A stretch of 62,786 nt of DNA, the filler included, from Candidatus Woesearchaeota archaeon (GTDB lineage Archaea; Nanobdellota; Nanobdellia; Woesearchaeales; GCA-2687795): the NCBI GenBank assembly GCA_030753365.1. It is 6 parts of 6 records of this genome, joined end to end, with 100 filler letters (N's around TTAATTAATTAA, not from the genome) between each part and the next. Parts side by side here need not be neighbours in the genome. Positions count along the whole stretch, not along the records: positions 33,905 to 43,391 come from JASMCJ010000016.1; positions 43,492 to 48,762 come from JASMCJ010000019.1; positions 48,863 to 58,250 come from JASMCJ010000021.1; 3 more parts are not named here. One strand, 5' to 3'. Positions 1 through 62,786 of the stretch are shown here, piece after piece. The first letter of the stretch is position 1. Each line of letters begins with the position of its first letter. The position numbers were made by a program, and so were the translations under genes. Under the pieces are notes generated by a model that was not told the origin of the DNA, searched no databases, and worked only from the letters and a program-made list of their open reading frames with translations.

Positions 1-1764
1 TTAGAAGTTGCAGATAAAATACGCAGTAATGTGTCTTACTCAAACAATACTCAGCCAAGCTATAATCCTTTGGATGATGAATTAGTTCTTTACATGCCAT
101 TCAGCAGAGGAAATGAGTTTGATGATCCAACTGTTTTTGACAGGAGCACGTATCGAAATCATGCAAATTGCATTGGTCTAAGTACTCATTACGGCTGTAA
201 CTGGACTTCTGTACCAAATGGAAAAGCATTGTAATTTGAAGGAACTGATGATTATGTATCTACCACTTATAATACAAAAATAGGGGCTGAGGATTTTACC
301 ATTGAGTTTTGGATGAAACCTTCAGGATGGGAATCGACTAGCAATACATATATGGCTGTCCTGTCAAATTCGTGGTTTGGCAGTCCTTATGGTGCCTGGA
401 GCGGAGCTCAGTTCAGCAGGTTAGCAGTTAATTGGGTTGATGGAAATGCTGATGGAGAGCTTGCAATGTTGGCTGGTTGCGTTAACGCTAACCAGAATTG
501 TGCAGTACACAGCACTTTTGCTTTAAGTGATAATACCTGGTATCATGTAATAGGACTAAGAAGAGGAACTACCAATTATTTGTATATCGATGGAGTTTTA
601 AAAGATACTGCTTCAGGCTCAACATCAACTATAGATACTGCTTATAATTATTTGATTGGAAGAAATCCAGACAATACATATCCACGTTATTTTAATGGCA
701 CTGTTGATGAAGTAAAAATTTACAAAAGGGCATTATCCGATGCTGAAATAAGAGCCCAGTATCTTGCAGGTTTAAATGCGACATTAAAGCCTTATGTTGA
801 CAGTTCAGGCAACGTCGGGATTGGGACTGCAAGTCCAGAGGAATTTTTAGTCGTCTCAAAAGCAAATCCTGATGCAGCAACTGGCTTAAGGATTGATAAT
901 GCTGAGGTTGGACAAACAGGGCAGGGAACTAAATTATCTTTTTATCAAAGTGCAACTCCAGTAGAAACAGGAAGGATAAACAGCTCATGGGACGGAGCAT
1001 TATGGCAGTTGATTTTAGGGACAAATGCAGACTATAATACTATGACCTTGGAGAATGGTAAAGTCGGGATTGGGACTACTGACCCTGATGGAGATGGCCC
1101 TGACAATGCTGATAATTTAGTAATAAAGAATTCTGCTGGTCATGCGGGTATGACTATCTTAACCAGTAACACTGGTGTGGGGACTCTCAGGTTCGGAGAT
1201 ACTGATTCTAGTGACAGAGGTACAGTTGGTTACATTCATGCGGCTTCGGCGGCTGATTCATCACTGTATTTCAATACTGGAGGCACGGATAGAAGAATGA
1301 CAATAGATGGGAATGGCAACGTCGGGATTGGGGATAGTAGTCCAGACTATGGTCTAGATGTAGTAGATGACATAAACAGTGACGACTGCTTTAGGGAAGC
1401 AGGAGCACAAGTGGCAGGAACATGCACTTCTGACATCAGATTAAAGAAGAATATCAAACCACTTCAAGGCTCTCTAGATAAAATATTGGAATTAGAACCA
1501 GTAGAGTTTGAGTGGAAAGAAGGCATCGACGAGCTAGGAGGAACGATACGATATGTAGAAGGCAGGCAAGTTGGATTGGTTGCCCAAGACGTGGAACCTG
1601 TTTTACCGCATTTAGTTCATGAAAGAAATGGTTACCTGTCTGTAGAATACAATCTGGAAATGCAAATGATGTTAGTAAACGCAATCCAGGAACTAAAAGA
1701 AGAAAACCAAGAACTAAAACAACTAATCTGCCTTGACCACCCAGAAGAGGAAATATGCCAATGA
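1..1764 (+). pseudogene. 5'-truncated LamG + GNVGIGT-repeat + peptidase S74 (intramolecular chaperone) fibre/adhesin-like protein with one in-frame TAA at 232-234
   Basis: Frame open from base 1; ORFs 31..234 and 313..1764 share a frame and read GKAL*FEGTDDYV (LamG motif); WYHVIG/FNGTVDEVKIY LamG; GNVGIG repeats; TSDIRLKKNI S74 motif. The stop could be a sequencing error. Confidence 0.75.
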
Positions 1765-1806
1765 TAAACACACCCAAAACAAAAGAACAACAAGAGCAGA
1801 TAGAAG

Positions 1807-1911
1807 AATAAAAAATCCCAATCGCAGCAAGCTGCGGGGTATTTTTAGTATTTAGTTTGCGTATTAAGCCGATGCAAGCATCGGGGTATAAAACCCAAAC
1901 TAAATAATTAA
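1807..1911 (+). mobile_element. 105-bp double-hairpin non-autonomous element (family A, copy 1)
   Basis: Exact reverse complement of 20360-20464; hairpins CGCAGC-AA-GCTGCG and CCGATGC-AA-GCATCGG, each followed by GGGGTAT. Confidence 0.8.
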
Positions 1912-1940
1912 GAGCAAGAATAAAAGGGTTGGAAAGTTAA

Positions 1941-2369
1941 ATGCAAAAAACAAATAAGAATTCATTATTAGGGAATTTAGTACTCAATAAACTAGTATTT
2001 TTAATCATAATTATGTTAATGTTGTTGTTAGCCGGTGTTTCTGCAGCAACAAATGTCTCTATAATGCATGGATGGAATGGCACAGATTACATTCCATTTC
2101 AACTGACAACAGATGGGAAACTTATGACAGATATAAATAAGGTAAATCTCACTGCAGGAAAGCTGATAGTTGACACCAACACATTGTATGTTGATGAAAT
2201 TAATAATAGGGTAGGCATCGGAACAACGAGTCCAAACGTAAAACTAGACGTTGCAGGTCAGGTAAACTCAACAGGCTACTTAGTAAATGGTTCAACAGGC
2301 TTCACTGGCACTTGCGCAAATGGAGTAGATTTAACAGTAGTAGGAGGCATAATAACCGCATGCAGCTAA
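1941..2369 (+). CDS. Small secreted RVGIGTTSP-repeat protein
   Basis: N-terminal hydrophobic signal; VDTNTLYVD..NRVGIGTTSP..KLDVAG motif related to the upstream gene. Confidence 0.75.
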   Translation: MQKTNKNSLLGNLVLNKLVFLIIIMLMLLLAGVSAATNVSIMHGWNGTDYIPFQLTTDGKLMTDINKVNLTAGKLIVDTNTLYVDEINNRVGIGTTSPNVKLDVAGQVNSTGYLVNGSTGFTGTCANGVDLTVVGGIITACS

Positions 2370-2622
2370 ACCTTCACAACCCCAAAATCCTCCACATAAA
2401 GCCCAGTTCCCTCTAAAACCCTAGTAAAATCAGCCAGCCCAATTCATAGTAATTCCAGCCATCTAACCATCTAATCTTATTAGTAATATTAGGGTGTTTT
2501 CTTAGCCAAACCTGTCAGTTCTATCAGCCATATCCATCAGTTAACTCAGCCACTTAACCAATATCTTATCTTTTTCAGCAAATTATTTAAACATAAACAT
2601 ATTTCATGTATTGTGAACAAAA

Positions 2623-2835
2623 ATGGAAACTCAACTAATAAAACAAATAGCAGATGATATGTCTTTCATTAAAAAGGATATAATATTGATAAAGAAACAT
2701 ATGGTTGATGTAGATTCAATTCTATCAAAGGATGAGGAATTATTGCTGAAAAAAGCAAGAGAAGAACATAAAGAAGGTGAAACTGTCTCTCTAAAAGAAC
2801 TTGAGAAAGAGTTAAGTGAAGATGTTCACTCTTAA
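2623..2835 (+). CDS. Putative antitoxin (RelB-like partner)
   Basis: 70 aa, ends GETVSLKELEKEL, overlaps the RelE-like gene. Confidence 0.7.
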   Translation: METQLIKQIADDMSFIKKDIILIKKHMVDVDSILSKDEELLLKKAREEHKEGETVSLKELEKELSEDVHS

Positions 2836-3073
2836 ATTCTCCAACCAACCAAGGAAGTTCTTGAATAAGTGTGATGTAAAATTAAAAGAAAGAATTCTTA
2901 GTAAAATCAAGATTCTCAGGTCTGATCCAGTTCCTCATAACGCAGTAAGAGTGATTGGAGAAGAAAGAGCATTCAGGATTCGTATAGGAGACTACAGAGT
3001 ACTATACGAGGTTTTATGGAATAAGAATGAAATCCTAATTGCAATAATTAATAAAAGACCAAGAGTATATTAA
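2822..3073 (+). CDS. relE: RelE/ParE-family toxin
   Basis: FRIRIGDYRVLY and KRPRVY C-terminus. Confidence 0.85.
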   Translation: MFTLKFSNQPRKFLNKCDVKLKERILSKIKILRSDPVPHNAVRVIGEERAFRIRIGDYRVLYEVLWNKNEILIAIINKRPRVY

Positions 3074-3079
3074 TATAAA

Positions 3080-3493
3080 ATGCAAAAATACAAATTCATA
3101 AACGATTTAACATCAGATGTCTTATTCGAAGCTTACGGCAAAGACCTCAAAGAAGTGTTTGAGAACGCTGCTTTAGCTCTATTCTCAATCATATGCCAGT
3201 TAGATAAGGTAAAGCCTAAAGACACAGAAGAATTCGAGATAAAGGGTGAGAATGAAGAAGATCTTATGTTTAACTGGTTACAAGGGTTGATAGCCATAGT
3301 TGACACTGAACATATGTTCTTTTCAAAGTTTAAAGTGGAAGAGATAAATAAAACTCACATAATAGCAAAGTTATATGGAGAGCCAGCAACGCCTGAAAAA
3401 GGTGAAACCGTTGTAAAGGCTGTAACCAATTACAAGTACAGCTTCAAAAAAACAAAAGATGGCTACAAGGCAAGGGTCAGCTTGGATATCTAA
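3080..3493 (+). CDS. Archease (RtcB cofactor)
   Basis: TSDV..EAYG..L.E.FENAA; VKAVT..; C-terminal LDI. Confidence 0.9.
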   Translation: MQKYKFINDLTSDVLFEAYGKDLKEVFENAALALFSIICQLDKVKPKDTEEFEIKGENEEDLMFNWLQGLIAIVDTEHMFFSKFKVEEINKTHIIAKLYGEPATPEKGETVVKAVTNYKYSFKKTKDGYKARVSLDI

Positions 3494-3886
3494 TTATGCT
3501 TTTATCGGAATCCTCACATCAACCTCATCATAACTAATTGTGGGTATAGTCTTAACTCTAACATCTTTAATCTTTTCAATTTTAACAAATCCTGAGTTCT
3601 CTAACAATCTAATATCATAAAGTACTGATTCTTGTTTTCTGCCAGATAGTTTTGCCAATTCATACACAGACTTGGGCTTTTGATTTCTGATTATTTTCAG
3701 TAACTGTATCCTTTTTGGTGTTAGAAATTGTTTAAGCCCATCTATACTTGGAAAAGATATGCTTTCCCTTGCTATCAACCCTCTTTTTCCTTTATCAATT
3801 TTTCTAGCATAACCTCTAATTCTTTCTCTAAACTCCTGTTTAGGTTCTACTATAATTATCAATTTTCTGATTTCCATATTAGTCAA
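3494..3886 (-). CDS. HTH transcription regulator/antitoxin (HVO_A0114-like)
   Basis: LTPKRIQLL..IR..KPKSVYELAK..GR...V..DI..L. Confidence 0.75.
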   Translation of the reverse strand: MTNMEIRKLIIIVEPKQEFRERIRGYARKIDKGKRGLIARESISFPSIDGLKQFLTPKRIQLLKIIRNQKPKSVYELAKLSGRKQESVLYDIRLLENSGFVKIEKIKDVRVKTIPTISYDEVDVRIPIKA

Positions 3887-4187
3887 CCTCCTCTATTTCA
3901 AATTTGTTAACTTCTTCTAAAAACTTATTTATCGTATCTTCTAAATTTTTGAACTCTAATTCTTCTTTAACTAACACATTTTCCTTCAAATAATGTCTAT
4001 GGTGGCCTTCGTTGTTAAAGTTATCAAATCCAATTATCCTTTTATTATTACATATCAATACAAGTGAATACTTTACACCTTCTGGATAAGACTCTGAGAT
4101 AGGCACTTCCCAAGCTGAAAAAGCTATTATGTTTCCTTTCTCTGTAACTTTCCTATTAGGTTCGATAATAGGTATAGCCTTACTCAT
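3879..4187 (-). CDS. DUF6516/TumE-like putative toxin
   Basis: WEVP..YPEGVKYSL...IGFDN...GHHRH; coupled to the HTH gene. Confidence 0.7.
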   Translation of the reverse strand: MSKAIPIIEPNRKVTEKGNIIAFSAWEVPISESYPEGVKYSLVLICNNKRIIGFDNFNNEGHHRHYLKENVLVKEELEFKNLEDTINKFLEEVNKFEIEEVD

Positions 4188-4309
4188 TTTATATATAATA
4201 TAATATCCTATATATAAATTTTTCTAATTGATATGCCCAAAGAATTAAACATTGAAAGAATATAAACTATAGAAGATATTCTTGATTCAGAAAGAGTTAT
4301 TCAAAACAT

Positions 4310-5101
4310 TTATTCTATTACAACAACCCTAATACCATCTACTATAAGCTCATCAGTTTCTGCATCATACAATTCAAGTTTAACAGACTTTCCTCCTGTT
4401 ATGCTTGGGAACTGTGCCAATAACGGAACCACTCTAGCAAGCTTCTTTCCAGCTCCAAGAACATCTTCAGCCGTAAAAGTTTCCCTTGGCTTTGTTTTAT
4501 AAATATCTCTTGAGTCTGCATCATAAATATAAATCTTCACTTCAGGAACAAAAGCTGACTTTTGATTGTCAACAACAAACCCAACAGATGTTATTTTGCC
4601 GCCAACCTCTTTCTTTACAGTATCTATTGTGCCTATAATAAGCTTTATCTTGCCAGTTAACTTAGGAGTGGTATCCACCACTTCTTCTTCCTCCTCTTCT
4701 TCTGGTTCAGTAACTACGGTTGTAGTAGCTGTTGTAGGTGATAATTGTTCTGAATCTTCTGTAGTTTCAGAAGCAGCAGCTGCAGTATTCGTTTCATCAG
4801 ATTTCGTAACAGCCCCGCTAACATTTGTATCTAAAGGATTATCAAAGAAAATAAAAGCTGGCTTAAATATAAGTAAAGATGCAAGGAATAATATTATACC
4901 AACAAAAACTGCTCTTTCAACAGTTCTCGCATCCAATTTGATTGGCTTAAGGCGGATTACAATTTCTCCCTTTTCTTTCTTAGAATCAAACACATCAGCG
5001 TGTTTCTTAGGATGTTCTTGCACTTTGGATTTTTCCTTCTTCCCATCTATATCATATGTTGCAAAGGGAATTTCTATATTCTCTTCTTTTTTTTCTTTCA
5101 T
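4310..5101 (-). CDS. Membrane-anchored protein with Thr/Glu-rich linker and beta-rich C-terminal domain
   Basis: One TM helix, low-complexity stalk. Confidence 0.7.
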   Translation of the reverse strand: MKEKKEENIEIPFATYDIDGKKEKSKVQEHPKKHADVFDSKKEKGEIVIRLKPIKLDARTVERAVFVGIILFLASLLIFKPAFIFFDNPLDTNVSGAVTKSDETNTAAAASETTEDSEQLSPTTATTTVVTEPEEEEEEEVVDTTPKLTGKIKLIIGTIDTVKKEVGGKITSVGFVVDNQKSAFVPEVKIYIYDADSRDIYKTKPRETFTAEDVLGAGKKLARVVPLLAQFPSITGGKSVKLELYDAETDELIVDGIRVVVIE

Positions 5102-5166
5102 TATGCAAATGATGAAATATTATATTATTTAAACTTATCGGAAATGCACTCGTTACAAATACAATT

Positions 5167-5991
5167 TCACCTCAAAGCTTTGACCAATCTGCACATGCTG
5201 CAAATTTTATCAGAACACGGCTCACCGCACTTTTCGCAATAGCCTACTCCTTTATTCTTAAGCTTAAGCTTTTTCTCAATAAAATAATTAATAATATTCA
5301 GTTTCACAGTAGGGTTCTCTTTTTCAAGCTCATCCAATTGTCCTTTCAAGAACCTTCTAAATGCATCAACGGAGCAAGGGCAGTGCTCATACACCACTGG
5401 AAACTTCATAAACTTAGAATATTCCTTAATCTCTTTTTCAGAACAGAAGTATAAAGGCTTTACTCTGGCCACAAACTTCTTATCATTCACAACTCCTGCT
5501 TTAGGCCCAAGCCTTGCATTCATGCTAACTCTCCCTTTCAACAGGTTCATCATAAAATTCTGCGCTTCATCATCAAGGTTATGCCCTGTAACCAGTTTTG
5601 TCTTCCCCAGTTTTTTAGCATATTTGTTAAGTATATACCTCTTCACACTGCCGCATATAGCGCAGCTTTTCATCTTATTGCCTTTAGAGTTGAGCACAGA
5701 TTTCATATAACAGATAGAATATCCTGTAAACTCCTTAACAGAAACTTCGTGCAGCTTTACTCCAAGCTTAGAACAGAACTTCCTAATATTCTTCTTATTC
5801 TTTTCACTATGCTCACCTATAAATAAGTCAATGAACAATGCTTCAATACCATATCCTAACTTATTAAGAATGTAAAGAATAGTAGTACTATCTTTGCCCC
5901 CAGAGCACGCTACTAAGATTTTATCCTCCTTACTTAGCAGTTTATACTTTCTTATGGTTTCCTCTACTTTTTTCTCAATATTTGCTTTCAT
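5167..5991 (-). CDS. tRNA 2-thiolation protein (TtuA/Ncs6, TIGR00269-like)
   Basis: SGGKDS PP-loop, CxxC, TGHNLDD, C-terminal Zn finger. Confidence 0.88.
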   Translation of the reverse strand: MKANIEKKVEETIRKYKLLSKEDKILVACSGGKDSTTILYILNKLGYGIEALFIDLFIGEHSEKNKKNIRKFCSKLGVKLHEVSVKEFTGYSICYMKSVLNSKGNKMKSCAICGSVKRYILNKYAKKLGKTKLVTGHNLDDEAQNFMMNLLKGRVSMNARLGPKAGVVNDKKFVARVKPLYFCSEKEIKEYSKFMKFPVVYEHCPCSVDAFRRFLKGQLDELEKENPTVKLNIINYFIEKKLKLKNKGVGYCEKCGEPCSDKICSMCRLVKALR

Positions 5992-6023
5992 ATGTCAGAA
6001 AATACTTCCTCTCTATTTAAAGT

Positions 6024-6389
6024 TTAAGAAACAATCTCTCTTTTAGGCAATACAGACTGATATTTTTCACAAGCCTTATTACAATAAAAACACTCTTCTT
6101 TTTCTTCTTTAGAAGGCGCAATGCAGCTTCCATTCACAGTATAAACACAAAAATATCTATATGCTAAGACAATGTCTCCATATAAAAATTCATCTTCATT
6201 TCTTATAAACCTTGCAAAAAACATCCCTATCCTATCATCTAATAATAAGTCCTCATGATCCTCTCTAGTCTCCGGCTCAAGGAGACCGCTTAGATTACTG
6301 CGTTTAATTCCATCAAATACAATAAATGGGTTATACTTAGCTTCGACAGGCGCGTTAGATTTTTTAAAGAACGCCATTGTATATTCCAC
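6024..6389 (-). CDS. Hypothetical protein with C-terminal Cys cluster
   Basis: 121-aa ORF, no recognised family. Confidence 0.5.
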   Translation of the reverse strand: MEYTMAFFKKSNAPVEAKYNPFIVFDGIKRSNLSGLLEPETREDHEDLLLDDRIGMFFARFIRNEDEFLYGDIVLAYRYFCVYTVNGSCIAPSKEEKEECFYCNKACEKYQSVLPKREIVS

Positions 6390-6435
6390 TATTAAAGAGA
6401 TTATCTAATCTCTGTTCAAATTTATTCAGCGAAAA

Positions 6436-6526
6436 TGGGTTTAATACCCCAGAGCTCTGCTCTGGCTTTTTATGTCCATTTTCTGGAGTAAAAATGCCCC
6501 GTAGCTTGCTGCGATTGGAATTTTTA
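6436..6526 (-). mobile_element. Diverged family A double-hairpin element (copy 3)
   Basis: TAA-AAATTCCAATCGCAGCAAGCTACGGGGC...AAGCCAGAGCAGAGCTCTGGGGTATTAAACCCA; same layout with a compensated second stem. Confidence 0.7.
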
Positions 6527-6841
6527 CTTAATGAATTTCTTTTCATGAGCATAATATGATCCAATAATCCCAATAACATAAAGCACTGCAATAACTATCC
6601 TATTCCCATAAAAAGAGCCAAACACAAATCCTATCAGGAATCCAACAGTAATCAACATCCATGGAAACTTCAAAGTTTTTTTGAGCTTGAACAACACTCT
6701 GCCTGAAGTTGCCCCGCATAGCAAGATAATAAAATAACTCACAACCGCTGAACTAAGCGATGTTGCCATAAAGAAGCCTAACACAAGCAAAATAAATGCT
6801 AAGATTTCCACCCAGTTTTCATAAAGGTCTAGTTTTGCCAT
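6524..6841 (-). CDS. Small multi-pass membrane protein
   Basis: About four hydrophobic segments; start placed at ATG 6841. Confidence 0.7.
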   Translation of the reverse strand: MAKLDLYENWVEILAFILLVLGFFMATSLSSAVVSYFIILLCGATSGRVLFKLKKTLKFPWMLITVGFLIGFVFGSFYGNRIVIAVLYVIGIIGSYYAHEKKFIK

Positions 6842-6851
6842 TTTAGCTTTG

Positions 6852-7604
6852 CTAAAATACCCCTTCAAACACTTTAAGATAATACACCCAGAACAACACT
6901 CCAACAAGCAGTGCTCCAATAATAGCTAATAAAATATTAATCTGAAGTGATAACATCAAAGCAGCACCTAACACACAGCCAAACAATAACACATAGACTC
7001 CTCTTGAATTAAAGAATACTTTGCTTCCATCCAAAGGCGGGATGGGAAGCATGCTGAACACTGCAAACCATAAGCTAACAAATATAGCTTTTTCAATAAG
7101 CATGTTATTAGGAAAGAACATGAACAGAATCTTAAACACTATTGCAAACATAATGTTTGCTAAAGCACCCATTAAAGAGATAGAACTCATTGTCAGCATG
7201 TTTATTCCATACCTAAAATATCCAATCCTATGGACAGCCATATGATGGAAAACTATTCCCCCTGGTATAAGAAGCCAGACATTGCCTCTTGAAACAAATA
7301 CAAATATCAATCCAAGAACCAATCCAAGCCACCATAGTTTATATTCCACCCTTATGCCCACATGCAGCCCTGCAATCCTCTGCGCAGATATATGAACAAG
7401 AACAACCAATGTCATGATTAGCACAGCATTAAACAGGTTTCTCATTCCAATTAAAATATCAAACTCCTTTGCGCCCCATTCTTTAAAGGAAACAATAAAA
7501 GCCAGGATTAGTATTGTAATTATAAGATCTTTAACTTCTGTCCTGCTGAACATGAAATATTTTTCCAGCTTATCTTTCAAATCACTCATAGGATAAAATG
7601 GCAT
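6852..7604 (-). CDS. M50/site-2 protease-like membrane protein, probably non-catalytic
   Basis: MLPIPPLDG present; HExxH replaced by HISAQ. Confidence 0.75.
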   Translation of the reverse strand: MPFYPMSDLKDKLEKYFMFSRTEVKDLIITILILAFIVSFKEWGAKEFDILIGMRNLFNAVLIMTLVVLVHISAQRIAGLHVGIRVEYKLWWLGLVLGLIFVFVSRGNVWLLIPGGIVFHHMAVHRIGYFRYGINMLTMSSISLMGALANIMFAIVFKILFMFFPNNMLIEKAIFVSLWFAVFSMLPIPPLDGSKVFFNSRGVYVLLFGCVLGAALMLSLQINILLAIIGALLVGVLFWVYYLKVFEGVF

Positions 7605-7649
7605 TTAACTACCCTAGAAAAAGAAGTATATAATATTTACTAAAATTAC

Positions 7650-8495
7650 TCAGATTTTATATTTTCCTTCTTTAACATCTTTTATAACTTTATCATACTT
7701 CTCTATTGTCCCTATATCAGACCAATAGCCAGAAAAAGGATAGCCAACCAGTCTTCCTTCTTTAGCCAATCTAGGGAAAATCTCCTTTTCCAGCATTGCA
7801 AAGCCTTTTGGAATCATTTCAATCACTTCAGGCTCAATTATATAAAATCCTGAATTGATAAGATTAGACGGCGCATCTTCTTTTTTGGGCTTTTCAATAA
7901 ATTCAAGTATTTTAGAGCCAGACAATCTTGCAACACCATACTTGCTTGGGTCGCTAACTGTTGTTAAAGCAATAGTTATCAGAGCATTGTTTTGCTTATG
8001 CAAAGCATACATCTCCTCTATATTAATATCCTTCAACTCATCACCATTGGAAACTATGAATGTCTCATTCAGCAAATGTTTTGCCATCTTTAAAGGGCCT
8101 GCAGTTCCAAGTGGCTCATCTTCTTCTATATATTTTATACTAACACCAAACTTACTGCCATCTCCAAAATAATCCATTATTTTTTCTTTCATATAACCAA
8201 CCGACAGAATAACTTCATTTATTCCAAACTTCTTAAGAAGATCAAGCAGATACTGAGTTATTGTTTTTCCATCTATAGGTATTAATCCTTTAGGTATTTC
8301 ATAAGTAATCGGCCTTAGCCTTGTGCCTTTGCCGCCTGCAAGAATGACTGCCTTCTTAGGTACATTAGCTCCCATAGCCCTTAACAATAAAAGTTCTATT
8401 GCATGGCTTCTATTCTTAATTTTAAAGCCATCAACATTCTTATCAACAGTCTTTAGTATATTAGAATCAAGTGTAAGTGTTACTCTTTCTTTCAT
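7650..8495 (-). CDS. RHH DNA-binding domain fused to sugar-phosphate nucleotidyltransferase
   Basis: MKERVTLTLD...NRSHAIELLL then AVILAGGKGTRLRPIT, EPLGTAG, NGD, WSDIGT. Confidence 0.85.
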   Translation of the reverse strand: MKERVTLTLDSNILKTVDKNVDGFKIKNRSHAIELLLLRAMGANVPKKAVILAGGKGTRLRPITYEIPKGLIPIDGKTITQYLLDLLKKFGINEVILSVGYMKEKIMDYFGDGSKFGVSIKYIEEDEPLGTAGPLKMAKHLLNETFIVSNGDELKDINIEEMYALHKQNNALITIALTTVSDPSKYGVARLSGSKILEFIEKPKKEDAPSNLINSGFYIIEPEVIEMIPKGFAMLEKEIFPRLAKEGRLVGYPFSGYWSDIGTIEKYDKVIKDVKEGKYKI

Positions 8496-8624
8496 AGAAC
8501 AACCAAGAATCACCCTTTTATTTAAATATTTTGTTTTTGTATGAAAAAGTATGATAAACTAAAAGTTTATATACAATCGTCTTATAACGTATGATGACAT
8601 CACATAAAACAGTGAGTGAAATCA

Positions 8625-8727
8625 ATGGATAGAAATATTGCATTAGAATTTGTAAGGGCAACGGAAGTTGCTGCTATAGCTGCTTCTAAATGGTTAGGAA
8701 AGGGAGAGAAAAAGAAAGCAGACGGCG
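8625..8727 (+). CDS. glpX: Class II fructose-1,6-bisphosphatase, N-terminal fragment at contig end
   Basis: MDRNIALEFVRATEVAAIAASKWLGKGEKKKADG. Confidence 0.85.
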
Positions 8728-8827
8728 NNNNNNNNNNNNNNNNNNNNNNNNNNNNNNNNNNNNNNNNNNNNTTAATTAATTAANNNNNNNNNNNNNNNNN
8801 NNNNNNNNNNNNNNNNNNNNNNNNNNN
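8728..8827. other. Artificial contig linker
   Basis: N-run with six-frame-stop TTAATTAATTAA. Confidence 0.98.
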
Positions 8828-8989
8828 TTCAAGCTCTTTCTGCTTCTGAGCCCTCCTATATTTCCCATACTTATCTTCAGGAGAAAACTTTGCTGGAATA
8901 ACGCTCACAGCTTCACCATTGCACTTTGGACAATTCTTTTCCATAGTGTATTGCCCGCACTCTTTACACTTTAATATTGCATTAGCCAT
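8828..8989 (-). CDS. nop10: H/ACA RNP protein Nop10 (3' end at contig edge)
   Basis: CKECGQYTM..CPKC...PAKFSPEDKYGKYRR. Confidence 0.9.
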
Positions 8990-8990
8990 C

Positions 8991-10085
8991 TTAAAACAAT
9001 TTAAACTTCCTTTTCTTGCTCTCCTTCTCAAAATCCTTAAGCAACTGCTTCTGCTTCTTTGTAACCTTCTCAGGCACCTTAACAATAACCTTAACATTCT
9101 CTGAGCCAGTCCCATACCCATTAATATGCGGAATACCTTTACTCTTCATCCTAAAAATCGTATTAGTCTGCGTACCTGCAGGAACCTTCAGCTTCGCCTT
9201 GCCCTTCAGTGTAGGAACCTCAATCTCATCCCCTAAAGCAGCCTGAACAAAAGAAACTGGAACATCAACATTAATATCATCTTCTTCTCTGCTAAACACA
9301 TCATGTTCCTTAACATGAAGTACAATATACAAATCTCCTTTAGGCGCGCCCTTCTCTCCTGCCTCACCTTCACTACCCATCCTCAACCTTGTGCCATTAT
9401 CAGTACCCTTTGGAATCTCCACTTCAATCTTTCTGGTCTCCTTAATCAATCCTGTGCCATCGCACTCTTCGCAATTCTCTTTAACATACTTCCCTTCACC
9501 CTGACACTTTGAGCAAGTTCCAGTCTGTTGAATCATACCAAACGGCGTTCTCATAGTCTTTCTCACAACACCGTTTCCATCGCACTCATGACATGTAACA
9601 ATATCAGAATCAGACTTTGCACCAGTACCGCCACACTTCTTGCAATGCTCCAGCCTTGGCACCTTAATCTCCTTTGTAGCTCCAAACGCAGCCTCTTCTA
9701 ATTTAATCTCCATATCATACCTTAAATCTGCCCCTGACATAGGCCCTCTCCTTCTTCTTCTGCCTCCTCCACCGCTAAAAAACTGATCAAAAATATCTCC
9801 AAAATCAAACGAGCTAAACCCTCCAAAATCATTAAAATCAAACCCTCCTGCTCCACCGCCAAACTGCCCTCTATCTGCAGTCCCAAATCTATCATACTGC
9901 TCCTTCTTCTGGTCATCTCCCAGCACAGAAGCAGCCTCATTAATCTCTTTAAACTTCTCAGCAGCATCAGCCTCCTTATTAATATCAGGATGATACTTCT
10001 TAGCCAGTTTCTTGTAAGCTTTCTTAATATCCTCTTTAGAAGCATCCTTCTCTAATCCTAATATATTATAGTAGTCCTTAGCCAT
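8991..10085 (-). CDS. dnaJ: Chaperone DnaJ
   Basis: HPD J-domain, G/F region, four CxxCxGxG. Confidence 0.97.
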   Translation of the reverse strand: MAKDYYNILGLEKDASKEDIKKAYKKLAKKYHPDINKEADAAEKFKEINEAASVLGDDQKKEQYDRFGTADRGQFGGGAGGFDFNDFGGFSSFDFGDIFDQFFSGGGGRRRRRGPMSGADLRYDMEIKLEEAAFGATKEIKVPRLEHCKKCGGTGAKSDSDIVTCHECDGNGVVRKTMRTPFGMIQQTGTCSKCQGEGKYVKENCEECDGTGLIKETRKIEVEIPKGTDNGTRLRMGSEGEAGEKGAPKGDLYIVLHVKEHDVFSREEDDINVDVPVSFVQAALGDEIEVPTLKGKAKLKVPAGTQTNTIFRMKSKGIPHINGYGTGSENVKVIVKVPEKVTKKQKQLLKDFEKESKKRKFKLF

Positions 10086-10124
10086 TTTATTTATTATTAT
10101 TTAAAATAAAATATAAAGAAGAAA

Positions 10125-12056
10125 TTACTTCTTCTTCTTCTCCTCATCTTCAACCTTGTAATCAGCATCCACAACCTTCTCATCCTTCTTCTTCTTAGTT
10201 GCTTCATCTCCTGCTGCACCAGCAGCTCCAGCTTCCTTCTGCTTCTTAGCCTGCTCTTCAGCAACCTTTTGATACATCTCAGTTGAAGCCTTCTGGACAA
10301 GCTTGTTAACCTCTTCCATCTTCTTCTTAACAGCTTCAACATCCTTCTTCTCAGGCTTCAAAAGCTCTTTCAGCTCCATCACTTTGCCCTTGATATCTTC
10401 AAGCTCTTTCTTCTTGACTTTTCCTTCAAAGTCTTTGAACAACTTCTCGCTTGAATACACCAAAGTATCCGCCTGATTAATGGTCTCAATCTCTTCCTTC
10501 CTCTTCTTATCCTCTTCCGCATGCTCCTCTGCTTCCTTCTTCATCCTCTCAACTTCTTCATCATCCAGCTTCTGTGAAGCAGTAATCTTAATAGACTGCT
10601 CCTTCCCAGTGCCAAGATCCTTAGCAGTAACATGCACAATGCCATTTGCATCAATATCAAAAGTAACCTCAATCTGAGGAACTCCTCTAGGTGCAGGCGG
10701 TATCCCTACCAGGTCAAACCTTCCAAGGCTCTTATTATCAGCCACCATTGACCTCTCACCCTGTAACACATTAATAGTCACAGCCGGCTGATTCTCCGCA
10801 GCAGTTGAAAACACCTGCGACTTTTTGGAAGGAATAGTAGTATTCCTCTCTATAAGCTTAGTAAACACTCCGCCAAGAGTTTCAATACCTAATGAAAGCG
10901 GTGTAACATCCAGTAACAGAATGTCTTTAACCTCTCCAGCCAGAACACCTGCCTGAATAGCAGCTCCCTGCGCAACACACTCCATAGGGTCAATCCCTCT
11001 CTCAGCTTTAGCTCCTATAAAATCTTCAACAAACTTGCTAACGCAAGGCATCCTTGTAGGCCCTCCCACAAGAATAATTCTGTTAATCTCCTTTGTATCA
11101 AGTTTAGCATCCTTAATAGCCTGTTCCAATGGGTGCTTGCACTTCTTGATTATATTCTCAACCAATTGCTCAAGCTTAGCCCTTGTAAACTTCATAGTAA
11201 GATGCTTAGGCCCTTCATCTGTTGCAGTAATAAACGGCAGGTTAATATCAGTCTCAAGAGTAGTGGAAAGCTCAATCTTCGCCTTCTCAGCAGCCTCTCT
11301 CAACCTCTGCATTGCAACACTATCCTTGCTCAGGTCAATACCTTCCTTATTCTTAAACTCATCCAGCAAGAAACCCACCAGCACTTCATCCATATCAGTG
11401 CCTCCAAGCTCTGTATCACCAGAAGTTGACTTAACCTCAAACACTCCATCGCCAAATTCCATAACAGTAACATCTAAAGTGCCTCCACCTAAATCAAACA
11501 CCAAAATTTTCTGTTCCTTCTCCTGCTTATCCATTCCGAAAGCAAGAGATGCCGCAGTAGGTTCATTAACAATCCTCACAACCTCTAAGCCTGCAATAGT
11601 ACCTGCATCCTTAGTAGCCTGCCTCTGGTTATCATCAAAATAAGCTGGCACAGTAATAACTGCCTTCTCAATCTTCTCTCCCACAAACTCTTCCGCATCC
11701 TTCTTAATCTTCTGAAGAATAAACGCAGAAATCTGTTGTGGAGTATACTCCTTATCATTAACCTTATACTTATGTTCTGTGCCCATCTTCCTCTTAGCAG
11801 CAGTAATAGTATTCTCTGGGTTAGAAACAGCCTGTCTTCTAGCCGGCTCTCCCACCAGCATCTGCCCTTCCTTAGTAAACGCCACAATAGATGGGAACGC
11901 CTTACCATACATAGAAGTCCCTTCAGCACTAGGAATAATAGTCGGCTTACCCGCTTGAAGAACAGCAGCAGCGCTATTGCTTGTACCTAAATCTATACCT
12001 ATAATCTTTTCCTTCTTTGAGTTGGTTTTCTTACTTGTTTTGTTTGTCATTTTCAT
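10125..12056 (-). CDS. dnaK: Chaperone DnaK
   Basis: [30 protein letters not shown]. Confidence 0.98.
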
Positions 12057-12429
12057 TTCCTCCGTTAAGGTTTTGTAGTTTCATTGTCTTGTTTCTCAAA
12101 TCTTCAACTCTTTTTTCTGTAAGTATCGGCTTCTCTTTCCTAAACACATTAGCATACGACACAACCTTCACAACCTCAAAAAACTTAGTAAGCTTATTCA
12201 GCTTAAAGTCATCATTCGGTTTAACAGCCCCCAATGCCTCATACACAGCATGGTCAGTTGTGATAAAATCATACTCACTCCCTTTGCACAAAATCAAAGT
12301 GTTAATCTTATCCTCTTCAGTGATAAGATACGCTAATATATTCTCTGACGAAAGCGTAATACTCTTCTTTCGCCTTATGTTATTACTATTATGATTATTT
12401 CCATTATCATCTTTAACGTATATTTTCAT
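12031..12429 (-). CDS. Hypothetical protein, possibly PIN-like
   Basis: Overlaps the dnaK start within the chaperone operon; [12 protein letters not shown]. Confidence 0.55.
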
Positions 12430-12541
12430 TCTTCTTCACATCCTTTTAGTTGTGCGAATAAAACATCTCTTCGTAGGGGTGGGGCATTCGAATTGTGTAT
12501 CTATAGTGGGGAGGATAAAAGTATTTAGCGAAGCTAAATAC

Positions 12542-12895
12542 TCATCCCAAATAGCTTGGCGCTTTTATTTTATTATCATCAGCCTTATTTTTCTTCTTAT
12601 GCTTCTTCTCAAACTCCAGCAAAGCCTTAGGCTTCTCAATCTTGCCAAACTCCTTTTCATACTTTTCAATAACTCTTGACAACAGCTTATACACTTCCTT
12701 AGTATGATATGGGTCAAGCATTATTGTATTATGTTTAATTGAAATCATCGGCACTTCCTTAGTACTAATATCAGTCAAAGGTGTCACGCACTTAAAATCC
12801 AAAACAAACTGTGTAGGATTAAAATTAACCGACGTCTCATGAGCAAAAAATGGCTCTCTTGAGCTAACTCCAAAATTAACTTTCTTTTCTTCCAT
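12542..12895 (-). CDS. DUF3467-like protein
   Basis: FFAHETSV...QFVLDF...IMLDPYHTK...YEKEFGKI. Confidence 0.7.
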   Translation of the reverse strand: MEEKKVNFGVSSREPFFAHETSVNFNPTQFVLDFKCVTPLTDISTKEVPMISIKHNTIMLDPYHTKEVYKLLSRVIEKYEKEFGKIEKPKALLEFEKKHKKKNKADDNKIKAPSYLG

Positions 12896-12985
12896 TTTGA
12901 ATCCTCCACATATTCATAATAATAAAGAAGCAAACAGGCTTGGGAAAAAGAGGTGTATCAAAACCCAAACCTGCCCACATTCTTT

Positions 12986-13519
12986 TCACTTGATTATTTC
13001 ATAGTTAAGTATCTTCTTCAGCAATTTCTTATCAGGAACCAATTCCTCTAAACTTCCTCCCTGTATAGTATCATGCGTCTTAAGGTAAACTGCCCACTGT
13101 CTAATAGACTCTGGGTCATCTACATTAACAAAATGATTCAATGTAAACCACTGCTCAAGCATATCTCCATACTTATTGCAGCTGCTAATCACGCAATGCA
13201 ACGGCTTCTCCTCATGCAGCATGCACTTCTCCTCTTTATCAAGGAAAGCGCATGGCGAATAAACAGCTTCCGGCTTCTCTGCCTTCAACCTTAATAATTT
13301 AGTATTAAACTTCTCAAACTTCTCAGCATACTTATTCTCAAACTCTTCCTTAGTAATCCCTAAAAACTTTGAAACTCTTTGAACATCCTCATCAAGCAAA
13401 AACCCTCCACCGAAATGGCAGCAATGCGTACACTTATCGCAATTTGTCTTTGCAAACTCTTTAACCTTTTCCTTAGGTGTTAACTTAGTTATTGCAATAA
13501 ACGGTTTTTCTTCTTTCAT
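12986..13519 (-). CDS. YkgJ-family Zn/Fe-S cluster protein
   Basis: CDKCTHCC, CAFL...C.LH..KP.HC. Confidence 0.8.
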   Translation of the reverse strand: MKEEKPFIAITKLTPKEKVKEFAKTNCDKCTHCCHFGGGFLLDEDVQRVSKFLGITKEEFENKYAEKFEKFNTKLLRLKAEKPEAVYSPCAFLDKEEKCMLHEEKPLHCVISSCNKYGDMLEQWFTLNHFVNVDDPESIRQWAVYLKTHDTIQGGSLEELVPDKKLLKKILNYEIIK

Positions 13520-13534
13520 TATATCACCCTTTGC

Positions 13535-13993
13535 CTATTTTTTGCTAACTTTAACCTTAGTATGCCTTATAATCCTGTCATTAATCATATAACCCTTCTG
13601 CAACTCTTCAATAATAATACTCTCTTCCTTATCAGACTTCTCCTGAAGCAGCACTTCATGCTTATACGGGTCAAACTTCTTCCCTAAACTCTCAATATGC
13701 CTAACACCTTCCTGCTCGAACACAGAAAAAAGCTGCGCAAAAATCCGCTCAACACCCTTTGCAAACTCTTCCTTATTACACTTATTCTTTAATGCAAACT
13801 CAAAACTATCAAGCACAGGCAGTAAATTCTTAATAATCTCTTCCTTAGCATACTTAACAAACTCAACCCTTTCTTTCTCGCATCTTTTCTTATAATTCTC
13901 AAACTCTGCTTGAAGTCTTTGAAGGTTTTCTGTCAAATCCTTATCTTTTTCAGTTTTCTTTTCACTCTTTTCCTTACCTTTTTTCTTTTCCAT
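13535..13993 (-). CDS. grpE: Nucleotide exchange factor GrpE
   Basis: RLQAEFENYKKR, LLPVLDSF, FDPYKHE, QKGY. Confidence 0.95.
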   Translation of the reverse strand: MEKKKGKEKSEKKTEKDKDLTENLQRLQAEFENYKKRCEKERVEFVKYAKEEIIKNLLPVLDSFEFALKNKCNKEEFAKGVERIFAQLFSVFEQEGVRHIESLGKKFDPYKHEVLLQEKSDKEESIIIEELQKGYMINDRIIRHTKVKVSKK

Positions 13994-14120
13994 AGTGTTT
14001 CACTGATGTTTATCTTAAATCTTTTCCGTTGACTTAAACTCAACAGACTATAGAATTACGCCTATCATATATAAATCTTTCGGAAAAAGTTAATAAACTC
14101 CAAAGTTTTTCATACTTTTT

Positions 14121-14528
14121 ATGTTATTCAACCATCAAAGGATCACTATCATAAGTGTAAGGAAGCCCAAGTTTAAAAACATTAACCAGGACTTGCAATA
14201 TTTTGGAACCTCTTTAGGATTATTCAATCTAAGAGACAGAGACAAAAGCTGCTTCAGAATCTTCATAGAGCTCCTCAAATCTGCTAAATCAAAAAGGCCA
14301 GTATCAAGCGATGAGCTAGCCTACAAGCTGGATCTTAGCAGGGGCACAGTCATCCATCACATCAACAAGCTCATGGAAGCAGGAATAGTAATCAACGAAG
14401 GCAGGAAATACATGTTAAGAGTTGAAAACCTTAAAGACTTAATAGAAGAAATAGAAAAAGACCTCATGAGAACCTGTGAAACTTTAAAGAAAACCGCCAC
14501 AGAGATAGATGAGAGCCTGGGGTTATGA
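14121..14528 (+). CDS. ArsR-like winged-HTH regulator divergent from the chaperone operon
   Basis: SSDELA..LDLSRGTVIHHINKL. Confidence 0.8.
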   Translation: MLFNHQRITIISVRKPKFKNINQDLQYFGTSLGLFNLRDRDKSCFRIFIELLKSAKSKRPVSSDELAYKLDLSRGTVIHHINKLMEAGIVINEGRKYMLRVENLKDLIEEIEKDLMRTCETLKKTATEIDESLGL

Positions 14529-14592
14529 ATGTTCTATGCTCTTTCTAATTGGAATTAAAAACTATAGAATAGAACCTCGATAAATTCCTAAA

Positions 14593-14646
14593 TGGGGTTT
14601 ACCCCGCAGCTTGCTGCGGAGTGAGCGTAGCGAACGGTGGGTATTT
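14593..14646. repeat. Partial family A / REP-like hairpin
   Basis: ACCCCGCAGC-TT-GCTGCGG followed by GAGCGTAGCGAAC. Confidence 0.6.
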
Positions 14647-14680
14647 CATTTATAAAATAATATATATTCACTTATTGTTT

Positions 14681-15001
14681 ATGCCACCAGAAATTATATA
14701 TGATGGACCAAATAAGGGTATTTATAGGGACCATATGAGTTTTGGAGATTTTATAAAATCTATATTTCCAAGTGCTGAGAAAGGTATGCATGTGTCTGGA
14801 GGAAATTATAATGCTATTGATTTTATGTTACCTCAATATCTTGTGATGGTTGCTTTTAAAGCTAGAAGTCAATATATAGCTAGCAGTGAATGTATAACTA
14901 ACAGCAAACATATCCTTCCCACAAAAGCTGAAGTAAAATTATTAGGTAATGAATCTAAATTTGGTGAAGTTGAAAAGATAATTCTTGAGAAATCTAAATA
15001 A
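14681..15001 (+). CDS. Hypothetical protein
   Basis: ORF from ATG 14681. Confidence 0.55.
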   Translation: MPPEIIYDGPNKGIYRDHMSFGDFIKSIFPSAEKGMHVSGGNYNAIDFMLPQYLVMVAFKARSQYIASSECITNSKHILPTKAEVKLLGNESKFGEVEKIILEKSK

Positions 15002-15064
15002 TTACATTCTAAATAAGTGAATATTCCCAAAATCTTTATATACATAACCATATTCGCTCTATCT

Positions 15065-15397
15065 ATGGCAGACAAAATAACCAAAGACATGAAAATAGCA
15101 GACATAGTAGAAAAATGTCCAGACTCTGCTCAAATCATGATGGAACAAGGCATGCACTGCATAGGCTGCCATGTCTCAGCAGTTGAGACATTAGAACAAG
15201 GCGCAAAAGGCCATGGTATGAGCGATGAAGACATAGACAGCATGGTAGAAAAGATAAACACCATAGGTGAAAAGAAAACAGAAAGTTCAGAGCCAGAAAA
15301 AGAAGAAACCAAAGAAACCGAATTTGAAGAAGAAGAAACTGAAATCATAGAAGAACCTAAAAAAGGTTTTTTCAAAAGAATTCTTGACAAGTTATAG
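15065..15397 (+). CDS. DUF1858 (hybrid-cluster-associated disulfide) protein with acidic tail
   Basis: ITKDMKIADIV...GMHCIGC..SAVETLEQGA..HG. Confidence 0.85.
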   Translation: MADKITKDMKIADIVEKCPDSAQIMMEQGMHCIGCHVSAVETLEQGAKGHGMSDEDIDSMVEKINTIGEKKTESSEPEKEETKETEFEEEETEIIEEPKKGFFKRILDKL

Positions 15398-15409
15398 AAG
15401 TGCTTAACA

Positions 15410-16243
15410 ATGGATAAAACCCCCAGAAAAAAGAAAGAAAAGCTTGGTTTTATGGTTGCAGAATTTTTAAGTGCATATGATGCCTTTAATGATATTTATT
15501 CTGATTTTAAAGAGATAATTTCCTCTGGAAATTCTTTTGCAAGCCATAACTTTTATGGTAGGATAAGAACACTGGAAGAAGGACTTTTTTATCAGGTAAA
15601 AGACCTTGCGCATTCTCTTTTCAGGGAAGATAGTGATGGTAAAATTAAAAGACAATATGATGAAATGTACAAAGAATTGGAAAAACGTCTTTCATCAGGT
15701 GAACAGGAAAAAGTGCATTCTATTATATCAGATATAACCATTGAAGGAATAAAGGAAAGGCTTGACCAAACAATAGGACAAAGTTTTCATGAACTAATGA
15801 TATTAAGGGAAAATTTATACTTGCTTAAGGAATATGAGCCAAGATCTAAAGCAGAGCAGGGGCATTCAACAAAGATAGAAGATATTGCAAACAGAGAAAG
15901 TTACCAATTTTCTGAAGAGGAAGAAAAAGAGTTATCTTTTTTAATTGATTTGGATGCTCAGAATCAAGGAGAGATGAAAGAAGCAAAAATTGATGTAACA
16001 AAAGAAATGCATAATCTTAAAAACAACTTTGAAGGAATAACTAAACTTTTAAAACATTACATCCCAAGAATAAAAGATAAAACAACGCTTGATATACTCA
16101 GTAAAAATCTTGATATAATTAAAGAGAGAAATCTTTTCTTTGTCTTTAACTCCATAGGTTTCATAATCGGTGGAAAGAAGAGAATAGGCGCATATGGAAA
16201 AGAAAAAGCAGAAGAGTTTTATTCTCTAATAAACTCAGATTAA
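15410..16243 (+). CDS. Hypothetical helical protein
   Basis: 277-aa ORF in operon context. Confidence 0.65.
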   Translation: MDKTPRKKKEKLGFMVAEFLSAYDAFNDIYSDFKEIISSGNSFASHNFYGRIRTLEEGLFYQVKDLAHSLFREDSDGKIKRQYDEMYKELEKRLSSGEQEKVHSIISDITIEGIKERLDQTIGQSFHELMILRENLYLLKEYEPRSKAEQGHSTKIEDIANRESYQFSEEEEKELSFLIDLDAQNQGEMKEAKIDVTKEMHNLKNNFEGITKLLKHYIPRIKDKTTLDILSKNLDIIKERNLFFVFNSIGFIIGGKKRIGAYGKEKAEEFYSLINSD

Positions 16244-16244
16244 A

Positions 16245-17171
16245 ATGGAACAGCTTGCAACCCGTGACGGATTCGGAAACGCATTAACAAAATTAGGCGA
16301 AGACAAAAGAATCGTTGTTCTTGACGCAGACCTATCAGAATCAACAAGATCAAAGAAATTCAAAGACCTTTACCCTGACAGATTCTTCAACATGGGCGTC
16401 TCAGAGCAAGACATGATAGGCACTGCAGCCGGCCTTGCAATATCAGGTAAAGTCCCATTCGCATGCACATTCGCAGTATTTGCCACTGGCAGAGTCTATG
16501 ACCAAATAAGAGTCAGTGTAGCTTATTCTAATGCAAACGTCAAAATCATAGGAACACACGCAGGCCTATTAACAGGCGAAGACGGCGCATCACACCAGGC
16601 ACTAGAAGACGTTGCCTTAATGAGAGCACTGCCAAACATGACAGTCATCCAGCCAGCAGACGCTTTGGAAGCAGAAAAGGCTGTAGAAGCAATCATCAAA
16701 CATGAAGGCCCAGTCTATCTAAGGCTGGGAAGAGCCAAGATTCCAACAATAACATCTGAAAACCAAGAATTTGAAATCGGCAAAGGAACTGTATTAAAAG
16801 AAGGTTCTGACATAACAATCATCGCCTCAGGCATCATGGTCCATAAGGCATTAGAAGCAACAGAACTCTTAGAGCAAGAAAACATCAAAGCAAAAGTCAT
16901 CAACATCCACACCTTAAAGCCAATAGACAAAGAATTAATAATCAATTCTGCAAAGCAAACAAAAGCAATAATCACTGTAGAAGACCATTCAGTCATAGGC
17001 GGATTAGGAAGTGCTGTTGCAGAAGTACTCTCAGAAAACCATCCCACAAAGCTAAAACGAATCGGTGTACAGGACAAGTTCGGAGAATCAGGCAGTTCAG
17101 ATGAACTATACAAGAAATACAACATGGACGTTGAAGATATAGTCAAAGCTGCTAAGGAATTAAACAATTAA
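16245..17171 (+). CDS. Transketolase, C-terminal subunit
   Basis: DADLSEST, GVSEQDM, GEDGASHQ, EDHSVIGGLG. Confidence 0.93.
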   Translation: MEQLATRDGFGNALTKLGEDKRIVVLDADLSESTRSKKFKDLYPDRFFNMGVSEQDMIGTAAGLAISGKVPFACTFAVFATGRVYDQIRVSVAYSNANVKIIGTHAGLLTGEDGASHQALEDVALMRALPNMTVIQPADALEAEKAVEAIIKHEGPVYLRLGRAKIPTITSENQEFEIGKGTVLKEGSDITIIASGIMVHKALEATELLEQENIKAKVINIHTLKPIDKELIINSAKQTKAIITVEDHSVIGGLGSAVAEVLSENHPTKLKRIGVQDKFGESGSSDELYKKYNMDVEDIVKAAKELNN

Positions 17172-17797
17172 CTTTTTCTTTTAGGTATTACAAAGAACAT
17201 TCCAACAATCATCAACAGAACAGCAGTAATAACAGAATTCCTAAAAATCCTAAAGCTAATATCATAAAAAAACGCTTTAGGAAACAATCCAATCAGCATA
17301 GACTCAGAAGGAAACATCCAGTTCCCCTGCGGGAAAAAGATCAGATGAAAATTAGTAAACTGGCTAGAAAAATCAAACAACCATAACAACAATGAAACTC
17401 CTATAACAATTGACCCGCCAGCAATCAAACTAAACCCTAAATACTTTACTACCTTGTTTCTATTGGTTGTCTTTATCAATACTACTACTAATATCAAGAA
17501 TGAACCAACCAAAGAATAAAGCAAATAACTCCCTCTCTCAATCAACCTTTTCACATCCTTCATATGTAAAATCTCTTTCTCTTCAAAAAACTCTGAACTC
17601 AATTCTTTACCTTCAAAAAACACAAACACATTATCCAACACCTGCTCAGCTTCAGGCACCTTAGAATAAACATCATTCTTCCTAAACTGCTCAATATAAT
17701 AACTTTCATTAAACACCATAAAGTTGAAATTAACCAACAAAATAAGTAAAGCCAAATTAACAGATAACAATAACACCAATAAATGCTGCCTTTTCAT
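17168..17797 (-). CDS. DUF1461/TIGR01906-like membrane protein
   Basis: E..HM.DVK; F..FH.IFFPQGNWMF. Confidence 0.8.
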   Translation of the reverse strand: MKRQHLLVLLLSVNLALLILLVNFNFMVFNESYYIEQFRKNDVYSKVPEAEQVLDNVFVFFEGKELSSEFFEEKEILHMKDVKRLIERGSYLLYSLVGSFLILVVVLIKTTNRNKVVKYLGFSLIAGGSIVIGVSLLLWLFDFSSQFTNFHLIFFPQGNWMFPSESMLIGLFPKAFFYDISFRIFRNSVITAVLLMIVGMFFVIPKRKS

Positions 17798-19500
17798 TTC
17801 TTAAGCCACTTCCTCAACCCACTCAGGCTCAAACAATTAACAACATCTCTGCTAGAGCACCATGCTCTCCTTGCAACCCCTACTCCTAACTCCATAAAAT
17901 CTAAATGTTCCTTAGAATGAGAATCAGTCCCAATAATAAGTTTAACACCATATTCTTTAGCAGCCCTTGCATTAACATCATTCAAATCCAATCTATTAGG
18001 AAAAGCATTAATCTCCAATGCAACATTATTAGCTTTAGCAGCATCAAACACTCTCTCAAAATTAACAGCATAAGGCTTCCTCTTCTGCATCAACATCCCT
18101 GTAGGATGCCCAATAACATTAACATACGGATTCTCCATAGCCTTAACCATCCTGTCAGTCATCTCAGTCTCACTGCTCTTAAACCCTGAATGAACAGAAG
18201 CAATCACAAAGTCAAGCTTCTTAAGCACACTCTCCTTCAAAACAAGTTTTCCATTCTTATCAATATCCACCTCTGCTCCCTTCAGCAAAGTAATCTTTGA
18301 AAACTTCTTATTAACTTTATCAATCTCTTTCATCTGCCTCAGCAGCCTTCTCCCATCAAGCGGATGTGTAATCTTAACATTGCTCACATGGTCACTAATC
18401 CCTAAAAATTTATACCCCTTCTCAATACCTTTTCTCGCAATCTCTTCAATAGAATCACTGCCATCGCTCCACTTGGTATGCACATGCAAGTCTCCTTTAA
18501 CATCTTTAACCAGTTTAGGAAGTTTATAAGAAGCGGCTGCCTCAATCTCACCCTTGTCTTCTCTCAACTCAGGCTCAATAAAAGGCAAGCCTAACTTCTT
18601 ATATACATACACCTCTTTTTTCCCAGCAATCACTTTCCTGCCTTTAAACAGGCCGTACTCGCTGAGCTTAAATCCCTTCTTTATGGCAATCTTCCTCAAC
18701 TCTATATTATGCTCCTTAGAGCCAGTGAAGTACTGCATAGCAGAACCAAAAGCATCATTCTTAACAACCCTAATATCAACTTGCAAACCACCGCTTAACT
18801 TAACAGAAGCCTTTGTAGAACCCTTAGCCAAAACCTTCTTAACATCATCCATAGTAGTAAAAAACTTTATAACCTTCTCAGGTTTATTAGTAGAAACTAG
18901 TATATCAACATCATGCACAGTCTCCTTCATCCTCCTAATAGAACCAGCCAAGCCAATTTGCTTAACCTCAGGCAATTTCCTAATCTCTTCCTCAATATCT
19001 CTCGCAGCAGGCAGCACATGACCAAGAAGAAACCTACCTTTGCTGCCCTCCAAAGTCTTAATCCCTTCAAGAATCTCTCTTTCAGTCTTCTCTCCCAAAC
19101 CTTCAAGTTTTCTAATCTTATGCAGCTTAGCAGCCCTCTTCAAATCTTTAATATTCTTAACCTTCAGCTTCTCAAACAACAGCTTAGCAGTCCTTGGCCC
19201 AATCGCTGGAATGCTCATCATCTTCTCCAGTTCAATCGGAACCTTCTTCTTTAACTTCTTCAAATACTTCAGCTTTCCAGTCTTAATAATCTCTTCAATC
19301 TTTTTGGCTATATGCTCTCCAACACCAGGAACATCTTCAAGCTTGCCATTCCTATAAACATCCTCAATATCCTCAGACAAGTTTTCAATACTCTGCGCAG
19401 CCTTTCTATAAACATTAGGCTTCCATTGAATGCCTTGAATCTCCAGAATATCAGCAATCTCATAGAATATTCTAGCAATCTCAGAGTTCTTCATGCACAA
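17794..19500 (-). CDS. polX: DNA polymerase X with PHP domain
   Basis: HhH repeats, AGSIRR..ETVHDVD, YFTGSKEHN, DLHVHTKWSDG. Confidence 0.95.
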   Translation of the reverse strand: MCMKNSEIARIFYEIADILEIQGIQWKPNVYRKAAQSIENLSEDIEDVYRNGKLEDVPGVGEHIAKKIEEIIKTGKLKYLKKLKKKVPIELEKMMSIPAIGPRTAKLLFEKLKVKNIKDLKRAAKLHKIRKLEGLGEKTEREILEGIKTLEGSKGRFLLGHVLPAARDIEEEIRKLPEVKQIGLAGSIRRMKETVHDVDILVSTNKPEKVIKFFTTMDDVKKVLAKGSTKASVKLSGGLQVDIRVVKNDAFGSAMQYFTGSKEHNIELRKIAIKKGFKLSEYGLFKGRKVIAGKKEVYVYKKLGLPFIEPELREDKGEIEAAASYKLPKLVKDVKGDLHVHTKWSDGSDSIEEIARKGIEKGYKFLGISDHVSNVKITHPLDGRRLLRQMKEIDKVNKKFSKITLLKGAEVDIDKNGKLVLKESVLKKLDFVIASVHSGFKSSETEMTDRMVKAMENPYVNVIGHPTGMLMQKRKPYAVNFERVFDAAKANNVALEINAFPNRLDLNDVNARAAKEYGVKLIIGTDSHSKEHLDFMELGVGVARRAWCSSRDVVNCLSLSGLRKWLKK

Positions 19501-19595
19501 ATCTTTGGTTTAAAAGTTTATAAAATTATCTTTTAATGAAGAATCAGAAAATGATATCATAAAAGCCAGCGAAAATATCAACAAATTCAATCAAT

Positions 19596-20348
19596 TCAGA
19601 AGTATAAAAGTAAAGGAAAAAAGTCTTTTAACTCTTCTTCAGTCATAGGTGGGTTAGAACTATAATGATTTTCGCCTGTCTCAATAAAATTAGAAAAACG
19701 TTTTACTACAAACTCTTCAACTAATCCATTCTTTTTTTCTCCAGATAAAACCATTGCAATCCAATCGTTTGCATCATAAAGGCTATATATGATATTATCA
19801 GTAGCATGTTCCTCCTGATACACAATTCTATTGGTAAGATCATACTCCAGTTCTCTTTGGATACATTCTTCCATATCAAAGTCTCTATGACTTACAATAT
19901 AACCTTTCAACCAATCAACCTCTGCATATAATTCTTCTCCAGGGTATACAAAATTTAGACTGGGATTACCATTTTTTGGATTCAGTTTCAGGAAATATCC
20001 TAAAATTCCCATGAATTCTTCGGGAATGCTCCAACCATCCCATAGACTGTCCAATGCATGTGCAATTAATTCTCCATCTTCCAAATACTTTTCTTTATCA
20101 TCCCCTGAATGTTCATCATAAAGAATCTTAAAATTTACCAGACTATACAAATTAATTTCTAGGGGACTTCTAAGCATATCTTCAATACCATATCTTCTAA
20201 GAACTTGTTCACTTGTATTAGATATCTCATTAGGAGAATAATTATCCCATACTAATTCATGGAGAGCCCCATGGCCAACTGCTAACACATGCTCTTTAAA
20301 AGGATTCTCCTCAGAGTCTGATAAAGCATTAATGTCTAATACCATCAC
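19596..20348 (-). CDS. Acidic hypothetical protein
   Basis: 250-aa ORF. Confidence 0.6.
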   Translation of the reverse strand: MMVLDINALSDSEENPFKEHVLAVGHGALHELVWDNYSPNEISNTSEQVLRRYGIEDMLRSPLEINLYSLVNFKILYDEHSGDDKEKYLEDGELIAHALDSLWDGWSIPEEFMGILGYFLKLNPKNGNPSLNFVYPGEELYAEVDWLKGYIVSHRDFDMEECIQRELEYDLTNRIVYQEEHATDNIIYSLYDANDWIAMVLSGEKKNGLVEEFVVKRFSNFIETGENHYSSNPPMTEEELKDFFPLLLYF

Positions 20349-20359
20349 ATCATCACCAT

Positions 20360-20464
20360 TTAATTATTTAGTTTGGGTTTTATACCCCGATGCTTGCATC
20401 GGCTTAATACGCAAACTAAATACTAAAAATACCCCGCAGCTTGCTGCGATTGGGATTTTTTATT
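20360..20464 (-). mobile_element. Family A element (copy 2)
   Basis: 105-bp identity to 1807-1911, on a different contig. Confidence 0.8.
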
Positions 20465-20825
20465 GTTCGATGTGTCCTCCTTTTTGTGAATCTTCTAAAC
20501 CCCATGTGTAATAAAGAGATTCAAAAATTCTTTCAATATTTGGGCTGAAAATCTCTTTTGCATAATTTGCAACAAGTGAAGCATACTCCTGGAAAAGATC
20601 TTGCTGATCTTCTGGGATTTCATCACCTGTGAAAGATAATGAAGGAATCATTTCCTTTGCTTGTCGAGCAAGAGCCAGGGGTTCTTCCTGATAAAATTCT
20701 ACTCTAAAAGGAAGCATAGCATAATCAGATAAACATACTCTTGGAGAAAAAAGCCCGCACCCTACCACAAAAGCACTAGCAGACATCGCTGCTGACAGTA
20801 CAATAGTTGTTAAAAATCTTTTCAT
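20460..20825 (-). CDS. Putative lipoprotein
   Basis: Signal peptide ending VVGC. Confidence 0.6.
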   Translation of the reverse strand: MKRFLTTIVLSAAMSASAFVVGCGLFSPRVCLSDYAMLPFRVEFYQEEPLALARQAKEMIPSLSFTGDEIPEDQQDLFQEYASLVANYAKEIFSPNIERIFESLYYTWGLEDSQKGGHIEQ

Positions 20826-20934
20826 ATAATCCTAATATCAAATTCTTCTATAAATGTCTCTATATTATAACTACTATTAAGAGGTATATAATCTAATAGT
20901 TCATGGACAAGGAGATATAACACAATTATACAAC

Positions 20935-21318
20935 CTAATACAGAAAATCAACTTCATCTGATCTAACCACTATCTCTACGGGCTTTTTCTTTTTAATGAC
21001 AGGTTTAATCTTCTCAAAAACATCCTTTTTATCTTTTTGAGAAACTTCTTTCTCTTCCGACTCAAACTTCAAATCAGGATTCATCTCCAACCCTTTCTTG
21101 AAATTGATATTGCCGCAATTAATGCAGCGAAAGTATGCTCCCCATTTGCTTGAATTCAGGTCAAGCCATTCTCCGCATATGCACTTAAGGTCCACCAGTT
21201 TAGTTTTCTTATGCTTCTCGCACACAGGAATCTTCTGAGAATTCTTAATAATAGCAGTCTTGCCGCAAAACGGGCAATTATTCACTTTAGACTGCCCATA
21301 TCTCTTTGGAATATACAT
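20935..21318 (-). CDS. Zn-finger hypothetical protein
   Basis: MYIPKRYGQS..CPFC..VCEKH..CICG..CINC; the longer ORF call would overlap tRNA-Thr. Confidence 0.75.
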   Translation of the reverse strand: MYIPKRYGQSKVNNCPFCGKTAIIKNSQKIPVCEKHKKTKLVDLKCICGEWLDLNSSKWGAYFRCINCGNINFKKGLEMNPDLKFESEEKEVSQKDKKDVFEKIKPVIKKKKPVEIVVRSDEVDFLY

Positions 21319-21369
21319 CTTAATCAGAATAAGAGGGTGGTTTAAATTCTTTTTTATTTCTGAAGAAAA

Positions 21370-21442
21370 AGCCTCGGGTGGGAATCGAACCCACGACCTT
21401 GCGCTTACCAAGCGCACGCTCTACCGACTGAGCCACCAAGGC
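21370..21442 (-). tRNA. tRNA-Thr(GGT)
   Basis: Cloverleaf: acceptor GCCTTGG/CCGAGGC, anticodon arm TGCGC-TTGGTAA-GCGCA, GTTCGATTC. Confidence 0.96.
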
Positions 21443-21478
21443 ATATATAACCAAGAATTTCGCTTCTATTATATAAAC

Positions 21479-21784
21479 TTATTTCAAAACATTATCCATC
21501 CAGTCCTTATACTCCTTATTCAGGTTATCAACATTCCAACTTAATATGCAAGGCGTATCATAAGAATGCACCTCTTCTACCATGCACTTAACTTTCTCAT
21601 AATTATCATCCTTAGTCTTAGCAACCACAACAAACTCATTATCCTCTTCAATCTTCCCCTTCCACCAATACATGCTGTTAATAGGAAAGAAATTAGTACA
21701 TGCCACCAGCTTATTCTCCAACAGAACCCTGCTTACCTTCACAGCCTCTTCCTTATCCTTGCAGGTAATATAGACGATTATCAT
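21479..21784 (-). CDS. cutA: Divalent-cation tolerance protein CutA
   Basis: LVACTN, SMYWWKG, HSYDTPCI. Confidence 0.93.
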   Translation of the reverse strand: MIIVYITCKDKEEAVKVSRVLLENKLVACTNFFPINSMYWWKGKIEEDNEFVVVAKTKDDNYEKVKCMVEEVHSYDTPCILSWNVDNLNKEYKDWMDNVLK

Positions 21785-21803
21785 GTTATGTATAGAATAT
21801 AAT

Positions 21804-22067
21804 TCACTTCTCTTCCTTCTCAGCAGTAATCGCTTTCACAGGGCACACCTGCACGCAAATCAAGCAACCTTTGCAATAATCAAGGTCAGTCTCGCTCCTT
21901 TTCCCTTTAATGGTAGGGATAGACATGTCAGGGCAGTACATCCCGCAAAGCCCGCATTGTGTACACTTCTTCACATCCCATACGGGCTTAAACGATCTCC
22001 ATCCGCTGGTCTTATTCTTCACAGTAGAGCCAGGCTCAGTAACAACAGCACCAATAGTTATTTTCAT
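21804..22067 (-). CDS. porD: 2-oxoacid:ferredoxin oxidoreductase delta subunit
   Basis: KTSGWRSFKP; two 4Fe-4S motifs; YCKGC. Confidence 0.9.
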   Translation of the reverse strand: MKITIGAVVTEPGSTVKNKTSGWRSFKPVWDVKKCTQCGLCGMYCPDMSIPTIKGKRSETDLDYCKGCLICVQVCPVKAITAEKEEK

Positions 22068-22080
22068 TTGTAAATATTCC

Positions 22081-22632
22081 TCATTTCTTCGCGTTATGAT
22101 ATACTTCTCTAACAACCTTCTTATTCAGGTCAGCAATCTTCTTACCCTTTCTCTCAATAAAAATCTCATCAATCGCTTTCTCCAGTGAAGGCAATGAAAC
22201 CAATTCAGTCACTGCTGAGAACGCTCCCAGCATTGCAGTATTAACAATCGGCTTCTTAAAAATCTCCAAAGCAACCGCAGTGGCATCAACAGTCTTAACC
22301 TCAAAATCTCCCTTAATCCCAAAAGATGAAGGCTTCTTGTTTGAATTAATAACAACCAACCCCTTCTTCTTAAGACCCTTTGTAACATCAACCTTCTTAA
22401 CCAGTGAAGGCTCAAGCACAACCACAATATCAGGCGTATAAACATGTGACCTAAGATTAATCTTCTCATCAGAAAGTCTAACAAAAGCCTTCACAGGAGC
22501 ACCACACCTTTCAACTCCAAACATAGGAAAAGTCTGGCTCTGTTTATCATCATAAAATGCAGCAATAGCCAGCAACTGTCCAGTTGTAACCGCTCCTTGT
22601 CCACCTCTTCCATGAATAACTATCTCAATCAT
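22081..22632 (-). CDS. porC: 2-oxoacid:ferredoxin oxidoreductase gamma subunit
   Basis: HGRGGQGAVT, FGVERCGAPV, NTAMLGA. Confidence 0.9.
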   Translation of the reverse strand: MIEIVIHGRGGQGAVTTGQLLAIAAFYDDKQSQTFPMFGVERCGAPVKAFVRLSDEKINLRSHVYTPDIVVVLEPSLVKKVDVTKGLKKKGLVVINSNKKPSSFGIKGDFEVKTVDATAVALEIFKKPIVNTAMLGAFSAVTELVSLPSLEKAIDEIFIERKGKKIADLNKKVVREVYHNAKK

Positions 22633-22713
22633 ACTCTTATACCAGAATCTTTTTGTATATTAATGTTTCTATACACATAAACCTTTATATACCCCTAAAC
22701 CACTCTCATCCTT

Positions 22714-23460
22714 ATGACAGACTTCAAACAACTCTATCAAAAGAACCTTGAGCTAACAAAGCAGAACATCAAGGAATCAGTAAGCAAGGACATCTTCATA
22801 GTTCAGGCTATCAACAGCATTGATGAACTCAACAGGCTCATAAACACGCTTTCAAAAAGAATCAGAGAATGGTACTCATACTGTCTTCCAGAGCTTGATA
22901 AATCAATAGAAGACAACCAGCGCTTAGCAAAACTCATTCTCACAAAGACCAGGAAAGAGCAATTAAAGGAAATAGGCCTAAAAGAAGAAGGCTCCATGGG
23001 CAAAGAATTCAGCAAAACTGAACTATCTCTATTAACAGAGCTTGCCAAAGAGCTAACCAATCTATATGAACTAAAAAACAAAGGCGAAGCCTACCTTGAA
23101 ATATTAGTAAAAGAGCTCTGCCCTAACATGCACACCTTAACAGGAGCATTAATTGGCGCAAGACTAGTAGAATTAGCAGGCTCATTAAAGAAATTGGCAA
23201 CAATGTCAGCATCCCAAGTCCAATTATTGGGCGCAGAAAAAGCTTTATTCCGCCACTTAGTAAAAGGCAGCAGATGCCCTAAATACGGAATTTTGCATGA
23301 ACATCCTCTAATCCAGAAAGCAAAAAAGTCAGACCATGGCAAAGTAGCAAGACGCCTGGCAGACAAAATCTCAATCGCTGTAAGGGTTGACTTCTTTAAA
23401 GGGAAATTTATTGGAGACAAGCTGAAGAAAGAGTTAGAAGAGAAGTTAAACAAAAACTAA
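22714..23460 (+). CDS. nop5: Nop5/Nop56 C/D-box RNP protein, N-terminally short
   Basis: KRIREWYS, QLLGAEKALFRHL, PKYG. Confidence 0.9.
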   Translation: MTDFKQLYQKNLELTKQNIKESVSKDIFIVQAINSIDELNRLINTLSKRIREWYSYCLPELDKSIEDNQRLAKLILTKTRKEQLKEIGLKEEGSMGKEFSKTELSLLTELAKELTNLYELKNKGEAYLEILVKELCPNMHTLTGALIGARLVELAGSLKKLATMSASQVQLLGAEKALFRHLVKGSRCPKYGILHEHPLIQKAKKSDHGKVARRLADKISIAVRVDFFKGKFIGDKLKKELEEKLNKN

Positions 23461-23500
23461 ATCACAACCTTTATATTTAACCTTAACCAAATTCTAAATT

Positions 23501-24241
23501 ATGAAATTCAAAATCACAGGCACAGTCATGCAAACTGTAGGCTTTGAGCTAGACAAAGATGAATCCATCTACTCAGAATCAGGAGGTATGGCCTGGATGT
23601 CTGATAATATAAGAATGGAATCAGGCACAAGAGGCGGCCTCATAGAAGGCATAAAAAGAAAGTTCTCCGGTGAATCAATCTTTCTAAACACTTTTACATG
23701 CAAAGAAGGCAAAGGCATCATCACATTCGCATCAGAATTCCCTGGCAAGGTCATCCCCATCAAATTTGAGGACACCAAGGAAATCATCTGCCAGAAAGAC
23801 GCATTCATGTGCGCCCAGGAAGGAATATATCTAAAAATGCACTTCAGGAAAAGATTAGGAGCAGGCTTCTTTGGCGGTGAAGGCTTCATCCTACAAAAAC
23901 TCTCAGGCAAAGGTTATGCATTCGTAGAACTTGCAGGAGAAATAATTGAGATGACCCTCAAAAAAGACCAGGTATTAAAGGTAGACACTGGTCATATAGC
24001 CATGTTCGAGCCCAGTGTAGATTTTGACATAGAGCTCGTAGAAGGCGTCAAAAACATCTTCTTTGGAGGAGAGGGCTTATTTTTGTCTACCTTAACAGGG
24101 CCAGGCAAAGTCTGGCTCCAAAGCATGCCCTTAGCAAACCTTGCAGGCAAGATAGGAAAATATCTTATCACTGGTAGATCATCAGGAAGATCAAGAAGTG
24201 GCATAAGCGGTGCCATACAAAACATGGGGTTAGGTGTATAA
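23501..24241 (+). CDS. TIGR00266/AIM24-family protein
   Basis: [15 protein letters not shown] twice, GPGKVWLQS. Confidence 0.9.
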
Positions 24242-24242
24242 A

Positions 24243-24437
24243 ATGCCTAATCTTTTACTATTTATAACCTTAACAATCATAACCTTTATGTTCTTATTAT
24301 TCCTCTTTCCCAAAATACTCTATTATGTAGTATTAGTCTATCATTTATTCAAGCAAAAAAATAAAAAGAAGAATAAAAACAAATTATATTCTTTAAAGAG
24401 CCTTAAAGAAATAAACTCTGAAAAAATCAAGATATAA
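24243..24437 (+). CDS. Small membrane protein
   Basis: Hydrophobic N-terminus, basic tail. Confidence 0.4.
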   Translation: MPNLLLFITLTIITFMFLLFLFPKILYYVVLVYHLFKQKNKKKNKNKLYSLKSLKEINSEKIKI

Positions 24438-24446
24438 TAATCTTAA

Positions 24447-24833
24447 TTATTCCTTTTTAGGCTCTTCTTCGCCAAAGTCTTCTGTATCTTCTGCTTCTGG
24501 TTCAGCTTGCGTTTCTTTCCCTTCTACTGGTTGCTCTTCTTCCTGAGGTGCTGCTTCAGTATCTTCAGCAGGTTTTTCTTCTCCAGCATCCTGAGCTTCT
24601 TCTCCCTCAGCTTGCGGCTGTCCTTCTCCTACAACTTCAGCAAAACCAACCTTTCTGAAGACTTTTGTAACTCTTACCTTTACATTGTCTCCTTCTTTGG
24701 TGTTTGGAATAAACAACACAAAACCATTTTTCTTTGCGATGCCATCTCCTTTTGCACCAACAGCTTCTATTGTTACGTCCAATTCTTCACCTTCTCTAAC
24801 AGGTGAACTTCCTGATCTTTCAAATCCTTCCAT
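24447..24833 (-). CDS. TRAM-domain RNA-binding protein with acidic tail
   Basis: PVREGEELDV.IE..G.KGDGIA...GFVLFIP. Confidence 0.88.
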   Translation of the reverse strand: MEGFERSGSSPVREGEELDVTIEAVGAKGDGIAKKNGFVLFIPNTKEGDNVKVRVTKVFRKVGFAEVVGEGQPQAEGEEAQDAGEEKPAEDTEAAPQEEEQPVEGKETQAEPEAEDTEDFGEEEPKKE

Positions 24834-24977
24834 ACTTCTTCTCACCTTCCATATATTTAATAATTTATATAGTAAGATATTCAGAAGTAGTATTTAAATT
24901 TGATGTTTTTTTTAATCAAAATAGAAAACCTTAAATAATAGCAAGCCAAGATTTTTAAGAAGAAAAGAGTGGGCCAT

Positions 24978-27900
24978 ATGACGAGAATAAACAAAATAGT
25001 GATGCATGGGTTTAAAAGTTTCGCAAAGCGGACTGAGATACCCTTTGGAAACGATTTTAACTGTGTTCTTGGTCCTAATGGCTCCGGCAAATCCAATGTC
25101 ATGGATGCTCTTTGCTTCGTTCTTGGTAAATCTTCAACAAAATCTTTAAGGGCAGAAAAATCCGCTAACCTGATTTACAATGGTGGAAAAAGCAAGAAAC
25201 CATCAAAGTCCGGTGAAGTTTCAATTTATTTTGATAATAAAGAGAAAGTCTTTCCTACTAAAGATGCAGAAATAAAAATCACAAGAGTTGTCCGCTCAAA
25301 AGGCAACTCAGTCTATAAAATCAATGACCAGACCAGGACAAGGCAACAGATACTTGACCTTCTCTCCATTGCAAAGATTGATCCAGAAGGCTATAACATA
25401 ATTCTTCAGGGAGATATTGTAAGATTCACAGAAATGCCAGCCATGGAAAGAAGAAAACTCATTGAGGAAATATCAGGCATATCAGTATATGAAGATAAAA
25501 AGCAGAAAGCCTTAAACGAGCTTAACAATGTTGAAGGCAAGTTAAAAGAAGCAGAAATAGTGCTTTCTGAACGTGGCAACTACCTTAAAGAGCTTGAAAA
25601 GGACAGAAATCATGCTTTAAAATATAAGGACATGTGCGACAAGATAGATCAAAATCAAGCTTCCTACCTTAAGCTCAACATTGACAGAATAGAATCTGAT
25701 AAGAAATCAAACCAAGAAAAATCAGACAAAATCAAAACTGAAATAGACAAGCTAAACAAGAACATAGAAGACATTAAGAAAGGCATCAGAGAAAAGAAAG
25801 ACGAAATCAAGAAAATTTCTGATGAAATTGAACAAAAGGGCAGGAAAGACCAGGTTCTTCTAAACAAAGAGGTTGAAAATCTAAAGATAGATCTCACTAA
25901 GAAGAGCGCAAGGATTGAAACAGTTAAGAATGAAATAGAGAAAGTTAAGAAAAGAAAGCTTGACCTAAAATCAGATATAGAAGAAATAAACAACAAAATT
26001 GGTGAGTTTGAAAATAAAAAGAAAGACATGGAGAACCTCATCGCTAAAAAGCTCCGGGAAAAATCAGAATTTGAATCCAAAATAATCCAGTTTCGTGAAA
26101 AGAACAAGCTTGACTCTGTTGGTGACATAGAAAAGGACATTGATGAGCTTGACAAGGCAGCTGAAGACAAGCAGAAAGAGATTCAGGCACTAAGGGAAGA
26201 GCAGCACAACCTATTAAGAGAAAAAGATAGAGTTGAACATTTAGTCAATGTTACAGAAGAAAAAATTACCAAAGTCTTTGAAGTAGAAAAGGAAAACAAG
26301 CAGCAGATTAATGTTCTAAAGCTAAAAAGGGACGAATTCAAAAGAAGCACTCTTGATCTAAACAAGCGCCTTGAAGAAGACTCAGTATTATCCGCCAAGT
26401 TGGCAAACATGAGAAAAGAAATAGTAATTCACCATGAAACACTTTCCAAGCTAAATGCGCGAAACATAGGCATCCAGGAAAGATTCACTGGAGACATTGC
26501 CATTAAAAAGATTTTAGAGCAGAAAAACAAGATCTCAGGCATATACGGCACAGTAAGCGAGCTCGGCAATGTAAGCTCAAAGTATTCTTTAGCCTTAGAA
26601 ATCGCTGCTGGAAAAAGAATGAACAGCATAGTTGTAGGCAATGATAAAGTTGCAGCAACCTGTATAAGATACCTTAAAGAAAACAAGTTCGGCACTGCAA
26701 CCTTCCTTCCATTAAACAAGCTAAAAGATATCGACACACGAAGTGATGTAAAAGCATTAGCCAAAGCAAGAGGCGCTTATGGTCTTGCCACTGACCTTGT
26801 ATCATATGACACCCAATTCAAGAAAGTATTCAACTATGTTTTCTCTAACACTATAGTGGTTGACAATCTAAACGTTGCCAGAAGAATAGGTATTGGAAGC
26901 GCAAGAATGGTCACCCTTGATGGCGATATAACCGACACCAGTGGTGCTATGCACGGCGGCTACAGGTCAAAGAAACGGCAGGGCATGGGTTTTACAGAAA
27001 AAGAAGTAAACTCTGATATCCAAGTCCATGAAGGCAAGATAAGCGAGCTCACAGGTCTAATCAAAAGCCTTGAATCAAGAAGAACAGAAAATGAAGACAT
27101 GATAACCAAGCTAAGAACAGACAAGGCTAACCTTGAAGGAGAGATAATCACCATGGAAAAAAGTCTTCACCTTGAATCTGATGACCTTGACATATCTCAA
27201 CGCAAGAAAACTGACCTTGCAGAAGAACTGTCCAAAGTTGATAAAAACATCAGAGAAATTGAAGGAAAAATCTCCACTGTCAACAGAACCTTTACTACCA
27301 TAAAAATAGACAAGCAAAAGCTAAAAGGAAAGATAGGCACATTAAGAGATCCCAGGTTAATCGCTGAGCTAAGGGCATTTGAAGAGAAAAGAACAGAACT
27401 TAAAGAACAGCTCATAAAATATGAAAGTGAAATTAAGAATATTAAAGATCAAATTACCAGTATCCATAAACCAGAGCTTGATAAAATCAGCCAAATCCTT
27501 AAACAGCTTGACAAAGAAGAGGATGGCTTTATTGGAGAACAAGAAGGCCTTGCAGACTTCATTGAATCTGAGGAGAAAGTTCTCCAGGATAAGGAAGAGA
27601 AAGCAAAAGAGTTTTATAACAAATTCAAGAATTTGTTTGACAAAAGGAACAAAATCAATGATGAAGTGCAAATCTCTGAAAAGCTTGTATCTGACCAGCA
27701 GGAGAAAAGTCGGGAAGTTGAAATTAAATGTAACATGTTCTCATTAAAAGAAGCTGAGCTGAACGCAAAGTTATCCACCTTAAACCAGGAATTTGAACAG
27801 TATCATGGCGTAAAGCTTGATTTAAGTAAGTCAGAGAAAGAATTAAAGGAAGAGATAAGAAGATTTGAGAAAATGAAAGAAAACATAGGCTCTGTCAACA

Positions 27901-28478
27901 TGCGAGCCCTTGAGATATATGAAGAAGTTGAGAAAGAATTTAATAGGTTATCAAGCAAGAAAGAAACTTTAGACAGTGAAAGGGAAGACGTACTCAATAT
28001 GATGAAAGAAGTTGAAGAACGGAAAAAGGAACTGTTCATGAAAACCCTTGATGTAGTCTCTAAGAACTTTAAGCAAATATTTGATACAATCACATCTAAG
28101 GGTGCAGAAGCCAACCTTGAACTTGAAACACCAGAAGATCCTTTTGATGGGGGCTTAATGATAAAGGTTAAGCTTACAGGCACCAAATTCCTTGACATAA
28201 GAAGCCTGTCTGGCGGTGAAAAGACGTTAACTGCATTAGCATTCATATTCGCTATTCAGGAACATGAGCCAGCATCATTCTATGTATTGGACGAAGTAGA
28301 TGCAGCATTAGACAAACATAACTCAGAGAAATTCGCAAAACTTATAGCAAAATATGCAGACAGAGCCCAATACATAATCATATCCCATAATGATGGTGTT
28401 ATATCACAGGCAAACAACCTATATGGGGTTAGTATGAATGAACATGGTATGTCAAAAGTTGTTTCTTTGAAGATATAA
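24978..28478 (+). CDS. smc: Chromosome segregation protein SMC
   Basis: GPNGSGKSN, coiled coils, hinge, LSGGEK, LDEVDAALD. Confidence 0.97.
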   Translation: MTRINKIVMHGFKSFAKRTEIPFGNDFNCVLGPNGSGKSNVMDALCFVLGKSSTKSLRAEKSANLIYNGGKSKKPSKSGEVSIYFDNKEKVFPTKDAEIKITRVVRSKGNSVYKINDQTRTRQQILDLLSIAKIDPEGYNIILQGDIVRFTEMPAMERRKLIEEISGISVYEDKKQKALNELNNVEGKLKEAEIVLSERGNYLKELEKDRNHALKYKDMCDKIDQNQASYLKLNIDRIESDKKSNQEKSDKIKTEIDKLNKNIEDIKKGIREKKDEIKKISDEIEQKGRKDQVLLNKEVENLKIDLTKKSARIETVKNEIEKVKKRKLDLKSDIEEINNKIGEFENKKKDMENLIAKKLREKSEFESKIIQFREKNKLDSVGDIEKDIDELDKAAEDKQKEIQALREEQHNLLREKDRVEHLVNVTEEKITKVFEVEKENKQQINVLKLKRDEFKRSTLDLNKRLEEDSVLSAKLANMRKEIVIHHETLSKLNARNIGIQERFTGDIAIKKILEQKNKISGIYGTVSELGNVSSKYSLALEIAAGKRMNSIVVGNDKVAATCIRYLKENKFGTATFLPLNKLKDIDTRSDVKALAKARGAYGLATDLVSYDTQFKKVFNYVFSNTIVVDNLNVARRIGIGSARMVTLDGDITDTSGAMHGGYRSKKRQGMGFTEKEVNSDIQVHEGKISELTGLIKSLESRRTENEDMITKLRTDKANLEGEIITMEKSLHLESDDLDISQRKKTDLAEELSKVDKNIREIEGKISTVNRTFTTIKIDKQKLKGKIGTLRDPRLIAELRAFEEKRTELKEQLIKYESEIKNIKDQITSIHKPELDKISQILKQLDKEEDGFIGEQEGLADFIESEEKVLQDKEEKAKEFYNKFKNLFDKRNKINDEVQISEKLVSDQQEKSREVEIKCNMFSLKEAELNAKLSTLNQEFEQYHGVKLDLSKSEKELKEEIRRFEKMKENIGSVNMRALEIYEEVEKEFNRLSSKKETLDSEREDVLNMMKEVEERKKELFMKTLDVVSKNFKQIFDTITSKGAEANLELETPEDPFDGGLMIKVKLTGTKFLDIRSLSGGEKTLTALAFIFAIQEHEPASFYVLDEVDAALDKHNSEKFAKLIAKYADRAQYIIISHNDGVISQANNLYGVSMNEHGMSKVVSLKI

Positions 28479-28481
28479 TAA

Positions 28482-28583
28482 CGCCAGCGCCAGGATTTGA
28501 ACCTGAATGAGCCGAAGCTCTCTCGCTTTCTAAGCAAAATACGTTCGAGGCGAGCGCGTTAAGCCGGATTCCGCCACACTGGC
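28482..28583 (-). tRNA. tRNA-Ser(CGA) with 16-nt canonical intron (28528-28543)
   Basis: Acceptor GCCAGTG/CGCTGGC, CTCGC/GCGAG stem, long variable arm, relaxed BHB. Confidence 0.88.
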
Positions 28584-28647
28584 ATATTACTAAGAATATT
28601 TCTATTGCCATTTATTTAACTTTCTCAAATCAATAAAAGAAAATAAA

Positions 28648-28839
28648 TGCGTCGGCCGGGACTTTCGCCAGCTTTTCTGTTTTTTCCGAAGGAAAACTTA
28701 GGTTTGTGCCTGAAGGGAAACAAACCGCATTTTCCCAAGTTTTTTGCCTTGGCAAAAAAGCTGTTTCGAACCCGGATAAGCGGCTCTCTTCTAATTTCTT
28801 AGTGGAAGGCCGCTGTCATAGCCGTTAGACCACCGACGC
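28648..28839 (-). tRNA. tRNA-Gly(TCC) with two introns: 37/38 (28786-28802) and 59/60 (28662-28764)
   Basis: Acceptor GCGTCGG/CCGACGC; BHB helices CTTC/GAAG and TTCG/CGAA. Confidence 0.88.
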
Positions 28840-28980
28840 ATACTATTTAATAATTACTATTTGTTCACTTAAAGTAATATCGAAACATATAAATACTATT
28901 CCATTCTAGTATAATCTAAGGGGTATTTAAAAACTTGTCTAAAAACTTATTAAAAAAACAATTAATCTTGAGGTGAAACT

Positions 28981-29838
28981 ATGAATAAAAAAATAACAAA
29001 TCTAGTTTTTGTGAATATAATTCTAAGCATTGGCATATTAGGATATTTAATGTTTGGTCAGCAAGGCACTACATCTACCCAAGGAGATTTCATGAACTCT
29101 CTCAAAACCAATCTCCAGGCTCATGAAGAATTCCAAGGCTCTGGCTGGGAATATCCAAGAGTAACCATGCTAACCTCTGGCATATTAACCACTGCCAAAC
29201 AAAACAACCTAGAATTTTATAATACTGCAAAAGACGGTGATTATCTATTAGAATTTACCGGTGCAAGCGTAATCTACAACTATAACGATGATGAAATAAT
29301 TAACATAAGAGCATTTGAAACAGTACCTCAGGACCTGCTTCTAAAACTAATAGCGCATGAAGGATTAGAAAACTATGCAAACCAACAACCTAATATTATC
29401 GAGATAACCTCACAGAACCTTGAAAATCTAAAACAACAAATAAACGGTATAGACGAAACTCAAATAGGTAATTATATCGTTAGTTATCAGGACTTAGTTC
29501 TCCTCTATGATTATATGCAGGATACTGTCTTAGATTCCATAAGATTTGAAGCTGTTCCGCAGGATTTGCTCCTAAAGCTAACAGCACATGATGAAATGCA
29601 GGCATATAAGGAAGTAGATCCTTTTAACATGGTCATTGTTAAGCAGGACAATCTTCAGGCTTTACAGCAGCAAATTGGTGGCTTGGATGAGACTCATATA
29701 GGTGCTTTCATCATTAGCTATCCAGACAACAGGGTTGTGATGTATGACTATGTTAATGACGCTATCTTAGTAAACAACGTCCTTCAACCGGTGCCATCAG
29801 AAGTTCAGGAAGAAGCCCCAACTCAACCAAATGAGTAA
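28981..29838 (+). CDS. Membrane-anchored protein with three ~78-aa repeats
   Basis: N-terminal TM; FExVPQDLLLKLxAH...IG..I.SY...YDY repeated. Confidence 0.75.
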   Translation: MNKKITNLVFVNIILSIGILGYLMFGQQGTTSTQGDFMNSLKTNLQAHEEFQGSGWEYPRVTMLTSGILTTAKQNNLEFYNTAKDGDYLLEFTGASVIYNYNDDEIINIRAFETVPQDLLLKLIAHEGLENYANQQPNIIEITSQNLENLKQQINGIDETQIGNYIVSYQDLVLLYDYMQDTVLDSIRFEAVPQDLLLKLTAHDEMQAYKEVDPFNMVIVKQDNLQALQQQIGGLDETHIGAFIISYPDNRVVMYDYVNDAILVNNVLQPVPSEVQEEAPTQPNE

Positions 29839-30133
29839 GTTCCATCATAAAGTATTAAAGCTTACTTCCGAGATTCCCAAGGGCAGCATAACTACCTATA
29901 AGATTCTCGCGGAGAAGCTTGGCACTAAAGCTTACAGGGCAGTTGGAACAGTCTTAAAAAACAACAAGCAACCAATCATAATCCCCTGCCATAGAGTAGT
30001 AAAAAGCAATGGGGAGCTAGGAGAATTCTCAAGCAAAATTTACAAAAAGGAAGACTTGTTAAAAGAAGAAGGTATAGAAGTAAAAAATAATAAGATAGTT
30101 AATTTTAAAAAAAAGATTTATAGCTTTAAATAG
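29831..30133 (+). CDS. ogt: O6-methylguanine-DNA methyltransferase (MGMT)
   Basis: RAVG, IPCHRVV. Confidence 0.9.
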   Translation: MSKFHHKVLKLTSEIPKGSITTYKILAEKLGTKAYRAVGTVLKNNKQPIIIPCHRVVKSNGELGEFSSKIYKKEDLLKEEGIEVKNNKIVNFKKKIYSFK

Positions 30134-30146
30134 AATTAAAAGCTTT

Positions 30147-31070
30147 TTACTTCTTCTTTCTCTTCTTAATCTTCTTAATGTCCTTCTCAAGATTAAGCTT
30201 ATCAAGCAATTCTTTATATCTATTCCTAATAGTAACTTCTGTCACTCCAGCAACATCAGCAACCTCTCTCTGCGTTCTCTTCTCTCCATGAATCAATGCA
30301 GAAACATACAAAGATGCAGCAGCAATACCTGTTGGTCCTCTGCCAGAAGTAAGTTCAGCTCTCTGGGCCTTATCAAGTATTTCAATAGCCTTTGTCTGAG
30401 TATCTGCACTTAATTTAAGCGAAGATGCAAACCTTGCAATATAATCAGCAGGATTGCTTGGTAGTATTGTAATACCTAATTCTCTTGTAACGAACCTATA
30501 AGTTCTTCCAATCTCTTTCTTTTCAATTCCTGATGCCTCAGAAAGCTCATCAAGTGTTCTAGGCACTTCATGCCTTCTGCATGCAGCATACAATGCTCCA
30601 GCTACAACACTTTCCATAGATCTTCCTCTTACAAGTCCTTTCTGTACAGCAAGCGTATAAATCCTAGCGCTCTCCTCTTCAACAGACTTAGGCAATTTAA
30701 GATAAGAAGCAACTCTCTTCATTTCAGCCAATGCAAGCTTAAGATTTCTTTCAATAGCAGTGCTAATCCTATACTGCCATTTCCTTAATCTAAAGAATTT
30801 ATTTCTATCTTTGCCTCCAAGGCCATATAATTCAGATTTTCTACCAATATCAGTACCCATACCCTGATCAAACTGTGTATAGGTCATAGGGGCTCCTGTT
30901 CTCCTTCTTTTCTCCCCATCTTCAGAATCAAACTCTCTCCATTCTTGGGTGAAATCTACCATCTTGTCTTCTATAACAAGTCCACAATCTTTACAGATTA
31001 TTTCACCTTTATCTTTATTAAAGAAAAGGTTAATACTTCCACATTCAGGACATTTTTTAACATAACTCAT
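30147..31070 (-). CDS. tfb: Transcription initiation factor B
   Basis: Zn ribbon CPECG..CKDCG, EWREF, two cyclin repeats, VTEVTIRNRY. Confidence 0.97.
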   Translation of the reverse strand: MSYVKKCPECGSINLFFNKDKGEIICKDCGLVIEDKMVDFTQEWREFDSEDGEKRRRTGAPMTYTQFDQGMGTDIGRKSELYGLGGKDRNKFFRLRKWQYRISTAIERNLKLALAEMKRVASYLKLPKSVEEESARIYTLAVQKGLVRGRSMESVVAGALYAACRRHEVPRTLDELSEASGIEKKEIGRTYRFVTRELGITILPSNPADYIARFASSLKLSADTQTKAIEILDKAQRAELTSGRGPTGIAAASLYVSALIHGEKRTQREVADVAGVTEVTIRNRYKELLDKLNLEKDIKKIKKRKKK

Positions 31071-31289
31071 TTTAAGTCACCCACTAAATTATCATAATAT
31101 ATACTATAATTAGCGTCTATTATTAACAAAAATCTACCCCCAAAAAATATTCTTAATTTTTGTTATAATCTAATAAATACGATAAGTTTATATAGAAAAG
31201 AAGGTCACACTATATAAATCTTTCTATGATTTTTAGGTTTTTCACCAAATTTTCGCAAAAAACTTAAAGCCAAACATTTTATTTTACTC

Positions 31290-31955
31290 ATGAAGTTTCA
31301 ATGTAGGCATTGCAGCTTGTGCTGTTCAGACTCTACAATGCCTATAAACCTTACATTAGGGGACATATACAGAATAACTTCTTTCCTAAAAACAGAATTC
31401 AGCAAGCTTTTTTGGAACCATATTACAATATTTCCTTTCCCCAACCCAGAATATCCTCTTCTCTACGATTTTGAGCTTGGATTAAGGCTTCCCTGCAGGT
31501 TCAGGAAAAACCAAAGATGTTCCATATACAAAGCAAGACCATTAAACTGTAGATTATTTCCTTATTGGCTCCTTTCAAACCCTAACAAAGACGGCTACAA
31601 AGAATATATAGGGCCCATAAGAAAATGTATAAAGGATTATAAGGAAGACTCAATAAATAAAAAGAACTATCTTGAGTACAAACACAAAGTAGGCAACATA
31701 ATTCTCCAAGAATCATCCTTAACAGAACATCTTTTCTCAAAAAACAACCTTAAAAAGTCCATAAGTCTACCAGGGGATCTTCCTTTCCCTCCTTCCATCC
31801 CTAAACAAAAAGAAATTTGGAAGATTATGCTCTGCAGTAAGAAAATAAACAAAGTAGACTATAAAGAACTACCTCATATAATAGCACATGCACTTAAAGA
31901 TAACACCTTTCATACCGTCGAAGAATTAGAAATAATAGATCAAATCATTACTTGA
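31290..31955 (+). CDS. YkgJ-family Cys-cluster protein
   Basis: CRHCSLCC; C.F...CSIY..RP..CR.FP. Confidence 0.8.
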   Translation: MKFQCRHCSLCCSDSTMPINLTLGDIYRITSFLKTEFSKLFWNHITIFPFPNPEYPLLYDFELGLRLPCRFRKNQRCSIYKARPLNCRLFPYWLLSNPNKDGYKEYIGPIRKCIKDYKEDSINKKNYLEYKHKVGNIILQESSLTEHLFSKNNLKKSISLPGDLPFPPSIPKQKEIWKIMLCSKKINKVDYKELPHIIAHALKDNTFHTVEELEIIDQIIT

Positions 31956-31965
31956 AATATTTTTT

Positions 31966-32619
31966 TCATTCTTTTATTCTAGAAAATCTCCAGCATCCTA
32001 CTTTAAACCTGTAAATCTTTCTTTTATGATAAGACAAACTGGATTTAATGGGAAAATCAAACTCCCACAAGTGAGTCACTTCAAATCCTCTCTCCTCTGC
32101 AAACTTTTCTACAAATTGAGCGCAATTCAGCTTATGAAATGAATAAACAACATCACTAATCTTAAACGCTGCCTCAAGAAATGCAGCATCAGCTCCTTTA
32201 TCCTTAACTCCAAAAGGAGGATTCTGCATAACAACATCACACTTCCCTTCAAAATCCTTATTCATATCCAAATTCTTAACATCTTTCTCTATGAGAACTC
32301 TATTTTCCTTCTTTAACTGCTCACTTTTAACAGAAATAAGATTCTTCTTTGCTATTTCAAGTGCATCTTTATCATTATCCACAAAAAAAACCTTCTTAGC
32401 ACCCAACAAAAGCGCTCCAATACCTAAAATGCCTGTCCCACAACCAAGGTCTACTATAACCTTATCTTCTATATCTCCTATCAGGAAAGCATTCCAAAGT
32501 ATTTCAGCCCCTATCTCAGCATCCATAGGATACTGCTCAATCCCTACTTTTGGGCTTTCAAACACCTTCAGCCTTGATAAATTTATAGCTAAACCCGATT
32601 TTGATGCCTTTTTTGCCAT
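31966..32619 (-). CDS. METTL5-like N6-adenine RNA methyltransferase
   Basis: EQY, DLGCGTG, NPPFG. Confidence 0.88.
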   Translation of the reverse strand: MAKKASKSGLAINLSRLKVFESPKVGIEQYPMDAEIGAEILWNAFLIGDIEDKVIVDLGCGTGILGIGALLLGAKKVFFVDNDKDALEIAKKNLISVKSEQLKKENRVLIEKDVKNLDMNKDFEGKCDVVMQNPPFGVKDKGADAAFLEAAFKISDVVYSFHKLNCAQFVEKFAEERGFEVTHLWEFDFPIKSSLSYHKRKIYRFKVGCWRFSRIKE

Positions 32620-32894
32620 TCTAACTCTCACTTTTGGGGCATTTTAGCCCTAATTTTGCATATTTATACTATTTATCTTCTATTATTTATTAATTATCTA
32701 TTAATATATTATATTTGCTTCATTAATAAACTTATTTATCCTATCTAAATCATACCATTTTTCCTTAAAATTATTCTTCAAATTTGCTTAAATATTTTAA
32801 TCATGTTTCTCTAAAATATTTTTTATTTTTTCTTATTTTTCTTCAACATCTTCCTACTAAATATCCTATTTAATATATCATTCTGCCTTCATTT

Positions 32895-33214
32895 TTGTCT
32901 CTTTTTTAGTCCCAATAAACTGTCTCGAGACAATCCTTGGACAATTTCTGCATTGTCTCACGTTGTCCCATTTTGTCTCAAAGAAAAATATCTTCGACGG
33001 GGTTAATCTTCTATTGTCTCATTATTGTCTCACATTGTCTCAAATATGTCTTGAGACAATCCTTTATCTCTACAAATTGTCTCATTTTCTACTTATATTT
33101 TCACCTGTTCTTCTTTATCGTCGTAGCAACACTCGTCCTCTCCTCATCAATTCTCTCATATCTTCTTAGTCCCATATTGTCTCACATTGTCCCAAAAGTT
33201 GTCCCATTGTCTCA
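32895..33214 (+). repeat. Phased TTGTCYCA octamer array next to an AT-rich tract
   Basis: 11 exact direct copies plus 1 inverted; two TGTCTYGAGACAATCCTT palindromic units. Confidence 0.9.
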
Positions 33215-33267
33215 GCGGGGTGATATTTATAGAAAAACTTATATATATAATCCCCTAGAAAGACTAT

Positions 33268-33804
33268 ATGGTCTGGCCATTCACTAAAAATCACACAAAT
33301 AGAAAACTAAGAAATCTTCACATTCAACTAATCAGGTCTTTCAGCAAGATAAAACAAGACATGGCTCACACAAATCAATGGATACACTTTCTCTATAAAC
33401 AAAATCTAAATATGGAAGACTCCTTAAACAACTTATCTCAAAAATTCGACGACGCTGCCCAAAACTCAGACACGGGTAAAATCATGCAGCTATATTCTTC
33501 CTTCAACGAAATCCAATCTAAGGTTTCATCGTTAAAATCACAAGTAGAAAACATCCCTCATTCCAACAATTCAATCATCTCAAAAATTGATGCTCTAATG
33601 GTCAGAATGGACAGCATATCCTCTAGGGTAGACTACATAGAAACCAAAAAGCCAGTACCTCAAAAAAGCACTTCAAAAAACAATCTTCAAAAAGTGATAC
33701 TTAAAGATCTAGACAAAAAATCCAAGGATTACATAAGCAATTTCATCTTCTCCTTAATAAAAAAATATGAGAAAATATCAGCTTCCCAGCTGAAAAGAAT
33801 CGTC
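33268..33804 (+). CDS. Coiled-coil protein, probably with a C-terminal wHTH (truncated by contig end)
   Basis: SFSKIKQDM coiled coil; ends ..LIKKYEKISASQLKRIV. Confidence 0.7.
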
Positions 33805-33904
33805 NNNNNNNNNNNNNNNNNNNNNNNNNNNNNNNNNNNNNNNNNNNNTTAATTAATTAANNNNNNNNNNNNNNNNNNNNNNNNNNNNNNNNNNNNNNNN
33901 NNNN
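33805..33904. other. Artificial contig linker
   Basis: N-run with TTAATTAATTAA. Confidence 0.98.
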
Positions 33905-34086
33905 ACAAACAGCTCTTCTATTGTTGTTTTTAACGCTTTTGCAACATCATGCGCTAACTGAAGGGAGGGATTGTATTTTCCCTTCTCTAAGAATACAATG
34001 GTTTCCCTTCTGACTCCAACTTTCTTTGCGAGATCTTCTTGTGTAAAATCATATCTTGCTCTGAACTCTTTGATTCGTGTTTTCAT
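33905..34086 (-). CDS. Xre/Cro HTH regulator
   Basis: [28 protein letters not shown]. Confidence 0.9.
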
Positions 34087-34516
34087 CAAAATCTTACCTT
34101 GTCAATGTCTTCTTTTTTATTATACCAAAGATAGGTTATCCCTAATATTAAGGCCATACCAATTATACCTGCTCAAGAGCCTGTGAAGGATCTCTGAACT
34201 GAATATACTCATCTGATGCCCAAGCCAATATCAACAAATACCAGATTGATATGACAAATGCTTTAGCTGCTGCTACAAGAAAAACTTTATTGATTCTTTC
34301 ATCAACAAGAGGCATCCCTTTTTCAGCTTCACTATATCTATTTTTTAAATACTTGAATCCTATCACTACAGTAAAAATTCCAATAATAATTGCCACCATA
34401 GGGATTGTTGTTTGACCATTCTTGAAAGCGACAAGCGCATATATAATTAGGGAAAGTAAAACTAGAATGGATACAGTTGTGATTCCAGATAATAACGTTT
34501 TATCAGTTTTTTTCAT
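34086..34516 (-). pseudogene. DUF2178-like membrane protein with a 1-nt frameshift near 34175
   Basis: DER motif; restoring one G gives QALGAGIIGMALILGITYLWY..RF* whose TGA overlaps the HTH ATG. Confidence 0.7.
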
Positions 34517-34709
34517 TTTTCTCACCTTGTTATCTTATTTTAACATTTTGTTAGTTAATTTTAACATTATGTTAGAAATAGATAACATAACTTCTATATA
34601 AACTTTTCGAAAACAAAATGTTTTCGAAGCTACGAACAAAGCGAGTATGTTTCTATTTATATGCTAAACAATCACAATATTTATATTAAAGTATTATTTT
34701 ACACTTAGA

Positions 34710-35234
34710 ATGGAACTTAAAGACAAAATCAGGACAGTGCCTCATTTTCCAAAGCAAGGTATATTTTTTAAAGATATTACAACATTATTACAAGATCCTC
34801 ATGCATTCAGGCATGTTATAAGAGAGATGTTGAATCATTTTGATGGTAAGAAAATAAATATAGTAGCCTGCGCAGAAAGCAGGGGCTTTATCTTTGGAGC
34901 TGTTTTGGCTCATGAGCTTCATGCAAGTTTTGTTCCTTTAAGAAAGCCAGGCAAACTGCCTTCTAAAACAATTAAACAGGAGTTTAAGACAGAATATAGC
35001 ACTGACGCTTTTGAGATTCATGAAGACGCTGTTAAGGAAGGAGATAATATTTTAATTGTTGATGATCTATTAGCAACAGGCGGCACAAGCAAGGCTGCCT
35101 GTGATCTTATTAATAAGCTAAAAGGCAATATTGTCGGCATGGCATTCCTTATAGAGCTTACTTTCCTTAAAGGCAGAGACTTATTAAAGGATTATGATAT
35201 CTTCTCTTTGATATCATACGATAAAGAGGAATAA
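34710..35234 (+). CDS. apt: Adenine phosphoribosyltransferase
   Basis: FKDITTLL, ESRGFIFG, RKPGKLP, VDDLLATGGT. Confidence 0.96.
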   Translation: MELKDKIRTVPHFPKQGIFFKDITTLLQDPHAFRHVIREMLNHFDGKKINIVACAESRGFIFGAVLAHELHASFVPLRKPGKLPSKTIKQEFKTEYSTDAFEIHEDAVKEGDNILIVDDLLATGGTSKAACDLINKLKGNIVGMAFLIELTFLKGRDLLKDYDIFSLISYDKEE

Positions 35235-35235
35235 A

Positions 35236-35394
35236 ATGGAAAACCAATTATTAGTCACATTAACTATTGGACTGGCAATTCTCACAGTTTATAATCTTTA
35301 CAAACTAATGAACAAGCCTTCTGACGACGTCAAGACAGAAATCAATGATATTATTAATTCTGATAAGTATAAAGTTAAAGGAAGATATGACTAA
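35236..35394 (+). CDS. 52-aa membrane microprotein, absent from the ORF track
   Basis: MENQLLVTLTIGLAILTVY...DIINSDKYKVKGRYD; GAGG upstream, directly after apt. Confidence 0.6.
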   Translation: MENQLLVTLTIGLAILTVYNLYKLMNKPSDDVKTEINDIINSDKYKVKGRYD

Positions 35395-35933
35395 GAATAG
35401 ACCTGCTTCAATAAATCAGATTTTGTTATTATTCCTTTTAGTTCTCCGCTTTTCCCAACAACTACTATAGGAAAATGCCTTAACAAATTAGAAACAACCT
35501 CAATGCTTGTTTTTATTGAAACTACTGGCGGCGCATCTTCCATGATGTCTTTCACAGTGTTTCCTTTTTTGCTCATTAAAGAATCCAAGATTATTGATTC
35601 TGATACTAATCCGACTAGTTTGCCGCCATCTACCACAGGCAGTTGTGATATTGCATGCTTTTTCATTGTTTCTATAACATCTTTAATCTTTTTATCAGAA
35701 CTTACTGATACTATCTTCTTGTGTATCATGCTTCCTGCTTTGACTTCATTTTTCTTATTGAGCTGTTCCAATGCATCAAAGATTTTAACAGTTTTTGAAT
35801 AGGTTGGATCTATTCTTTCAGATTCTATTTTAGCTATTAAGGATTGGGATACCCCAGCAAATTTTGCTAGCTGGCTTTGCGTTAACCCGCTTCTTTTCCT
35901 TATTTGCTTTATTTCGTTTAGTTCAAAGTCCAT
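35391..35933 (-). CDS. HTH-CBS transcriptional regulator
   Basis: LTQSQLA..AGVSQSLIAKIE then tandem CBS domains. Confidence 0.9.
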   Translation of the reverse strand: MDFELNEIKQIRKRSGLTQSQLAKFAGVSQSLIAKIESERIDPTYSKTVKIFDALEQLNKKNEVKAGSMIHKKIVSVSSDKKIKDVIETMKKHAISQLPVVDGGKLVGLVSESIILDSLMSKKGNTVKDIMEDAPPVVSIKTSIEVVSNLLRHFPIVVVGKSGELKGIITKSDLLKQVYS

Positions 35934-36058
35934 AGTAAAAAGAAATTCCAAGCAGTATTTATATCTTTTGTTTTTATTCCGATAGGAATATTATTTTCAT
36001 AAGTCTTTATATAAGACTGCAATCAAATTAATTGAAAGTAAACGTAAGGAGGTTTAAT

Positions 36059-36481
36059 ATGGTAGTCAATACAGACTCGGAGTTGGGATTCAGAGCCATT
36101 GATCTTTTTTGGGAGGTTAACGAAGATAAATTAGTAGGCCTGCCTGAGAGGCTGCAGAGAAAAATTGTTAAGATAAGTCATGGAGAAGAAAGGGAAGTGT
36201 ATACAATTTATCATATCAACGAATATTATCCTAATCTTAATTATGTAGGATTACCTGATGGAAAGCTGACTTTGGGTAGATCAACTCCAGATCCAGAAAC
36301 TGCTAGGTTTAAACCTATTGAAGGATTAATCCCTGTTCCTTGTAGGTCACTTTCCGATATGTATGGTGATGCGGTTGATAGAGGCTATAGACAAAACAAA
36401 GGAACATTTATTGAACATATATATCCTTCTGTAAGAGAAGATTTTCTCAAACAATTAACAAACGAGGTGCAAACAATATGA
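36059..36481 (+). CDS. Hypothetical protein
   Basis: GGAGG upstream; TGA overlaps ATG 36478. Confidence 0.6.
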   Translation: MVVNTDSELGFRAIDLFWEVNEDKLVGLPERLQRKIVKISHGEEREVYTIYHINEYYPNLNYVGLPDGKLTLGRSTPDPETARFKPIEGLIPVPCRSLSDMYGDAVDRGYRQNKGTFIEHIYPSVREDFLKQLTNEVQTI

Positions 36482-36501
36482 AAGAAAAGAAAATATTAAC
36501 A
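36478..36501 (+). pseudogene. Orphan metK 5' fragment (MKEKKILT)
   Basis: Matches met[10 protein letters not shown]; has GAGGTG SD; frame closes after 17 codons. Confidence 0.65.
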
Positions 36502-36593
36502 TATAAAATGATATACTATAAAAAGATTTAAAAATGAGACCTTATCCTTTTTTTAATAAGATTATACATTTCCAATATAATATTAACAATAAT

Positions 36594-37418
36594 ATGAAAA
36601 ATATAATCTCACAATCAAAAAAAGAAAATTATCTATCTTTTATTAAGTCTAATTTTAATAATTTATCTCAAAGAGAGATAGCCAGAAGATTAAATCTCGG
36701 AAAGACAACCATAAACAGATGGGCAGGAGAGGTTGGATTAAGATTCAAAAGACATACAGTTAATGAAGATTTTTTTAATGAGTTTAATGAACAATCATCT
36801 TACATCCTTGGACTTATTTCCTCAGATGGAAATATTTCTTGGAATACTAAAGAAGGTTATTATACTATCACAATTACTGCTTCTGAAAAAGATAAGGAAC
36901 ATCTGGAAAATATTAGAAAGATATTATCAAGTACAAAACCATTAATTTATTCTCTAAAAACTAAATCATATAGATTAATCATAAATAATAAAAATATATG
37001 TAAGAGATTAATGGGGTTAGGTATTACCCCAAGAAAATCATTAACACTAAAATTTCCAGTAATCCCAAAAGAACAACTAAGACATTTTATACGTGGTGTA
37101 ATAGATGGTGATGGCCATGTAAGGTATGTTAAAAGGAAAAAGAGTTCATATTTTGAAATAACAATCTCTTCTGGATCTAAAATATTTTGTGAAGGATTTA
37201 TTAAATCAATAAAAGATTGTATTGGAATAAACACAAATCTCAGAAAAATTGGAGAAAACACATATATCATTCAATATTCATGTTCAAGAGGAGAAAAATT
37301 AGCTGAATTTATTTATTCTAATGCAAATACCTTCTTAGGAAGAAAGTATTTGCCATATAAAAACAATATTTTGGAGGATGAGAAAAATGGTAAAAGAAAA
37401 ACGTCTATTAACAAGTGA
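36594..37418 (+). CDS. Free-standing HTH + double-motif LAGLIDADG endonuclease (start 36534 or 36594)
   Basis: [39 protein letters not shown]; no intein splice motifs. Confidence 0.85.
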
Positions 37419-38556
37419 GAGTGTTACGGAAGGGCACCCAGACAAAATGTCAGATAAAATATCAGATGCATTATTGGATGAGGCAATAAGGCAAGACCCT
37501 ATGTCAAGAGCTGGGATTGAAACTGCAACTAAGAACGGAGGAATAACTGTATTTGGTGAGGTAACAACAAAAGGTTATGTTGATGTGCCTGCTGTTGTAA
37601 GAGAAACAATAAAGAAGATAGGCTACACTAAATCTGACTATGGCATTGAATGGGAAACCTGCAGTGTATGGGTACAGATAACAGAACAAAGTCCTGATAT
37701 TTCACAAGGTGTTAGCGAAGGTAAAGGTCTTCACAAGGAACAGGGCGCTGGTGACCAGGGCATGATGTACGGTTTTGCATGTGATGAAACTCCTGAACTT
37801 ATGCCTATGCCTATAATATATGCTCATAAACTAGTACAGAAGCTTAGTGAGGTAAGAAGAAACAAAGAGATAACATACCTTAGGCCTGATGGAAAATCAC
37901 AAGTTACTGTCGAATACGATGATACTGGAAAGCCTTTAAGGATTGATACAGTTGTAATATCAACACAGCATGATGATGGAATACCCCATGAGGATATAAG
38001 AAAGGACATTATCTCAAAGGTTATAAGACCTATATGCGGTGAATTTATTGACGAAAAAACAATCTTCCATGTTAATCCCACTGGAGCTTTCGTAAGAGGC
38101 GGCCCTTATGCTGACGCTGGTCTTACTGGAAGAAAGATTATTGTTGATACTTATGGTGGCATTGGAAGGCATGGCGGAGGCGCTTTTTCAGGCAAAGATC
38201 CTTCTAAGGTTGACAGGAGCGCAACATATGTTGCAAGGTATATTGCAAAGAATATTGTGGGTGCAGGCCTTGCAAAGAAGTGCGAGGTTCAGCTTGCTTA
38301 TGCTATAGGTGTTGCAGACCCTGTTTCTGTTAATATTGACACTTTCGGCACAAACAAGATTCCTGATGAGAAGATAGTCGAACTTGTGAGAAAGCATTTT
38401 CCTTTAAAGCCTGCAGATATCTTAAAGACATTAGACTTGAGAAGGCCAATTTATGCAAAGACTGCAGCATATGGTCATTTCGGAAGAGATGATCCTGACT
38501 TCACATGGGAAAAGCTTGACAAGGTTGATGTTTTGAAACAGGAAGCAGGGATATAA
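37387..38556 (+). CDS. metK: S-adenosylmethionine synthetase, bacterial type
   Basis: [31 protein letters not shown]. Confidence 0.97.
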
Positions 38557-38641
38557 GCTATCCTTTTCTTTATTTTATTCTTAATATGTAACTATCCTAG
38601 AGGGATGAATATAGAAAGATTTATATGCTGGCCTTTACATA

Positions 38642-39328
38642 ATGTGTGTTATGGAAATGAATAATACACTTTATGAATTACTGAAGGAAGTGTTTGAGAT
38701 TGATGATGATAATAGAGCTAAATCTATCGCTTCTAAACAAGATTCTGATTATTTTGAAAAAAAGTTCAAGAGATTAGAGGGAATTATAGGCGGAGATGCT
38801 GCATATGATATTGTTAGTAACGGAAAATTTGCAGATTATAGAAACGCACATCTTAATGAATATCTTGCCTTAGCTTCAGAAGTAAGTGATATTATAAAAG
38901 AAAGAATGTTCGAACCAAGCTTGAAGCAGGATTGGTTTTATTCTATATTTTATTCTATAGAATCTTTAACGGATTTTATGGTAAATCCAGACTATGGTAA
39001 TAGGAAGAAAGAAATTCTTGATCCAAAGTTGAAGCAGTACCTTTTATTTAATCCATCTAGTGAACAATCTAAAGGATATTTGAATGACTTAATCACAAAT
39101 GGGTCAATAAGGGTTGGTAATCACGAGCATTGGTCTACAAATGGAGCAACTGGTACAAGGGAAAATAATATTCTTAAGAAAATAGGATACGAGTTGAATC
39201 TCGCATTTAATTCTATGAATTATGAAAAGCCAGGTATTCAAATCAATTTTGGTCAGAATACGATAACAATAGACGAAAAAGACCATAAGAATTTAAGGTC
39301 ACTTAGAGATAGAGCTTATAATGGGTAA
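38642..39328 (+). CDS. Hypothetical protein
   Basis: 228-aa ORF. Confidence 0.6.
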   Translation: MCVMEMNNTLYELLKEVFEIDDDNRAKSIASKQDSDYFEKKFKRLEGIIGGDAAYDIVSNGKFADYRNAHLNEYLALASEVSDIIKERMFEPSLKQDWFYSIFYSIESLTDFMVNPDYGNRKKEILDPKLKQYLLFNPSSEQSKGYLNDLITNGSIRVGNHEHWSTNGATGTRENNILKKIGYELNLAFNSMNYEKPGIQINFGQNTITIDEKDHKNLRSLRDRAYNG

Positions 39329-39357
39329 ATTCTGGATTAAGAATATATGGTTCTTTT

Positions 39358-40101
39358 TTATCTTATCTTCACCCTTAACCCAGGATATTCTTTTAAACAG
39401 AATTCTTTAAGGTTTTCTAAAAACTTCTCTGAAGCCGGCTGTATATTCTCCATGTTCTTATCAACCAGTTCTTTTTCATTCTCAAACTGCTGAAGAACCC
39501 ATATACAATTCAATCCATCTATCAACCTTGCTATTTCAAGCAAATCTTCTTTCTTATACACCAAAGAAGGAACTATTACTGTTTTGATTTCTAGTTCAAC
39601 ATTTTCATGATATTTCCTCAACACATTAATGGTTTCTTTTATACCATCCATTATCTCTTCTGTTTTTGTGAAGAATGTTTTTGAATTAGTAACTCTTGAG
39701 AATACATCGTTGCTAAAGGGTGATTTAATATCAAGAGAAATGAAATCCAATAATTCAAGAGAAAGAAGTTCTCTTATTACATTAGGCTTTGAACCATTTG
39801 TGTCAATTCCAACCTTAAGCTCTTTGCTTTTGAAGTGTTTCGCCAGAGTTATTAAAGCCATCCTTTGCAGGCAGGGTTCGCCTCCAGAGAATATCACAGA
39901 TTCTATCATGTCTTCATGCTTTTTTATTTCACTGGTTATTACTTTTAAATCCGTTAAGAATTCCTGCCTGGACTCAAGCATCTCAGGGTTATAACAATAT
40001 CTGCATCTGAAATCACAACCTCCAAAGAAGATTACTGCGCTCAGCTTGCCAAACCATTCTGTTGTTGATAAGGGCACTATCCCGCTTATGAATGCTTGCA
40101 T
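39358..40101 (-). CDS. nrdG: Anaerobic RNR-activating radical SAM protein
   Basis: GCDFRCRYCYN, SGGEP, DTNGS, LDIK. Confidence 0.82.
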   Translation of the reverse strand: MQAFISGIVPLSTTEWFGKLSAVIFFGGCDFRCRYCYNPEMLESRQEFLTDLKVITSEIKKHEDMIESVIFSGGEPCLQRMALITLAKHFKSKELKVGIDTNGSKPNVIRELLSLELLDFISLDIKSPFSNDVFSRVTNSKTFFTKTEEIMDGIKETINVLRKYHENVELEIKTVIVPSLVYKKEDLLEIARLIDGLNCIWVLQQFENEKELVDKNMENIQPASEKFLENLKEFCLKEYPGLRVKIR

Positions 40102-40149
40102 TGGATAATAGAAGGCTATATGAATTATAAAAATGTTTCTTGTGAATGG

Positions 40150-40776
40150 TTACAATTTACTTCCTTCAGTCAAATATACAGACCTTGACATAACTTCCAC
40201 ATAATCTTTAGGCTTTATGCGTGGCTGTTCTGATAAGAAAAGGCCTAAAAAAGATTCAGGAGGTCTGTAGCTTTCAATAACTACTCCTACCCCATAAACA
40301 TACTGAGGTGGAGGAATATCTAATCTCTCATACACATACTTCGCCAAGAATGCTGTTGACAAAATAGCAATTCCAAGAATTAATTTACGAGGAAGATTAT
40401 CAGCTTGCAGCACATCCTTTGTTCGTAATATAAAATAGTGCTTGCATACATCTATTTCGCTTCGAACATCTTTAAAAAAATCAACAACCTTATCAACTTT
40501 TTCTTTCCTTGCTCTTATTTTATATTCTTCTAATAATTCTTTATGTGCTTGGTATGATTTCCAGACTGAAGTTCTTACTTCACTATGTATCTTATCACCC
40601 ATACTATTTAAGATACGAGTTAATTCTAAATCATCAATTTCAGAACCATAGTCCTTAAGAACATCATCTACGGTTCCCTCATCAAAAAGAGGTTTTCCTC
40701 TGATTTCTGTGGCAAGTATTTCCTTAACTTCATCCTCTGTAAAGTAATCCTCAAAATCATTATCTTTTCTTTCCAT
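40150..40776 (-). CDS. Hypothetical membrane protein
   Basis: One TM segment. Confidence 0.55.
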   Translation of the reverse strand: MERKDNDFEDYFTEDEVKEILATEIRGKPLFDEGTVDDVLKDYGSEIDDLELTRILNSMGDKIHSEVRTSVWKSYQAHKELLEEYKIRARKEKVDKVVDFFKDVRSEIDVCKHYFILRTKDVLQADNLPRKLILGIAILSTAFLAKYVYERLDIPPPQYVYGVGVVIESYRPPESFLGLFLSEQPRIKPKDYVEVMSRSVYLTEGSKL

Positions 40777-40942
40777 TCTTAAATAAAATAGAGATTTTTA
40801 TTTAAATCTTTTTGCAATAACAACTTTAAGGTAGTGCATACAAACCAAATACCCTTCAATCTATCCCAGTATACAAAAACATAACATTTATATATTAGCC
40901 AATAGTCTAATTTTATTAAAATAAAACCAAGAGGTGGAAAAC

Positions 40943-42007
40943 ATGGATCTAATTGTTGAAAATGCATTAAAAAATTCTGATACTGATTTTAATACAGACG
41001 GTTTAGAAATAGGCAAGGCAAATATCAAAGTTATGGGTGTAGGCGGAGCCGGAAATAATATGGTTAACTGGCTTTACAAAAAGGGAATTAGAGGTGCAGA
41101 AATTCTTGCTTGTAACACAGACAAGCAACATATAGATTCTACTGAAGCAGACAAAAAGTTCCTTCTCGGAGCAAATCTAACAAGAGGTCTTGGCTGCGGA
41201 GGTTATCCAGCTAAAGGTTCTGAAGCTGCAAAGGAAACTATCCAGGAAATTAAAGAATCTCTAAAAGGCGCTGACATGATTTTTGTCTGCGCAGGCATGG
41301 GAGGCGGCACAGGCACAGGAGCTGCCCCAATTATAGCAAAGGTTGCTAAAGAAGCTGGCTCTATTGTTATTGGTACTGTTACTATGCCTTTCAATATAGA
41401 ACGGGCAAGGATTGACAAGGCAGAGTTTGGATTACAGCAGTTAAGGGATGTTAGTGACACTGTTATAGTCATAGATAATAATAGATTGGTTAACATTGCA
41501 GGCAATCTTCCTGTTAAGCAGGCTTTTGCTGTTGCAAACGAATTGATTGCTACTATGATAAGAGGCATTGTTGAAACAATCTCTGTTCCATCATTGGTTA
41601 ACCTTGATTTTGCTGATGTTAAAGCTATCATGAACAGTGGAGGAGTTGCTGCAATAGGTATAGGCTCTTCCGACACAGCTAATAGGGTTGAAGAAGCCGC
41701 TAAGAGCGCATTATCAAATCCTTTACTGGATATTAAATATGAAGGTGCTGACGGCGCATTGATTCACATAGAAGGTGGTCCTGAAATGACTCTGGACGAT
41801 GTCAGCAAAGTGGGAGAGATTATCACTGAGAGTCTTGACTCTACTGCAAACGTTATTTGGGGCGCAAGAGTCAGTGAAGAGATGAAAGGCAAGCTTTGTC
41901 TTATGGTCATTATCACAGGTGTTAACTCCCCCTGGATTCTGGGAAAGAAGGATGAAGTACAAGCAAGCAAAGAAATGAGTGATGATTTAGGAATATCAAC
42001 CATTTAA
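40943..42007 (+). CDS. ftsZ: Cell division protein FtsZ
   Basis: GVGGAGNN, GMGGGTGTG, NLDFADV. Confidence 0.97.
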   Translation: MDLIVENALKNSDTDFNTDGLEIGKANIKVMGVGGAGNNMVNWLYKKGIRGAEILACNTDKQHIDSTEADKKFLLGANLTRGLGCGGYPAKGSEAAKETIQEIKESLKGADMIFVCAGMGGGTGTGAAPIIAKVAKEAGSIVIGTVTMPFNIERARIDKAEFGLQQLRDVSDTVIVIDNNRLVNIAGNLPVKQAFAVANELIATMIRGIVETISVPSLVNLDFADVKAIMNSGGVAAIGIGSSDTANRVEEAAKSALSNPLLDIKYEGADGALIHIEGGPEMTLDDVSKVGEIITESLDSTANVIWGARVSEEMKGKLCLMVIITGVNSPWILGKKDEVQASKEMSDDLGISTI

Positions 42008-43384
42008 TTTTTTTATCCTTGCCCCTGTATCAGAATCTTCAACACCAAACCCTTTTTTCTTTATTTCTTCTCTTATTTTGTCAGCTTTATCCCAGTCTTT
42101 CTCTTTTCTTGCTTTCTCTCTTTGTCCAACCAATTTTTTTATACCTTCAGGAACTTTTTCATCCTGCTTGAGAATTCCTAGCACTTTATCAAAACCTTTC
42201 ATTAAAGCAATAACTTCCTTTGCATCACTTTTGCTTATGTTTTCTTTATTAATATCTCTTACAAAGTCAAACACACTCGCTAATGCTTCAGGAATTCCTA
42301 TATCATTGTCCATTGCTGATTCAAACCTCTCCTTCGCTTTTTTAATAAGCACATCAACTTTTTTATTATTTTCTTTCCTTTTAACATTCTTAAGATTGAA
42401 CACAAAGTCATTTATTCTGGTAACAGAGTTCTTTGCTGCTTCTAAACAATCTAACGTAAAGTTAAGCCTCTGCCTGTAATGCGTGCTCATAAGAAGGTAT
42501 CTTACAGCCACTGAACTATAGCCTTTTTCTAACAAATCCCTTAAAGTATAGAAATTGTTGAGAGACTTGCTCATCTTCTTTCCTTCTACTAATAGCCATT
42601 CATTATGTATCCAATAATTTACAAACTTCTTGCCTGTTGCAGCCCCTGACTGCGCTATTTCATTCTGATGATGCGGGAACACTAAGTCAACCCCCCCTGT
42701 ATGTATGTCAAAATTATTTCCAAGATACTTCATTGACATTGCAGAACATTCTATGTGCCAGCCAGGCCTTCCTTTTCCTGCTTCAATCTTCCAGAATACG
42801 TCTCCATCTTCCTTGTCCCAAGCTTTCCATAATGCAAAGTCATTCAATTGTCCTTTCTCATATTCATCCTGTTTTACTCTTGCTCCTGCTTTGAGTTCAT
42901 CAATTTTAAGATTTGCAAGTTTCCCATAACTCTTAAACTTAGAAATATCATAGTATATTGAGCCATCTTCACTTTTATATGCAATCCCTTTTTTATCCAG
43001 CTTACTGATTAATTCAGCCATTTCTTTAATATGTTCTGTTGCCTTTGGAAATACATCAGCTGGCTCTATGTTTAATGCTTTCAAATCTTCAAAGAAGGCT
43101 TTTGTATATTTGTCTGTAAACTTTTTCAAAGAAACTCCTTGTTTCCTGCTTCCTTTAATGGTCTTGTCATCTACATCTGTAATGTTCATCACATGTTTTA
43201 CTTTATAGTTCTTATATTCAAAATACCTTCTTAGAATGTCTGCGCAGATATAAGCCCTGAAATTTCCTATATGCGCATAGTCATACACTGTAGGGCCGCA
43301 TGTATACATACTAACATAATCAACCTTAATAGGCTTGAATGTTTCAGTTTTCCTTGTTAGTGTATTGTATAGTTTTAAGGTCAT
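41996..43384 (-). CDS. cysS: Cysteine--tRNA ligase
   Basis: CGPTVY, HIGN, GRPGWHIECS, KMSKS. Confidence 0.97.
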   Translation of the reverse strand: MTLKLYNTLTRKTETFKPIKVDYVSMYTCGPTVYDYAHIGNFRAYICADILRRYFEYKNYKVKHVMNITDVDDKTIKGSRKQGVSLKKFTDKYTKAFFEDLKALNIEPADVFPKATEHIKEMAELISKLDKKGIAYKSEDGSIYYDISKFKSYGKLANLKIDELKAGARVKQDEYEKGQLNDFALWKAWDKEDGDVFWKIEAGKGRPGWHIECSAMSMKYLGNNFDIHTGGVDLVFPHHQNEIAQSGAATGKKFVNYWIHNEWLLVEGKKMSKSLNNFYTLRDLLEKGYSSVAVRYLLMSTHYRQRLNFTLDCLEAAKNSVTRINDFVFNLKNVKRKENNKKVDVLIKKAKERFESAMDNDIGIPEALASVFDFVRDINKENISKSDAKEVIALMKGFDKVLGILKQDEKVPEGIKKLVGQREKARKEKDWDKADKIREEIKKKGFGVEDSDTGARIKKLNG

Positions 43385-43391
43385 CTTTAAT

Positions 43392-43491
43392 NNNNNNNNN
43401 NNNNNNNNNNNNNNNNNNNNNNNNNNNNNNNNNNNTTAATTAATTAANNNNNNNNNNNNNNNNNNNNNNNNNNNNNNNNNNNNNNNNNNNN
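43392..43491. other. Artificial contig linker
   Basis: N-run with TTAATTAATTAA. Confidence 0.98.
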
Positions 43492-44861
43492 TAAATAGCT
43501 GTTGTAAGTTCTTCTCTCATTGAGCCAAGCCTTTGTAGATTTTCTTCGTGTTTTTCGTATAACGCATCATCACTATATTCACTATAATATGTAAGATGGT
43601 CATCAACCTTTTCTTCAGTATAAGGAAGAAGTTGTCTTAGTTCCAGTTGTTTCTCTCTAGGATTTCTCACTCTTACAGAAGGATTTTCTAGTGAATTTTT
43701 CAAACTTTCAAGCCTGTCCACTTCATCAGAATAAAAGTCCACAAGCCTTACGAATTCAGCATACATTTTACCTTCTTTGGTATGTTTCTTAATAATATTA
43801 GCTACTCCTTGACCTACATTATACAACAATCCATTTCTAGGAGTTTCTTCTATTGATTCAACACTTTCTTCAGGTTGTTCTTCATAAACAAGATTATCTT
43901 CTAGTTCTGATGTTTCCCTTGGTTCTCTTCGGAATACTTCAGTCAACCTATTATAAACACTAGCTACTCCTTGGCCTACATTATACAATAACCCGTTTCC
44001 AGACTCTTCTTCTGTTGATTCAACACTTTCTTCAGGTTGTTCATAAACAGGATTATCTTCTGTTAATGTCTCTACCATAGTACCAAGTTCTTCTTCATTA
44101 GGCTCTTCATCATCTCCAAGGTCTTCTAACCCAGAATTATCATCCTCTGGAACTTCATAGTCTAGTATATCATCAATTTCTTCATGTGAAAATCCAGTTG
44201 TTTCTTCATCAGATACCTGCTCTTCAGCCTGATAAGGGGCTTCTTCTAGTTCTCTATAAGTTTCAGAGATATCAGATTTAAGTTCACTAATAACATTTTC
44301 CATTTGTTCTATTGGATTTAACTTTCTATTAACATCCTTTTCTTCTAATTCTTTATAAGTCTCAGATATGTCAGATTTAAGTTCACTGACAATGCTTTCC
44401 ATCTGTTCTAACAAGTTTGGTCCTTTATTATAATCACTTGCTTCTTTAGTATTATCAATTACGTTTAACACAGCGCTTTCCAGCTGTTCATATTCTTCAT
44501 TTGGTTCTTGATTTTCTACATTTAGTTCAACTGATTCTCCAGTCAATAATTGTCCAACTTCTTTTTCTGTGATTTTCGTTTCTGATTTTTCTTCAGAGTC
44601 TAAGTTAAGATAAACAGAAGCTTCGTCTTCTTCAACACTATCTTCTAATCCAAAAGGATTATCATCAGAAGCTAGTAACTTATCTATCTCTTCTGGTGAA
44701 AGCATTAATTCTTCAGCTTGATAAGGAGCTTCTTCATCTTTTCTAGTTATACCATAAGTATCCTTACTTTTAGCAGAACTAATCCTTGATTCCCTTAATT
44801 CAATAGCTCTTGCAAGTAGTCCTTTACCTTTTGATTTCGCTTTTTCGGTTAGATTTTCCAT
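43492..44861 (-). CDS. Highly acidic protein with internal duplications (3' end at contig edge)
   Basis: EEAPYQAEE x2, QME..SELKSDISETY.ELEE x2, EQPEESVES..NGLLYNVGQGVA x2. Confidence 0.7.
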
Positions 44862-44947
44862 TTTGATGATAACTGTTATTTATCACTTAATAGTGATACA
44901 TCTATATATAAACCTTTCGGTTTTAAAGCTTTAAAAATGATAGAAAA

Positions 44948-44969
44948 TGCAAAGAGGAGGACTTGAACC
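44948..44969 (-). repeat. Duplicated tRNA-Leu 3' end (att-like)
   Basis: 20/22 identity to 45041-45062. Confidence 0.7.
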
Positions 44970-45040
44970 AAGGGTCTTGTTCCTTGATCCCGAGTGCGAT
45001 ATTCCTCGCTCTGCTCGGAAATCCCACGAAAAGAAATAAA

Positions 45041-45203
45041 TGCGGAGAGGAGGACTTGAACCCCCGTAGGCACTAAGCCAATAGATGGCTCACTGAGCAC
45101 TTCATCGACCTTTTGTAAGGCCTCATAACTCAAATGACTTGAGTGTGGATATTTAGTACCTATGACTAAACTCTATCCCGTTTGGCCACTCCGGCATCTC
45201 CGC
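45041..45203 (-). tRNA. tRNA-Leu(CAA) with introns at 30/31 (45145-45172) and 37/38 (45087-45137)
   Basis: Acceptor GCGGAGA/TCTCCGC-A, Leu variable arm, BHB helices GGAT/ATCC and CTCA/TGAG. Confidence 0.8.
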
Positions 45204-45224
45204 GAATGAACGTGAGTGAATGAA

Positions 45225-45321
45225 CGGAGGCTTGAAAATTTGTAATTTTCATTGTCTCCGCGTAAGGAGCATAAGCGACTGGAGCGGAGGCTTGAAAATT
45301 TGTAATTTTCATTGTCTCCGC
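45225..45321 (-). repeat. Two identical 37-bp hairpin repeats, period 60
   Basis: CGGAGGCTTGAAAATTTGTAATTTTCATTGTCTCCGC at 45225 and 45285. Confidence 0.9.
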
Positions 45322-45502
45322 ATGGTGAGTGTTTAACTTACCCATTCTCCAAGACTTTCGAATTGAGGCTCTGTGCATAATGCATGTTGGTTTAGTGAGC
45401 AACAGATTGTTGCCTAAAATGAGCCAGCAATTTTTGAACCTGAAGAATAGCTCTTCACACTCTATTAAACTATTAGAAAAAAGTAGCCCTTTAAATATCT
45501 TA

Positions 45503-45865
45503 CTAAACTAATGCCTTTAATTTTGATTCTATATCCTCAAGTTCACTCTCTAACAGATCAAACTGATTTGTCTTCCTTACTTCTACAACCGATTTAACTC
45601 CTGGAGAAGCCTTAACAGCATTTCTCCTAATAACAACCTTAACCTTTGGCAGCTCCAGCCTAAGCTGCGAATTCAATTTTGCCAGTTCTAAAAGAATATC
45701 CTTAAGCTGCATTATAGTTTTTATCTTTTCTTCTCTTATTCTCTTAATCTGTTCATGCTTTTGCAACAGAGAAATAATGTCTTTCAGGCACTCCAGAATG
45801 TTCCTTCTAAATTGATCACTATCCCTTATCCTTATATAACTAAATTCATCTCCTTCAGTTCCCAT
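45503..45865 (-). CDS. Coiled-coil hypothetical protein
   Basis: YIRI.D...RR.ILE; last of three coupled coiled-coil genes. Confidence 0.7.
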   Translation of the reverse strand: MGTEGDEFSYIRIRDSDQFRRNILECLKDIISLLQKHEQIKRIREEKIKTIMQLKDILLELAKLNSQLRLELPKVKVVIRRNAVKASPGVKSVVEVRKTNQFDLLESELEDIESKLKALV

Positions 45866-45875
45866 TTTCCAATAA

Positions 45876-46118
45876 TTAGCCTTCCTGTTCAAACAAAGCC
45901 TTATCTATCAGTTCTATCTTTCTTTCCACTTCTTCAAGCGTAGAACTCCACTTGTCAATTTCTGTATCCTCTTCTATTTTTAGAGTAGAAATATGACTCA
46001 AAGTAGCTCTTGCCTGATTAAGCTTCTTTTTAGCCACATTCATTAAATTTTGTATATCTTCATATTCATCTATTCTCACAAACATTGGTGTTCTGCCATC
46101 CATTTCATTCACCTTCAC
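45876..46118 (-). CDS. Small coiled-coil protein
   Basis: PMFVRIDEY...W...LEEVERKI..IDK.LFE. Confidence 0.75.
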   Translation of the reverse strand: MKVNEMDGRTPMFVRIDEYEDIQNLMNVAKKKLNQARATLSHISTLKIEEDTEIDKWSSTLEEVERKIELIDKALFEQEG

Positions 46119-46876
46119 TTTTCATACAATATCTTATCAACATATATCAATTTCCTTTGCATATCTTCAAGGCTTGTTCTCCATCTCTCAAACTCTTTAT
46201 CCTTGCTATTTTTTATATTATTAAGATTTAAAACCAAATCCTCTGACTGTTTAAGTTTATCTTTAATAATCGATATTCCTTCAAGTATAGACCTATAAGA
46301 ATCCTGTTTTACAAACAAAGGCCCACTAACCTTCCTTTCAGCAACATCCTCTTCCCTTCTCAAAGGTGGAACAAACGGTTTATGCTCCTCTTCCTCATGA
46401 ACAGGCATAGGCATATGCTCTTTAGGCATTGTATGCTTAGGTGCTGTGAATAGCCCATGTTTTCTTTCAACCGTATGATGTGGTGCCATTCTATGTCCTA
46501 TAGGATGAACAGGCCTAGGACGATGAGCCATTGGCACATGCCTTTCTTCATGTTCAGTATCAGGCATTGCTGGAAACTGTTGAGCTTCAAACTTAGAAGG
46601 TGCTGGAGGATGTCTCAATCCATGTGGATAAGGTGGTAGAACATGAGGCTGTCCAACTCCTGGATGCACTGGAGCTCCTGTAGGTTCCTTATGCATTTCT
46701 CTATGCTTTGGAACTATCGGCTCTAAAGGCGGCAATGGAGGCAAACCTTCTCTTACCTTTTTCTCTTTCTTCTTATCCTTCTTCTTCAAAACAGATTTAG
46801 GTGGAAGTGGTGGAGGCGGCGGCATATCTAAAGCCTCTCCTCCCTCTTTTTTCTTAAACAATTTTAAAAATCCCAT
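46115..46876 (-). CDS. Pro/His-rich protein with C-terminal coiled coil paralogous to 45876..46118
   Basis: PLFVKQDSY...W..SLEDMQRKL..VDK.LYE. Confidence 0.75.
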   Translation of the reverse strand: MGFLKLFKKKEGGEALDMPPPPPLPPKSVLKKKDKKKEKKVREGLPPLPPLEPIVPKHREMHKEPTGAPVHPGVGQPHVLPPYPHGLRHPPAPSKFEAQQFPAMPDTEHEERHVPMAHRPRPVHPIGHRMAPHHTVERKHGLFTAPKHTMPKEHMPMPVHEEEEHKPFVPPLRREEDVAERKVSGPLFVKQDSYRSILEGISIIKDKLKQSEDLVLNLNNIKNSKDKEFERWRTSLEDMQRKLIYVDKILYEK

Positions 46877-46960
46877 TAAATACCCCTATAATTAACAATA
46901 TACCAACCTCTGTATATTATAAACTTTATGTAGCATTTCAAAATAGTAACAGAAATAAAA

Positions 46961-47301
46961 TGTAGGGCAAGAATAAGCCACCTTCTGTCAGGCCCTTTTG
47001 TGTAACATTAAGTTACGATAGCCTGCCTTAGCATTTAACTAAGCGTTTGACATAACAATGCCTTCAACTTGCACAAACCAGGTCCCATGTTTCATCCTTT
47101 CATGCTAAAACGTCAGTTGGTTAACTCACCCAAGTCACCTCAGGCTTCGCAACATCATCCTGTTAACATGTGGTTTATTTTCTGAATGGGTTGCCATCCG
47201 TTTCCGGATCTCTCTTCCAAGAGTGGCAATTTTTCAGTCAAATTGACTGTGTGGGTGGACTTTCCTCACATTAGATGCGAAAGCTAAGTACTTACCCTAC
47301 A
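46961..47301 (-). ncRNA. rnpB: Archaeal RNase P RNA
   Basis: GAGGAAAGTCCACC and ACAGAAGGTGGCTT forming P4; terminal helix TGTAGGGTAAG/CTTGCCCTACA. Confidence 0.9.
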
Positions 47302-47353
47302 TTATAGAAAAAAGAGTGTTTTGTTTATAAAGGTTACTGGTTTTTAAGAAATC

Positions 47354-48094
47354 TTACTCATTCTCAACCCTTGGAGCAAGCACAAAAGCCAGCTGTAGTT
47401 TGTCAACAACTGTATACTCAAGCTTCAAAGGATAATCCTTATCAAACTGCATTGTAACTTCACTTGCAAGCTTAGAAGCAGGAATCATCTTCTTAAGATA
47501 TTCTATAGAATATTTCGCTTTTACATTATCAGCAGTTGATGTTATCTTCGTTTCATCACTCTCCTGAACCTCTATCTTTGCCTGGCTAAGGTCACCTTCT
47601 GCAAGAATAGTAAACTTTTTTGCTTCTGCCTGGAACATCACTGACTCTGCAACAATATCAACATCTTCGATAGTATCATTAAGAAGGGCTGATGTTGTCT
47701 TTATACTTATTGGGAACTTTAGTTCAGGCACTTTCTGTTCTTTTTCTTCCAAATCAATGATAGGCAATGAGAATGTTCTTGTGGTATTGCTCTTCAACTG
47801 AATCTTAAGCTTATTTTCTTCTAATTCAAGAGTCAATATATCTTCAGGCTTTGCTCTTCTAAGAATTTGCTTAAAGTTACTCAAATTTATTGCCATGTCA
47901 ATCTCTTTATCAACATTATATTCTGTAAAGCTTGAAGATAATAATTTAAATATAACCATTGCCACATTTGCAGGGTCCATTGCAACCAATTCTATTGCAT
48001 CTGGAGTTACCTTAAACCTTGCTTCATTCACTAAATCAGAAATGATTGATATGCTCTCTTTTAAGTATCTTGGTTCCGCTAGAGAAAGTTTCAT
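47354..48094 (-). CDS. pcn: PCNA sliding clamp
   Basis: AMDPANVAMV, KYSIEYL, DYPL, LAPRVE. Confidence 0.96.
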   Translation of the reverse strand: MKLSLAEPRYLKESISIISDLVNEARFKVTPDAIELVAMDPANVAMVIFKLLSSSFTEYNVDKEIDMAINLSNFKQILRRAKPEDILTLELEENKLKIQLKSNTTRTFSLPIIDLEEKEQKVPELKFPISIKTTSALLNDTIEDVDIVAESVMFQAEAKKFTILAEGDLSQAKIEVQESDETKITSTADNVKAKYSIEYLKKMIPASKLASEVTMQFDKDYPLKLEYTVVDKLQLAFVLAPRVENE

Positions 48095-48246
48095 TTTTTA
48101 AACCTCAAAAACTAAACCAACTAATTTGCTGGTTTTTGTAAGTTTCATTTTTTACCCCTTTAGAAAAGGTAAATTCAACATATATTTAAAGGCTTCGATT
48201 TGATTTTGATAAAAACCTTTATAAAAACCTACACTAATTCTAACCT

Positions 48247-48762
48247 ATGGCAGACAATATTATAATATTTTGCGCGCATAACGATGACAACCTCTTAGGA
48301 GTAGGTGGCACTATTGCAAGATATGCAAGCGAAGGCATGAACATTGTTACAGTTATTTTCTCTTATGGCGAGAGCAGCCATCCCTGGCTTAAAGCAAAAG
48401 TTACTCAGGATATGAGAAAAAAGGAATGCGAGGAAGCTAATAAAGTCATTGGAGGCAATGATATTATTTATTTTGGGCTTAAAGACTCAAAGCTTGAGGA
48501 AGAGGTTACTAAGAACAAAACTAAGATTGAAAACAAGATAAAAGAGATACTAGATAAGTTCAAGCCAAGAAAAATCTTTACTCATGCTTTCAGCGATCCT
48601 CATCCAGACCACAAAGCTGTCACTAATGTCTTACTAACTGTATTAGACAAGAAATCTATGAACTACGATGTATATTCCTACTGTGTATGGGATCCAATTG
48701 AAATGGACAAGAACAAGTTTCCTAATCTTGTTGTTGATATAAGCAAACATTACGGCACTAAG
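48247..48762 (+). CDS. PIG-L/LmbE-family deacetylase (3' truncated)
   Basis: AHNDD...GGT; DPHPDH. Confidence 0.88.
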
Positions 48763-48862
48763 NNNNNNNNNNNNNNNNNNNNNNNNNNNNNNNNNNNNNN
48801 NNNNNNTTAATTAATTAANNNNNNNNNNNNNNNNNNNNNNNNNNNNNNNNNNNNNNNNNNNN
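48763..48862. other. Artificial contig linker
   Basis: N-run with TTAATTAATTAA. Confidence 0.98.
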
Positions 48863-48940
48863 AAGCGTTGGAAAATAGTGAATGGAAAAAAGAGGCAATA
48901 AAAGAAGCGTTCTCGTTATTAAAAAAGTAAAAAAGAATAA

Positions 48941-49516
48941 TTATGATCTTTGTCTAATGTCGTACATGATTTCTTCTAGTTTCTTTAGATTCCATTTAAT
49001 TGAATCGCTTTTTCTTCTTAACTGGCTATTCCGAAGATTAAACTTAAGGAATTCGCCATAGATTTCTTCTACTGTGTCTTTGATGAGTTCTACTTCTTTG
49101 AATTGTCTTTTTGTTGCAAGGGAGACTGCTCTTCTTCCAAGTTCCCCTGTTAGGTCGCATAGGCCTAGAAGGTAGTCTTCGCTGTTTACTCCCAATGTTT
49201 TCTTTGATGGCAGTTTCTTGTGCATAACAAAGTAGTAATAACTGAAGGCTTCTGCATATTCCTGCAAGGCGCTGGAGTATGATGGCTCTGCGCTGAGCTC
49301 TTTTGTTTTTTTTGCAGTTTTGTCTAGTTTGAACTTTGCAGCTTTGATTTGTTTTAGAAGACCTTTTGTTTCTCCTAGGTTATCCCTATGCACTGAGTAG
49401 ATCATGCATTTTGAGAGTTTTAGCAAGGCTCTGCCTTCATTAATTAGCACTTCTCTTTGCTTGTCATAGGTTTCAAGCTCTTTTCTGATTTTTGTGAATT
49501 CTTTTTTGTTTATCAT
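48941..49516 (-). CDS. Translin/Trax (C3PO-like) protein
   Basis: QEYAEA; DYLLGLCDLTGELGR; LRRK.D. Confidence 0.85.
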   Translation of the reverse strand: MINKKEFTKIRKELETYDKQREVLINEGRALLKLSKCMIYSVHRDNLGETKGLLKQIKAAKFKLDKTAKKTKELSAEPSYSSALQEYAEAFSYYYFVMHKKLPSKKTLGVNSEDYLLGLCDLTGELGRRAVSLATKRQFKEVELIKDTVEEIYGEFLKFNLRNSQLRRKSDSIKWNLKKLEEIMYDIRQRS

Positions 49517-49522
49517 TTTAGA

Positions 49523-51043
49523 TTAGACCATCTTACTGTTTCTTAAAAAGTCAAGCTCTTGTGAGAAGAGCTGCCTTATATCTTTTATGCCTAGGTTGAA
49601 CATGCCGATTCTGTCAATTCCTATGCCCCAAGCTAGGACTGGAACGTCTATGTCTAAAGGTTTGCACATTTCAGGCCGAAAGATGCCTGCTCCAGCTAGT
49701 TCTATCCAGCCAAGGTCTGGATGTTTTGCGTGTAGTTCTGCTGAAGGTTCTGTGAATGGAAAGTAAGCAGGGACTATCTTGATTTTGTCTGTTTGACAGA
49801 ATTCTTCTGCAAACATTTTTAGCACACCTTTGAGATGCCTGAAGTTTAGGCCTTCTTCTACTATGATGCCTTCTGTTTGGTAGAAGTCTACAAGGTGAGT
49901 TGCGTCTATTACGTCTGAACGAAAGCATCTTACCATTCCAAAGTATTTGCCAGGGATTTCAAGCTTTTCTGAGGCTAGCATTCTTGCTGAGCAGGCTGTT
50001 CCCTGGGTTCTTAATAGATGCCTATGAGTTCTTTTGGTATCGAATTTGTAGCCCCAGCCTGTTGAGCCGGTTTTGAAGCCGGTTTCATGGGCTTCTTTGA
50101 CTTTTTTTACAAGACGCTCGTCAAGTTCTCCATATCTTGGCTCTTTGACATAGTAAGCGTCATGGATGTCTCTTGCAGAATGGAATTGGGGCATGAATAA
50201 TGAGTCCATGTTCCAGAAGTCTGTTTCTACAACTGGACCTGTCATTTCCTTGAAGCCAAGGGACATGAACTTTCTTCTTACCAAATCCTGGAATTTTCTG
50301 TATGGTTGTTTCTTGCCAGGGTATTCTTTGGGAACATTGATTTTTATGTCATATGCTCTGAATTGCTTATCTTTCCATGAGCCTGTTTTTAACATTGAGG
50401 TTGTGAGTCTGTCTACGATGTTTTCTGCGGTTAGGTCTTCTTCTAATAGTTCTTTGCCTAGAGGTGTGAGAAGGGCTTTTTTTAGCTTAACTACCTGAAC
50501 TTTTATTATGTCTTTTCTTTTCTTTAGGTTGTTTAATGCAAAAACTTCTTCTTCTTTGAGAGATTTTATGTCAAGAGGGAATGTTTTGGTTATGAATTCT
50601 TCTTCAAGGAAGCCTTTTTCAAGAAGGCTTTTGCCATGCTTGGTTATTGCAACCATTAGCTCTGTGCCTTCTTTTTTTATGTCTATGGCTGCTTTGCTTC
50701 TTAGGATGCCAAGGCATGAGCTTAGTTCTTCTTTTGAGAGGTTTGCTTTTGTTCCTATTTCGGTTAATGAGGTTTTGGTGTCAATGTGAGAAAGGAATCG
50801 TTTCTCAGGCAGACCTGCCTGAAGGTATTTTTTGCCGTTGTCTTCCAGACTGGCCATTTCTTTGAGTTCCTGGCTTATTTTTAAGATGTTTTTGTTTTCC
50901 AGCCATTGGAATGCCCGCATGACTTCTATTTCGTCTAGACCTGTTTCTTTGCTGAGGTCTTTTGTGTTGTCAAACTTGTCTAATAGAGGCAGTACTTTTC
51001 TTTCAAATTTGTGTAGTGTGTTGATTAGAGCTGTATTGTCCAT
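49523..51043 (-). CDS. pheS: Phenylalanine--tRNA ligase alpha subunit, archaeal long form
   Basis: WNMDSLFMPQFHSARD, YFPFTEPS, GAGIFRPE. Confidence 0.96.
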   Translation of the reverse strand: MDNTALINTLHKFERKVLPLLDKFDNTKDLSKETGLDEIEVMRAFQWLENKNILKISQELKEMASLEDNGKKYLQAGLPEKRFLSHIDTKTSLTEIGTKANLSKEELSSCLGILRSKAAIDIKKEGTELMVAITKHGKSLLEKGFLEEEFITKTFPLDIKSLKEEEVFALNNLKKRKDIIKVQVVKLKKALLTPLGKELLEEDLTAENIVDRLTTSMLKTGSWKDKQFRAYDIKINVPKEYPGKKQPYRKFQDLVRRKFMSLGFKEMTGPVVETDFWNMDSLFMPQFHSARDIHDAYYVKEPRYGELDERLVKKVKEAHETGFKTGSTGWGYKFDTKRTHRHLLRTQGTACSARMLASEKLEIPGKYFGMVRCFRSDVIDATHLVDFYQTEGIIVEEGLNFRHLKGVLKMFAEEFCQTDKIKIVPAYFPFTEPSAELHAKHPDLGWIELAGAGIFRPEMCKPLDIDVPVLAWGIGIDRIGMFNLGIKDIRQLFSQELDFLRNSKMV

Positions 51044-51191
51044 GTTAAGAGTAGAAAGAAGTTAGAAGTTTTAAAAGCTTTTGGTATTGGATAAGTAAGA
51101 ATGCTTTTTTTGGAATATATTTTGGAAACTACAAATACTTATAATGTTATTGTTATTCTATTAAAGATTAAAAATATTAGGAGGAATTTAA

Positions 51192-51898
51192 ATGAAAGGA
51201 AAAGTATTGATACCATTTGTAATATATGTAATGGGGATTGGGATTGTTAGTGTAACAGGTAATGAAATTAAACTTGTGTCAGAAGATGAACATAAGGCAA
51301 CTGAGCAGATGTCAAGAGTTTCTGAGGATTCAAGAACAGAATTTTCAGGAACTAAAGATGGTTATTCTTGGAAATTTATTGATTTTGGCAGGGAAGGAAA
51401 ATTGGATCTAGTTGAAGAGGGTTATGGACCTGGAAGAACTAATTCATTTGAAATGCCATATATTCTTCAATCACAACAAACTTTTTTTGATAGTGGTAAG
51501 GCAGGTGTTATAGATTATGTGGCAGACAATATTACAGATATTGTAACTGCTGATCCTTCCTCAATAACAACTTACCAATCTCCTAGGAACTCGAATAAAT
51601 CTTTCAAGATGGTGGTGCAAGGACCAAAAAGGTTAACTATACTTTAATAGGTACTCTTAAAGAAACAAATCCAGAGGATGGTAATGGAAGCTTTAGACAA
51701 GGGATATCTCTGCATTCCATTATTCCTCCTAATCGCAGTGGTTCAGAAAATCCTTTAAATGATTTTGAGATACTTATTGATATAACAAGGATAACTAAAG
51801 GACCGTCATATGATGGACTAAGAGAAATTGTGGAGTTTGTTAGGGATGAATATGAAGGAAATATTCCTACATGGGAAACTATTCTAAGAAAAGAATAA
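51192..51898 (+). pseudogene. Secreted hypothetical protein with a frameshift near 51597-51645
   Basis: Signal peptide; -1 frame open from about 51599 to TAA 51898 without its own ATG. Confidence 0.55.
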
Positions 51899-51980
51899 TT
51901 AATTGATTCTTTTTTATTTTTAGTTAAATCTAGCTGGAAAACAAAAATCTTTATAAGCTATTGATTAATACTTTGAATAT

Positions 51981-53387
51981 ATGAAAGAGAAGCTAGAGAA
52001 ACTAAACGATTACGAATGGTTGTTGCCGAAAACAGCAAGAAAAGAGATGAAGGTAGATGCAAAAATAATTGCTAATAAAACTATATTAGATGCTATTGAA
52101 GATGATGCTGTAGAGCAATTAACAAATGTGGCAACGTTGCCTGGTGTAATAGAGCCAGTTATAGGTATGAGCGATATGCATTGGGGCTACGGCTTGCCAA
52201 TGGGGGCTGTTATGGCATTTGATAAGGAAGATGGGTTCATAAGCAGCGGTTGCACTGGCTTCGACATAAACTGTGGAATTAACTCAATAAGAACCAATTT
52301 AAGCTATAATGAAGTTAAAGATAAGTTAAAAGAATTAATTTCTGAATTGTTCAAAACTATTCCCTGCGGTGTTGGTTCTAAAGGTAAATTGAGATTAACT
52401 AATGACCAGTTAGATGAAGTTATGGTAAAGGGGGTAAACTGGGCTGTTAAGAACAATTATGGAGTTAAAGATGATATTAAAAATATGGAAGAAAATGGAT
52501 GTATGGAAGGCGCTGACCCAAACAAGGTTTCTGATTTAGCCAAGAAAAGGGGAGTTCCTCAGCTAGGAACGCTTGGTGCTGGAAATCATTTCTTGGAGAT
52601 ACAGAAAGTCTCAGAAATATTTGATAAAGAATATGCAAATAAATTAGGTATTAACAATCAAGATCAGGTTTTAATTATGTTACATTGCGGTTCAAGGGGT
52701 TTTGGGCATCAGGTTGCATCAGATTATCTGAAAATCCATGAAAAGGCTGTTGATAAGTATAATATTAAATTGCCTGACAAACAGTTAGTTGGAGCTCCTG
52801 CTAACTCTGAAGAAGGGCAGGATTATCTTAAAGCTATGAAATGCGCTGTTAATTACAGTTTTACAAACAGGCTTGTTATGACGCAATGGATAAGGGAAAC
52901 TTTTGAGAAGGTTTTTGGAAAGAGCTGGGAGGATATGGATATGCATACTGTTTATTCTATTGCTCATAATATAACTAAAATAGAAAAACATAAAGTCGAA
53001 GGCAAAGAAAAAGAGATTTATATAACCAGGAAAGGAGCAACAAGAGCATTTCCTGATATTCCTGCTTTAATTGCTGGAACTATGGGTACTGCTTCTTTTA
53101 TATGCAAAGGAACAGAAATAGCAATGGAGAAAACATTTGGCAGCACAGTACATGGAGCTGGAAGGGCGATGTCAAGGCACGCTGCTATAGATAAGTTCTG
53201 GGGCGGAGATGTCAAAAAGGAACTGGCAGAAAGAGGAATAATCGCTCAATCAACACATCCTAAAGTATTAGCTGAGGAAAGCCCTCAAGCTTACAAAAAC
53301 GTGATTGACGTAGTAGAAAGTGTACATAATGCTGGGATTTCACCTAAAGTAGTTAAATTAACTCCTATGGGAGTTTGTAAAGGTTAG
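51981..53387 (+). CDS. rtcB: RNA-splicing ligase RtcB
   Basis: DMHWGYG, GFDINCG, GNHF, HCGSRG, AHN, HGAGR. Confidence 0.96.
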   Translation: MKEKLEKLNDYEWLLPKTARKEMKVDAKIIANKTILDAIEDDAVEQLTNVATLPGVIEPVIGMSDMHWGYGLPMGAVMAFDKEDGFISSGCTGFDINCGINSIRTNLSYNEVKDKLKELISELFKTIPCGVGSKGKLRLTNDQLDEVMVKGVNWAVKNNYGVKDDIKNMEENGCMEGADPNKVSDLAKKRGVPQLGTLGAGNHFLEIQKVSEIFDKEYANKLGINNQDQVLIMLHCGSRGFGHQVASDYLKIHEKAVDKYNIKLPDKQLVGAPANSEEGQDYLKAMKCAVNYSFTNRLVMTQWIRETFEKVFGKSWEDMDMHTVYSIAHNITKIEKHKVEGKEKEIYITRKGATRAFPDIPALIAGTMGTASFICKGTEIAMEKTFGSTVHGAGRAMSRHAAIDKFWGGDVKKELAERGIIAQSTHPKVLAEESPQAYKNVIDVVESVHNAGISPKVVKLTPMGVCKG

Positions 53388-54293
53388 TGTTTCCTTCATT
53401 GATTTATTTAGTAAATTATTTTCCAACATTTTCCTTACAGATTCTACTTCTTGTATATTAAGTTCATAATACACGGTGCCATGTCCATTTACACAGCGAT
53501 ATATTTTAGACTTAATCTTAAACAAATCATATAGATGCTTTGATAATTTCTTTAGATTATCTTCTTTTATAGAATTAAAGCGAACATAGATTGGCTTACC
53601 CCTACACAACTTAGGTTTTGCTTTTTTCTTTAACATATGTTCTATAAAATTCTTTAATTTGATTGGGCCTTCTGGAAATTTCCAAGTGTAATCAACATAA
53701 GAATTAACAATCTTAGGTAATTTCTTTCTTTTTTCACTATGGAGGAAGCCTATTTCTTTATGGAATTTGGTAAGGTCATCTTTTCCATATATTCCTAAGT
53801 AAGATATATTTCTTCCGTTTCGTTTCTTTACAATTGAATCTATGCCAAAAACCGCTTTTAGTAGACTCCGTATTTGTAATAACCCTTTATGGTTAAGGGA
53901 ATGTACTCCGATTGTTCTAGTTTGGTGAGGTCTAAATTGGAGCCAGCCTTCTGAATCAAAAAATGCTCTTAACCATAAACTTAAACCTTGTTTATCTAAA
54001 AATTCTATGGGAATTTCCCAATTTTCTGTATAATAAGGCTCATATTTCATTAATTTTTCATAGATTTTATTTTGGGTGCCAGAGTAACAATACAATATTT
54101 TTTTGTTTTTTACTTTTTTGATTGTTATTTTATGATTTATATCGCATAGCCTTTCAAATCTCTTCTTAAAATCTTTAACAAGAGTTAGATTTGTGTTACT
54201 AAACCTTATGCACACTTCTTTATCCCTTCCACTAATATACCCATCTCCACAAAGATATCCGTGAATTGCTGCCAAATTTTGATTAATTTTCAT
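53358..54293 (-). CDS. Free-standing LAGLIDADG endonuclease with an extra C-terminal domain
   Basis: IHGYLCGDG; WLRAFFDSEG; IGF...K...L; no intein motifs. Confidence 0.85.
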   Translation of the reverse strand: MKINQNLAAIHGYLCGDGYISGRDKEVCIRFSNTNLTLVKDFKKRFERLCDINHKITIKKVKNKKILYCYSGTQNKIYEKLMKYEPYYTENWEIPIEFLDKQGLSLWLRAFFDSEGWLQFRPHQTRTIGVHSLNHKGLLQIRSLLKAVFGIDSIVKKRNGRNISYLGIYGKDDLTKFHKEIGFLHSEKRKKLPKIVNSYVDYTWKFPEGPIKLKNFIEHMLKKKAKPKLCRGKPIYVRFNSIKEDNLKKLSKHLYDLFKIKSKIYRCVNGHGTVYYELNIQEVESVRKMLENNLLNKSMKETLTFTNSHRS

Positions 54294-54431
54294 TTCAAAT
54301 CATCAATTTTTTCCTTAAGCTGAAGCTATGTAAATGATTTTTGTATATGATACTGAAAATCATAATTTGATAGTTGAAGCATTCTTTGAGTAATTTGAAA
54401 TAAAGAAAGGATTATCATTTAAATATCTCAC

Positions 54432-54535
54432 GGGGGCACCTGACCAGTGACCAGTGGAAACAGGAAATGCAGAACTTCTAGGCTAGAAGCTCCATATCAA
54501 TAAAAACCACTGGACATTTAAAGTTGACCAGTGGC
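54432..54535. repeat. CCAGTGG motif cluster, ORB-like
   Basis: TGACCAGTG at 54441, 54448 and 54525; inverted CCACTGG at 54507; one reads CCAGTGGAAAC. Confidence 0.55.
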
Positions 54536-54538
54536 TAG

Positions 54539-54562
54539 CCTATGGGCGTCATGAAGGGTTGA
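54539..54562 (+). pseudogene. Orphan rtcB 3' fragment (PMGVMKG*)
   Basis: Matches the rtcB end PMGVCKG*, mostly synonymous differences. Confidence 0.75.
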
Positions 54563-54570
54563 GAATAGTA

Positions 54571-56286
54571 TTAATGTCTTTCATGAGATGGAGGTTCATG
54601 GCCGAATTGTTTCCTTTTCTTTAGCTCTTTTACATGGCTTAATTTTACTTTTAAGAATTTGCCTATGCTGCCTTTGTATTTTTCAATCATTAATGAGGCA
54701 TGCTCACCTCCAAGGAAGTGGGGCAGGATTACATAGTTTGCGCCTGCATCGTATAACTGTAAGGCTTCATCTATCTGATTTGCTTTGAAGATGACGATTG
54801 CTTTCTTGTTGATTTCTTTGATTTTGTTTACCAACTGAAGGTTTACTTCTGTGTCTATGATGGTTGAGATTACCATCTTGACTTTTTCTATGTTGAGCTC
54901 TTTTAACATTTCAGTGTCGCTTGCATCGCCATATTTGCAGGGTATGTTTTCTTTTGCAAGGTTTTGGATTACGTCAGGGTTGAAGTCTACTATTAATAGT
55001 GACTTTTTCATTTTCTGTAGCTTTTTGACAAGGCTGTAGCCTGTTCTGTTATAACCAAATAGGATGACTTGATATTTTTTTGATTTGTTGTGAAGCGAGA
55101 TTTCTTCCATTTTAGTGTTTTTTCTTTCAAATATGGTAAGGTATTTTGAGAGGAAGTTGTACAAAGAATTGCCTTTGTGCATTAGATAAGTGGAACCAGT
55201 TATGGTTATTATGCCTACTACTGTGAGCATAGATACTATTTCTGATGATAAATGGCCTAAGCTTAAAGCGAGAGTGACAAGTATTAATGAAAATTCGCTT
55301 ATCTGGGCTAGTGATGTTCCTGCCAAGAAACTTGTTCGTTTTTTGTAGCCTATAAAACCTATAAGAGCCATGATAATTATTGGCTTTATGAATAAGACAA
55401 AAAGGGATAGGACTACAGCAAGTATGAGAAGATTGGAAATGTTGAAGGTCATGTTAGAGCCTAGCATTACAAAGAAAAGGATTATGAAAAAGTCATGCAA
55501 TGGCCGGATTTTTCTTCCAATTTCATAATGGAAAGGAGATGACGCAAGGCTTATGCCTGCAATTAGAGAACCGATTTCTATTGAGAAGCCTAATAAGTAT
55601 GAGGTTACAGAGAGTACAAAGCACCAGGTTATGCCAAATAGAAGCAAAAGTTCCTGGGATTTTGCAATGGTGTGAAGGAATTTTGGGAGAATATATTTAG
55701 CGACAAGGAATACGACAAAGACAAAACCTAATCCTCTTAAGACGGTTGTAGTAAGGAGAATGAATATTGGTATGTTTGGTTTGTAGCCTGACAGGAAAAT
55801 TAGTATAAGAATGGCTATGATGTCCTGAACTATTAGAATTCCAACAGATATTCTTCCATAGAGGGTGTCTAAGTCGTTTTTGTCGTAGAGTATTTTTACT
55901 ATGATGATTGTGCTGCTGAAAGCTAAGGCAAGGCCGATGTAGAACGCCTGAATATATGATAAGCCAAAGAGCGTGGTGATGAAGAAACCGAGAATGGAAG
56001 TGATTAAGACTTGAAGAAAGCCTGCTAAGAAGGCTACTTTGCCTACTTCTTTTAGGATTTTAAGGTTGAGGTTGAGACCTAGGATGAATAGAAGCAGTAT
56101 GACGCCCATTTGAGAGAAGGCTGCTAGAGTGCTGTGAGATTTTACTATGTTAAGAAAGGTTGGGCCTACTACTATTCCGCTTAGAATGTAGGCTATGATG
56201 AGAGGTTGTCTGATTAGCTTCATTATGTAAGCTAATACTAATGCAATTGCGATGACAGTGGTGAGTTCTAGGAAGATTGATTGCAT
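54571..56286 (-). CDS. Kef-type CPA2 cation:proton antiporter with TrkA-N domain
   Basis: SSTII, ILIVQD, QISEFS, GYNRTG, YGDA. Confidence 0.9.
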   Translation of the reverse strand: MQSIFLELTTVIAIALVLAYIMKLIRQPLIIAYILSGIVVGPTFLNIVKSHSTLAAFSQMGVILLLFILGLNLNLKILKEVGKVAFLAGFLQVLITSILGFFITTLFGLSYIQAFYIGLALAFSSTIIIVKILYDKNDLDTLYGRISVGILIVQDIIAILILIFLSGYKPNIPIFILLTTTVLRGLGFVFVVFLVAKYILPKFLHTIAKSQELLLLFGITWCFVLSVTSYLLGFSIEIGSLIAGISLASSPFHYEIGRKIRPLHDFFIILFFVMLGSNMTFNISNLLILAVVLSLFVLFIKPIIIMALIGFIGYKKRTSFLAGTSLAQISEFSLILVTLALSLGHLSSEIVSMLTVVGIITITGSTYLMHKGNSLYNFLSKYLTIFERKNTKMEEISLHNKSKKYQVILFGYNRTGYSLVKKLQKMKKSLLIVDFNPDVIQNLAKENIPCKYGDASDTEMLKELNIEKVKMVISTIIDTEVNLQLVNKIKEINKKAIVIFKANQIDEALQLYDAGANYVILPHFLGGEHASLMIEKYKGSIGKFLKVKLSHVKELKKRKQFGHEPPSHERH

Positions 56287-56420
56287 TTTAGGATTTTAAC
56301 TGGTTTATTACTTCTAAAAGAAATAGGAAACCTGTTACACCTCTTTTTTTATAGCTCATTCTATGCATAGTGTAGTTTACTGAGGATTAGATATATAAAA
56401 CTTCTCTTTGGATGAAGCAG

Positions 56421-57050
56421 TTATACTTCAATGACTTTCCCTTCTCTACCAACATTAATAACTTTTGTTCCGCCTAGCTTTTCTTCAATGCCTTCTGCTT
56501 CATGTACATGAGAACATAGTAATATGTCTGGCTTGAATTTGTCTATTGCTTTTTTTACGCCTGATGAACCGGGAAAGATTTTGGTGAACTTTTCCATGAT
56601 TGATTCATTTGGATGGACATGGGTTATCATGACTTTTTTGGGTGAGTTTTTTACGCCTTCAAAGCCTTTCTTGAGAGATTTGAAGATTTCTTCTTCGCTT
56701 AACTGGAAGAGGCCGATGTTTGCTCCGCCGCAGCCAAATAAGCCTACATCTTTGTATTTTATATAGTAGCCGTGAAGGTTTCTTACATCATAGAGTTCTG
56801 CAAGGAAATCTGCGGTTGCTATTGTTTCATGGTTGCCTGGGATGAGTACTACCTTTTTTTTGTTTTTTACAAAGGGTCCTATTATATTAGAAGTTGAACT
56901 TTCTCCCTGTGTTAAATCGCCGCATAGAATTACTAAGTCTACGTTTTCTTTTTTTGCCTTTTCTGCAAGTTTTTTTGCAAGGCCTGTGTCTCCATGGATG
57001 TCTCCAGCGGCAAGGATTTTAAGTTTTTTAGGCTGTTTTTTTTCTTTCAT
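56421..57050 (-). CDS. Metallophosphoesterase
   Basis: DIHG, GD, PGNHE, HVHP, HVHE. Confidence 0.88.
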   Translation of the reverse strand: MKEKKQPKKLKILAAGDIHGDTGLAKKLAEKAKKENVDLVILCGDLTQGESSTSNIIGPFVKNKKKVVLIPGNHETIATADFLAELYDVRNLHGYYIKYKDVGLFGCGGANIGLFQLSEEEIFKSLKKGFEGVKNSPKKVMITHVHPNESIMEKFTKIFPGSSGVKKAIDKFKPDILLCSHVHEAEGIEEKLGGTKVINVGREGKVIEV

Positions 57051-57166
57051 TGAAAAAATTAGTGGTCTTTTATGCACCATAAATGGTGCAGATTCAGCCA
57101 GCACGAATTTTGAGCAAATTACTCCAAGCTACTCCACCTTAAAAGGAGGAGATATCTTTCAGTAAT
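57051..57166 (-). mobile_element. Family B intergenic hairpin element (copy 1)
   Basis: Homologous to 58978-59073; CTCC.CCTTTTAAGGTGGAG and GCACCATTTATGGTGC hairpins. Confidence 0.7.
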
Positions 57167-57733
57167 TTATGGCCTGAGTATGTCTACTTTTTCTTTAGTG
57201 AGATCAACTACTTTTGAAGGCTTGCCTGATTTTTCGCCTTCATAGATTATGAAGTCTACTTGAGATTTTATTTCTGGAGAGAGGTTTTCAAGCGAGGTCA
57301 TGAAATCTCCGCCAACTGAGTTTGCTGAGGTTGAAACTATTGGTATGTTGAGCTTTTCTGATACTTTGGTGAACCAGTGTTTGGGTATTCTCATACCTAA
57401 TGAATTAATGTTAGGTATTGTTTCTTCTGCGACTGCTGATTTGTTTTTTAGTTTGCAGATTAAGGTGTATGGACCAGGAAGTTTTTCCAGCCAATCAGCT
57501 TTTGAGCATTCTGTATTGTTGATTATCCATTCTTTGGATGGTACAATGACTGAGAATGGTCCTTCGCTTCTGTTTTTGATTTTTCTTATCCTTTTTACAG
57601 CTTCAGGGATTAAAGCGTTGCAGCCCAAACCGTAGATGGTATCTGTGGGATGGATAAAGACTGCTCCCAGTTCTATTTCTCTCAGGATTTTTTCTTTGTT
57701 TAGCTGAAATTCTTCTTTGTCTATTATTCTCAT
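57167..57733 (-). CDS. Threonylcarbamoyl-AMP synthase (Sua5/YrdC)
   Basis: PTDTIYGL, KNR, PGPYT, STSAN. Confidence 0.92.
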   Translation of the reverse strand: MRIIDKEEFQLNKEKILREIELGAVFIHPTDTIYGLGCNALIPEAVKRIRKIKNRSEGPFSVIVPSKEWIINNTECSKADWLEKLPGPYTLICKLKNKSAVAEETIPNINSLGMRIPKHWFTKVSEKLNIPIVSTSANSVGGDFMTSLENLSPEIKSQVDFIIYEGEKSGKPSKVVDLTKEKVDILRP

Positions 57734-57877
57734 AAAAAAGATGTAACCCTTATTGTTTTAAATAGTTTTTGGAAATAGGTATAAAAAGATATAAAAAGAT
57801 GTATTAATAAAAAGGGATTCAACAATTTTATAAATAAATGTAGATTTGTGAAATTATAAACGTTGAGGTGAAGAAAT

Positions 57878-58165
57878 ATGATAAAAGATTTAGAAGCAAG
57901 GCAAGGTAATGTTGATATTGTTGTGGAAGTAATGGAAGTTAGCGAAGCGAAAGAGTTTGAAAAGTTTGGGAAACAGGGTAAAGTGGCTAATGCTATGGTG
58001 AAAGATGAGAGCGGAGAAATAAAGCTTACTCTTTGGAATGATGATATTGATAAAATAAAAGTTGGAGATAAGATTCATATAATAAATGGCTATGTAGGAG
58101 AATGGCAGGGCGAGAAACAGTTGTCAACAGGTAAGTTTGGACAGATGGAAGTTGTGAAGGAATAG
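57878..58165 (+). CDS. ssb: Single-OB-fold ssDNA-binding protein
   Basis: GKVANA.VKDESGEIKLTLW; NGY..EWQG. Confidence 0.88.
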   Translation: MIKDLEARQGNVDIVVEVMEVSEAKEFEKFGKQGKVANAMVKDESGEIKLTLWNDDIDKIKVGDKIHIINGYVGEWQGEKQLSTGKFGQMEVVKE

Positions 58166-58250
58166 GGCATCTATCCTAAAACAAAAACTTTATAAACATA
58201 AAGCTTCAGGATTTGTATAAAGAAAGAGGTGATTAGTATGATTGATAAGA

Positions 58251-58350
58251 NNNNNNNNNNNNNNNNNNNNNNNNNNNNNNNNNNNNNNNNNNNNTTAATT
58301 AATTAANNNNNNNNNNNNNNNNNNNNNNNNNNNNNNNNNNNNNNNNNNNN
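58251..58350. other. Artificial contig linker
   Basis: N-run with TTAATTAATTAA. Confidence 0.98.
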
Positions 58351-58351
58351 A

Positions 58352-58639
58352 CTGTCTAACCTTTGTTATGAAAGCGAAGACTCTCCAGTAATCTACAATG
58401 AAGCCTTTTATGTAGACCCATCCACTTGGACAGTACCTTCTTCAAGATACTTTGTTAATGAAGAAGAACAAGTCATATCAAAGAAGGACCAACCAATAGA
58501 AGCCCTATTCAACACAATCATGGCAAATGAATATGACAGTTGTTATATAAATGACAATCCCTGCCCCTTTACTTTAATTGAATTCCAGCAGTCTAACGAA
58601 GACCAAATAGAAGAAAATGACATAATCAACTTTCCTTAA
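58352..58639 (+). CDS. C-terminal fragment of an unknown protein
   Basis: Frame open from contig start to TAA 58637-58639. Confidence 0.55.
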   Translation: MSNLCYESEDSPVIYNEAFYVDPSTWTVPSSRYFVNEEEQVISKKDQPIEALFNTIMANEYDSCYINDNPCPFTLIEFQQSNEDQIEENDIINFP

Positions 58640-58704
58640 ACCTTCTTTACTTACAAATCATCAACGAATAAATTTAAATACTTCCAACACCAAGAAATTC
58701 TAAA

Positions 58705-58977
58705 ATGCGTAAAAAAGCACAAGGTCTTCCATTAAATGTAATAGTCATGGCAGTCCTTGCATTAGTAGTGCTCATAGTCTTAGTACTAATCTTCAGAGGC
58801 CAGGTAGGAGTATTCAACAAAGGCACAAGCTGTGATGCAAGAGGCGGCAAATGTATGAACAGTGAATCAGGAGAAGTATGCCCTTCTGAAAGGCCAATAA
58901 AAATCTACACACAGGAATGTCCTGTAGTAGGAGATGGCAAAGGAGCAGGCCAATGCTGTATTCCATTAGGACAATAA
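58705..58977 (+). CDS. Type IV pilin-like protein with six-Cys tail
   Basis: MRKKA/QG then hydrophobic helix; CDARGGKC..C..C..CC. Confidence 0.8.
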   Translation: MRKKAQGLPLNVIVMAVLALVVLIVLVLIFRGQVGVFNKGTSCDARGGKCMNSESGEVCPSERPIKIYTQECPVVGDGKGAGQCCIPLGQ

Positions 58978-59073
58978 ATTGCGGAAAGATATCCACCTTT
59001 TAAGGTGAAGTAACTTGGAGAAATTTGCTCAAAATTCGTGTTAGTGGTGCAGAAAAGCCCATGAATTTTTTCA
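58978..59073 (+). mobile_element. Family B element (copy 2, ~20-nt internal deletion)
   Basis: Shares GAAAGATATC, CCTTTTAAGGTG, AATTTGCTCAAAATTCGTG and AATTTTTTCA with copy 1. Confidence 0.7.
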
Positions 59074-59075
59074 AA

Positions 59076-59309
59076 ATGATAAAATCAAAAAAAGCAATCA
59101 TAATGTCACAGATTGTCTGGGCAGCCCTTGCCCTAATTGTAATAATAATCTCAGTTCTAATAATAACCGGCCAGCTGGGCGCTGTCAACAAAACCTTAAA
59201 CGACTGTGAATCAAAAGGTGGAGAATGCATTCTAGCAGATGAATGCGATTCTGGCCCATCCTTCCTTCCGGGTTGTAAAGACAACACTATCTGCTGCATA
59301 AGCCCATAA
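59076..59309 (+). CDS. Type IV pilin-like protein with six-Cys tail
   Basis: MIKSKKA/II then hydrophobic helix; CESKGGEC..C..C..CC. Confidence 0.75.
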   Translation: MIKSKKAIIMSQIVWAALALIVIIISVLIITGQLGAVNKTLNDCESKGGECILADECDSGPSFLPGCKDNTICCISP

Positions 59310-59310
59310 A

Positions 59311-59793
59311 ATGAAACACACCAAAAAAGCAGCCTTAACATGGCAAATCATAGTGCCCCTAATCCTTGCAGTTTTAATTATCGCAATAATCCTTGCAATC
59401 TCAAACCCTATCTTTCTTCAGGGCTGGCAGGCCTCAAAATACCATTCAACAGAAAAAAGGCTAAACTTTTGCATAAGCTATGGCGAATCAGGCAAATACC
59501 CTGATACAGATAGAGATGAAAATGATAACATTAAGCCTGACGGCCTCCCAGACTTCTGTGACAACTGCCCTCTTGTCTATGGCAAGCCAGAAGTGGATGA
59601 TAAGGGAAAGCTTAGCTTTCATAAAGACATTGATGGTGATTTTGACCTATTTATAGAAGGCTGCATAGGCAATGATGGTTCAATCCCTCCTCAGCCTTCT
59701 GGAAAAAAAGAAACCTCAGAATTAGATAATAAACCCAAGATATCCCCTGATTACAAATGGAAAGGCAACCTTCCAGAAAAAGAAACAACCTAA
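59311..59793 (+). CDS. Pilin-like protein with thrombospondin type-3-like Ca-binding motifs
   Basis: MKHTKKA/AL; DTDRD, DGLPDFCDNCP, DIDGD. Confidence 0.72.
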   Translation: MKHTKKAALTWQIIVPLILAVLIIAIILAISNPIFLQGWQASKYHSTEKRLNFCISYGESGKYPDTDRDENDNIKPDGLPDFCDNCPLVYGKPEVDDKGKLSFHKDIDGDFDLFIEGCIGNDGSIPPQPSGKKETSELDNKPKISPDYKWKGNLPEKETT

Positions 59794-59800
59794 AAATCAA

Positions 59801-60502
59801 ATGAAACCTTTCTCCAACAAAAAAGCCCAGGAAGGCATAACCCTTACCCAAGCAATAGGCATAGTCTTAGCAGTAATTGCGATACTTGCATTAACCTTTC
59901 TCATAGCCAAGATAAGTGCTCCTTTCTTCAACAAACAAGGCTATACTGCCACAAAAAACAACTTTGATGAGCTAACAGATAAAGTACAGGAAATGTTAGA
60001 AAAAGATGGTTTAGCTGTTGAAAGGTTTTTCCCTTACTATATAGGAAAGGAATATGCTCTCATGGCTTTTGGCAAAGAAGACACTATAGCAGGGCCTAAA
60101 TCTTTAACTGTTTATGATGAGCAACTAACTTTACTCAAGCCAGACTTCTGTGCTAAAAAAGCATGTTTATGCTTCTATAAAGATATAAGATATGTTGTAG
60201 GGCAGAATGGATTTGAACCACTTACAATCCCAGAAACAAAAGATAACAATGTTTTGCACTGCAAAACCTTTGAAGGAGACATAACATTCTTCACCACTTC
60301 TTCAGAATTCATTGGAGGAGAACTAGCCCAAACCCCTCCTACTTTTCATCCAGGAGACGAATATACCTATATAGTACAACCCACCGGAGTAAAAGGAATC
60401 CAAAACTTTTACATGGAAAAACTGGAAAAAAACAGCAAGATTTACTTCTACATAACCACAGAAGATGATGATACACAAATTAGATATAATTCTTTAATCT
60501 AG
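59801..60502 (+). CDS. Pilin-like protein
   Basis: NKKA/QEG then hydrophobic helix; C..KACLC. Confidence 0.75.
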   Translation: MKPFSNKKAQEGITLTQAIGIVLAVIAILALTFLIAKISAPFFNKQGYTATKNNFDELTDKVQEMLEKDGLAVERFFPYYIGKEYALMAFGKEDTIAGPKSLTVYDEQLTLLKPDFCAKKACLCFYKDIRYVVGQNGFEPLTIPETKDNNVLHCKTFEGDITFFTTSSEFIGGELAQTPPTFHPGDEYTYIVQPTGVKGIQNFYMEKLEKNSKIYFYITTEDDDTQIRYNSLI

Positions 60503-60629
60503 TTTCACCAAAACCTTTATATATGTATACATCTGCTATGTATTAAATACAGCACAATTTAATACAAGGTGCTGAGAAATCAAAGATTTCTGGCACCTCA
60601 AATTTTTAAAAAAATTTAAGGTGATACTA

Positions 60630-60938
60630 ATGGGAGAAACAATAACAACAAGGGTAGATAATGAGATGGCAAAGGATATTGCCTTCTTTTCAGATATAAA
60701 CAAGCTGGATAAGTCCACAATAACAAGAAGGCTGTTAGCCAAATCATTGGAAGAAGAAAAGCTAGCTTATGCGCTTCACAGATACAAAAATGGAGAGATA
60801 ACAATAGGAAAAGCTGCTGAGCTTGTAAAAAAAGACCTAAGAGAGATGCTCTTTTTAGCCTCAAAGAGAGGAATTCACTTCCAGTACTCATTAAAAGAAT
60901 TAAGAGAAGACTTTGAGGCAGCAAAAAAGAAAAAATGA
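60630..60938 (+). CDS. UPF0175-family antitoxin (RHH + HTH)
   Basis: TITTRVD; YKNGEITIGKAAEL. Confidence 0.82.
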   Translation: MGETITTRVDNEMAKDIAFFSDINKLDKSTITRRLLAKSLEEEKLAYALHRYKNGEITIGKAAELVKKDLREMLFLASKRGIHFQYSLKELREDFEAAKKKK

Positions 60939-61438
60939 TAGCCTGCAATTCAACAGTTTTAATATTTCTGTCAAAGTTGGATAAGCTCAGCTTACTAAAA
61001 GAATTATTCAAGCAGGTGCTCATACCCGAAGAAGTAAAAAGAGAAGTAGTTGATGAAGGAAAAAGAAAGAACCATATTGATGCCATTGAGACTGAAAAGG
61101 CAATAAATGAAGGCTGGATAAAAGTAGAAAACACAGAAATCCATCCCCTCCTTATGGACATAGGCATTGATAAGGGAGAAGCAGAAGCAATCTCTTTAGC
61201 TTACAAAAAGAAACTGGGAGTTCTATTAGACCAAACGCATGCAAGAGAAGCAGCTAAGCTATTAGTCGTTGGTCCTAAAGGCACATTATATGTCTTATTA
61301 TTAGCCTTAAAAAAGAGGTTAATAAGCTATGATGACTACATGCTTAGCCTGTTTGACTTAATCCAGTTTGGCTTTAGAATGTCTGAAGGAGTATATCTCG
61401 AAGCAGTAAGGCTTGGAAAAGAACTAGCAAAGAAATAA
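60935..61438 (+). CDS. PIN-domain DUF3368 toxin (VapC-like)
   Basis: NSTVLI, IPEEV..E, DKGEAEAI.LA, GT..VL. Confidence 0.85.
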   Translation: MIACNSTVLIFLSKLDKLSLLKELFKQVLIPEEVKREVVDEGKRKNHIDAIETEKAINEGWIKVENTEIHPLLMDIGIDKGEAEAISLAYKKKLGVLLDQTHAREAAKLLVVGPKGTLYVLLLALKKRLISYDDYMLSLFDLIQFGFRMSEGVYLEAVRLGKELAKK

Positions 61439-61449
61439 TCTTCTAAAAA

Positions 61450-62520
61450 ATGTTTAAAAAAAACAAAAAAGCAGCCATAAATGAACAAACCTACATGCTG
61501 ATAATAAACATTGTTATTATCGTCATTGTATGGGGCCTTGTCTTCAACTATGTAAGGTCTGTAGGAAACAATACCTTAGTTGAAAAGATATACCTCTCCA
61601 AAGACATTGCATTGCTAACGAACATAATCTCTTCCTCACCAGGCAACATCTTCTATACTTATTCAAACTCCAGCAACAAGCTTGACATCACAAAATATCT
61701 CTACTCTTTCAAAGATAGTTATGTAAAAGTCAAAGAAAATGAAAAAGACAACCAAGTCTATTTCCCGTATGCAAAAGACCTCTCCTTTGAAAACAGCTTT
61801 CCTAACCTTATTGAAAATCCTGAAGAAATTCACTTTGTAAAAACAGGCAATAAGCTATCCATTGATAAATCTTTAACCTCCAACCTAAACCAAATCTCCT
61901 GCCCAGACATCAAAATAGAAGAAGAATTAGCCAATCAAAACATACTACTTGACCCAGGTCATGGAAAGGATCCAAACAGAGACATAGCATCAGATGATTT
62001 TGGCTTAGAATTCAAAGATTATTATCGAAAAAACAAGAAAGAAGCATACATAACCACTCAGATATCTAATGGTGTTAAAACTAATTATATTAATAATAAT
62101 AAAGTAAAGCAAACAAGAAACTATGACACTCCCTTATCCATACAGACAAGAAAAGATTCAGCAAAAGATGCCCACATAATAATCAGCATCCATATAGGAA
62201 ACTACTCAAACAGTTACAACACAATAAAAGCATTCATCCCATACAAAACAACCAAATTTCTTCAAAGCAGAAAGCTTGCCTGCAGCATTCTAAACTCTTT
62301 CCCTCCTGAGCTTGAATTAGATGGCATTGTAATCATCCCTGTTGACACTTCAACTCTACAAAAGGACAATCCAATGCAAATCATAAACTTTGAAGACAAA
62401 ACAGCAGTCTTATTAGAAATAGGCAACATAAACACAGAGCAAGGAAGAAGCATGTTCAACCAACCATCAAAACTATCCGACAGCATATACACTGGACTAA
62501 CAAAATACTATTCAAAATGA
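61450..62520 (+). CDS. Pilin-like protein fused to N-acetylmuramoyl-L-alanine amidase (Amidase_3)
   Basis: KNKKA/AINE then TM; LLDPGHG, KKEA, TR, IISIH, AVLLEIGN. Confidence 0.82.
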   Translation: MFKKNKKAAINEQTYMLIINIVIIVIVWGLVFNYVRSVGNNTLVEKIYLSKDIALLTNIISSSPGNIFYTYSNSSNKLDITKYLYSFKDSYVKVKENEKDNQVYFPYAKDLSFENSFPNLIENPEEIHFVKTGNKLSIDKSLTSNLNQISCPDIKIEEELANQNILLDPGHGKDPNRDIASDDFGLEFKDYYRKNKKEAYITTQISNGVKTNYINNNKVKQTRNYDTPLSIQTRKDSAKDAHIIISIHIGNYSNSYNTIKAFIPYKTTKFLQSRKLACSILNSFPPELELDGIVIIPVDTSTLQKDNPMQIINFEDKTAVLLEIGNINTEQGRSMFNQPSKLSDSIYTGLTKYYSK

Positions 62521-62786
62521 ACAAAAAAGCAATACTATCATTCAACCAATTAATGGCCTTTATCAGAATCTTGCTCTTAATAGTAGTCATGTTCGCCATA
62601 GTATTCCTTGTAAACTCTGCCATAACCATGGAAATAAACACCTTTAATGCTGAATCAGAGCTATTCATCCAGCAATTACTTTACTCCAACGCCTTAATGC
62701 TCAACGACTATGAAACTGACAGGTTCTATCCTGCAATAATTGACTTAAACAAATTCAACTCCCTTGAAGTGGAAGAAGATCTAAAC
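62517..62786 (+). CDS. Pilin-like protein (3' truncated, absent from the ORF track)
   Basis: ATGA-coupled; MNKKA/ILSFNQLMAFIRILLLIVVMFAIVFLV. Confidence 0.75.
   Translation, partial: MNKKAILSFNQLMAFIRILLLIVVMFAIVFLVNSAITMEINTFNAESELFIQQLLYSNALMLNDYETDRFYPAIIDLNKFNSLEVEEDLN

What the first reader, a model, noticed from the sequence alone, without database searches (positions are those of the whole stretch)
36478..54562. Two free-standing LAGLIDADG genes share a 'terminus-replacement' insertion design (metK and rtcB)
Seen: on two different contigs a LAGLIDADG ORF points its 3' end into a conserved gene and overlaps about 30 nt of that gene's terminus (32 nt of metK, 30 nt of rtcB). On its promoter side lies a stranded ~8-codon paralogue of the same terminus. 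Each junction is an exact 8-bp direct repeat (TATTAACA, 912 bp apart; CCTATGGG, 1175 bp apart). Known: fungal mitochondrial homing endonuclease genes can insert near a gene end and supply a replacement terminus, and RtcB is a common intein host. Inference: a splicing-independent homing lifestyle in DPANN archaea, in which the element recodes the target terminus, keeping the host gene functional and immune to re-cutting. I do not know of this being described in archaea.
Basis: partly seen in the sequence, partly recalled or inferred. Interest (0 to 1): 0.85.

Follow-up and report, generated by a model that had tools for sequence, protein, structure and literature searches.

The report
Homing endonuclease genes replacing gene ends
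Two unrelated selfish endonuclease genes in a tiny marine archaeon sit on the ends of two essential genes, supply a working copy of each gene's end and leave the displaced end stranded beside them, a way of invading genes without any splicing.

Summary
The window is a string of contigs from one 0.9-Mb genome. On contig C16 a 294-aa LAGLIDADG gene (HEG1) ends 32 nt inside metK. On C21 a 311-aa LAGLIDADG gene (HEG2), on the opposite strand, ends 30 nt inside rtcB. Each has a short copy of the overlapped terminus on its far side.

Both enzyme families are tied to these genes across the order. HEG1 relatives lie directly 5' of metK in 10 other genomes, with decayed remnants in 2 more. HEG2 relatives flank rtcB in all 13 genomes that carry close ones.

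The HEG-less congener G001 carries the orphan-type terminus (24/26 nt). G000's whole rtcB groups with a distant HEG-bearing genome (support 100/99), not with G001.

For metK the prediction fails. G001 carries the functional-type terminus, identical over 55 nt, so the direction of replacement is open.

Independent assemblies bridge the junctions, so this is not misassembly. Cleavage and immunity to re-cutting are untested.

Comparable terminus duplications are described in fungal mitochondria. My searches found none described for archaea. Verdict: a real feature and a new variant of a known kind.

The parts
36032..36481 (+). 149-aa ORF of unknown family. Its stop overlaps the start codon of the metK orphan (ATGA).
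   Evidence: No Pfam hit. No homologue in 40 relatives.
36478..36531 (+). Displaced metK 5' terminus (36478-36501, MKEKKILT) continued as a 17-codon uORF. Its TAA ends 2 nt before the HEG1 start.
   Evidence: sequence; peptide test: 0 of 3,263. Analogous orphans in G218 and G538. The coupling of HEG1 translation to this uORF is inference.
36534..37418 (+). HEG1, a 294-aa LAGLIDADG endonuclease gene. It has a weak N-terminal helix-turn-helix and two LAGLIDADG motifs, each with an Asp.
   Evidence: Pfam PF14528 E 7.6e-13. PDB 2dch_X E 5.5e-7 with both motifs aligned. Relatives sit 5' of metK in 10 other genomes.
37374..37418 (+). Dual-use segment. The metK ribosome-binding site (GGAGG) and first 10 codons also encode the last 14 codons and the stop of HEG1.
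   Evidence: The same read-through of the metK RBS occurs in all HEG1 loci shown.
37387..38556 (+). metK (bacterial-type S-adenosylmethionine synthetase), intact, 389 aa.
   Evidence: Pfam PF00438, PF02772 and PF02773. 89% aa identity to the congener G001.
51192..51647 (+). 151-aa ORF between pheS and rtcB. It lies in an 850-bp stretch absent from G001 and may be part of the segment acquired with rtcB (not shown).
   Evidence: Gap in the blastn alignment. No Pfam hit. No match in G001, G010 or G596.
51981..53387 (+). rtcB (RNA ligase), intact, 468 aa, ending ...PMGVCKG. Its phylogeny is discordant with the genome.
   Evidence: Pfam PF01139 E 4.9e-155. Tree and flanking-gene identities. Sliding-window identities.
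53358..54293 (-). HEG2, a 311-aa LAGLIDADG endonuclease gene. Its last 10 codons are antisense to the last 9 codons and stop of rtcB.
   Evidence: Pfam PF14528 E 2.4e-22 and PF03161. The same convergent 30-nt overlap occurs in L142. Relatives flank rtcB in 13 of 13 genomes.
54294..54536 (.). HEG2 upstream region. It has a TATA-like box (TTTAAATA, about 54421) facing away from HEG2 and repeated (G/T)(A/T)CCAGTG motifs at about 54442-54457, 54507-54518 and 54525-54536. The region is shared with HEG2-family loci elsewhere.
   Evidence: sequence. (same motifs in L114, L115, L121). No Rfam match. Function unknown.
54537..54562 (+). Displaced native rtcB 3' terminus (..PMGVMKG, TGA). It lies 8 nt from the end of the convergent cation/H+ exchanger gene.
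   Evidence: 24/26 nt identical to the 3' end of G001 rtcB. Peptide test: 0 of 8,535.
54571..56286 (-). Na+/H+ exchanger with a TrkA-N domain. This is the right flank and is syntenic with G001.
   Evidence: Pfam. 74% aa identity to G001, on the same contig as G001 rtcB.

Best explanation
HEG1 and HEG2 are two unrelated, probably active, free-standing LAGLIDADG homing endonuclease genes. Each belongs to a lineage specialised on one housekeeping gene of this DPANN-type archaeal order: metK for HEG1 and rtcB for HEG2.

Each element sits on the end of its host gene. Its own 3' end is fused to, and co-encodes, a working copy of that gene end: RBS, start and first codons for metK, and last codons plus stop, in antisense, for rtcB. 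The host gene therefore stays intact without an intron or an intein.

Inferred mechanism: the enzyme cuts HEG-less alleles, and the break is repaired from an occupied allele. This copies in the HEG together with the adjoining host-gene sequence (co-conversion). Where the far side lacks homology, the recipient's own terminus is left behind as an orphan.

In rtcB the orphan is the native terminus, and most or all of the present rtcB came in with HEG2. In metK the orphan start codon now heads a short uORF that ends 2 nt before HEG1 and probably drives its translation. Which metK terminus is native is not settled.

Shown: anatomy, family membership, site-specific recurrence, orphans, allele discordance, independent assemblies. 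Inferred: cleavage, target site, immunity, repair pathway, translational coupling.
For: 1. Enzyme family. Pfam LAGLIDADG_3 hits both genes. HEG1 aligns to a solved archaeal-type homing endonuclease with both ..GLI..DG.. motifs. HEG2 shows the motifs ..YLCGDGY.. and ..FFDSEGW.. in its translation. The two proteins are unrelated in sequence (E 0.7).

2. HEG1 site specificity. All 7 close HEG1 homologues found in 401 genomes of the order lie directly upstream of metK on the same strand. So do 3 further ones from a phylum-level sample of 401. 126-nt remnants of the HEG 3' end lie upstream of metK in G024 and G008. These genomes fall in 10 families besides G000's own.

3. HEG2 site specificity. All 13 genomes with close HEG2 homologues have them beside rtcB. 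One of these, G315, is flagged unpublished; without it the count is 12 of 12. L142 (genome G596) repeats the G000 design, a convergent gene with a 30-nt overlap.

4. Orphans. G000 metK, G218 (20/24 nt, 0 of 100 shuffles reach it), G538 (MKDYRFTSESV fused in frame to the HEG) and G000 rtcB.

5. Direction for rtcB. G001 lacks the HEG, keeps pheS-rtcB synteny and has the orphan-type end.

6. Co-transfer of rtcB. The G000 pheS product is 82% identical to G001 but 45% to G596. The exchanger is 74% against 49%. rtcB is 71% to G001 and 78% to G596. G000 groups with the G596 and L148 rtcB at 100/99 support, away from G001. The excess similarity is largest in the C-terminal third.

7. Patchiness. Pairwise HEG1 identities do not track metK identities (r = 0.08 over 15 pairs).

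8. Not an assembly artefact. The 1,301-nt orphan-HEG1-metK stretch is held by 20 runs from 16 studies. Contigs of two other studies bridge rtcB-HEG2-orphan-exchanger with 3 and 0 differences; the near-identical X4 contig may be this DNA's source.
Against: 1. The HEG-less congener G001 has the usual operator and TATA box about 45 nt before its ATG, like other HEG-less alleles. It carries exactly the functional-type RBS plus 14 codons, 55/55 nt. Neither flank of metK is syntenic between G000 and G001.

2. Orphans are the minority. They are seen in 3 of 11 HEG1 loci. There is no clear orphan in L142. There are none in the 13 5'-type HEG2 loci that could be scanned, of 14 attempted; one weak A-rich hit (p about 0.01) I take as chance.

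3. Within G000 the two copies of each terminus are not significantly alike at the nucleotide level.

4. Immunity is not evident for metK. The conserved [10 protein letters not shown] codons next to the junction are intact in the occupied allele.

5. A non-HEG cassette in G596 (a nucleotidyltransferase gene plus a 136-aa ORF) sits between archease and rtcB, flanked by a 90-nt, 93% duplication of the archease 3' end. Terminus duplication is therefore not specific to HEGs.

6. No enzyme activity, transcript or empty-site allele of this same species was observed.
Confidence: 0.72

Rival explanations
1. Cassette insertion at gene ends is a general property of recombination in these compact genomes, for example capture of foreign segments by short terminal homology. 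The LAGLIDADG genes are passengers or only occasional drivers, and the duplicated termini are scars of that recombination rather than a homing design.
For: A nucleotidyltransferase cassette without any HEG is flanked by a 90-nt, 93% duplication of the archease 3' end next to rtcB in G596. metK has different neighbours on both sides in G000 and G001. G000 has an extra 850-bp stretch with a 151-aa ORF upstream of rtcB.
Against: This does not explain why two unrelated HEG families are each found beside one particular gene in every genome that has them: 10 of 10 plus 2 remnants for metK, and 13 of 13 for rtcB. It also does not explain why the HEG reading frame is fused to the host terminus in the same way in distant genomes.
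Confidence: 0.15
2. The LAGLIDADG proteins are domesticated, vertically inherited DNA-binding regulators (WhiA-like or maturase-like) of metK and rtcB. The short paralogous fragments are then irrelevant.
For: The position next to one gene is constant. HEG1 has weak N-terminal helix-turn-helix matches, below the Pfam cut-offs. Conserved CCAGTG repeats lie upstream of HEG2-family genes. HEG2 relatives occur next to rtcB genes that need RNA splicing.
Against: Distribution is very patchy: close HEG1 in 7 of 400 other genomes of the order, in different families. Decayed remnants exist in G024 and G008. A 1-nt deletion frameshifts HEG2 in an otherwise 99.9% identical metagenome contig. Acidic motif residues are retained. 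The rtcB allele is discordant and linked to the HEG. HEG and metK divergence are uncorrelated.
Confidence: 0.06
3. Chance similarity of short AT-rich fragments, or chimeric assembly of a metagenome-assembled genome.
For: The nucleotide-level shuffle tests within G000 are not significant. The genome is a 78-contig assembly.
Against: Peptide-level tests. The 24/26 match of the rtcB orphan to G001. Orphans at the equivalent place in G218 and G538. Independent contigs from other studies span the junctions.
Confidence: 0.02

Closest known systems
Free-standing homing endonuclease genes at gene ends in fungal mitochondria, with alternative or duplicated termini. Examples: Allomyces macrogynus atp6, Phlebia radiata atp6 and cox2, and atp9 N-terminus duplications with GIY-YIG genes.
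   Same: A free-standing HEG lies just beyond or at a gene end. A second, sometimes foreign, copy of the terminus is fused in frame, and the other copy is left as a fragment. I read passages of PMC4019555 and PMC7487136; the Allomyces case is as cited in PMC4019555.
   Different: Those cases are organellar genomes and mostly involve C-termini. Here it is an archaeal chromosome, with both a 5' and a 3' terminus. The HEG frame co-encodes the host RBS and start, or the host's last codons in antisense. The families recur across many genomes, and one case shows whole-allele replacement.
Intronless homing of free-standing phage endonucleases (T4 Seg and Mob proteins).
   Same: Free-standing HEGs sit between or at the ends of genes, cut HEG-less genomes near the insertion site and spread with co-conversion of flanking markers. 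Basis: abstracts and listing of PMC2790892, PMC2330249 and PMC2988022, plus established knowledge.
   Different: Those enzymes are GIY-YIG or HNH and occur in phage genomes. A displaced host-gene terminus and a fused replacement terminus are not part of that picture.
Archaeal LAGLIDADG endonucleases of rRNA or tRNA introns and of inteins. The enzyme names I-DmoI, I-PorI and PI-PfuI are recalled; 2dch comes.
   Same: Same enzyme family and double-motif monomer architecture. RtcB is a known intein host, and L142's rtcB itself carries an intein with a LAGLIDADG domain.
   Different: HEG1 and HEG2 are separate ORFs, not embedded in a splicing element. HEG2 is on the opposite strand to rtcB.
Integrative elements that insert into the 3' end of tRNA genes and carry a replacement 3' end (established knowledge, recalled).
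   Same: The element supplies a functional copy of the gene end, and the displaced end remains as a direct repeat on the far side.
   Different: Those use a site-specific integrase and an exact attachment core. No integrase is present here, and the two copies are diverged.

Membership tests
LAGLIDADG homing endonuclease (mobile, free-standing) | LAGLIDADG fold or domains | tested here: met
   PF14528 at E 7.6e-13 (HEG1) and 2.4e-22 (HEG2). PF05204 and PF03161 also hit. PDB 2dch_X at E 5.5e-7.
LAGLIDADG homing endonuclease (mobile, free-standing) | Two motifs, each with the catalytic acidic residue | tested here: met
   In HEG1..LGLISSDGN.. and ..RGVIDGDGH.. align to the two motifs of 2dch. In HEG2..YLCGDGY.. 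and ..FFDSEGW.. are read from the translation. That these residues are catalytic is established knowledge and was not assayed.
LAGLIDADG homing endonuclease (mobile, free-standing) | Fixed genomic target with patchy distribution among relatives | tested here: met
   HEG1: 10 of 10 homologue-bearing genomes have it 5' of metK, and 2 more have remnants. HEG2: 13 of 13 have it beside rtcB.
LAGLIDADG homing endonuclease (mobile, free-standing) | HEG-less alleles exist in close relatives | tested here: met
   G001 (same genus) lacks both elements at metK and rtcB.
LAGLIDADG homing endonuclease (mobile, free-standing) | Co-conversion of flanking host sequence with the HEG | tested here: met
   Met for rtcB: tree at 100/99 support, flank identities and window profile. 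For metK it is inconclusive: a 55-nt identical block with G001 is followed by about 78% identity.
LAGLIDADG homing endonuclease (mobile, free-standing) | Site-specific cleavage of the empty allele and resistance of the occupied allele | not testable with these tools
   This needs protein expression and cleavage assays.
Intein- or intron-encoded homing endonuclease | The endonuclease is embedded in a self-splicing intein or intron of the host gene | tested here: not met
   The ORFs are separate. HEG2 is on the opposite strand. metK and rtcB are uninterrupted in G000.
WhiA-like domesticated LAGLIDADG regulator | Vertically inherited and near-universal in its clade, with degenerate motifs and a C-terminal HTH | tested here: not met
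   Close HEG1 occurs in 7 of 400 other genomes of the order. Acidic residues are retained. The weak HTH is N-terminal. Decayed copies exist. The WhiA features are recalled, not taken from a call.

The most novel reading that the evidence does not exclude
In DPANN archaea, free-standing LAGLIDADG endonucleases form a third route, beside introns and inteins, for invading essential chromosomal genes. They carry a working copy of the gene's end, so no splicing is needed. In doing so they drag whole alleles of housekeeping genes, here rtcB, between distantly related lineages.

The same HEG2 family, when at the rtcB 5' end, is linked to a 29-36-nt BHB intron at the active-site codons of rtcB. That would be an archaeal case of 'collaborative homing' between a free-standing endonuclease and an intron. 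It would also be an RNA ligase whose own mRNA needs ligation.
Probability: 0.35. Interest if true: 0.8.

Novelty: new variant of a known kind. Interest (0 to 1): 0.66.

Why it matters
Homing endonucleases are usually thought to need an intron or intein to be tolerated inside essential genes of cellular genomes. Here two unrelated LAGLIDADG lineages have reached the same alternative: sit on the gene's end and co-encode a replacement end.

The pattern recurs in many genomes of one archaeal order. For rtcB it is tied to replacement of the host allele by one from a distant lineage. If the enzymes are active, this is a driver of horizontal allele exchange of core genes in ultrasmall archaea. It also offers new, naturally paired endonuclease and target sets. 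Finally, it is a caution for phylogenies that use rtcB or metK.

It is directly testable with synthetic genes and substrates.

Tried and rejected
- Orphan scans by best ungapped 24-mer with shuffles. These had too little power for 24-nt, AT-rich fragments. They found only G218 clearly, and I relied on peptide-level and cross-genome tests instead.
- I first read the G001 metK leader as a possible remnant of a deleted HEG (GCCAGATAA against CCATATAAA). I rejected this after seeing that G001 has the standard operator-TATA-leader spacing of HEG-less alleles.
- 'Stops inside' in the HEG1 homologue table first suggested pseudogenes. The open frames are 270-342 aa and the best alignments contain no stops, so I do not claim decay for them.
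- A simple single-crossover (Campbell-type) integration at the 8-bp repeat was rejected for rtcB, because the gene body left of the repeat is not G001-like.
- Rfam scan of the HEG2 upstream region: no match.
- No RNA holder was listed among the sequencing runs, so nothing can be said on expression.
- No contig joint skipping HEG2 was seen. Contigs drop rare variants, so this says nothing about empty alleles.
- The upstream 149-aa ORF and the 151-aa ORF gave no Pfam hit and no relatives.
- A full, unsampled version of the peptide test, and a ranking of each orphan against all N-termini, was not run. That each orphan resembles its own genome's metK N-terminus most therefore rests on reading by eye.
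- Literature searches listed no paper on free-standing LAGLIDADG genes with terminus replacement in archaea or DPANN, and none on a BHB intron in rtcB. I judged these from titles and abstract starts only, and the library lacks most subscription journals.


Full report
**What the window is.** The 62,786-base window is six contigs of one genome joined by runs of N. That genome (G000) has 896,806 bases in 78 contigs and is 94.5% complete. The metK locus lies on C16 (window 33905-43391) and the rtcB locus on C21 (48863-58250). The exact taxon is not known to me. Runs that hold the sequence are marine, seawater and hydrothermal-vent metagenomes.

- HEG1 (36534..37418, +, 294 aa) runs through the metK ribosome-binding site (GGAGG, 37374) and start (37387). 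It stops 32 nt inside metK.
- 56 nt before HEG1 lies ATGAAAGAAAAGAAAATATTAACA (MKEKKILT). The functional metK start reads MVKEKRLLT.
- The ATG of this fragment overlaps the stop of an unknown 149-aa ORF. The fragment continues as a 17-codon uORF whose TAA is 2 nt before the HEG1 ATG.
- HEG2 (53358..54293, -, 311 aa) overlaps the last 30 nt of rtcB in antisense.
- 245 nt beyond its start lies CCTATGGGCGTCATGAAGGGTTGA (PMGVMKG, stop). The functional rtcB end reads PMGVCKG, stop. This fragment sits 8 nt from the end of a convergent Na+/H+ exchanger gene.

Pfam names both ORFs LAGLIDADG_3 and confirms MetK and RtcB. HEG1 aligns with both LAGLIDADG motifs of a solved homing endonuclease, 2dch. HEG1 and HEG2 are not detectably related to each other.

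**Is it more than chance?** Within G000 alone the nucleotide similarity of the two copies is weak: 17/24 (p about 0.07) and 16/24 (p about 0.26). Three other tests are stronger.

- At the peptide level, none of 3,263 sampled ATG-initiated peptides and none of 8,535 sampled stop-preceding 7-mers of the genome match as well. The far regions hold only 8 ATGs and 34 stops.
- The rtcB fragment matches the 3' end of the congener's rtcB at 24/26 nt (E 6.7e-5).
- Equivalent fragments occur at the equivalent place in two other genomes (see the metK paragraph).

Misassembly is excluded. Twenty runs from 16 studies hold the orphan-HEG1-metK stretch. Contigs of two other studies bridge rtcB, HEG2, orphan and exchanger with 3 and 0 differences, although the near-identical 8,332-nt contig may come from the source of this DNA. 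A third run bridges the orphan side. Two metagenome contigs are 99.9% identical.

**HEG1 and metK across genomes.** In 401 genomes of the order, close HEG1 homologues (49-66% identity) occur in 7 others. All 7 are directly upstream of metK on the same strand. A phylum-level sample of 401 adds 3 more, again all next to metK and all from the same order.

G024 and G008 keep only the last roughly 126 nt of the HEG in front of metK. The carriers fall in 10 families besides G000's own. In every locus shown, the HEG frame reads through the metK GGAGG.

HEG-less metK alleles have a conserved palindrome (ATATTC-N6-GAATAT) and a TATA box about 45 nt before the start.

Clear orphans exist in 3 of 11 HEG1 loci:

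- G000.
- G218: MAKITYFTSE behind the native operator and promoter, against functional MTKISYFTSE. The match is 20/24 nt, and 0 of 100 shuffles reach it.
- G538: MKDYRFTSESV, fused in frame to the HEG, against functional MLKDYEFTSESV.

By eye, each orphan resembles its own genome's N-terminus more than those of other families. This argues for separate, fairly recent events between related donors and recipients rather than one ancient duplication. Pairwise HEG1 identity (mean 61%) is about that of the much more constrained MetK (mean 65%) and is uncorrelated with it (r = 0.08).

**HEG2 and rtcB across genomes.** Close HEG2 homologues (37-48% identity) occur in 13 of 400 other genomes of the order, and all 13 flank rtcB. 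One of them, G315, is flagged unpublished; the statement holds for the other 12.

Unexpectedly, these sit at the 5' end of rtcB. Eight are on the same strand, and in six of those the HEG frame reads through the rtcB RBS and start, exactly as HEG1 does at metK. Five are divergent.

The G000 arrangement recurs in L142 (genome G596, HEG 52% identical). That HEG is convergent, overlaps rtcB by 30 nt, and the rtcB again ends GVCKG. A metagenome contig, L148, has the same gene order.

I examined 30 rtcB loci of relatives. My pattern read 21, including G000 itself and one false hit, which I dropped; 9 were not read. All 19 remaining HEG-less termini read GV[L/I/M/V]KG, and none reads GVCKG. I saw no clear orphan in L142, and none in the 13 5'-type loci that could be scanned.

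**Direction of replacement.** For rtcB the evidence is consistent.

- G001, of the same genus, keeps pheS-rtcB synteny, has no HEG, and ends with the orphan-type codons and TGA stop.
- The G000 flanking genes are far closer to G001 than to G596: 82% against 45% for pheS, and 74% against 49% for the exchanger.
- Yet G000 rtcB is closer to G596 (78%) than to G001 (71%). It groups with the 3'-HEG alleles at 100/99 support, while G001 groups elsewhere.
- The difference is greatest in the C-terminal third, at 78-83% against 56-71%.

So the present rtcB, or most of it, came in with HEG2, and the 26-nt orphan is what remains of the native gene. An 850-bp stretch with a 151-aa ORF upstream of rtcB, absent from G001, may belong to the same acquired segment. 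This is not shown.

G001 is a normal HEG-less allele, yet it carries the functional-type RBS and first 14 codons, identical over 55 nt and followed by about 78% identity. Neither flank is syntenic. There are two readings. Either the G000 orphan is native and the element brought a G001-like terminus from a related donor, or the orphan and the 149-aa ORF came in with the element. I cannot decide between them.

**How it most likely works.** Shown:

- Two unrelated LAGLIDADG lineages are each tied to one housekeeping gene.
- The HEG 3' end is fused to, and co-encodes, a functional host-gene end.
- Displaced ends remain in some loci.
- An HEG-linked foreign rtcB allele sits in G000.

Inferred:

- The enzymes cut HEG-less alleles near the gene end.
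- Repair from an occupied allele copies the HEG and adjoining gene sequence.
- Where the far flank is not homologous, the recipient's terminus is left as an orphan.
- In metK the element uses the host transcription unit. The old start codon (translationally coupled to the upstream ORF in G000, fused in frame in G538) initiates translation that is passed to HEG1, and metK is re-initiated from the RBS inside the HEG.
- HEG2 brings its own upstream region, with a TATA-like box facing outward and CCAGTG repeats. The 5'-type elements share this region. Its role is unknown, and there is no Rfam match.

Immunity by recoding is plausible for rtcB, where 7-8 of the 16 nt after CCTATGGG differ and the downstream flank is replaced. 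It is not evident for metK.

**Rivals.** A nucleotidyltransferase cassette without any HEG lies between archease and rtcB in G596. It is flanked by a 90-nt, 93% duplication of the archease 3' end. Terminus duplication is thus a more general scar of cassette insertion in these genomes, and the HEG need not be its cause in every case. This does not explain the strict gene specificity of both HEG families.

Domesticated regulators are unlikely, given the patchy distribution, the remnants, a frameshifted HEG2 variant and the retained acidic residues.

**Comparison with what is known.** The closest described cases are free-standing HEGs at the ends of fungal mitochondrial genes with alternative or foreign termini (passages of PMC4019555, and of PMC7487136). 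Next closest is the intronless homing of phage Seg and Mob enzymes (listing and abstracts). tRNA-targeting integrative elements that carry a replacement 3' end work alike but use integrases (recalled).

My searches listed nothing on such elements in archaea. The library is incomplete, and I judged hits from titles and abstract starts only.

**Verdict.** A real, recurrent feature and a new variant of a known kind.

Noticed in passing
L113 1439-1472 (G336); L116 reverse strand 2615-2642 (G161); L117 2534-2566 (G197); L115 2704-2740 (G256); L149 3622-3655; probably L123 (G295): The rtcB of relatives that carry HEG2 at the rtcB 5' end is interrupted at the H-x-G-Y|G active-site codons (residue about 70) by a 29-36-nt frame-breaking insert that folds as a bulge-helix-bulge motif. 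In L116, cutting after the second base of each 3-nt bulge removes 29 nt and restores the frame. It is seen in 5 of 15 5'-type loci. None of 28 HEG-less relatives with an uninterrupted match has it. This would be an mRNA intron in the gene of the ligase that seals such introns. It may also protect the site from the neighbouring endonuclease.
   Followed up: partly
L157 327-416 and 1517-1606 (G596 contig C16): A 1.1-kb cassette lies between archease and rtcB on the opposite strand. It holds a nucleotidyltransferase gene (PF18765, PF01909) and a 136-aa ORF. It is flanked by a 90-nt, 93% direct repeat of the archease 3' end. This is the same terminus-duplication layout without a homing endonuclease.
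   Followed up: partly
G000 contigs C47 1599-2399, C75 2594-3298, C71 4900-5727, C61 19121-20317, C28 20250-21028 (outside the window): The 0.9-Mb genome holds 12 LAGLIDADG loci. Five lie in 660-982-aa open frames (intein-like). Seven are free-standing, and one of these is broken by a TAG. I did not test whether the other five free-standing ones also sit on gene ends with orphans.
   Followed up: no
G000 contig C47 about 640-1600, minus strand (outside the window): Downstream of the C47 LAGLIDADG gene lies a cluster of tRNA-like sequences that look multiply interrupted. It also has inverted repeats (..GTCAGAATTTTCC.. / ..GGAAAATTCTGA..) that recur next to an HEG2-family gene in L125.
   Followed up: no
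window 54074: An otherwise 99.9% identical metagenome contig (L147) lacks one G of a GGG run inside HEG2, which frameshifts it at about residue 74. This is either a decaying HEG variant in the population or a homopolymer error.
   Followed up: partly
Upstream of metK in HEG-less relatives, e.g. L022 about 1390-1440 (G001), L027 (G019), L032 (G010): A conserved palindrome ATATTC-N6-GAATAT lies about 10 nt before the TATA box of metK in many genomes of the order. It is likely an operator of an unknown regulator. G000 lacks it at its metK.
   Followed up: no
L142 3563-6466 (minus strand): The rtcB of G596 additionally carries an intein of about 500 aa after GFDINC, with a LAGLIDADG domain. This one gene is therefore occupied by an intein inside and a free-standing HEG at its 3' end, with a cassette at its 5' side.
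   Followed up: no
L145 2030-4883 (G001) versus window 54563-54570: Between rtcB and the exchanger, G001 has two transporter genes: an amino-acid permease fused to a methyltransferase, and a Na+/Ca2+ exchanger. G000 lacks both. In G000 the rtcB orphan ends 8 nt from the exchanger gene.
   Followed up: partly

Follow-up and report, generated by a model that had tools for sequence, protein, structure and literature searches.

A predicted pilin-amidase fusion in Woesearchaeota as a candidate wall-cutting tip of an archaeal type IV filament

Background

Minor pilins with a functional module at the C-terminus are known from Streptococcus sanguinis, in which the modular pilins PilB-vWA and PilC-lectin carry adhesins; the archaeal modules described here are wall hydrolases of many families. 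Another point of reference is the T2SS tip GspI-GspJ-GspK (3ci0, 2ret), together with the type IVa priming complexes. Our locus resembles these in that putative minor pilins follow small major-pilin candidates and in that one cassette head, like GspI, is predicted to lie between two partners. It differs in that there is no sequence match, the structural Z-score is at chance level, no secretin is expected, and enzymes are fused to the subunits. The weak likeness to GspI is offered as a claim about how the protein works, not about family membership.

Peptidoglycan hydrolases have been described in archaea before. According to the available portions of Strock et al. (2025, PMC12352652), the modular enzymes Woldo and Danwoldo are prominent in Nanoarchaeota and their domains are shuffled; the enzymes of that survey are patchy, often plasmid-borne, secreted by Sec/Tat and found in 5% of archaea. 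The present system is similar in combining bacterial wall enzymes with domain shuffling in archaea, but its carrier is a near-core chromosomal pilin cassette. A modular archaeal hydrolase, as defined there, combines a catalytic domain with one that binds the cell wall, whereas no wall-binding Pfam domain was found in our fusion protein; because the survey demanded such a domain, pilin-fused catalytic domains lie outside its filter. Under the same lineage label as our genome, the portions available of Vigneron et al. (2022, PMC9723730) describe "vampiristic" Woesearchaeota with murein transglycosylases (GH23 in nine MAGs) and propose an attack on bacteria, without a named delivery device. The word "pilin" does not occur in the accessible text of PMC12352652, nor do "pili" or "amidase" in that of PMC9723730.

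Surveys of archaeal type IV filaments (PMC4858521; PMC13705601; the DPANN loci of PMC11291902), in the parts at hand, describe a VirB11-type ATPase, a platform protein and a class III peptidase, scattered in Nanobdellati, and the system discussed here has all three. "Peptidoglycan" is absent from the parts of PMC4858521 and PMC13705601 at hand, and the hallmarks of the two DPANN loci in the corresponding part of PMC11291902 are coiled-coil proteins and GroEL/GatE rather than this cassette. We found no archaeal pilin-fused wall hydrolases in the open-licence literature, where archaeal wall hydrolases as such are already described; some of the genes may appear in tables S4-S5 of PMC13705601 or S2 of PMC12352652. 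Below we argue that the locus rather probably encodes the tip of a type IV filament which, on contact, takes hold of bacterial peptidoglycan and nicks it.

The locus and its archaeal origin

The locus lies alone, with no housekeeping gene, on a 4,436-bp contig (C24 of genome G000), which occupies positions 58351-62786 of the window, i.e. of the whole stretch of 62,786 nucleotides that was analysed, in which N spacers join several contigs into one string. Genes to the left of 58351 were dropped as neighbours, since the N spacer there is a contig join. The features are as follows.

58251..58350, no strand: artificial N spacer, contig join, left edge of the real locus
58352..58639, plus strand: 3' part of an ORF truncated where the contig begins (95 aa open frame), probably the preceding gene of the run
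58705..58977, plus strand: small class III protein rich in Cys, 90 aa (E 2.4e-22 with a profile built from 12 relatives); as a member of a multi-copy small family of the cluster, a candidate major pilin
59061..59309, plus strand: another small class III protein rich in Cys, 77-82 aa depending on the start codon (same 12-relative profile, E 3.5e-14)
59311..59793, plus strand: class III protein, 160 aa, no family match above cut-off
59801..60502, plus strand: class III protein, 233 aa, "-1" position, no wall-enzyme domain
60621..60938, plus strand: UPF0175 protein (PF03683, E 2e-11), presumably antitoxin-like
60935..61438, plus strand: PIN-like/DUF3368 protein (PF11848, E 1.3e-7), partner of the UPF0175 protein and outside the pilin system
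61450..62520, plus strand: pilin-amidase fusion, 356 aa, first gene of a conserved four-gene cassette
61450..61473, plus strand: basic leader MFKKNKKA, followed by a predicted prepilin-peptidase site
61474..61905, plus strand: pilin-like head, residues 9-152, a long helix and then antiparallel strands (predicted model, pLDDT 91.9)
61942..62502, plus strand: Amidase_3 domain, residues 165-351 (PF01520, fold and aligned residues)
61960-62, 62041-43, 62191-93 and 62416-18, plus strand: codons of H171, E198, H248 and E323
62517..62786, plus strand: "+1" class III gene, truncated where the contig stops

The sequence-only reading had listed six co-oriented genes that begin with KKA and a hydrophobic helix. 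Six such co-oriented ORFs are present, yet none literally begins with KKA, which lies 3-12 residues past the start Met: the leaders are MRKKA/Q (58705), ..KSKKA/I (59061 or 59076), MKHTKKA/A (59311), ..NKKA/Q (59801), MFKKNKKA/A (61450) and MNKKA/I (62517). Moreover, the run is interrupted between its fourth and fifth members by the UPF0175 and PIN/DUF3368 pair (60621-61438); the UPF0175 gene is an insertion, missing at the same place in the relative L056. On the near-identical contig L054, the +1 gene encodes 195 aa and is followed by +2 and the start of +3; in our genome, an assembly gap takes in +2 and the greater part of +3.

A contig of just 4.4 kb without a housekeeping gene invites the suspicion of bacterial contamination or a chimera, which the earlier reading had itself named as a danger. 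However, a relative's contig bridges the locus contig, through +3, to the archaeal RPA contig of this genome at 93% identity. The cassette profile matches 165/201 genomes of the same order (Woesearchaeota-labelled relatives), where the homologues are single-copy and lie beside RPA and RadA, and single contigs from 4/4 independent runs span 60391-62596 with 0-1 differences. No sign of contamination was found, and this explanation, whose probability we regard as negligible, is refuted as far as the tools used go. A full-length fusion was not seen in bacteria among 10 and 11 protein matches (a search of limited reach), and a 21-residue match in a bacterial MAG, from a single-protein scan of named genomes, was spurious. 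None of the matches listed is an RNA data set carrying the locus.

The amidase domain: conservation and decay

The PF01520 profile search proposed earlier recovers residues 165-351 at E 5e-14 and 53.1 bits (curated cut-off 27). H171, E198, H248 and E323, in the motifs DPGHG, KKEA, ISIH and LLEIG, stand in the order that had been read by eye; in the family profile, the motifs line up with their counterparts in amidases of known structure. We take the His-Glu-His set to be the zinc ligands and the second Glu to be catalytic. The expected fold is also present: by structure comparison, CwlD (7rag) is matched with Z 20.9 and rmsd 2.3 over 172 aligned residues, and AmiC (4bin) with Z 20.3, while the first non-amidase row appears only at Z 10.9; Foldseek on the domain gives E 3e-10. 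CwlD, AmiC, AmiB (8c0j), LytH (7tj4) and CwlV (1jwq) all have this fold (Z 19.8-20.9), with the His-Glu-His plus Glu residues in the same order. In contrast to these enzymes, the domain here sits on a pilin-like head, without a wall-binding repeat, in an organism without detected wall synthesis. Two local changes, a Gly two residues after the second His in place of the Asn/Asp of solved members (H-x-G in 16/19 intact homologues) and E-x-G-N in place of E-x-G/A-F/Y, imply that specificity or rate may differ.

We refer to homologues of the fusion gene (61450-62520) as anchors and classed 122 loci of the order. All four catalytic residues are kept in 19 of them, a share that is probably overstated because the loci were chosen by score. 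An amidase-like domain is recognizable in 74, of which 55 lack one to four of the residues; the other anchors are either short (28, including 3 split genes) or long without an amidase match (20). Among the best 150 cluster representatives, 24 have all four. A tree of the heads (120 loci, 304 columns) needs 15 changes for 17 intact tips, which are spread over it, and rows from other orders do not form one clade; from this topology, repeated decay of an ancestral fusion cannot be told apart from transfer.

The loss of residues in 55/74 loci indicates that most of the order can do without catalysis at the anchor position. Together with H-x-G replacing H-x-N/D and a possibly amidase-shaped, motif-less end of the nearest relative's +3 protein (an Atlas lead only), it would suit a wall-binding adhesin or a structural tip cap, in which catalysis is vestigial and cutting is left to the +3 cargo or other enzymes. 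We nonetheless judge this unlikely. The four residues persist in 19 loci scattered over the head tree, in proteins mostly 23-33% identical, which is hard to reconcile with an absence of selection on catalysis, and the copy at 61450..62520 is intact. Judging from its residues, this copy is likely to be active on peptidoglycan.

The pilin-like head, its predicted partners and the type IV machinery

The fusion has the basic leader, ending KKA/A, and the hydrophobic helix of a class III signal; by the consensus, the cleavage site presumably follows MFKKNKKA. The motif [KR][KRN][GAS] precedes the first hydrophobic helix in 117/128 helix-bearing homologues, as compared to 26/165 ORFs with an N-terminal helix in this genome, so that the class III pattern noticed earlier exceeds chance. 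The fold match of the head itself is weak: its best row, EpsI (Z 4.2, rmsd 4.0, 65 aligned residues), lies at or below the usual chance level. Bacterial pilins and pseudopilins make up 11 of the 50 top rows, the best being EpsI and GspI. Foldseek returned no match to the head at E 0.001, and no pilin model in Pfam or NCBIfam matched any of the heads.

The complex prediction suggested by the sequence-only reading, with +3 taken from a close relative, joins the four heads with a score of 0.73 (best control 0.37). The pass mark was reached by 116/157 solved complexes and 2/215 mismatched pairs, counts that apply only roughly to a four-chain job with its own alignments. Runs share at least 83% of contacts, with partner pLDDT of at least 71; the predicted contacts follow the N-terminal helices of +1 and +3, and no confident contact to +2 is listed. 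The high score may stem from a resemblance to pseudopilin tips whose structures are solved. We liken the position of the fusion head between +1 and +3 to that of GspI between GspJ and GspK, and on this model the fusion is very probably a pilin of a tip complex.

In other orders the cassette is bare, i.e. without wall-enzyme cargo, and stands beside a type IV ATPase and a platform gene; in 7/8 such loci a platform-like gene is found 2.3-4.1 kb upstream, and an adjoining secretion ATPase is shown in 4. Our genome has orthologues of both on other contigs, the ATPase on C7 (52% identity, cut at the contig end) and the platform tail on C77 (42% identity, by tblastn), as well as an A24/FlaK-like prepilin peptidase on C45. 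The PF00482 platform profile had no match in this genome, and all NCBIfam matches to the ATPase were far under cut-off. These data support the proposed link to a type IV filament; the expected synteny with the ATPase and platform holds in other orders and fails in five same-order genomes, where the ATPase genes are far from the cassette.

The unlinked ATPase and platform in this order, and the lack of a significant pilin fold or family match, would suit surface enzymes anchored in the membrane, or a short stub resembling a pseudopilus, with the KKA helix as anchor only and no filament. We regard this as very unlikely, considering the leader motif in 117/128 anchors, the adjoining machinery in other orders, the predicted helix-bundled complex and the small class III genes that this run holds in several copies.

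Wall enzymes on the cassette heads and their likely target

Among 63 relatives scanned, the +3 protein carries a peptidoglycan-acting family above cut-off in 33, drawn from nine unrelated families: SLT (10), M23 (10), Amidase_2 (6), NlpC/P60 (2), M15/VanY (2), and M74, 3D, YkuD and glucosaminidase (1 each), one protein having two. The other 30 have no wall-enzyme match above cut-off (including 3 weak matches, 1 DUF2272 and 1 methyltransferase). An earlier set gave 12/19. The SLT catalytic E-S/T is present in 15/15 proteins checked, and both M23 motifs in 12/19 under a strict pattern. In L061 the anchor head itself carries M23 where others have the amidase, and in L062, L111 and L130 a decayed amidase is followed by M23, M15 or 3D; the -1 gene of some relatives bears SLT, Amidase_2 or VanY domains. 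A match to SLT, M23 or amidase lies 1.3-5.5 kb downstream on the same strand of 50/148 anchors (<1 expected by chance), upstream of 5/148 and on the opposite strand of 0/148. The cassette would thus serve as a chassis on which wall-acting domains are acquired and exchanged at the anchor, +3 and -1 positions. The exchange of so many unrelated families of wall-cutting enzymes on these pilin heads in relatives strengthens the earlier case for peptidoglycan as the target.

No Mur ligase was matched in this genome (94.5% complete), which makes its own wall unlikely as substrate. An archaeal wall as substrate (the pseudomurein of a methanogen host), or else the cell's own envelope, seems highly improbable to us, even though known DPANN hosts are archaea (PMC11291902, in part) and a methanogen association has been suggested from co-occurrence, as cited in the accessible portion of PMC9723730. 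The cargo comprises lytic transglycosylases, D-Ala peptidases, M74 and L,D-transpeptidase folds, for bacterial linkages; pseudomurein is chemically distinct (PMC12352652, in part); and the locus holders are seawater and vent metagenomes.

Active enzymes might otherwise serve to scavenge wall debris of dead bacteria or biofilms, the true host, if any, not being a bacterium. SLT occurs in 125/201 and M23 in 92/201 same-order genomes, mostly away from the cassette, and the portions available of PMC9723730 and PMC11291902 point to fermentative recycling of cell compounds in the lineage and to archaeal hosts for all cultivated DPANN, respectively. We nevertheless find this quite improbable. Ten-family swapping at fixed pilin positions, with patchy variation of the neighbouring pilins among strains, suggests target-driven turnover, and tethering to a filament tip suits contact. 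Given the wall-directed cargo, living bacteria are the likely target.

In the tip scenario that we prefer, the fusion would be one of the minor pilins in a type IV filament system common to this archaeal class. Its basic leader would be removed by the prepilin peptidase, its head would pack between those of +1 and +3 in a small priming or tip complex, and the unlinked ATPase and platform would, by analogy with the gene order in other orders, extend the filament. The C-terminal zinc amidase, held in this way at the tip, could on contact bind bacterial peptidoglycan and cut its MurNAc-L-Ala bond, and would likely serve to attach the cell to a bacterial host or prey and to breach its wall locally. 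Against this counts the fact that in most marine bacteria an outer membrane shields the peptidoglycan.

All cultivated DPANN live on archaea (PMC11291902, in part). For Woesearchaeota, a widespread group, a near-core pilin cassette with ten peptidoglycan-acting families is a concrete indication, open to test, that many of these archaea make contact with bacteria. The cassette offers a marker for host hunting and makes a loose genomic clue accessible to assays on single proteins. On this view, the published share of 5% of archaea with wall hydrolases may omit a large class that relies on a filament in place of a binding domain. It is tempting, if somewhat doubtful, to consider Woesearchaeales and their kin as epibionts or predators of bacteria, with a class-wide filament whose swappable hydrolase tip finds and pierces the wall and whose cargo records the host range; were this true, the filament would be an archaeal contact-dependent weapon against bacteria.

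Some minor observations concern the distribution of the cargo. Neither SLT nor M23 was matched in this genome, and the nearest relative's +3 has no Pfam match. A decayed amidase could not be demonstrated there (profile E 0.04, hhalign probability 0.4%, Atlas below its bar) and stays a lead only. The wall enzymes are not confined to this order, as SLT occurs in 30/60 and M23 in 11/60 hand-picked genomes of other orders, and the -1 pilin of L075 carries SLT together with Amidase_2.

The pilin-amidase fusion

The features of the locus needed here are the following (window coordinates):

58351-62786: contig C24 of the source genome, which carries the pilin-amidase locus
60621-61438: UPF0175 and PIN/DUF3368 (PIN-like) gene pair
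61450-62520 (+): pilin-amidase fusion gene, 356 aa

The sequence-only reading described six co-oriented genes with KKA ahead of a hydrophobic helix, the one at 61450-62520 ending in a domain with the four Amidase_3 residues. All six ORFs were confirmed, and so was the domain: Pfam places it at residues 165-351 of the 356-aa ORF (E 5e-14), the residues H171, E198, H248 and E323 are all present, and the amidase part of the AlphaFold model (35 homologues, pLDDT 88.4) matches CwlD, AmiB, AmiC and LytH at Z 20-21 in structure comparison. In the model a long N-terminal helix leads into a head rich in strands, which a linker joins to the amidase. The family sequence departs from the solved amidases beside two catalytic residues. 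The linker contains a Gly-rich insertion (FGGG-FGGAG-TG-W-like) in close relatives (alignment rows P0002, P0003 and P0005, from loci L002-L005, and loci L056 and L057), which is absent from the copy studied here.

The UPF0175 and PIN-like pair is inserted in the pilin run directly before the fusion gene; in the related locus L056 the pair is absent, and the preceding pilin gene directly adjoins the fusion. Short sequences at ~60564-60599 and ~58992-59040 recur elsewhere. Strain differences cluster as short dense tracts in the pilin genes (59231-59276, 59484-59535 and 62597-62669): against locus L055, 40 of 41 differences map to the four pilin genes upstream or to their spacers; against L054, a 73-bp stretch of the gene following the fusion contains 20. 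In the amidase gene neither comparison shows any difference. These tracts may reflect tract exchange or diversifying selection.

Origin of the contig

The window strings together contigs of one source genome (897 kb), which is 94.5% complete with 1.5% contamination; bacterial contamination had been named as a finding that could overturn the claim. We regard this explanation of C24 as extremely improbable. The L056 locus, whose fusion protein is 68% identical, runs continuously through the three genes after the fusion into RPA and matches the RPA contig of the source genome at 93%, and contigs from 4/4 runs span 60391-62596 with 0-1 differences. Same-order homologues are labelled Candidatus Woesearchaeota archaeon. 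The locus stretch occurs in 20 runs that belong to 16 studies, and 19 runs carry the label of a seawater, marine or vent metagenome. A small OB-fold (SSB-like) gene region occurs in two copies, 83% identical, at window 57817-58250 and on contig C6 (1962-2408); together with other duplicated contig ends (C1, C70, C9), the C6 copy hints at a strain mixture in the bin.

A conserved four-gene cassette

We refer to the fusion gene and its homologues as the anchor, to the N-terminal pilin-like part as the head, to C-terminal domains on heads as cargo, and to the anchor with the next three genes (+1, +2, +3) as the cassette. The family profile matches 165 of 201 same-order genomes (two unpublished ones counted in), nearly always in single copy; searched by itself, the head gives matches to 2,154 clusters (50% identity). 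In the majority of 20 extended loci, a long series of class III genes in one orientation has the anchor close to its end, and +1, +2 and +3 come next, then RPA, YdjM and RadA. Of 251 genomes drawn from across the phylum, 199 have the +3 head, and every match falls within the class. All eight loci fetched from other orders have a bare anchor of 129-151 aa. Among 41 other-order genomes with a +3 match, the 21 listed have frames of 159-295 aa; no Pfam match was found in the six frames scanned. Four genomes (L039, L047, L126, L011) have an anchor gene that is split or interrupted where the head gives way to the amidase; in L039 an opposite-strand TPR gene adjoins the short head.

Exchangeable cargo and its decay

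Peptidoglycan-acting families were matched over cut-off by 12 of 19 +3 proteins in a first set and by 33 of 63 (30 not) in a second, drawn from another 80 loci and restricted to proteins of 250 aa or more. The latter carry SLT (10), M23 (10), Amidase_2 (6), NlpC/P60 (2), M15/VanY (2) and one each of M74, 3D, YkuD and glucosaminidase, one protein having two domains. L063 has a split +3 with M23 and Amidase_3. Cargo is also swapped on the anchor head: in L061 it is M23 alone, and in L062, L111 and L130 a decayed amidase is followed by M23, M15 or 3D. At least 50 of 148 anchors (150 typed minus two unpublished, with non-independent kin among them) have an SLT, M23 or amidase match 1.3-5.5 kb downstream on their own strand, one of these in the anchor's own frame, with 98 SLT matches outside those listed; among the matches listed, five anchors have one upstream and none has one on the other strand, and chance would place ~0.4 of the 222 listed hits in the downstream zone. 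Of the 201 same-order genomes, 125 contain SLT, 92 contain M23 and 41 contain Amidase_3. Judged by family, the cargo domains share one predicted target, peptidoglycan, and no Mur ligase was found in the source genome. An archaeal substrate is very improbable, even though every cultivated DPANN has an archaeal host according to PMC11291902.

Non-hydrolase or accessory cargo also occurs in the cassette, as GDSL esterases and as a methyltransferase on a +3 head (L063:5744-7984, L079:6556-7869, L117:5275-6810); the esterases are possibly wall de-O-acetylases. In over a dozen other-order genomes SLT lies inside giant frames of 2,000-2,600 aa (e.g. G406 C1:170253, G281 C1:168812, G242 C7:16802), putatively a second type of wall-directed surface protein.

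The catalytic residues are often lost. In 126 loci of the order an anchor was found in 122, and all four residues are kept in 19 of these; 55 have the domain with losses (7 keep three, 8 two, 27 one and 13 none), 28 are short, three of them through splitting of the gene, and the other 20 are long but give no domain match. The true intact share is probably lower, because the loci examined were the better-scoring ones. Among the 150 best cluster representatives, 24 are intact, 67 have the domain with losses, 47 are short and 12 long without a match, and intact copies are scattered across a poorly resolved tree. The source genome has no SLT or M23 match, its nearest relative has no Pfam match on +3, and wall enzymes are common in other orders too. 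That the domain serves as an adhesin alone, a reading that such losses favour, is fairly unlikely given the four residues kept here.

Link to a type IV filament

The peptidase, ATPase and platform genes missing from the window occur elsewhere in the source genome: a FlaK-like A24 prepilin peptidase on C45, an ATPase where C7 is cut off (52% identity) and, where C77 begins, the tail of a platform gene (42%). In 7/8 other-order loci (the eighth stops at a contig edge) a ~720-aa membrane protein lies 2.3-4.1 kb upstream. By hhalign it is similar to T2SSF platforms (84.8%, E 6.5e-6), and PF00482 is found on 16-21% of members of its Atlas neighbours; Pfam itself gives no match. A secretion ATPase precedes this gene in four of the loci (BLAST; PF00437 E 1.6e-10). 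In five same-order genomes the ATPase genes are distant from the cassette.

The head model (pLDDT 91.9) has weak fold matches (EpsI Z 4.2, PilA4 4.0, GspI 3.7); 11 of the 50 top rows are pilins or pseudopilins, but Z 5 is attained by no row, and Foldseek found no match. The four cassette heads are predicted to bind one another: their four-chain prediction scores 0.73 against 0.37 for the best control. The mark it passes was attained by 116 of 157 complexes of solved structure and by 2 of 215 mismatched pairs, numbers that apply only approximately to a four-chain job. At least 83% of contacts are common to the runs and partner pLDDT is 71 or higher; the predicted contacts join the head with +1 and +3 along the helices, none confident to +2 being listed. 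Resemblance to pseudopilin tips of solved structure may account for this pass. An anchored protein with no filament, a reading that the distant same-order ATPases and weak fold matches would favour, is quite improbable given the machinery genes next to the cassette in other orders and the predicted complex.

Proposed mechanism

The fold, the residues, the cassette, the exchange of cargo and the machinery genes in the genome are established here. We propose that the leader of the fusion would be cleaved, that the head would assemble at a filament tip, and that the amidase would cut MurNAc-L-Ala upon contact, in use against living bacteria. As a whole, this mechanism seems to us rather probable. 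Against it counts the outer membrane, which in most marine bacteria would stand between a tip enzyme and the wall. Scavenging of wall debris is unlikely.

The individual parts were already known, and their combination appears to be new. In the portions available, the hydrolase survey of PMC12352652 is limited to enzymes with a wall-binding domain; PMC9723730 gives GH23 genes in Woesearchaeota and names no delivery device; peptidoglycan goes unmentioned in the classifications of archaeal type IV systems in PMC4858521 and PMC13705601; and PMC11291902 describes different DPANN pilus loci. No report of pilin-fused wall hydrolases in archaea emerged from searches of the open-licence literature.

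Other features of the source genome

A ~105-bp repeat, 97-100% identical, occurs on at least 15 contigs (e.g. window 1803-1911 and 20360-20474) and is possibly a small mobile element. Further features are:

313-1764: putative phage-fibre-like protein with LamG-like part, repeat and intramolecular-chaperone-like tail
36534-37418: candidate LAGLIDADG-like ORF ahead of a SAM synthetase-like gene
53358-54293 (-): stand-alone LAGLIDADG gene that overlaps the rtcB end
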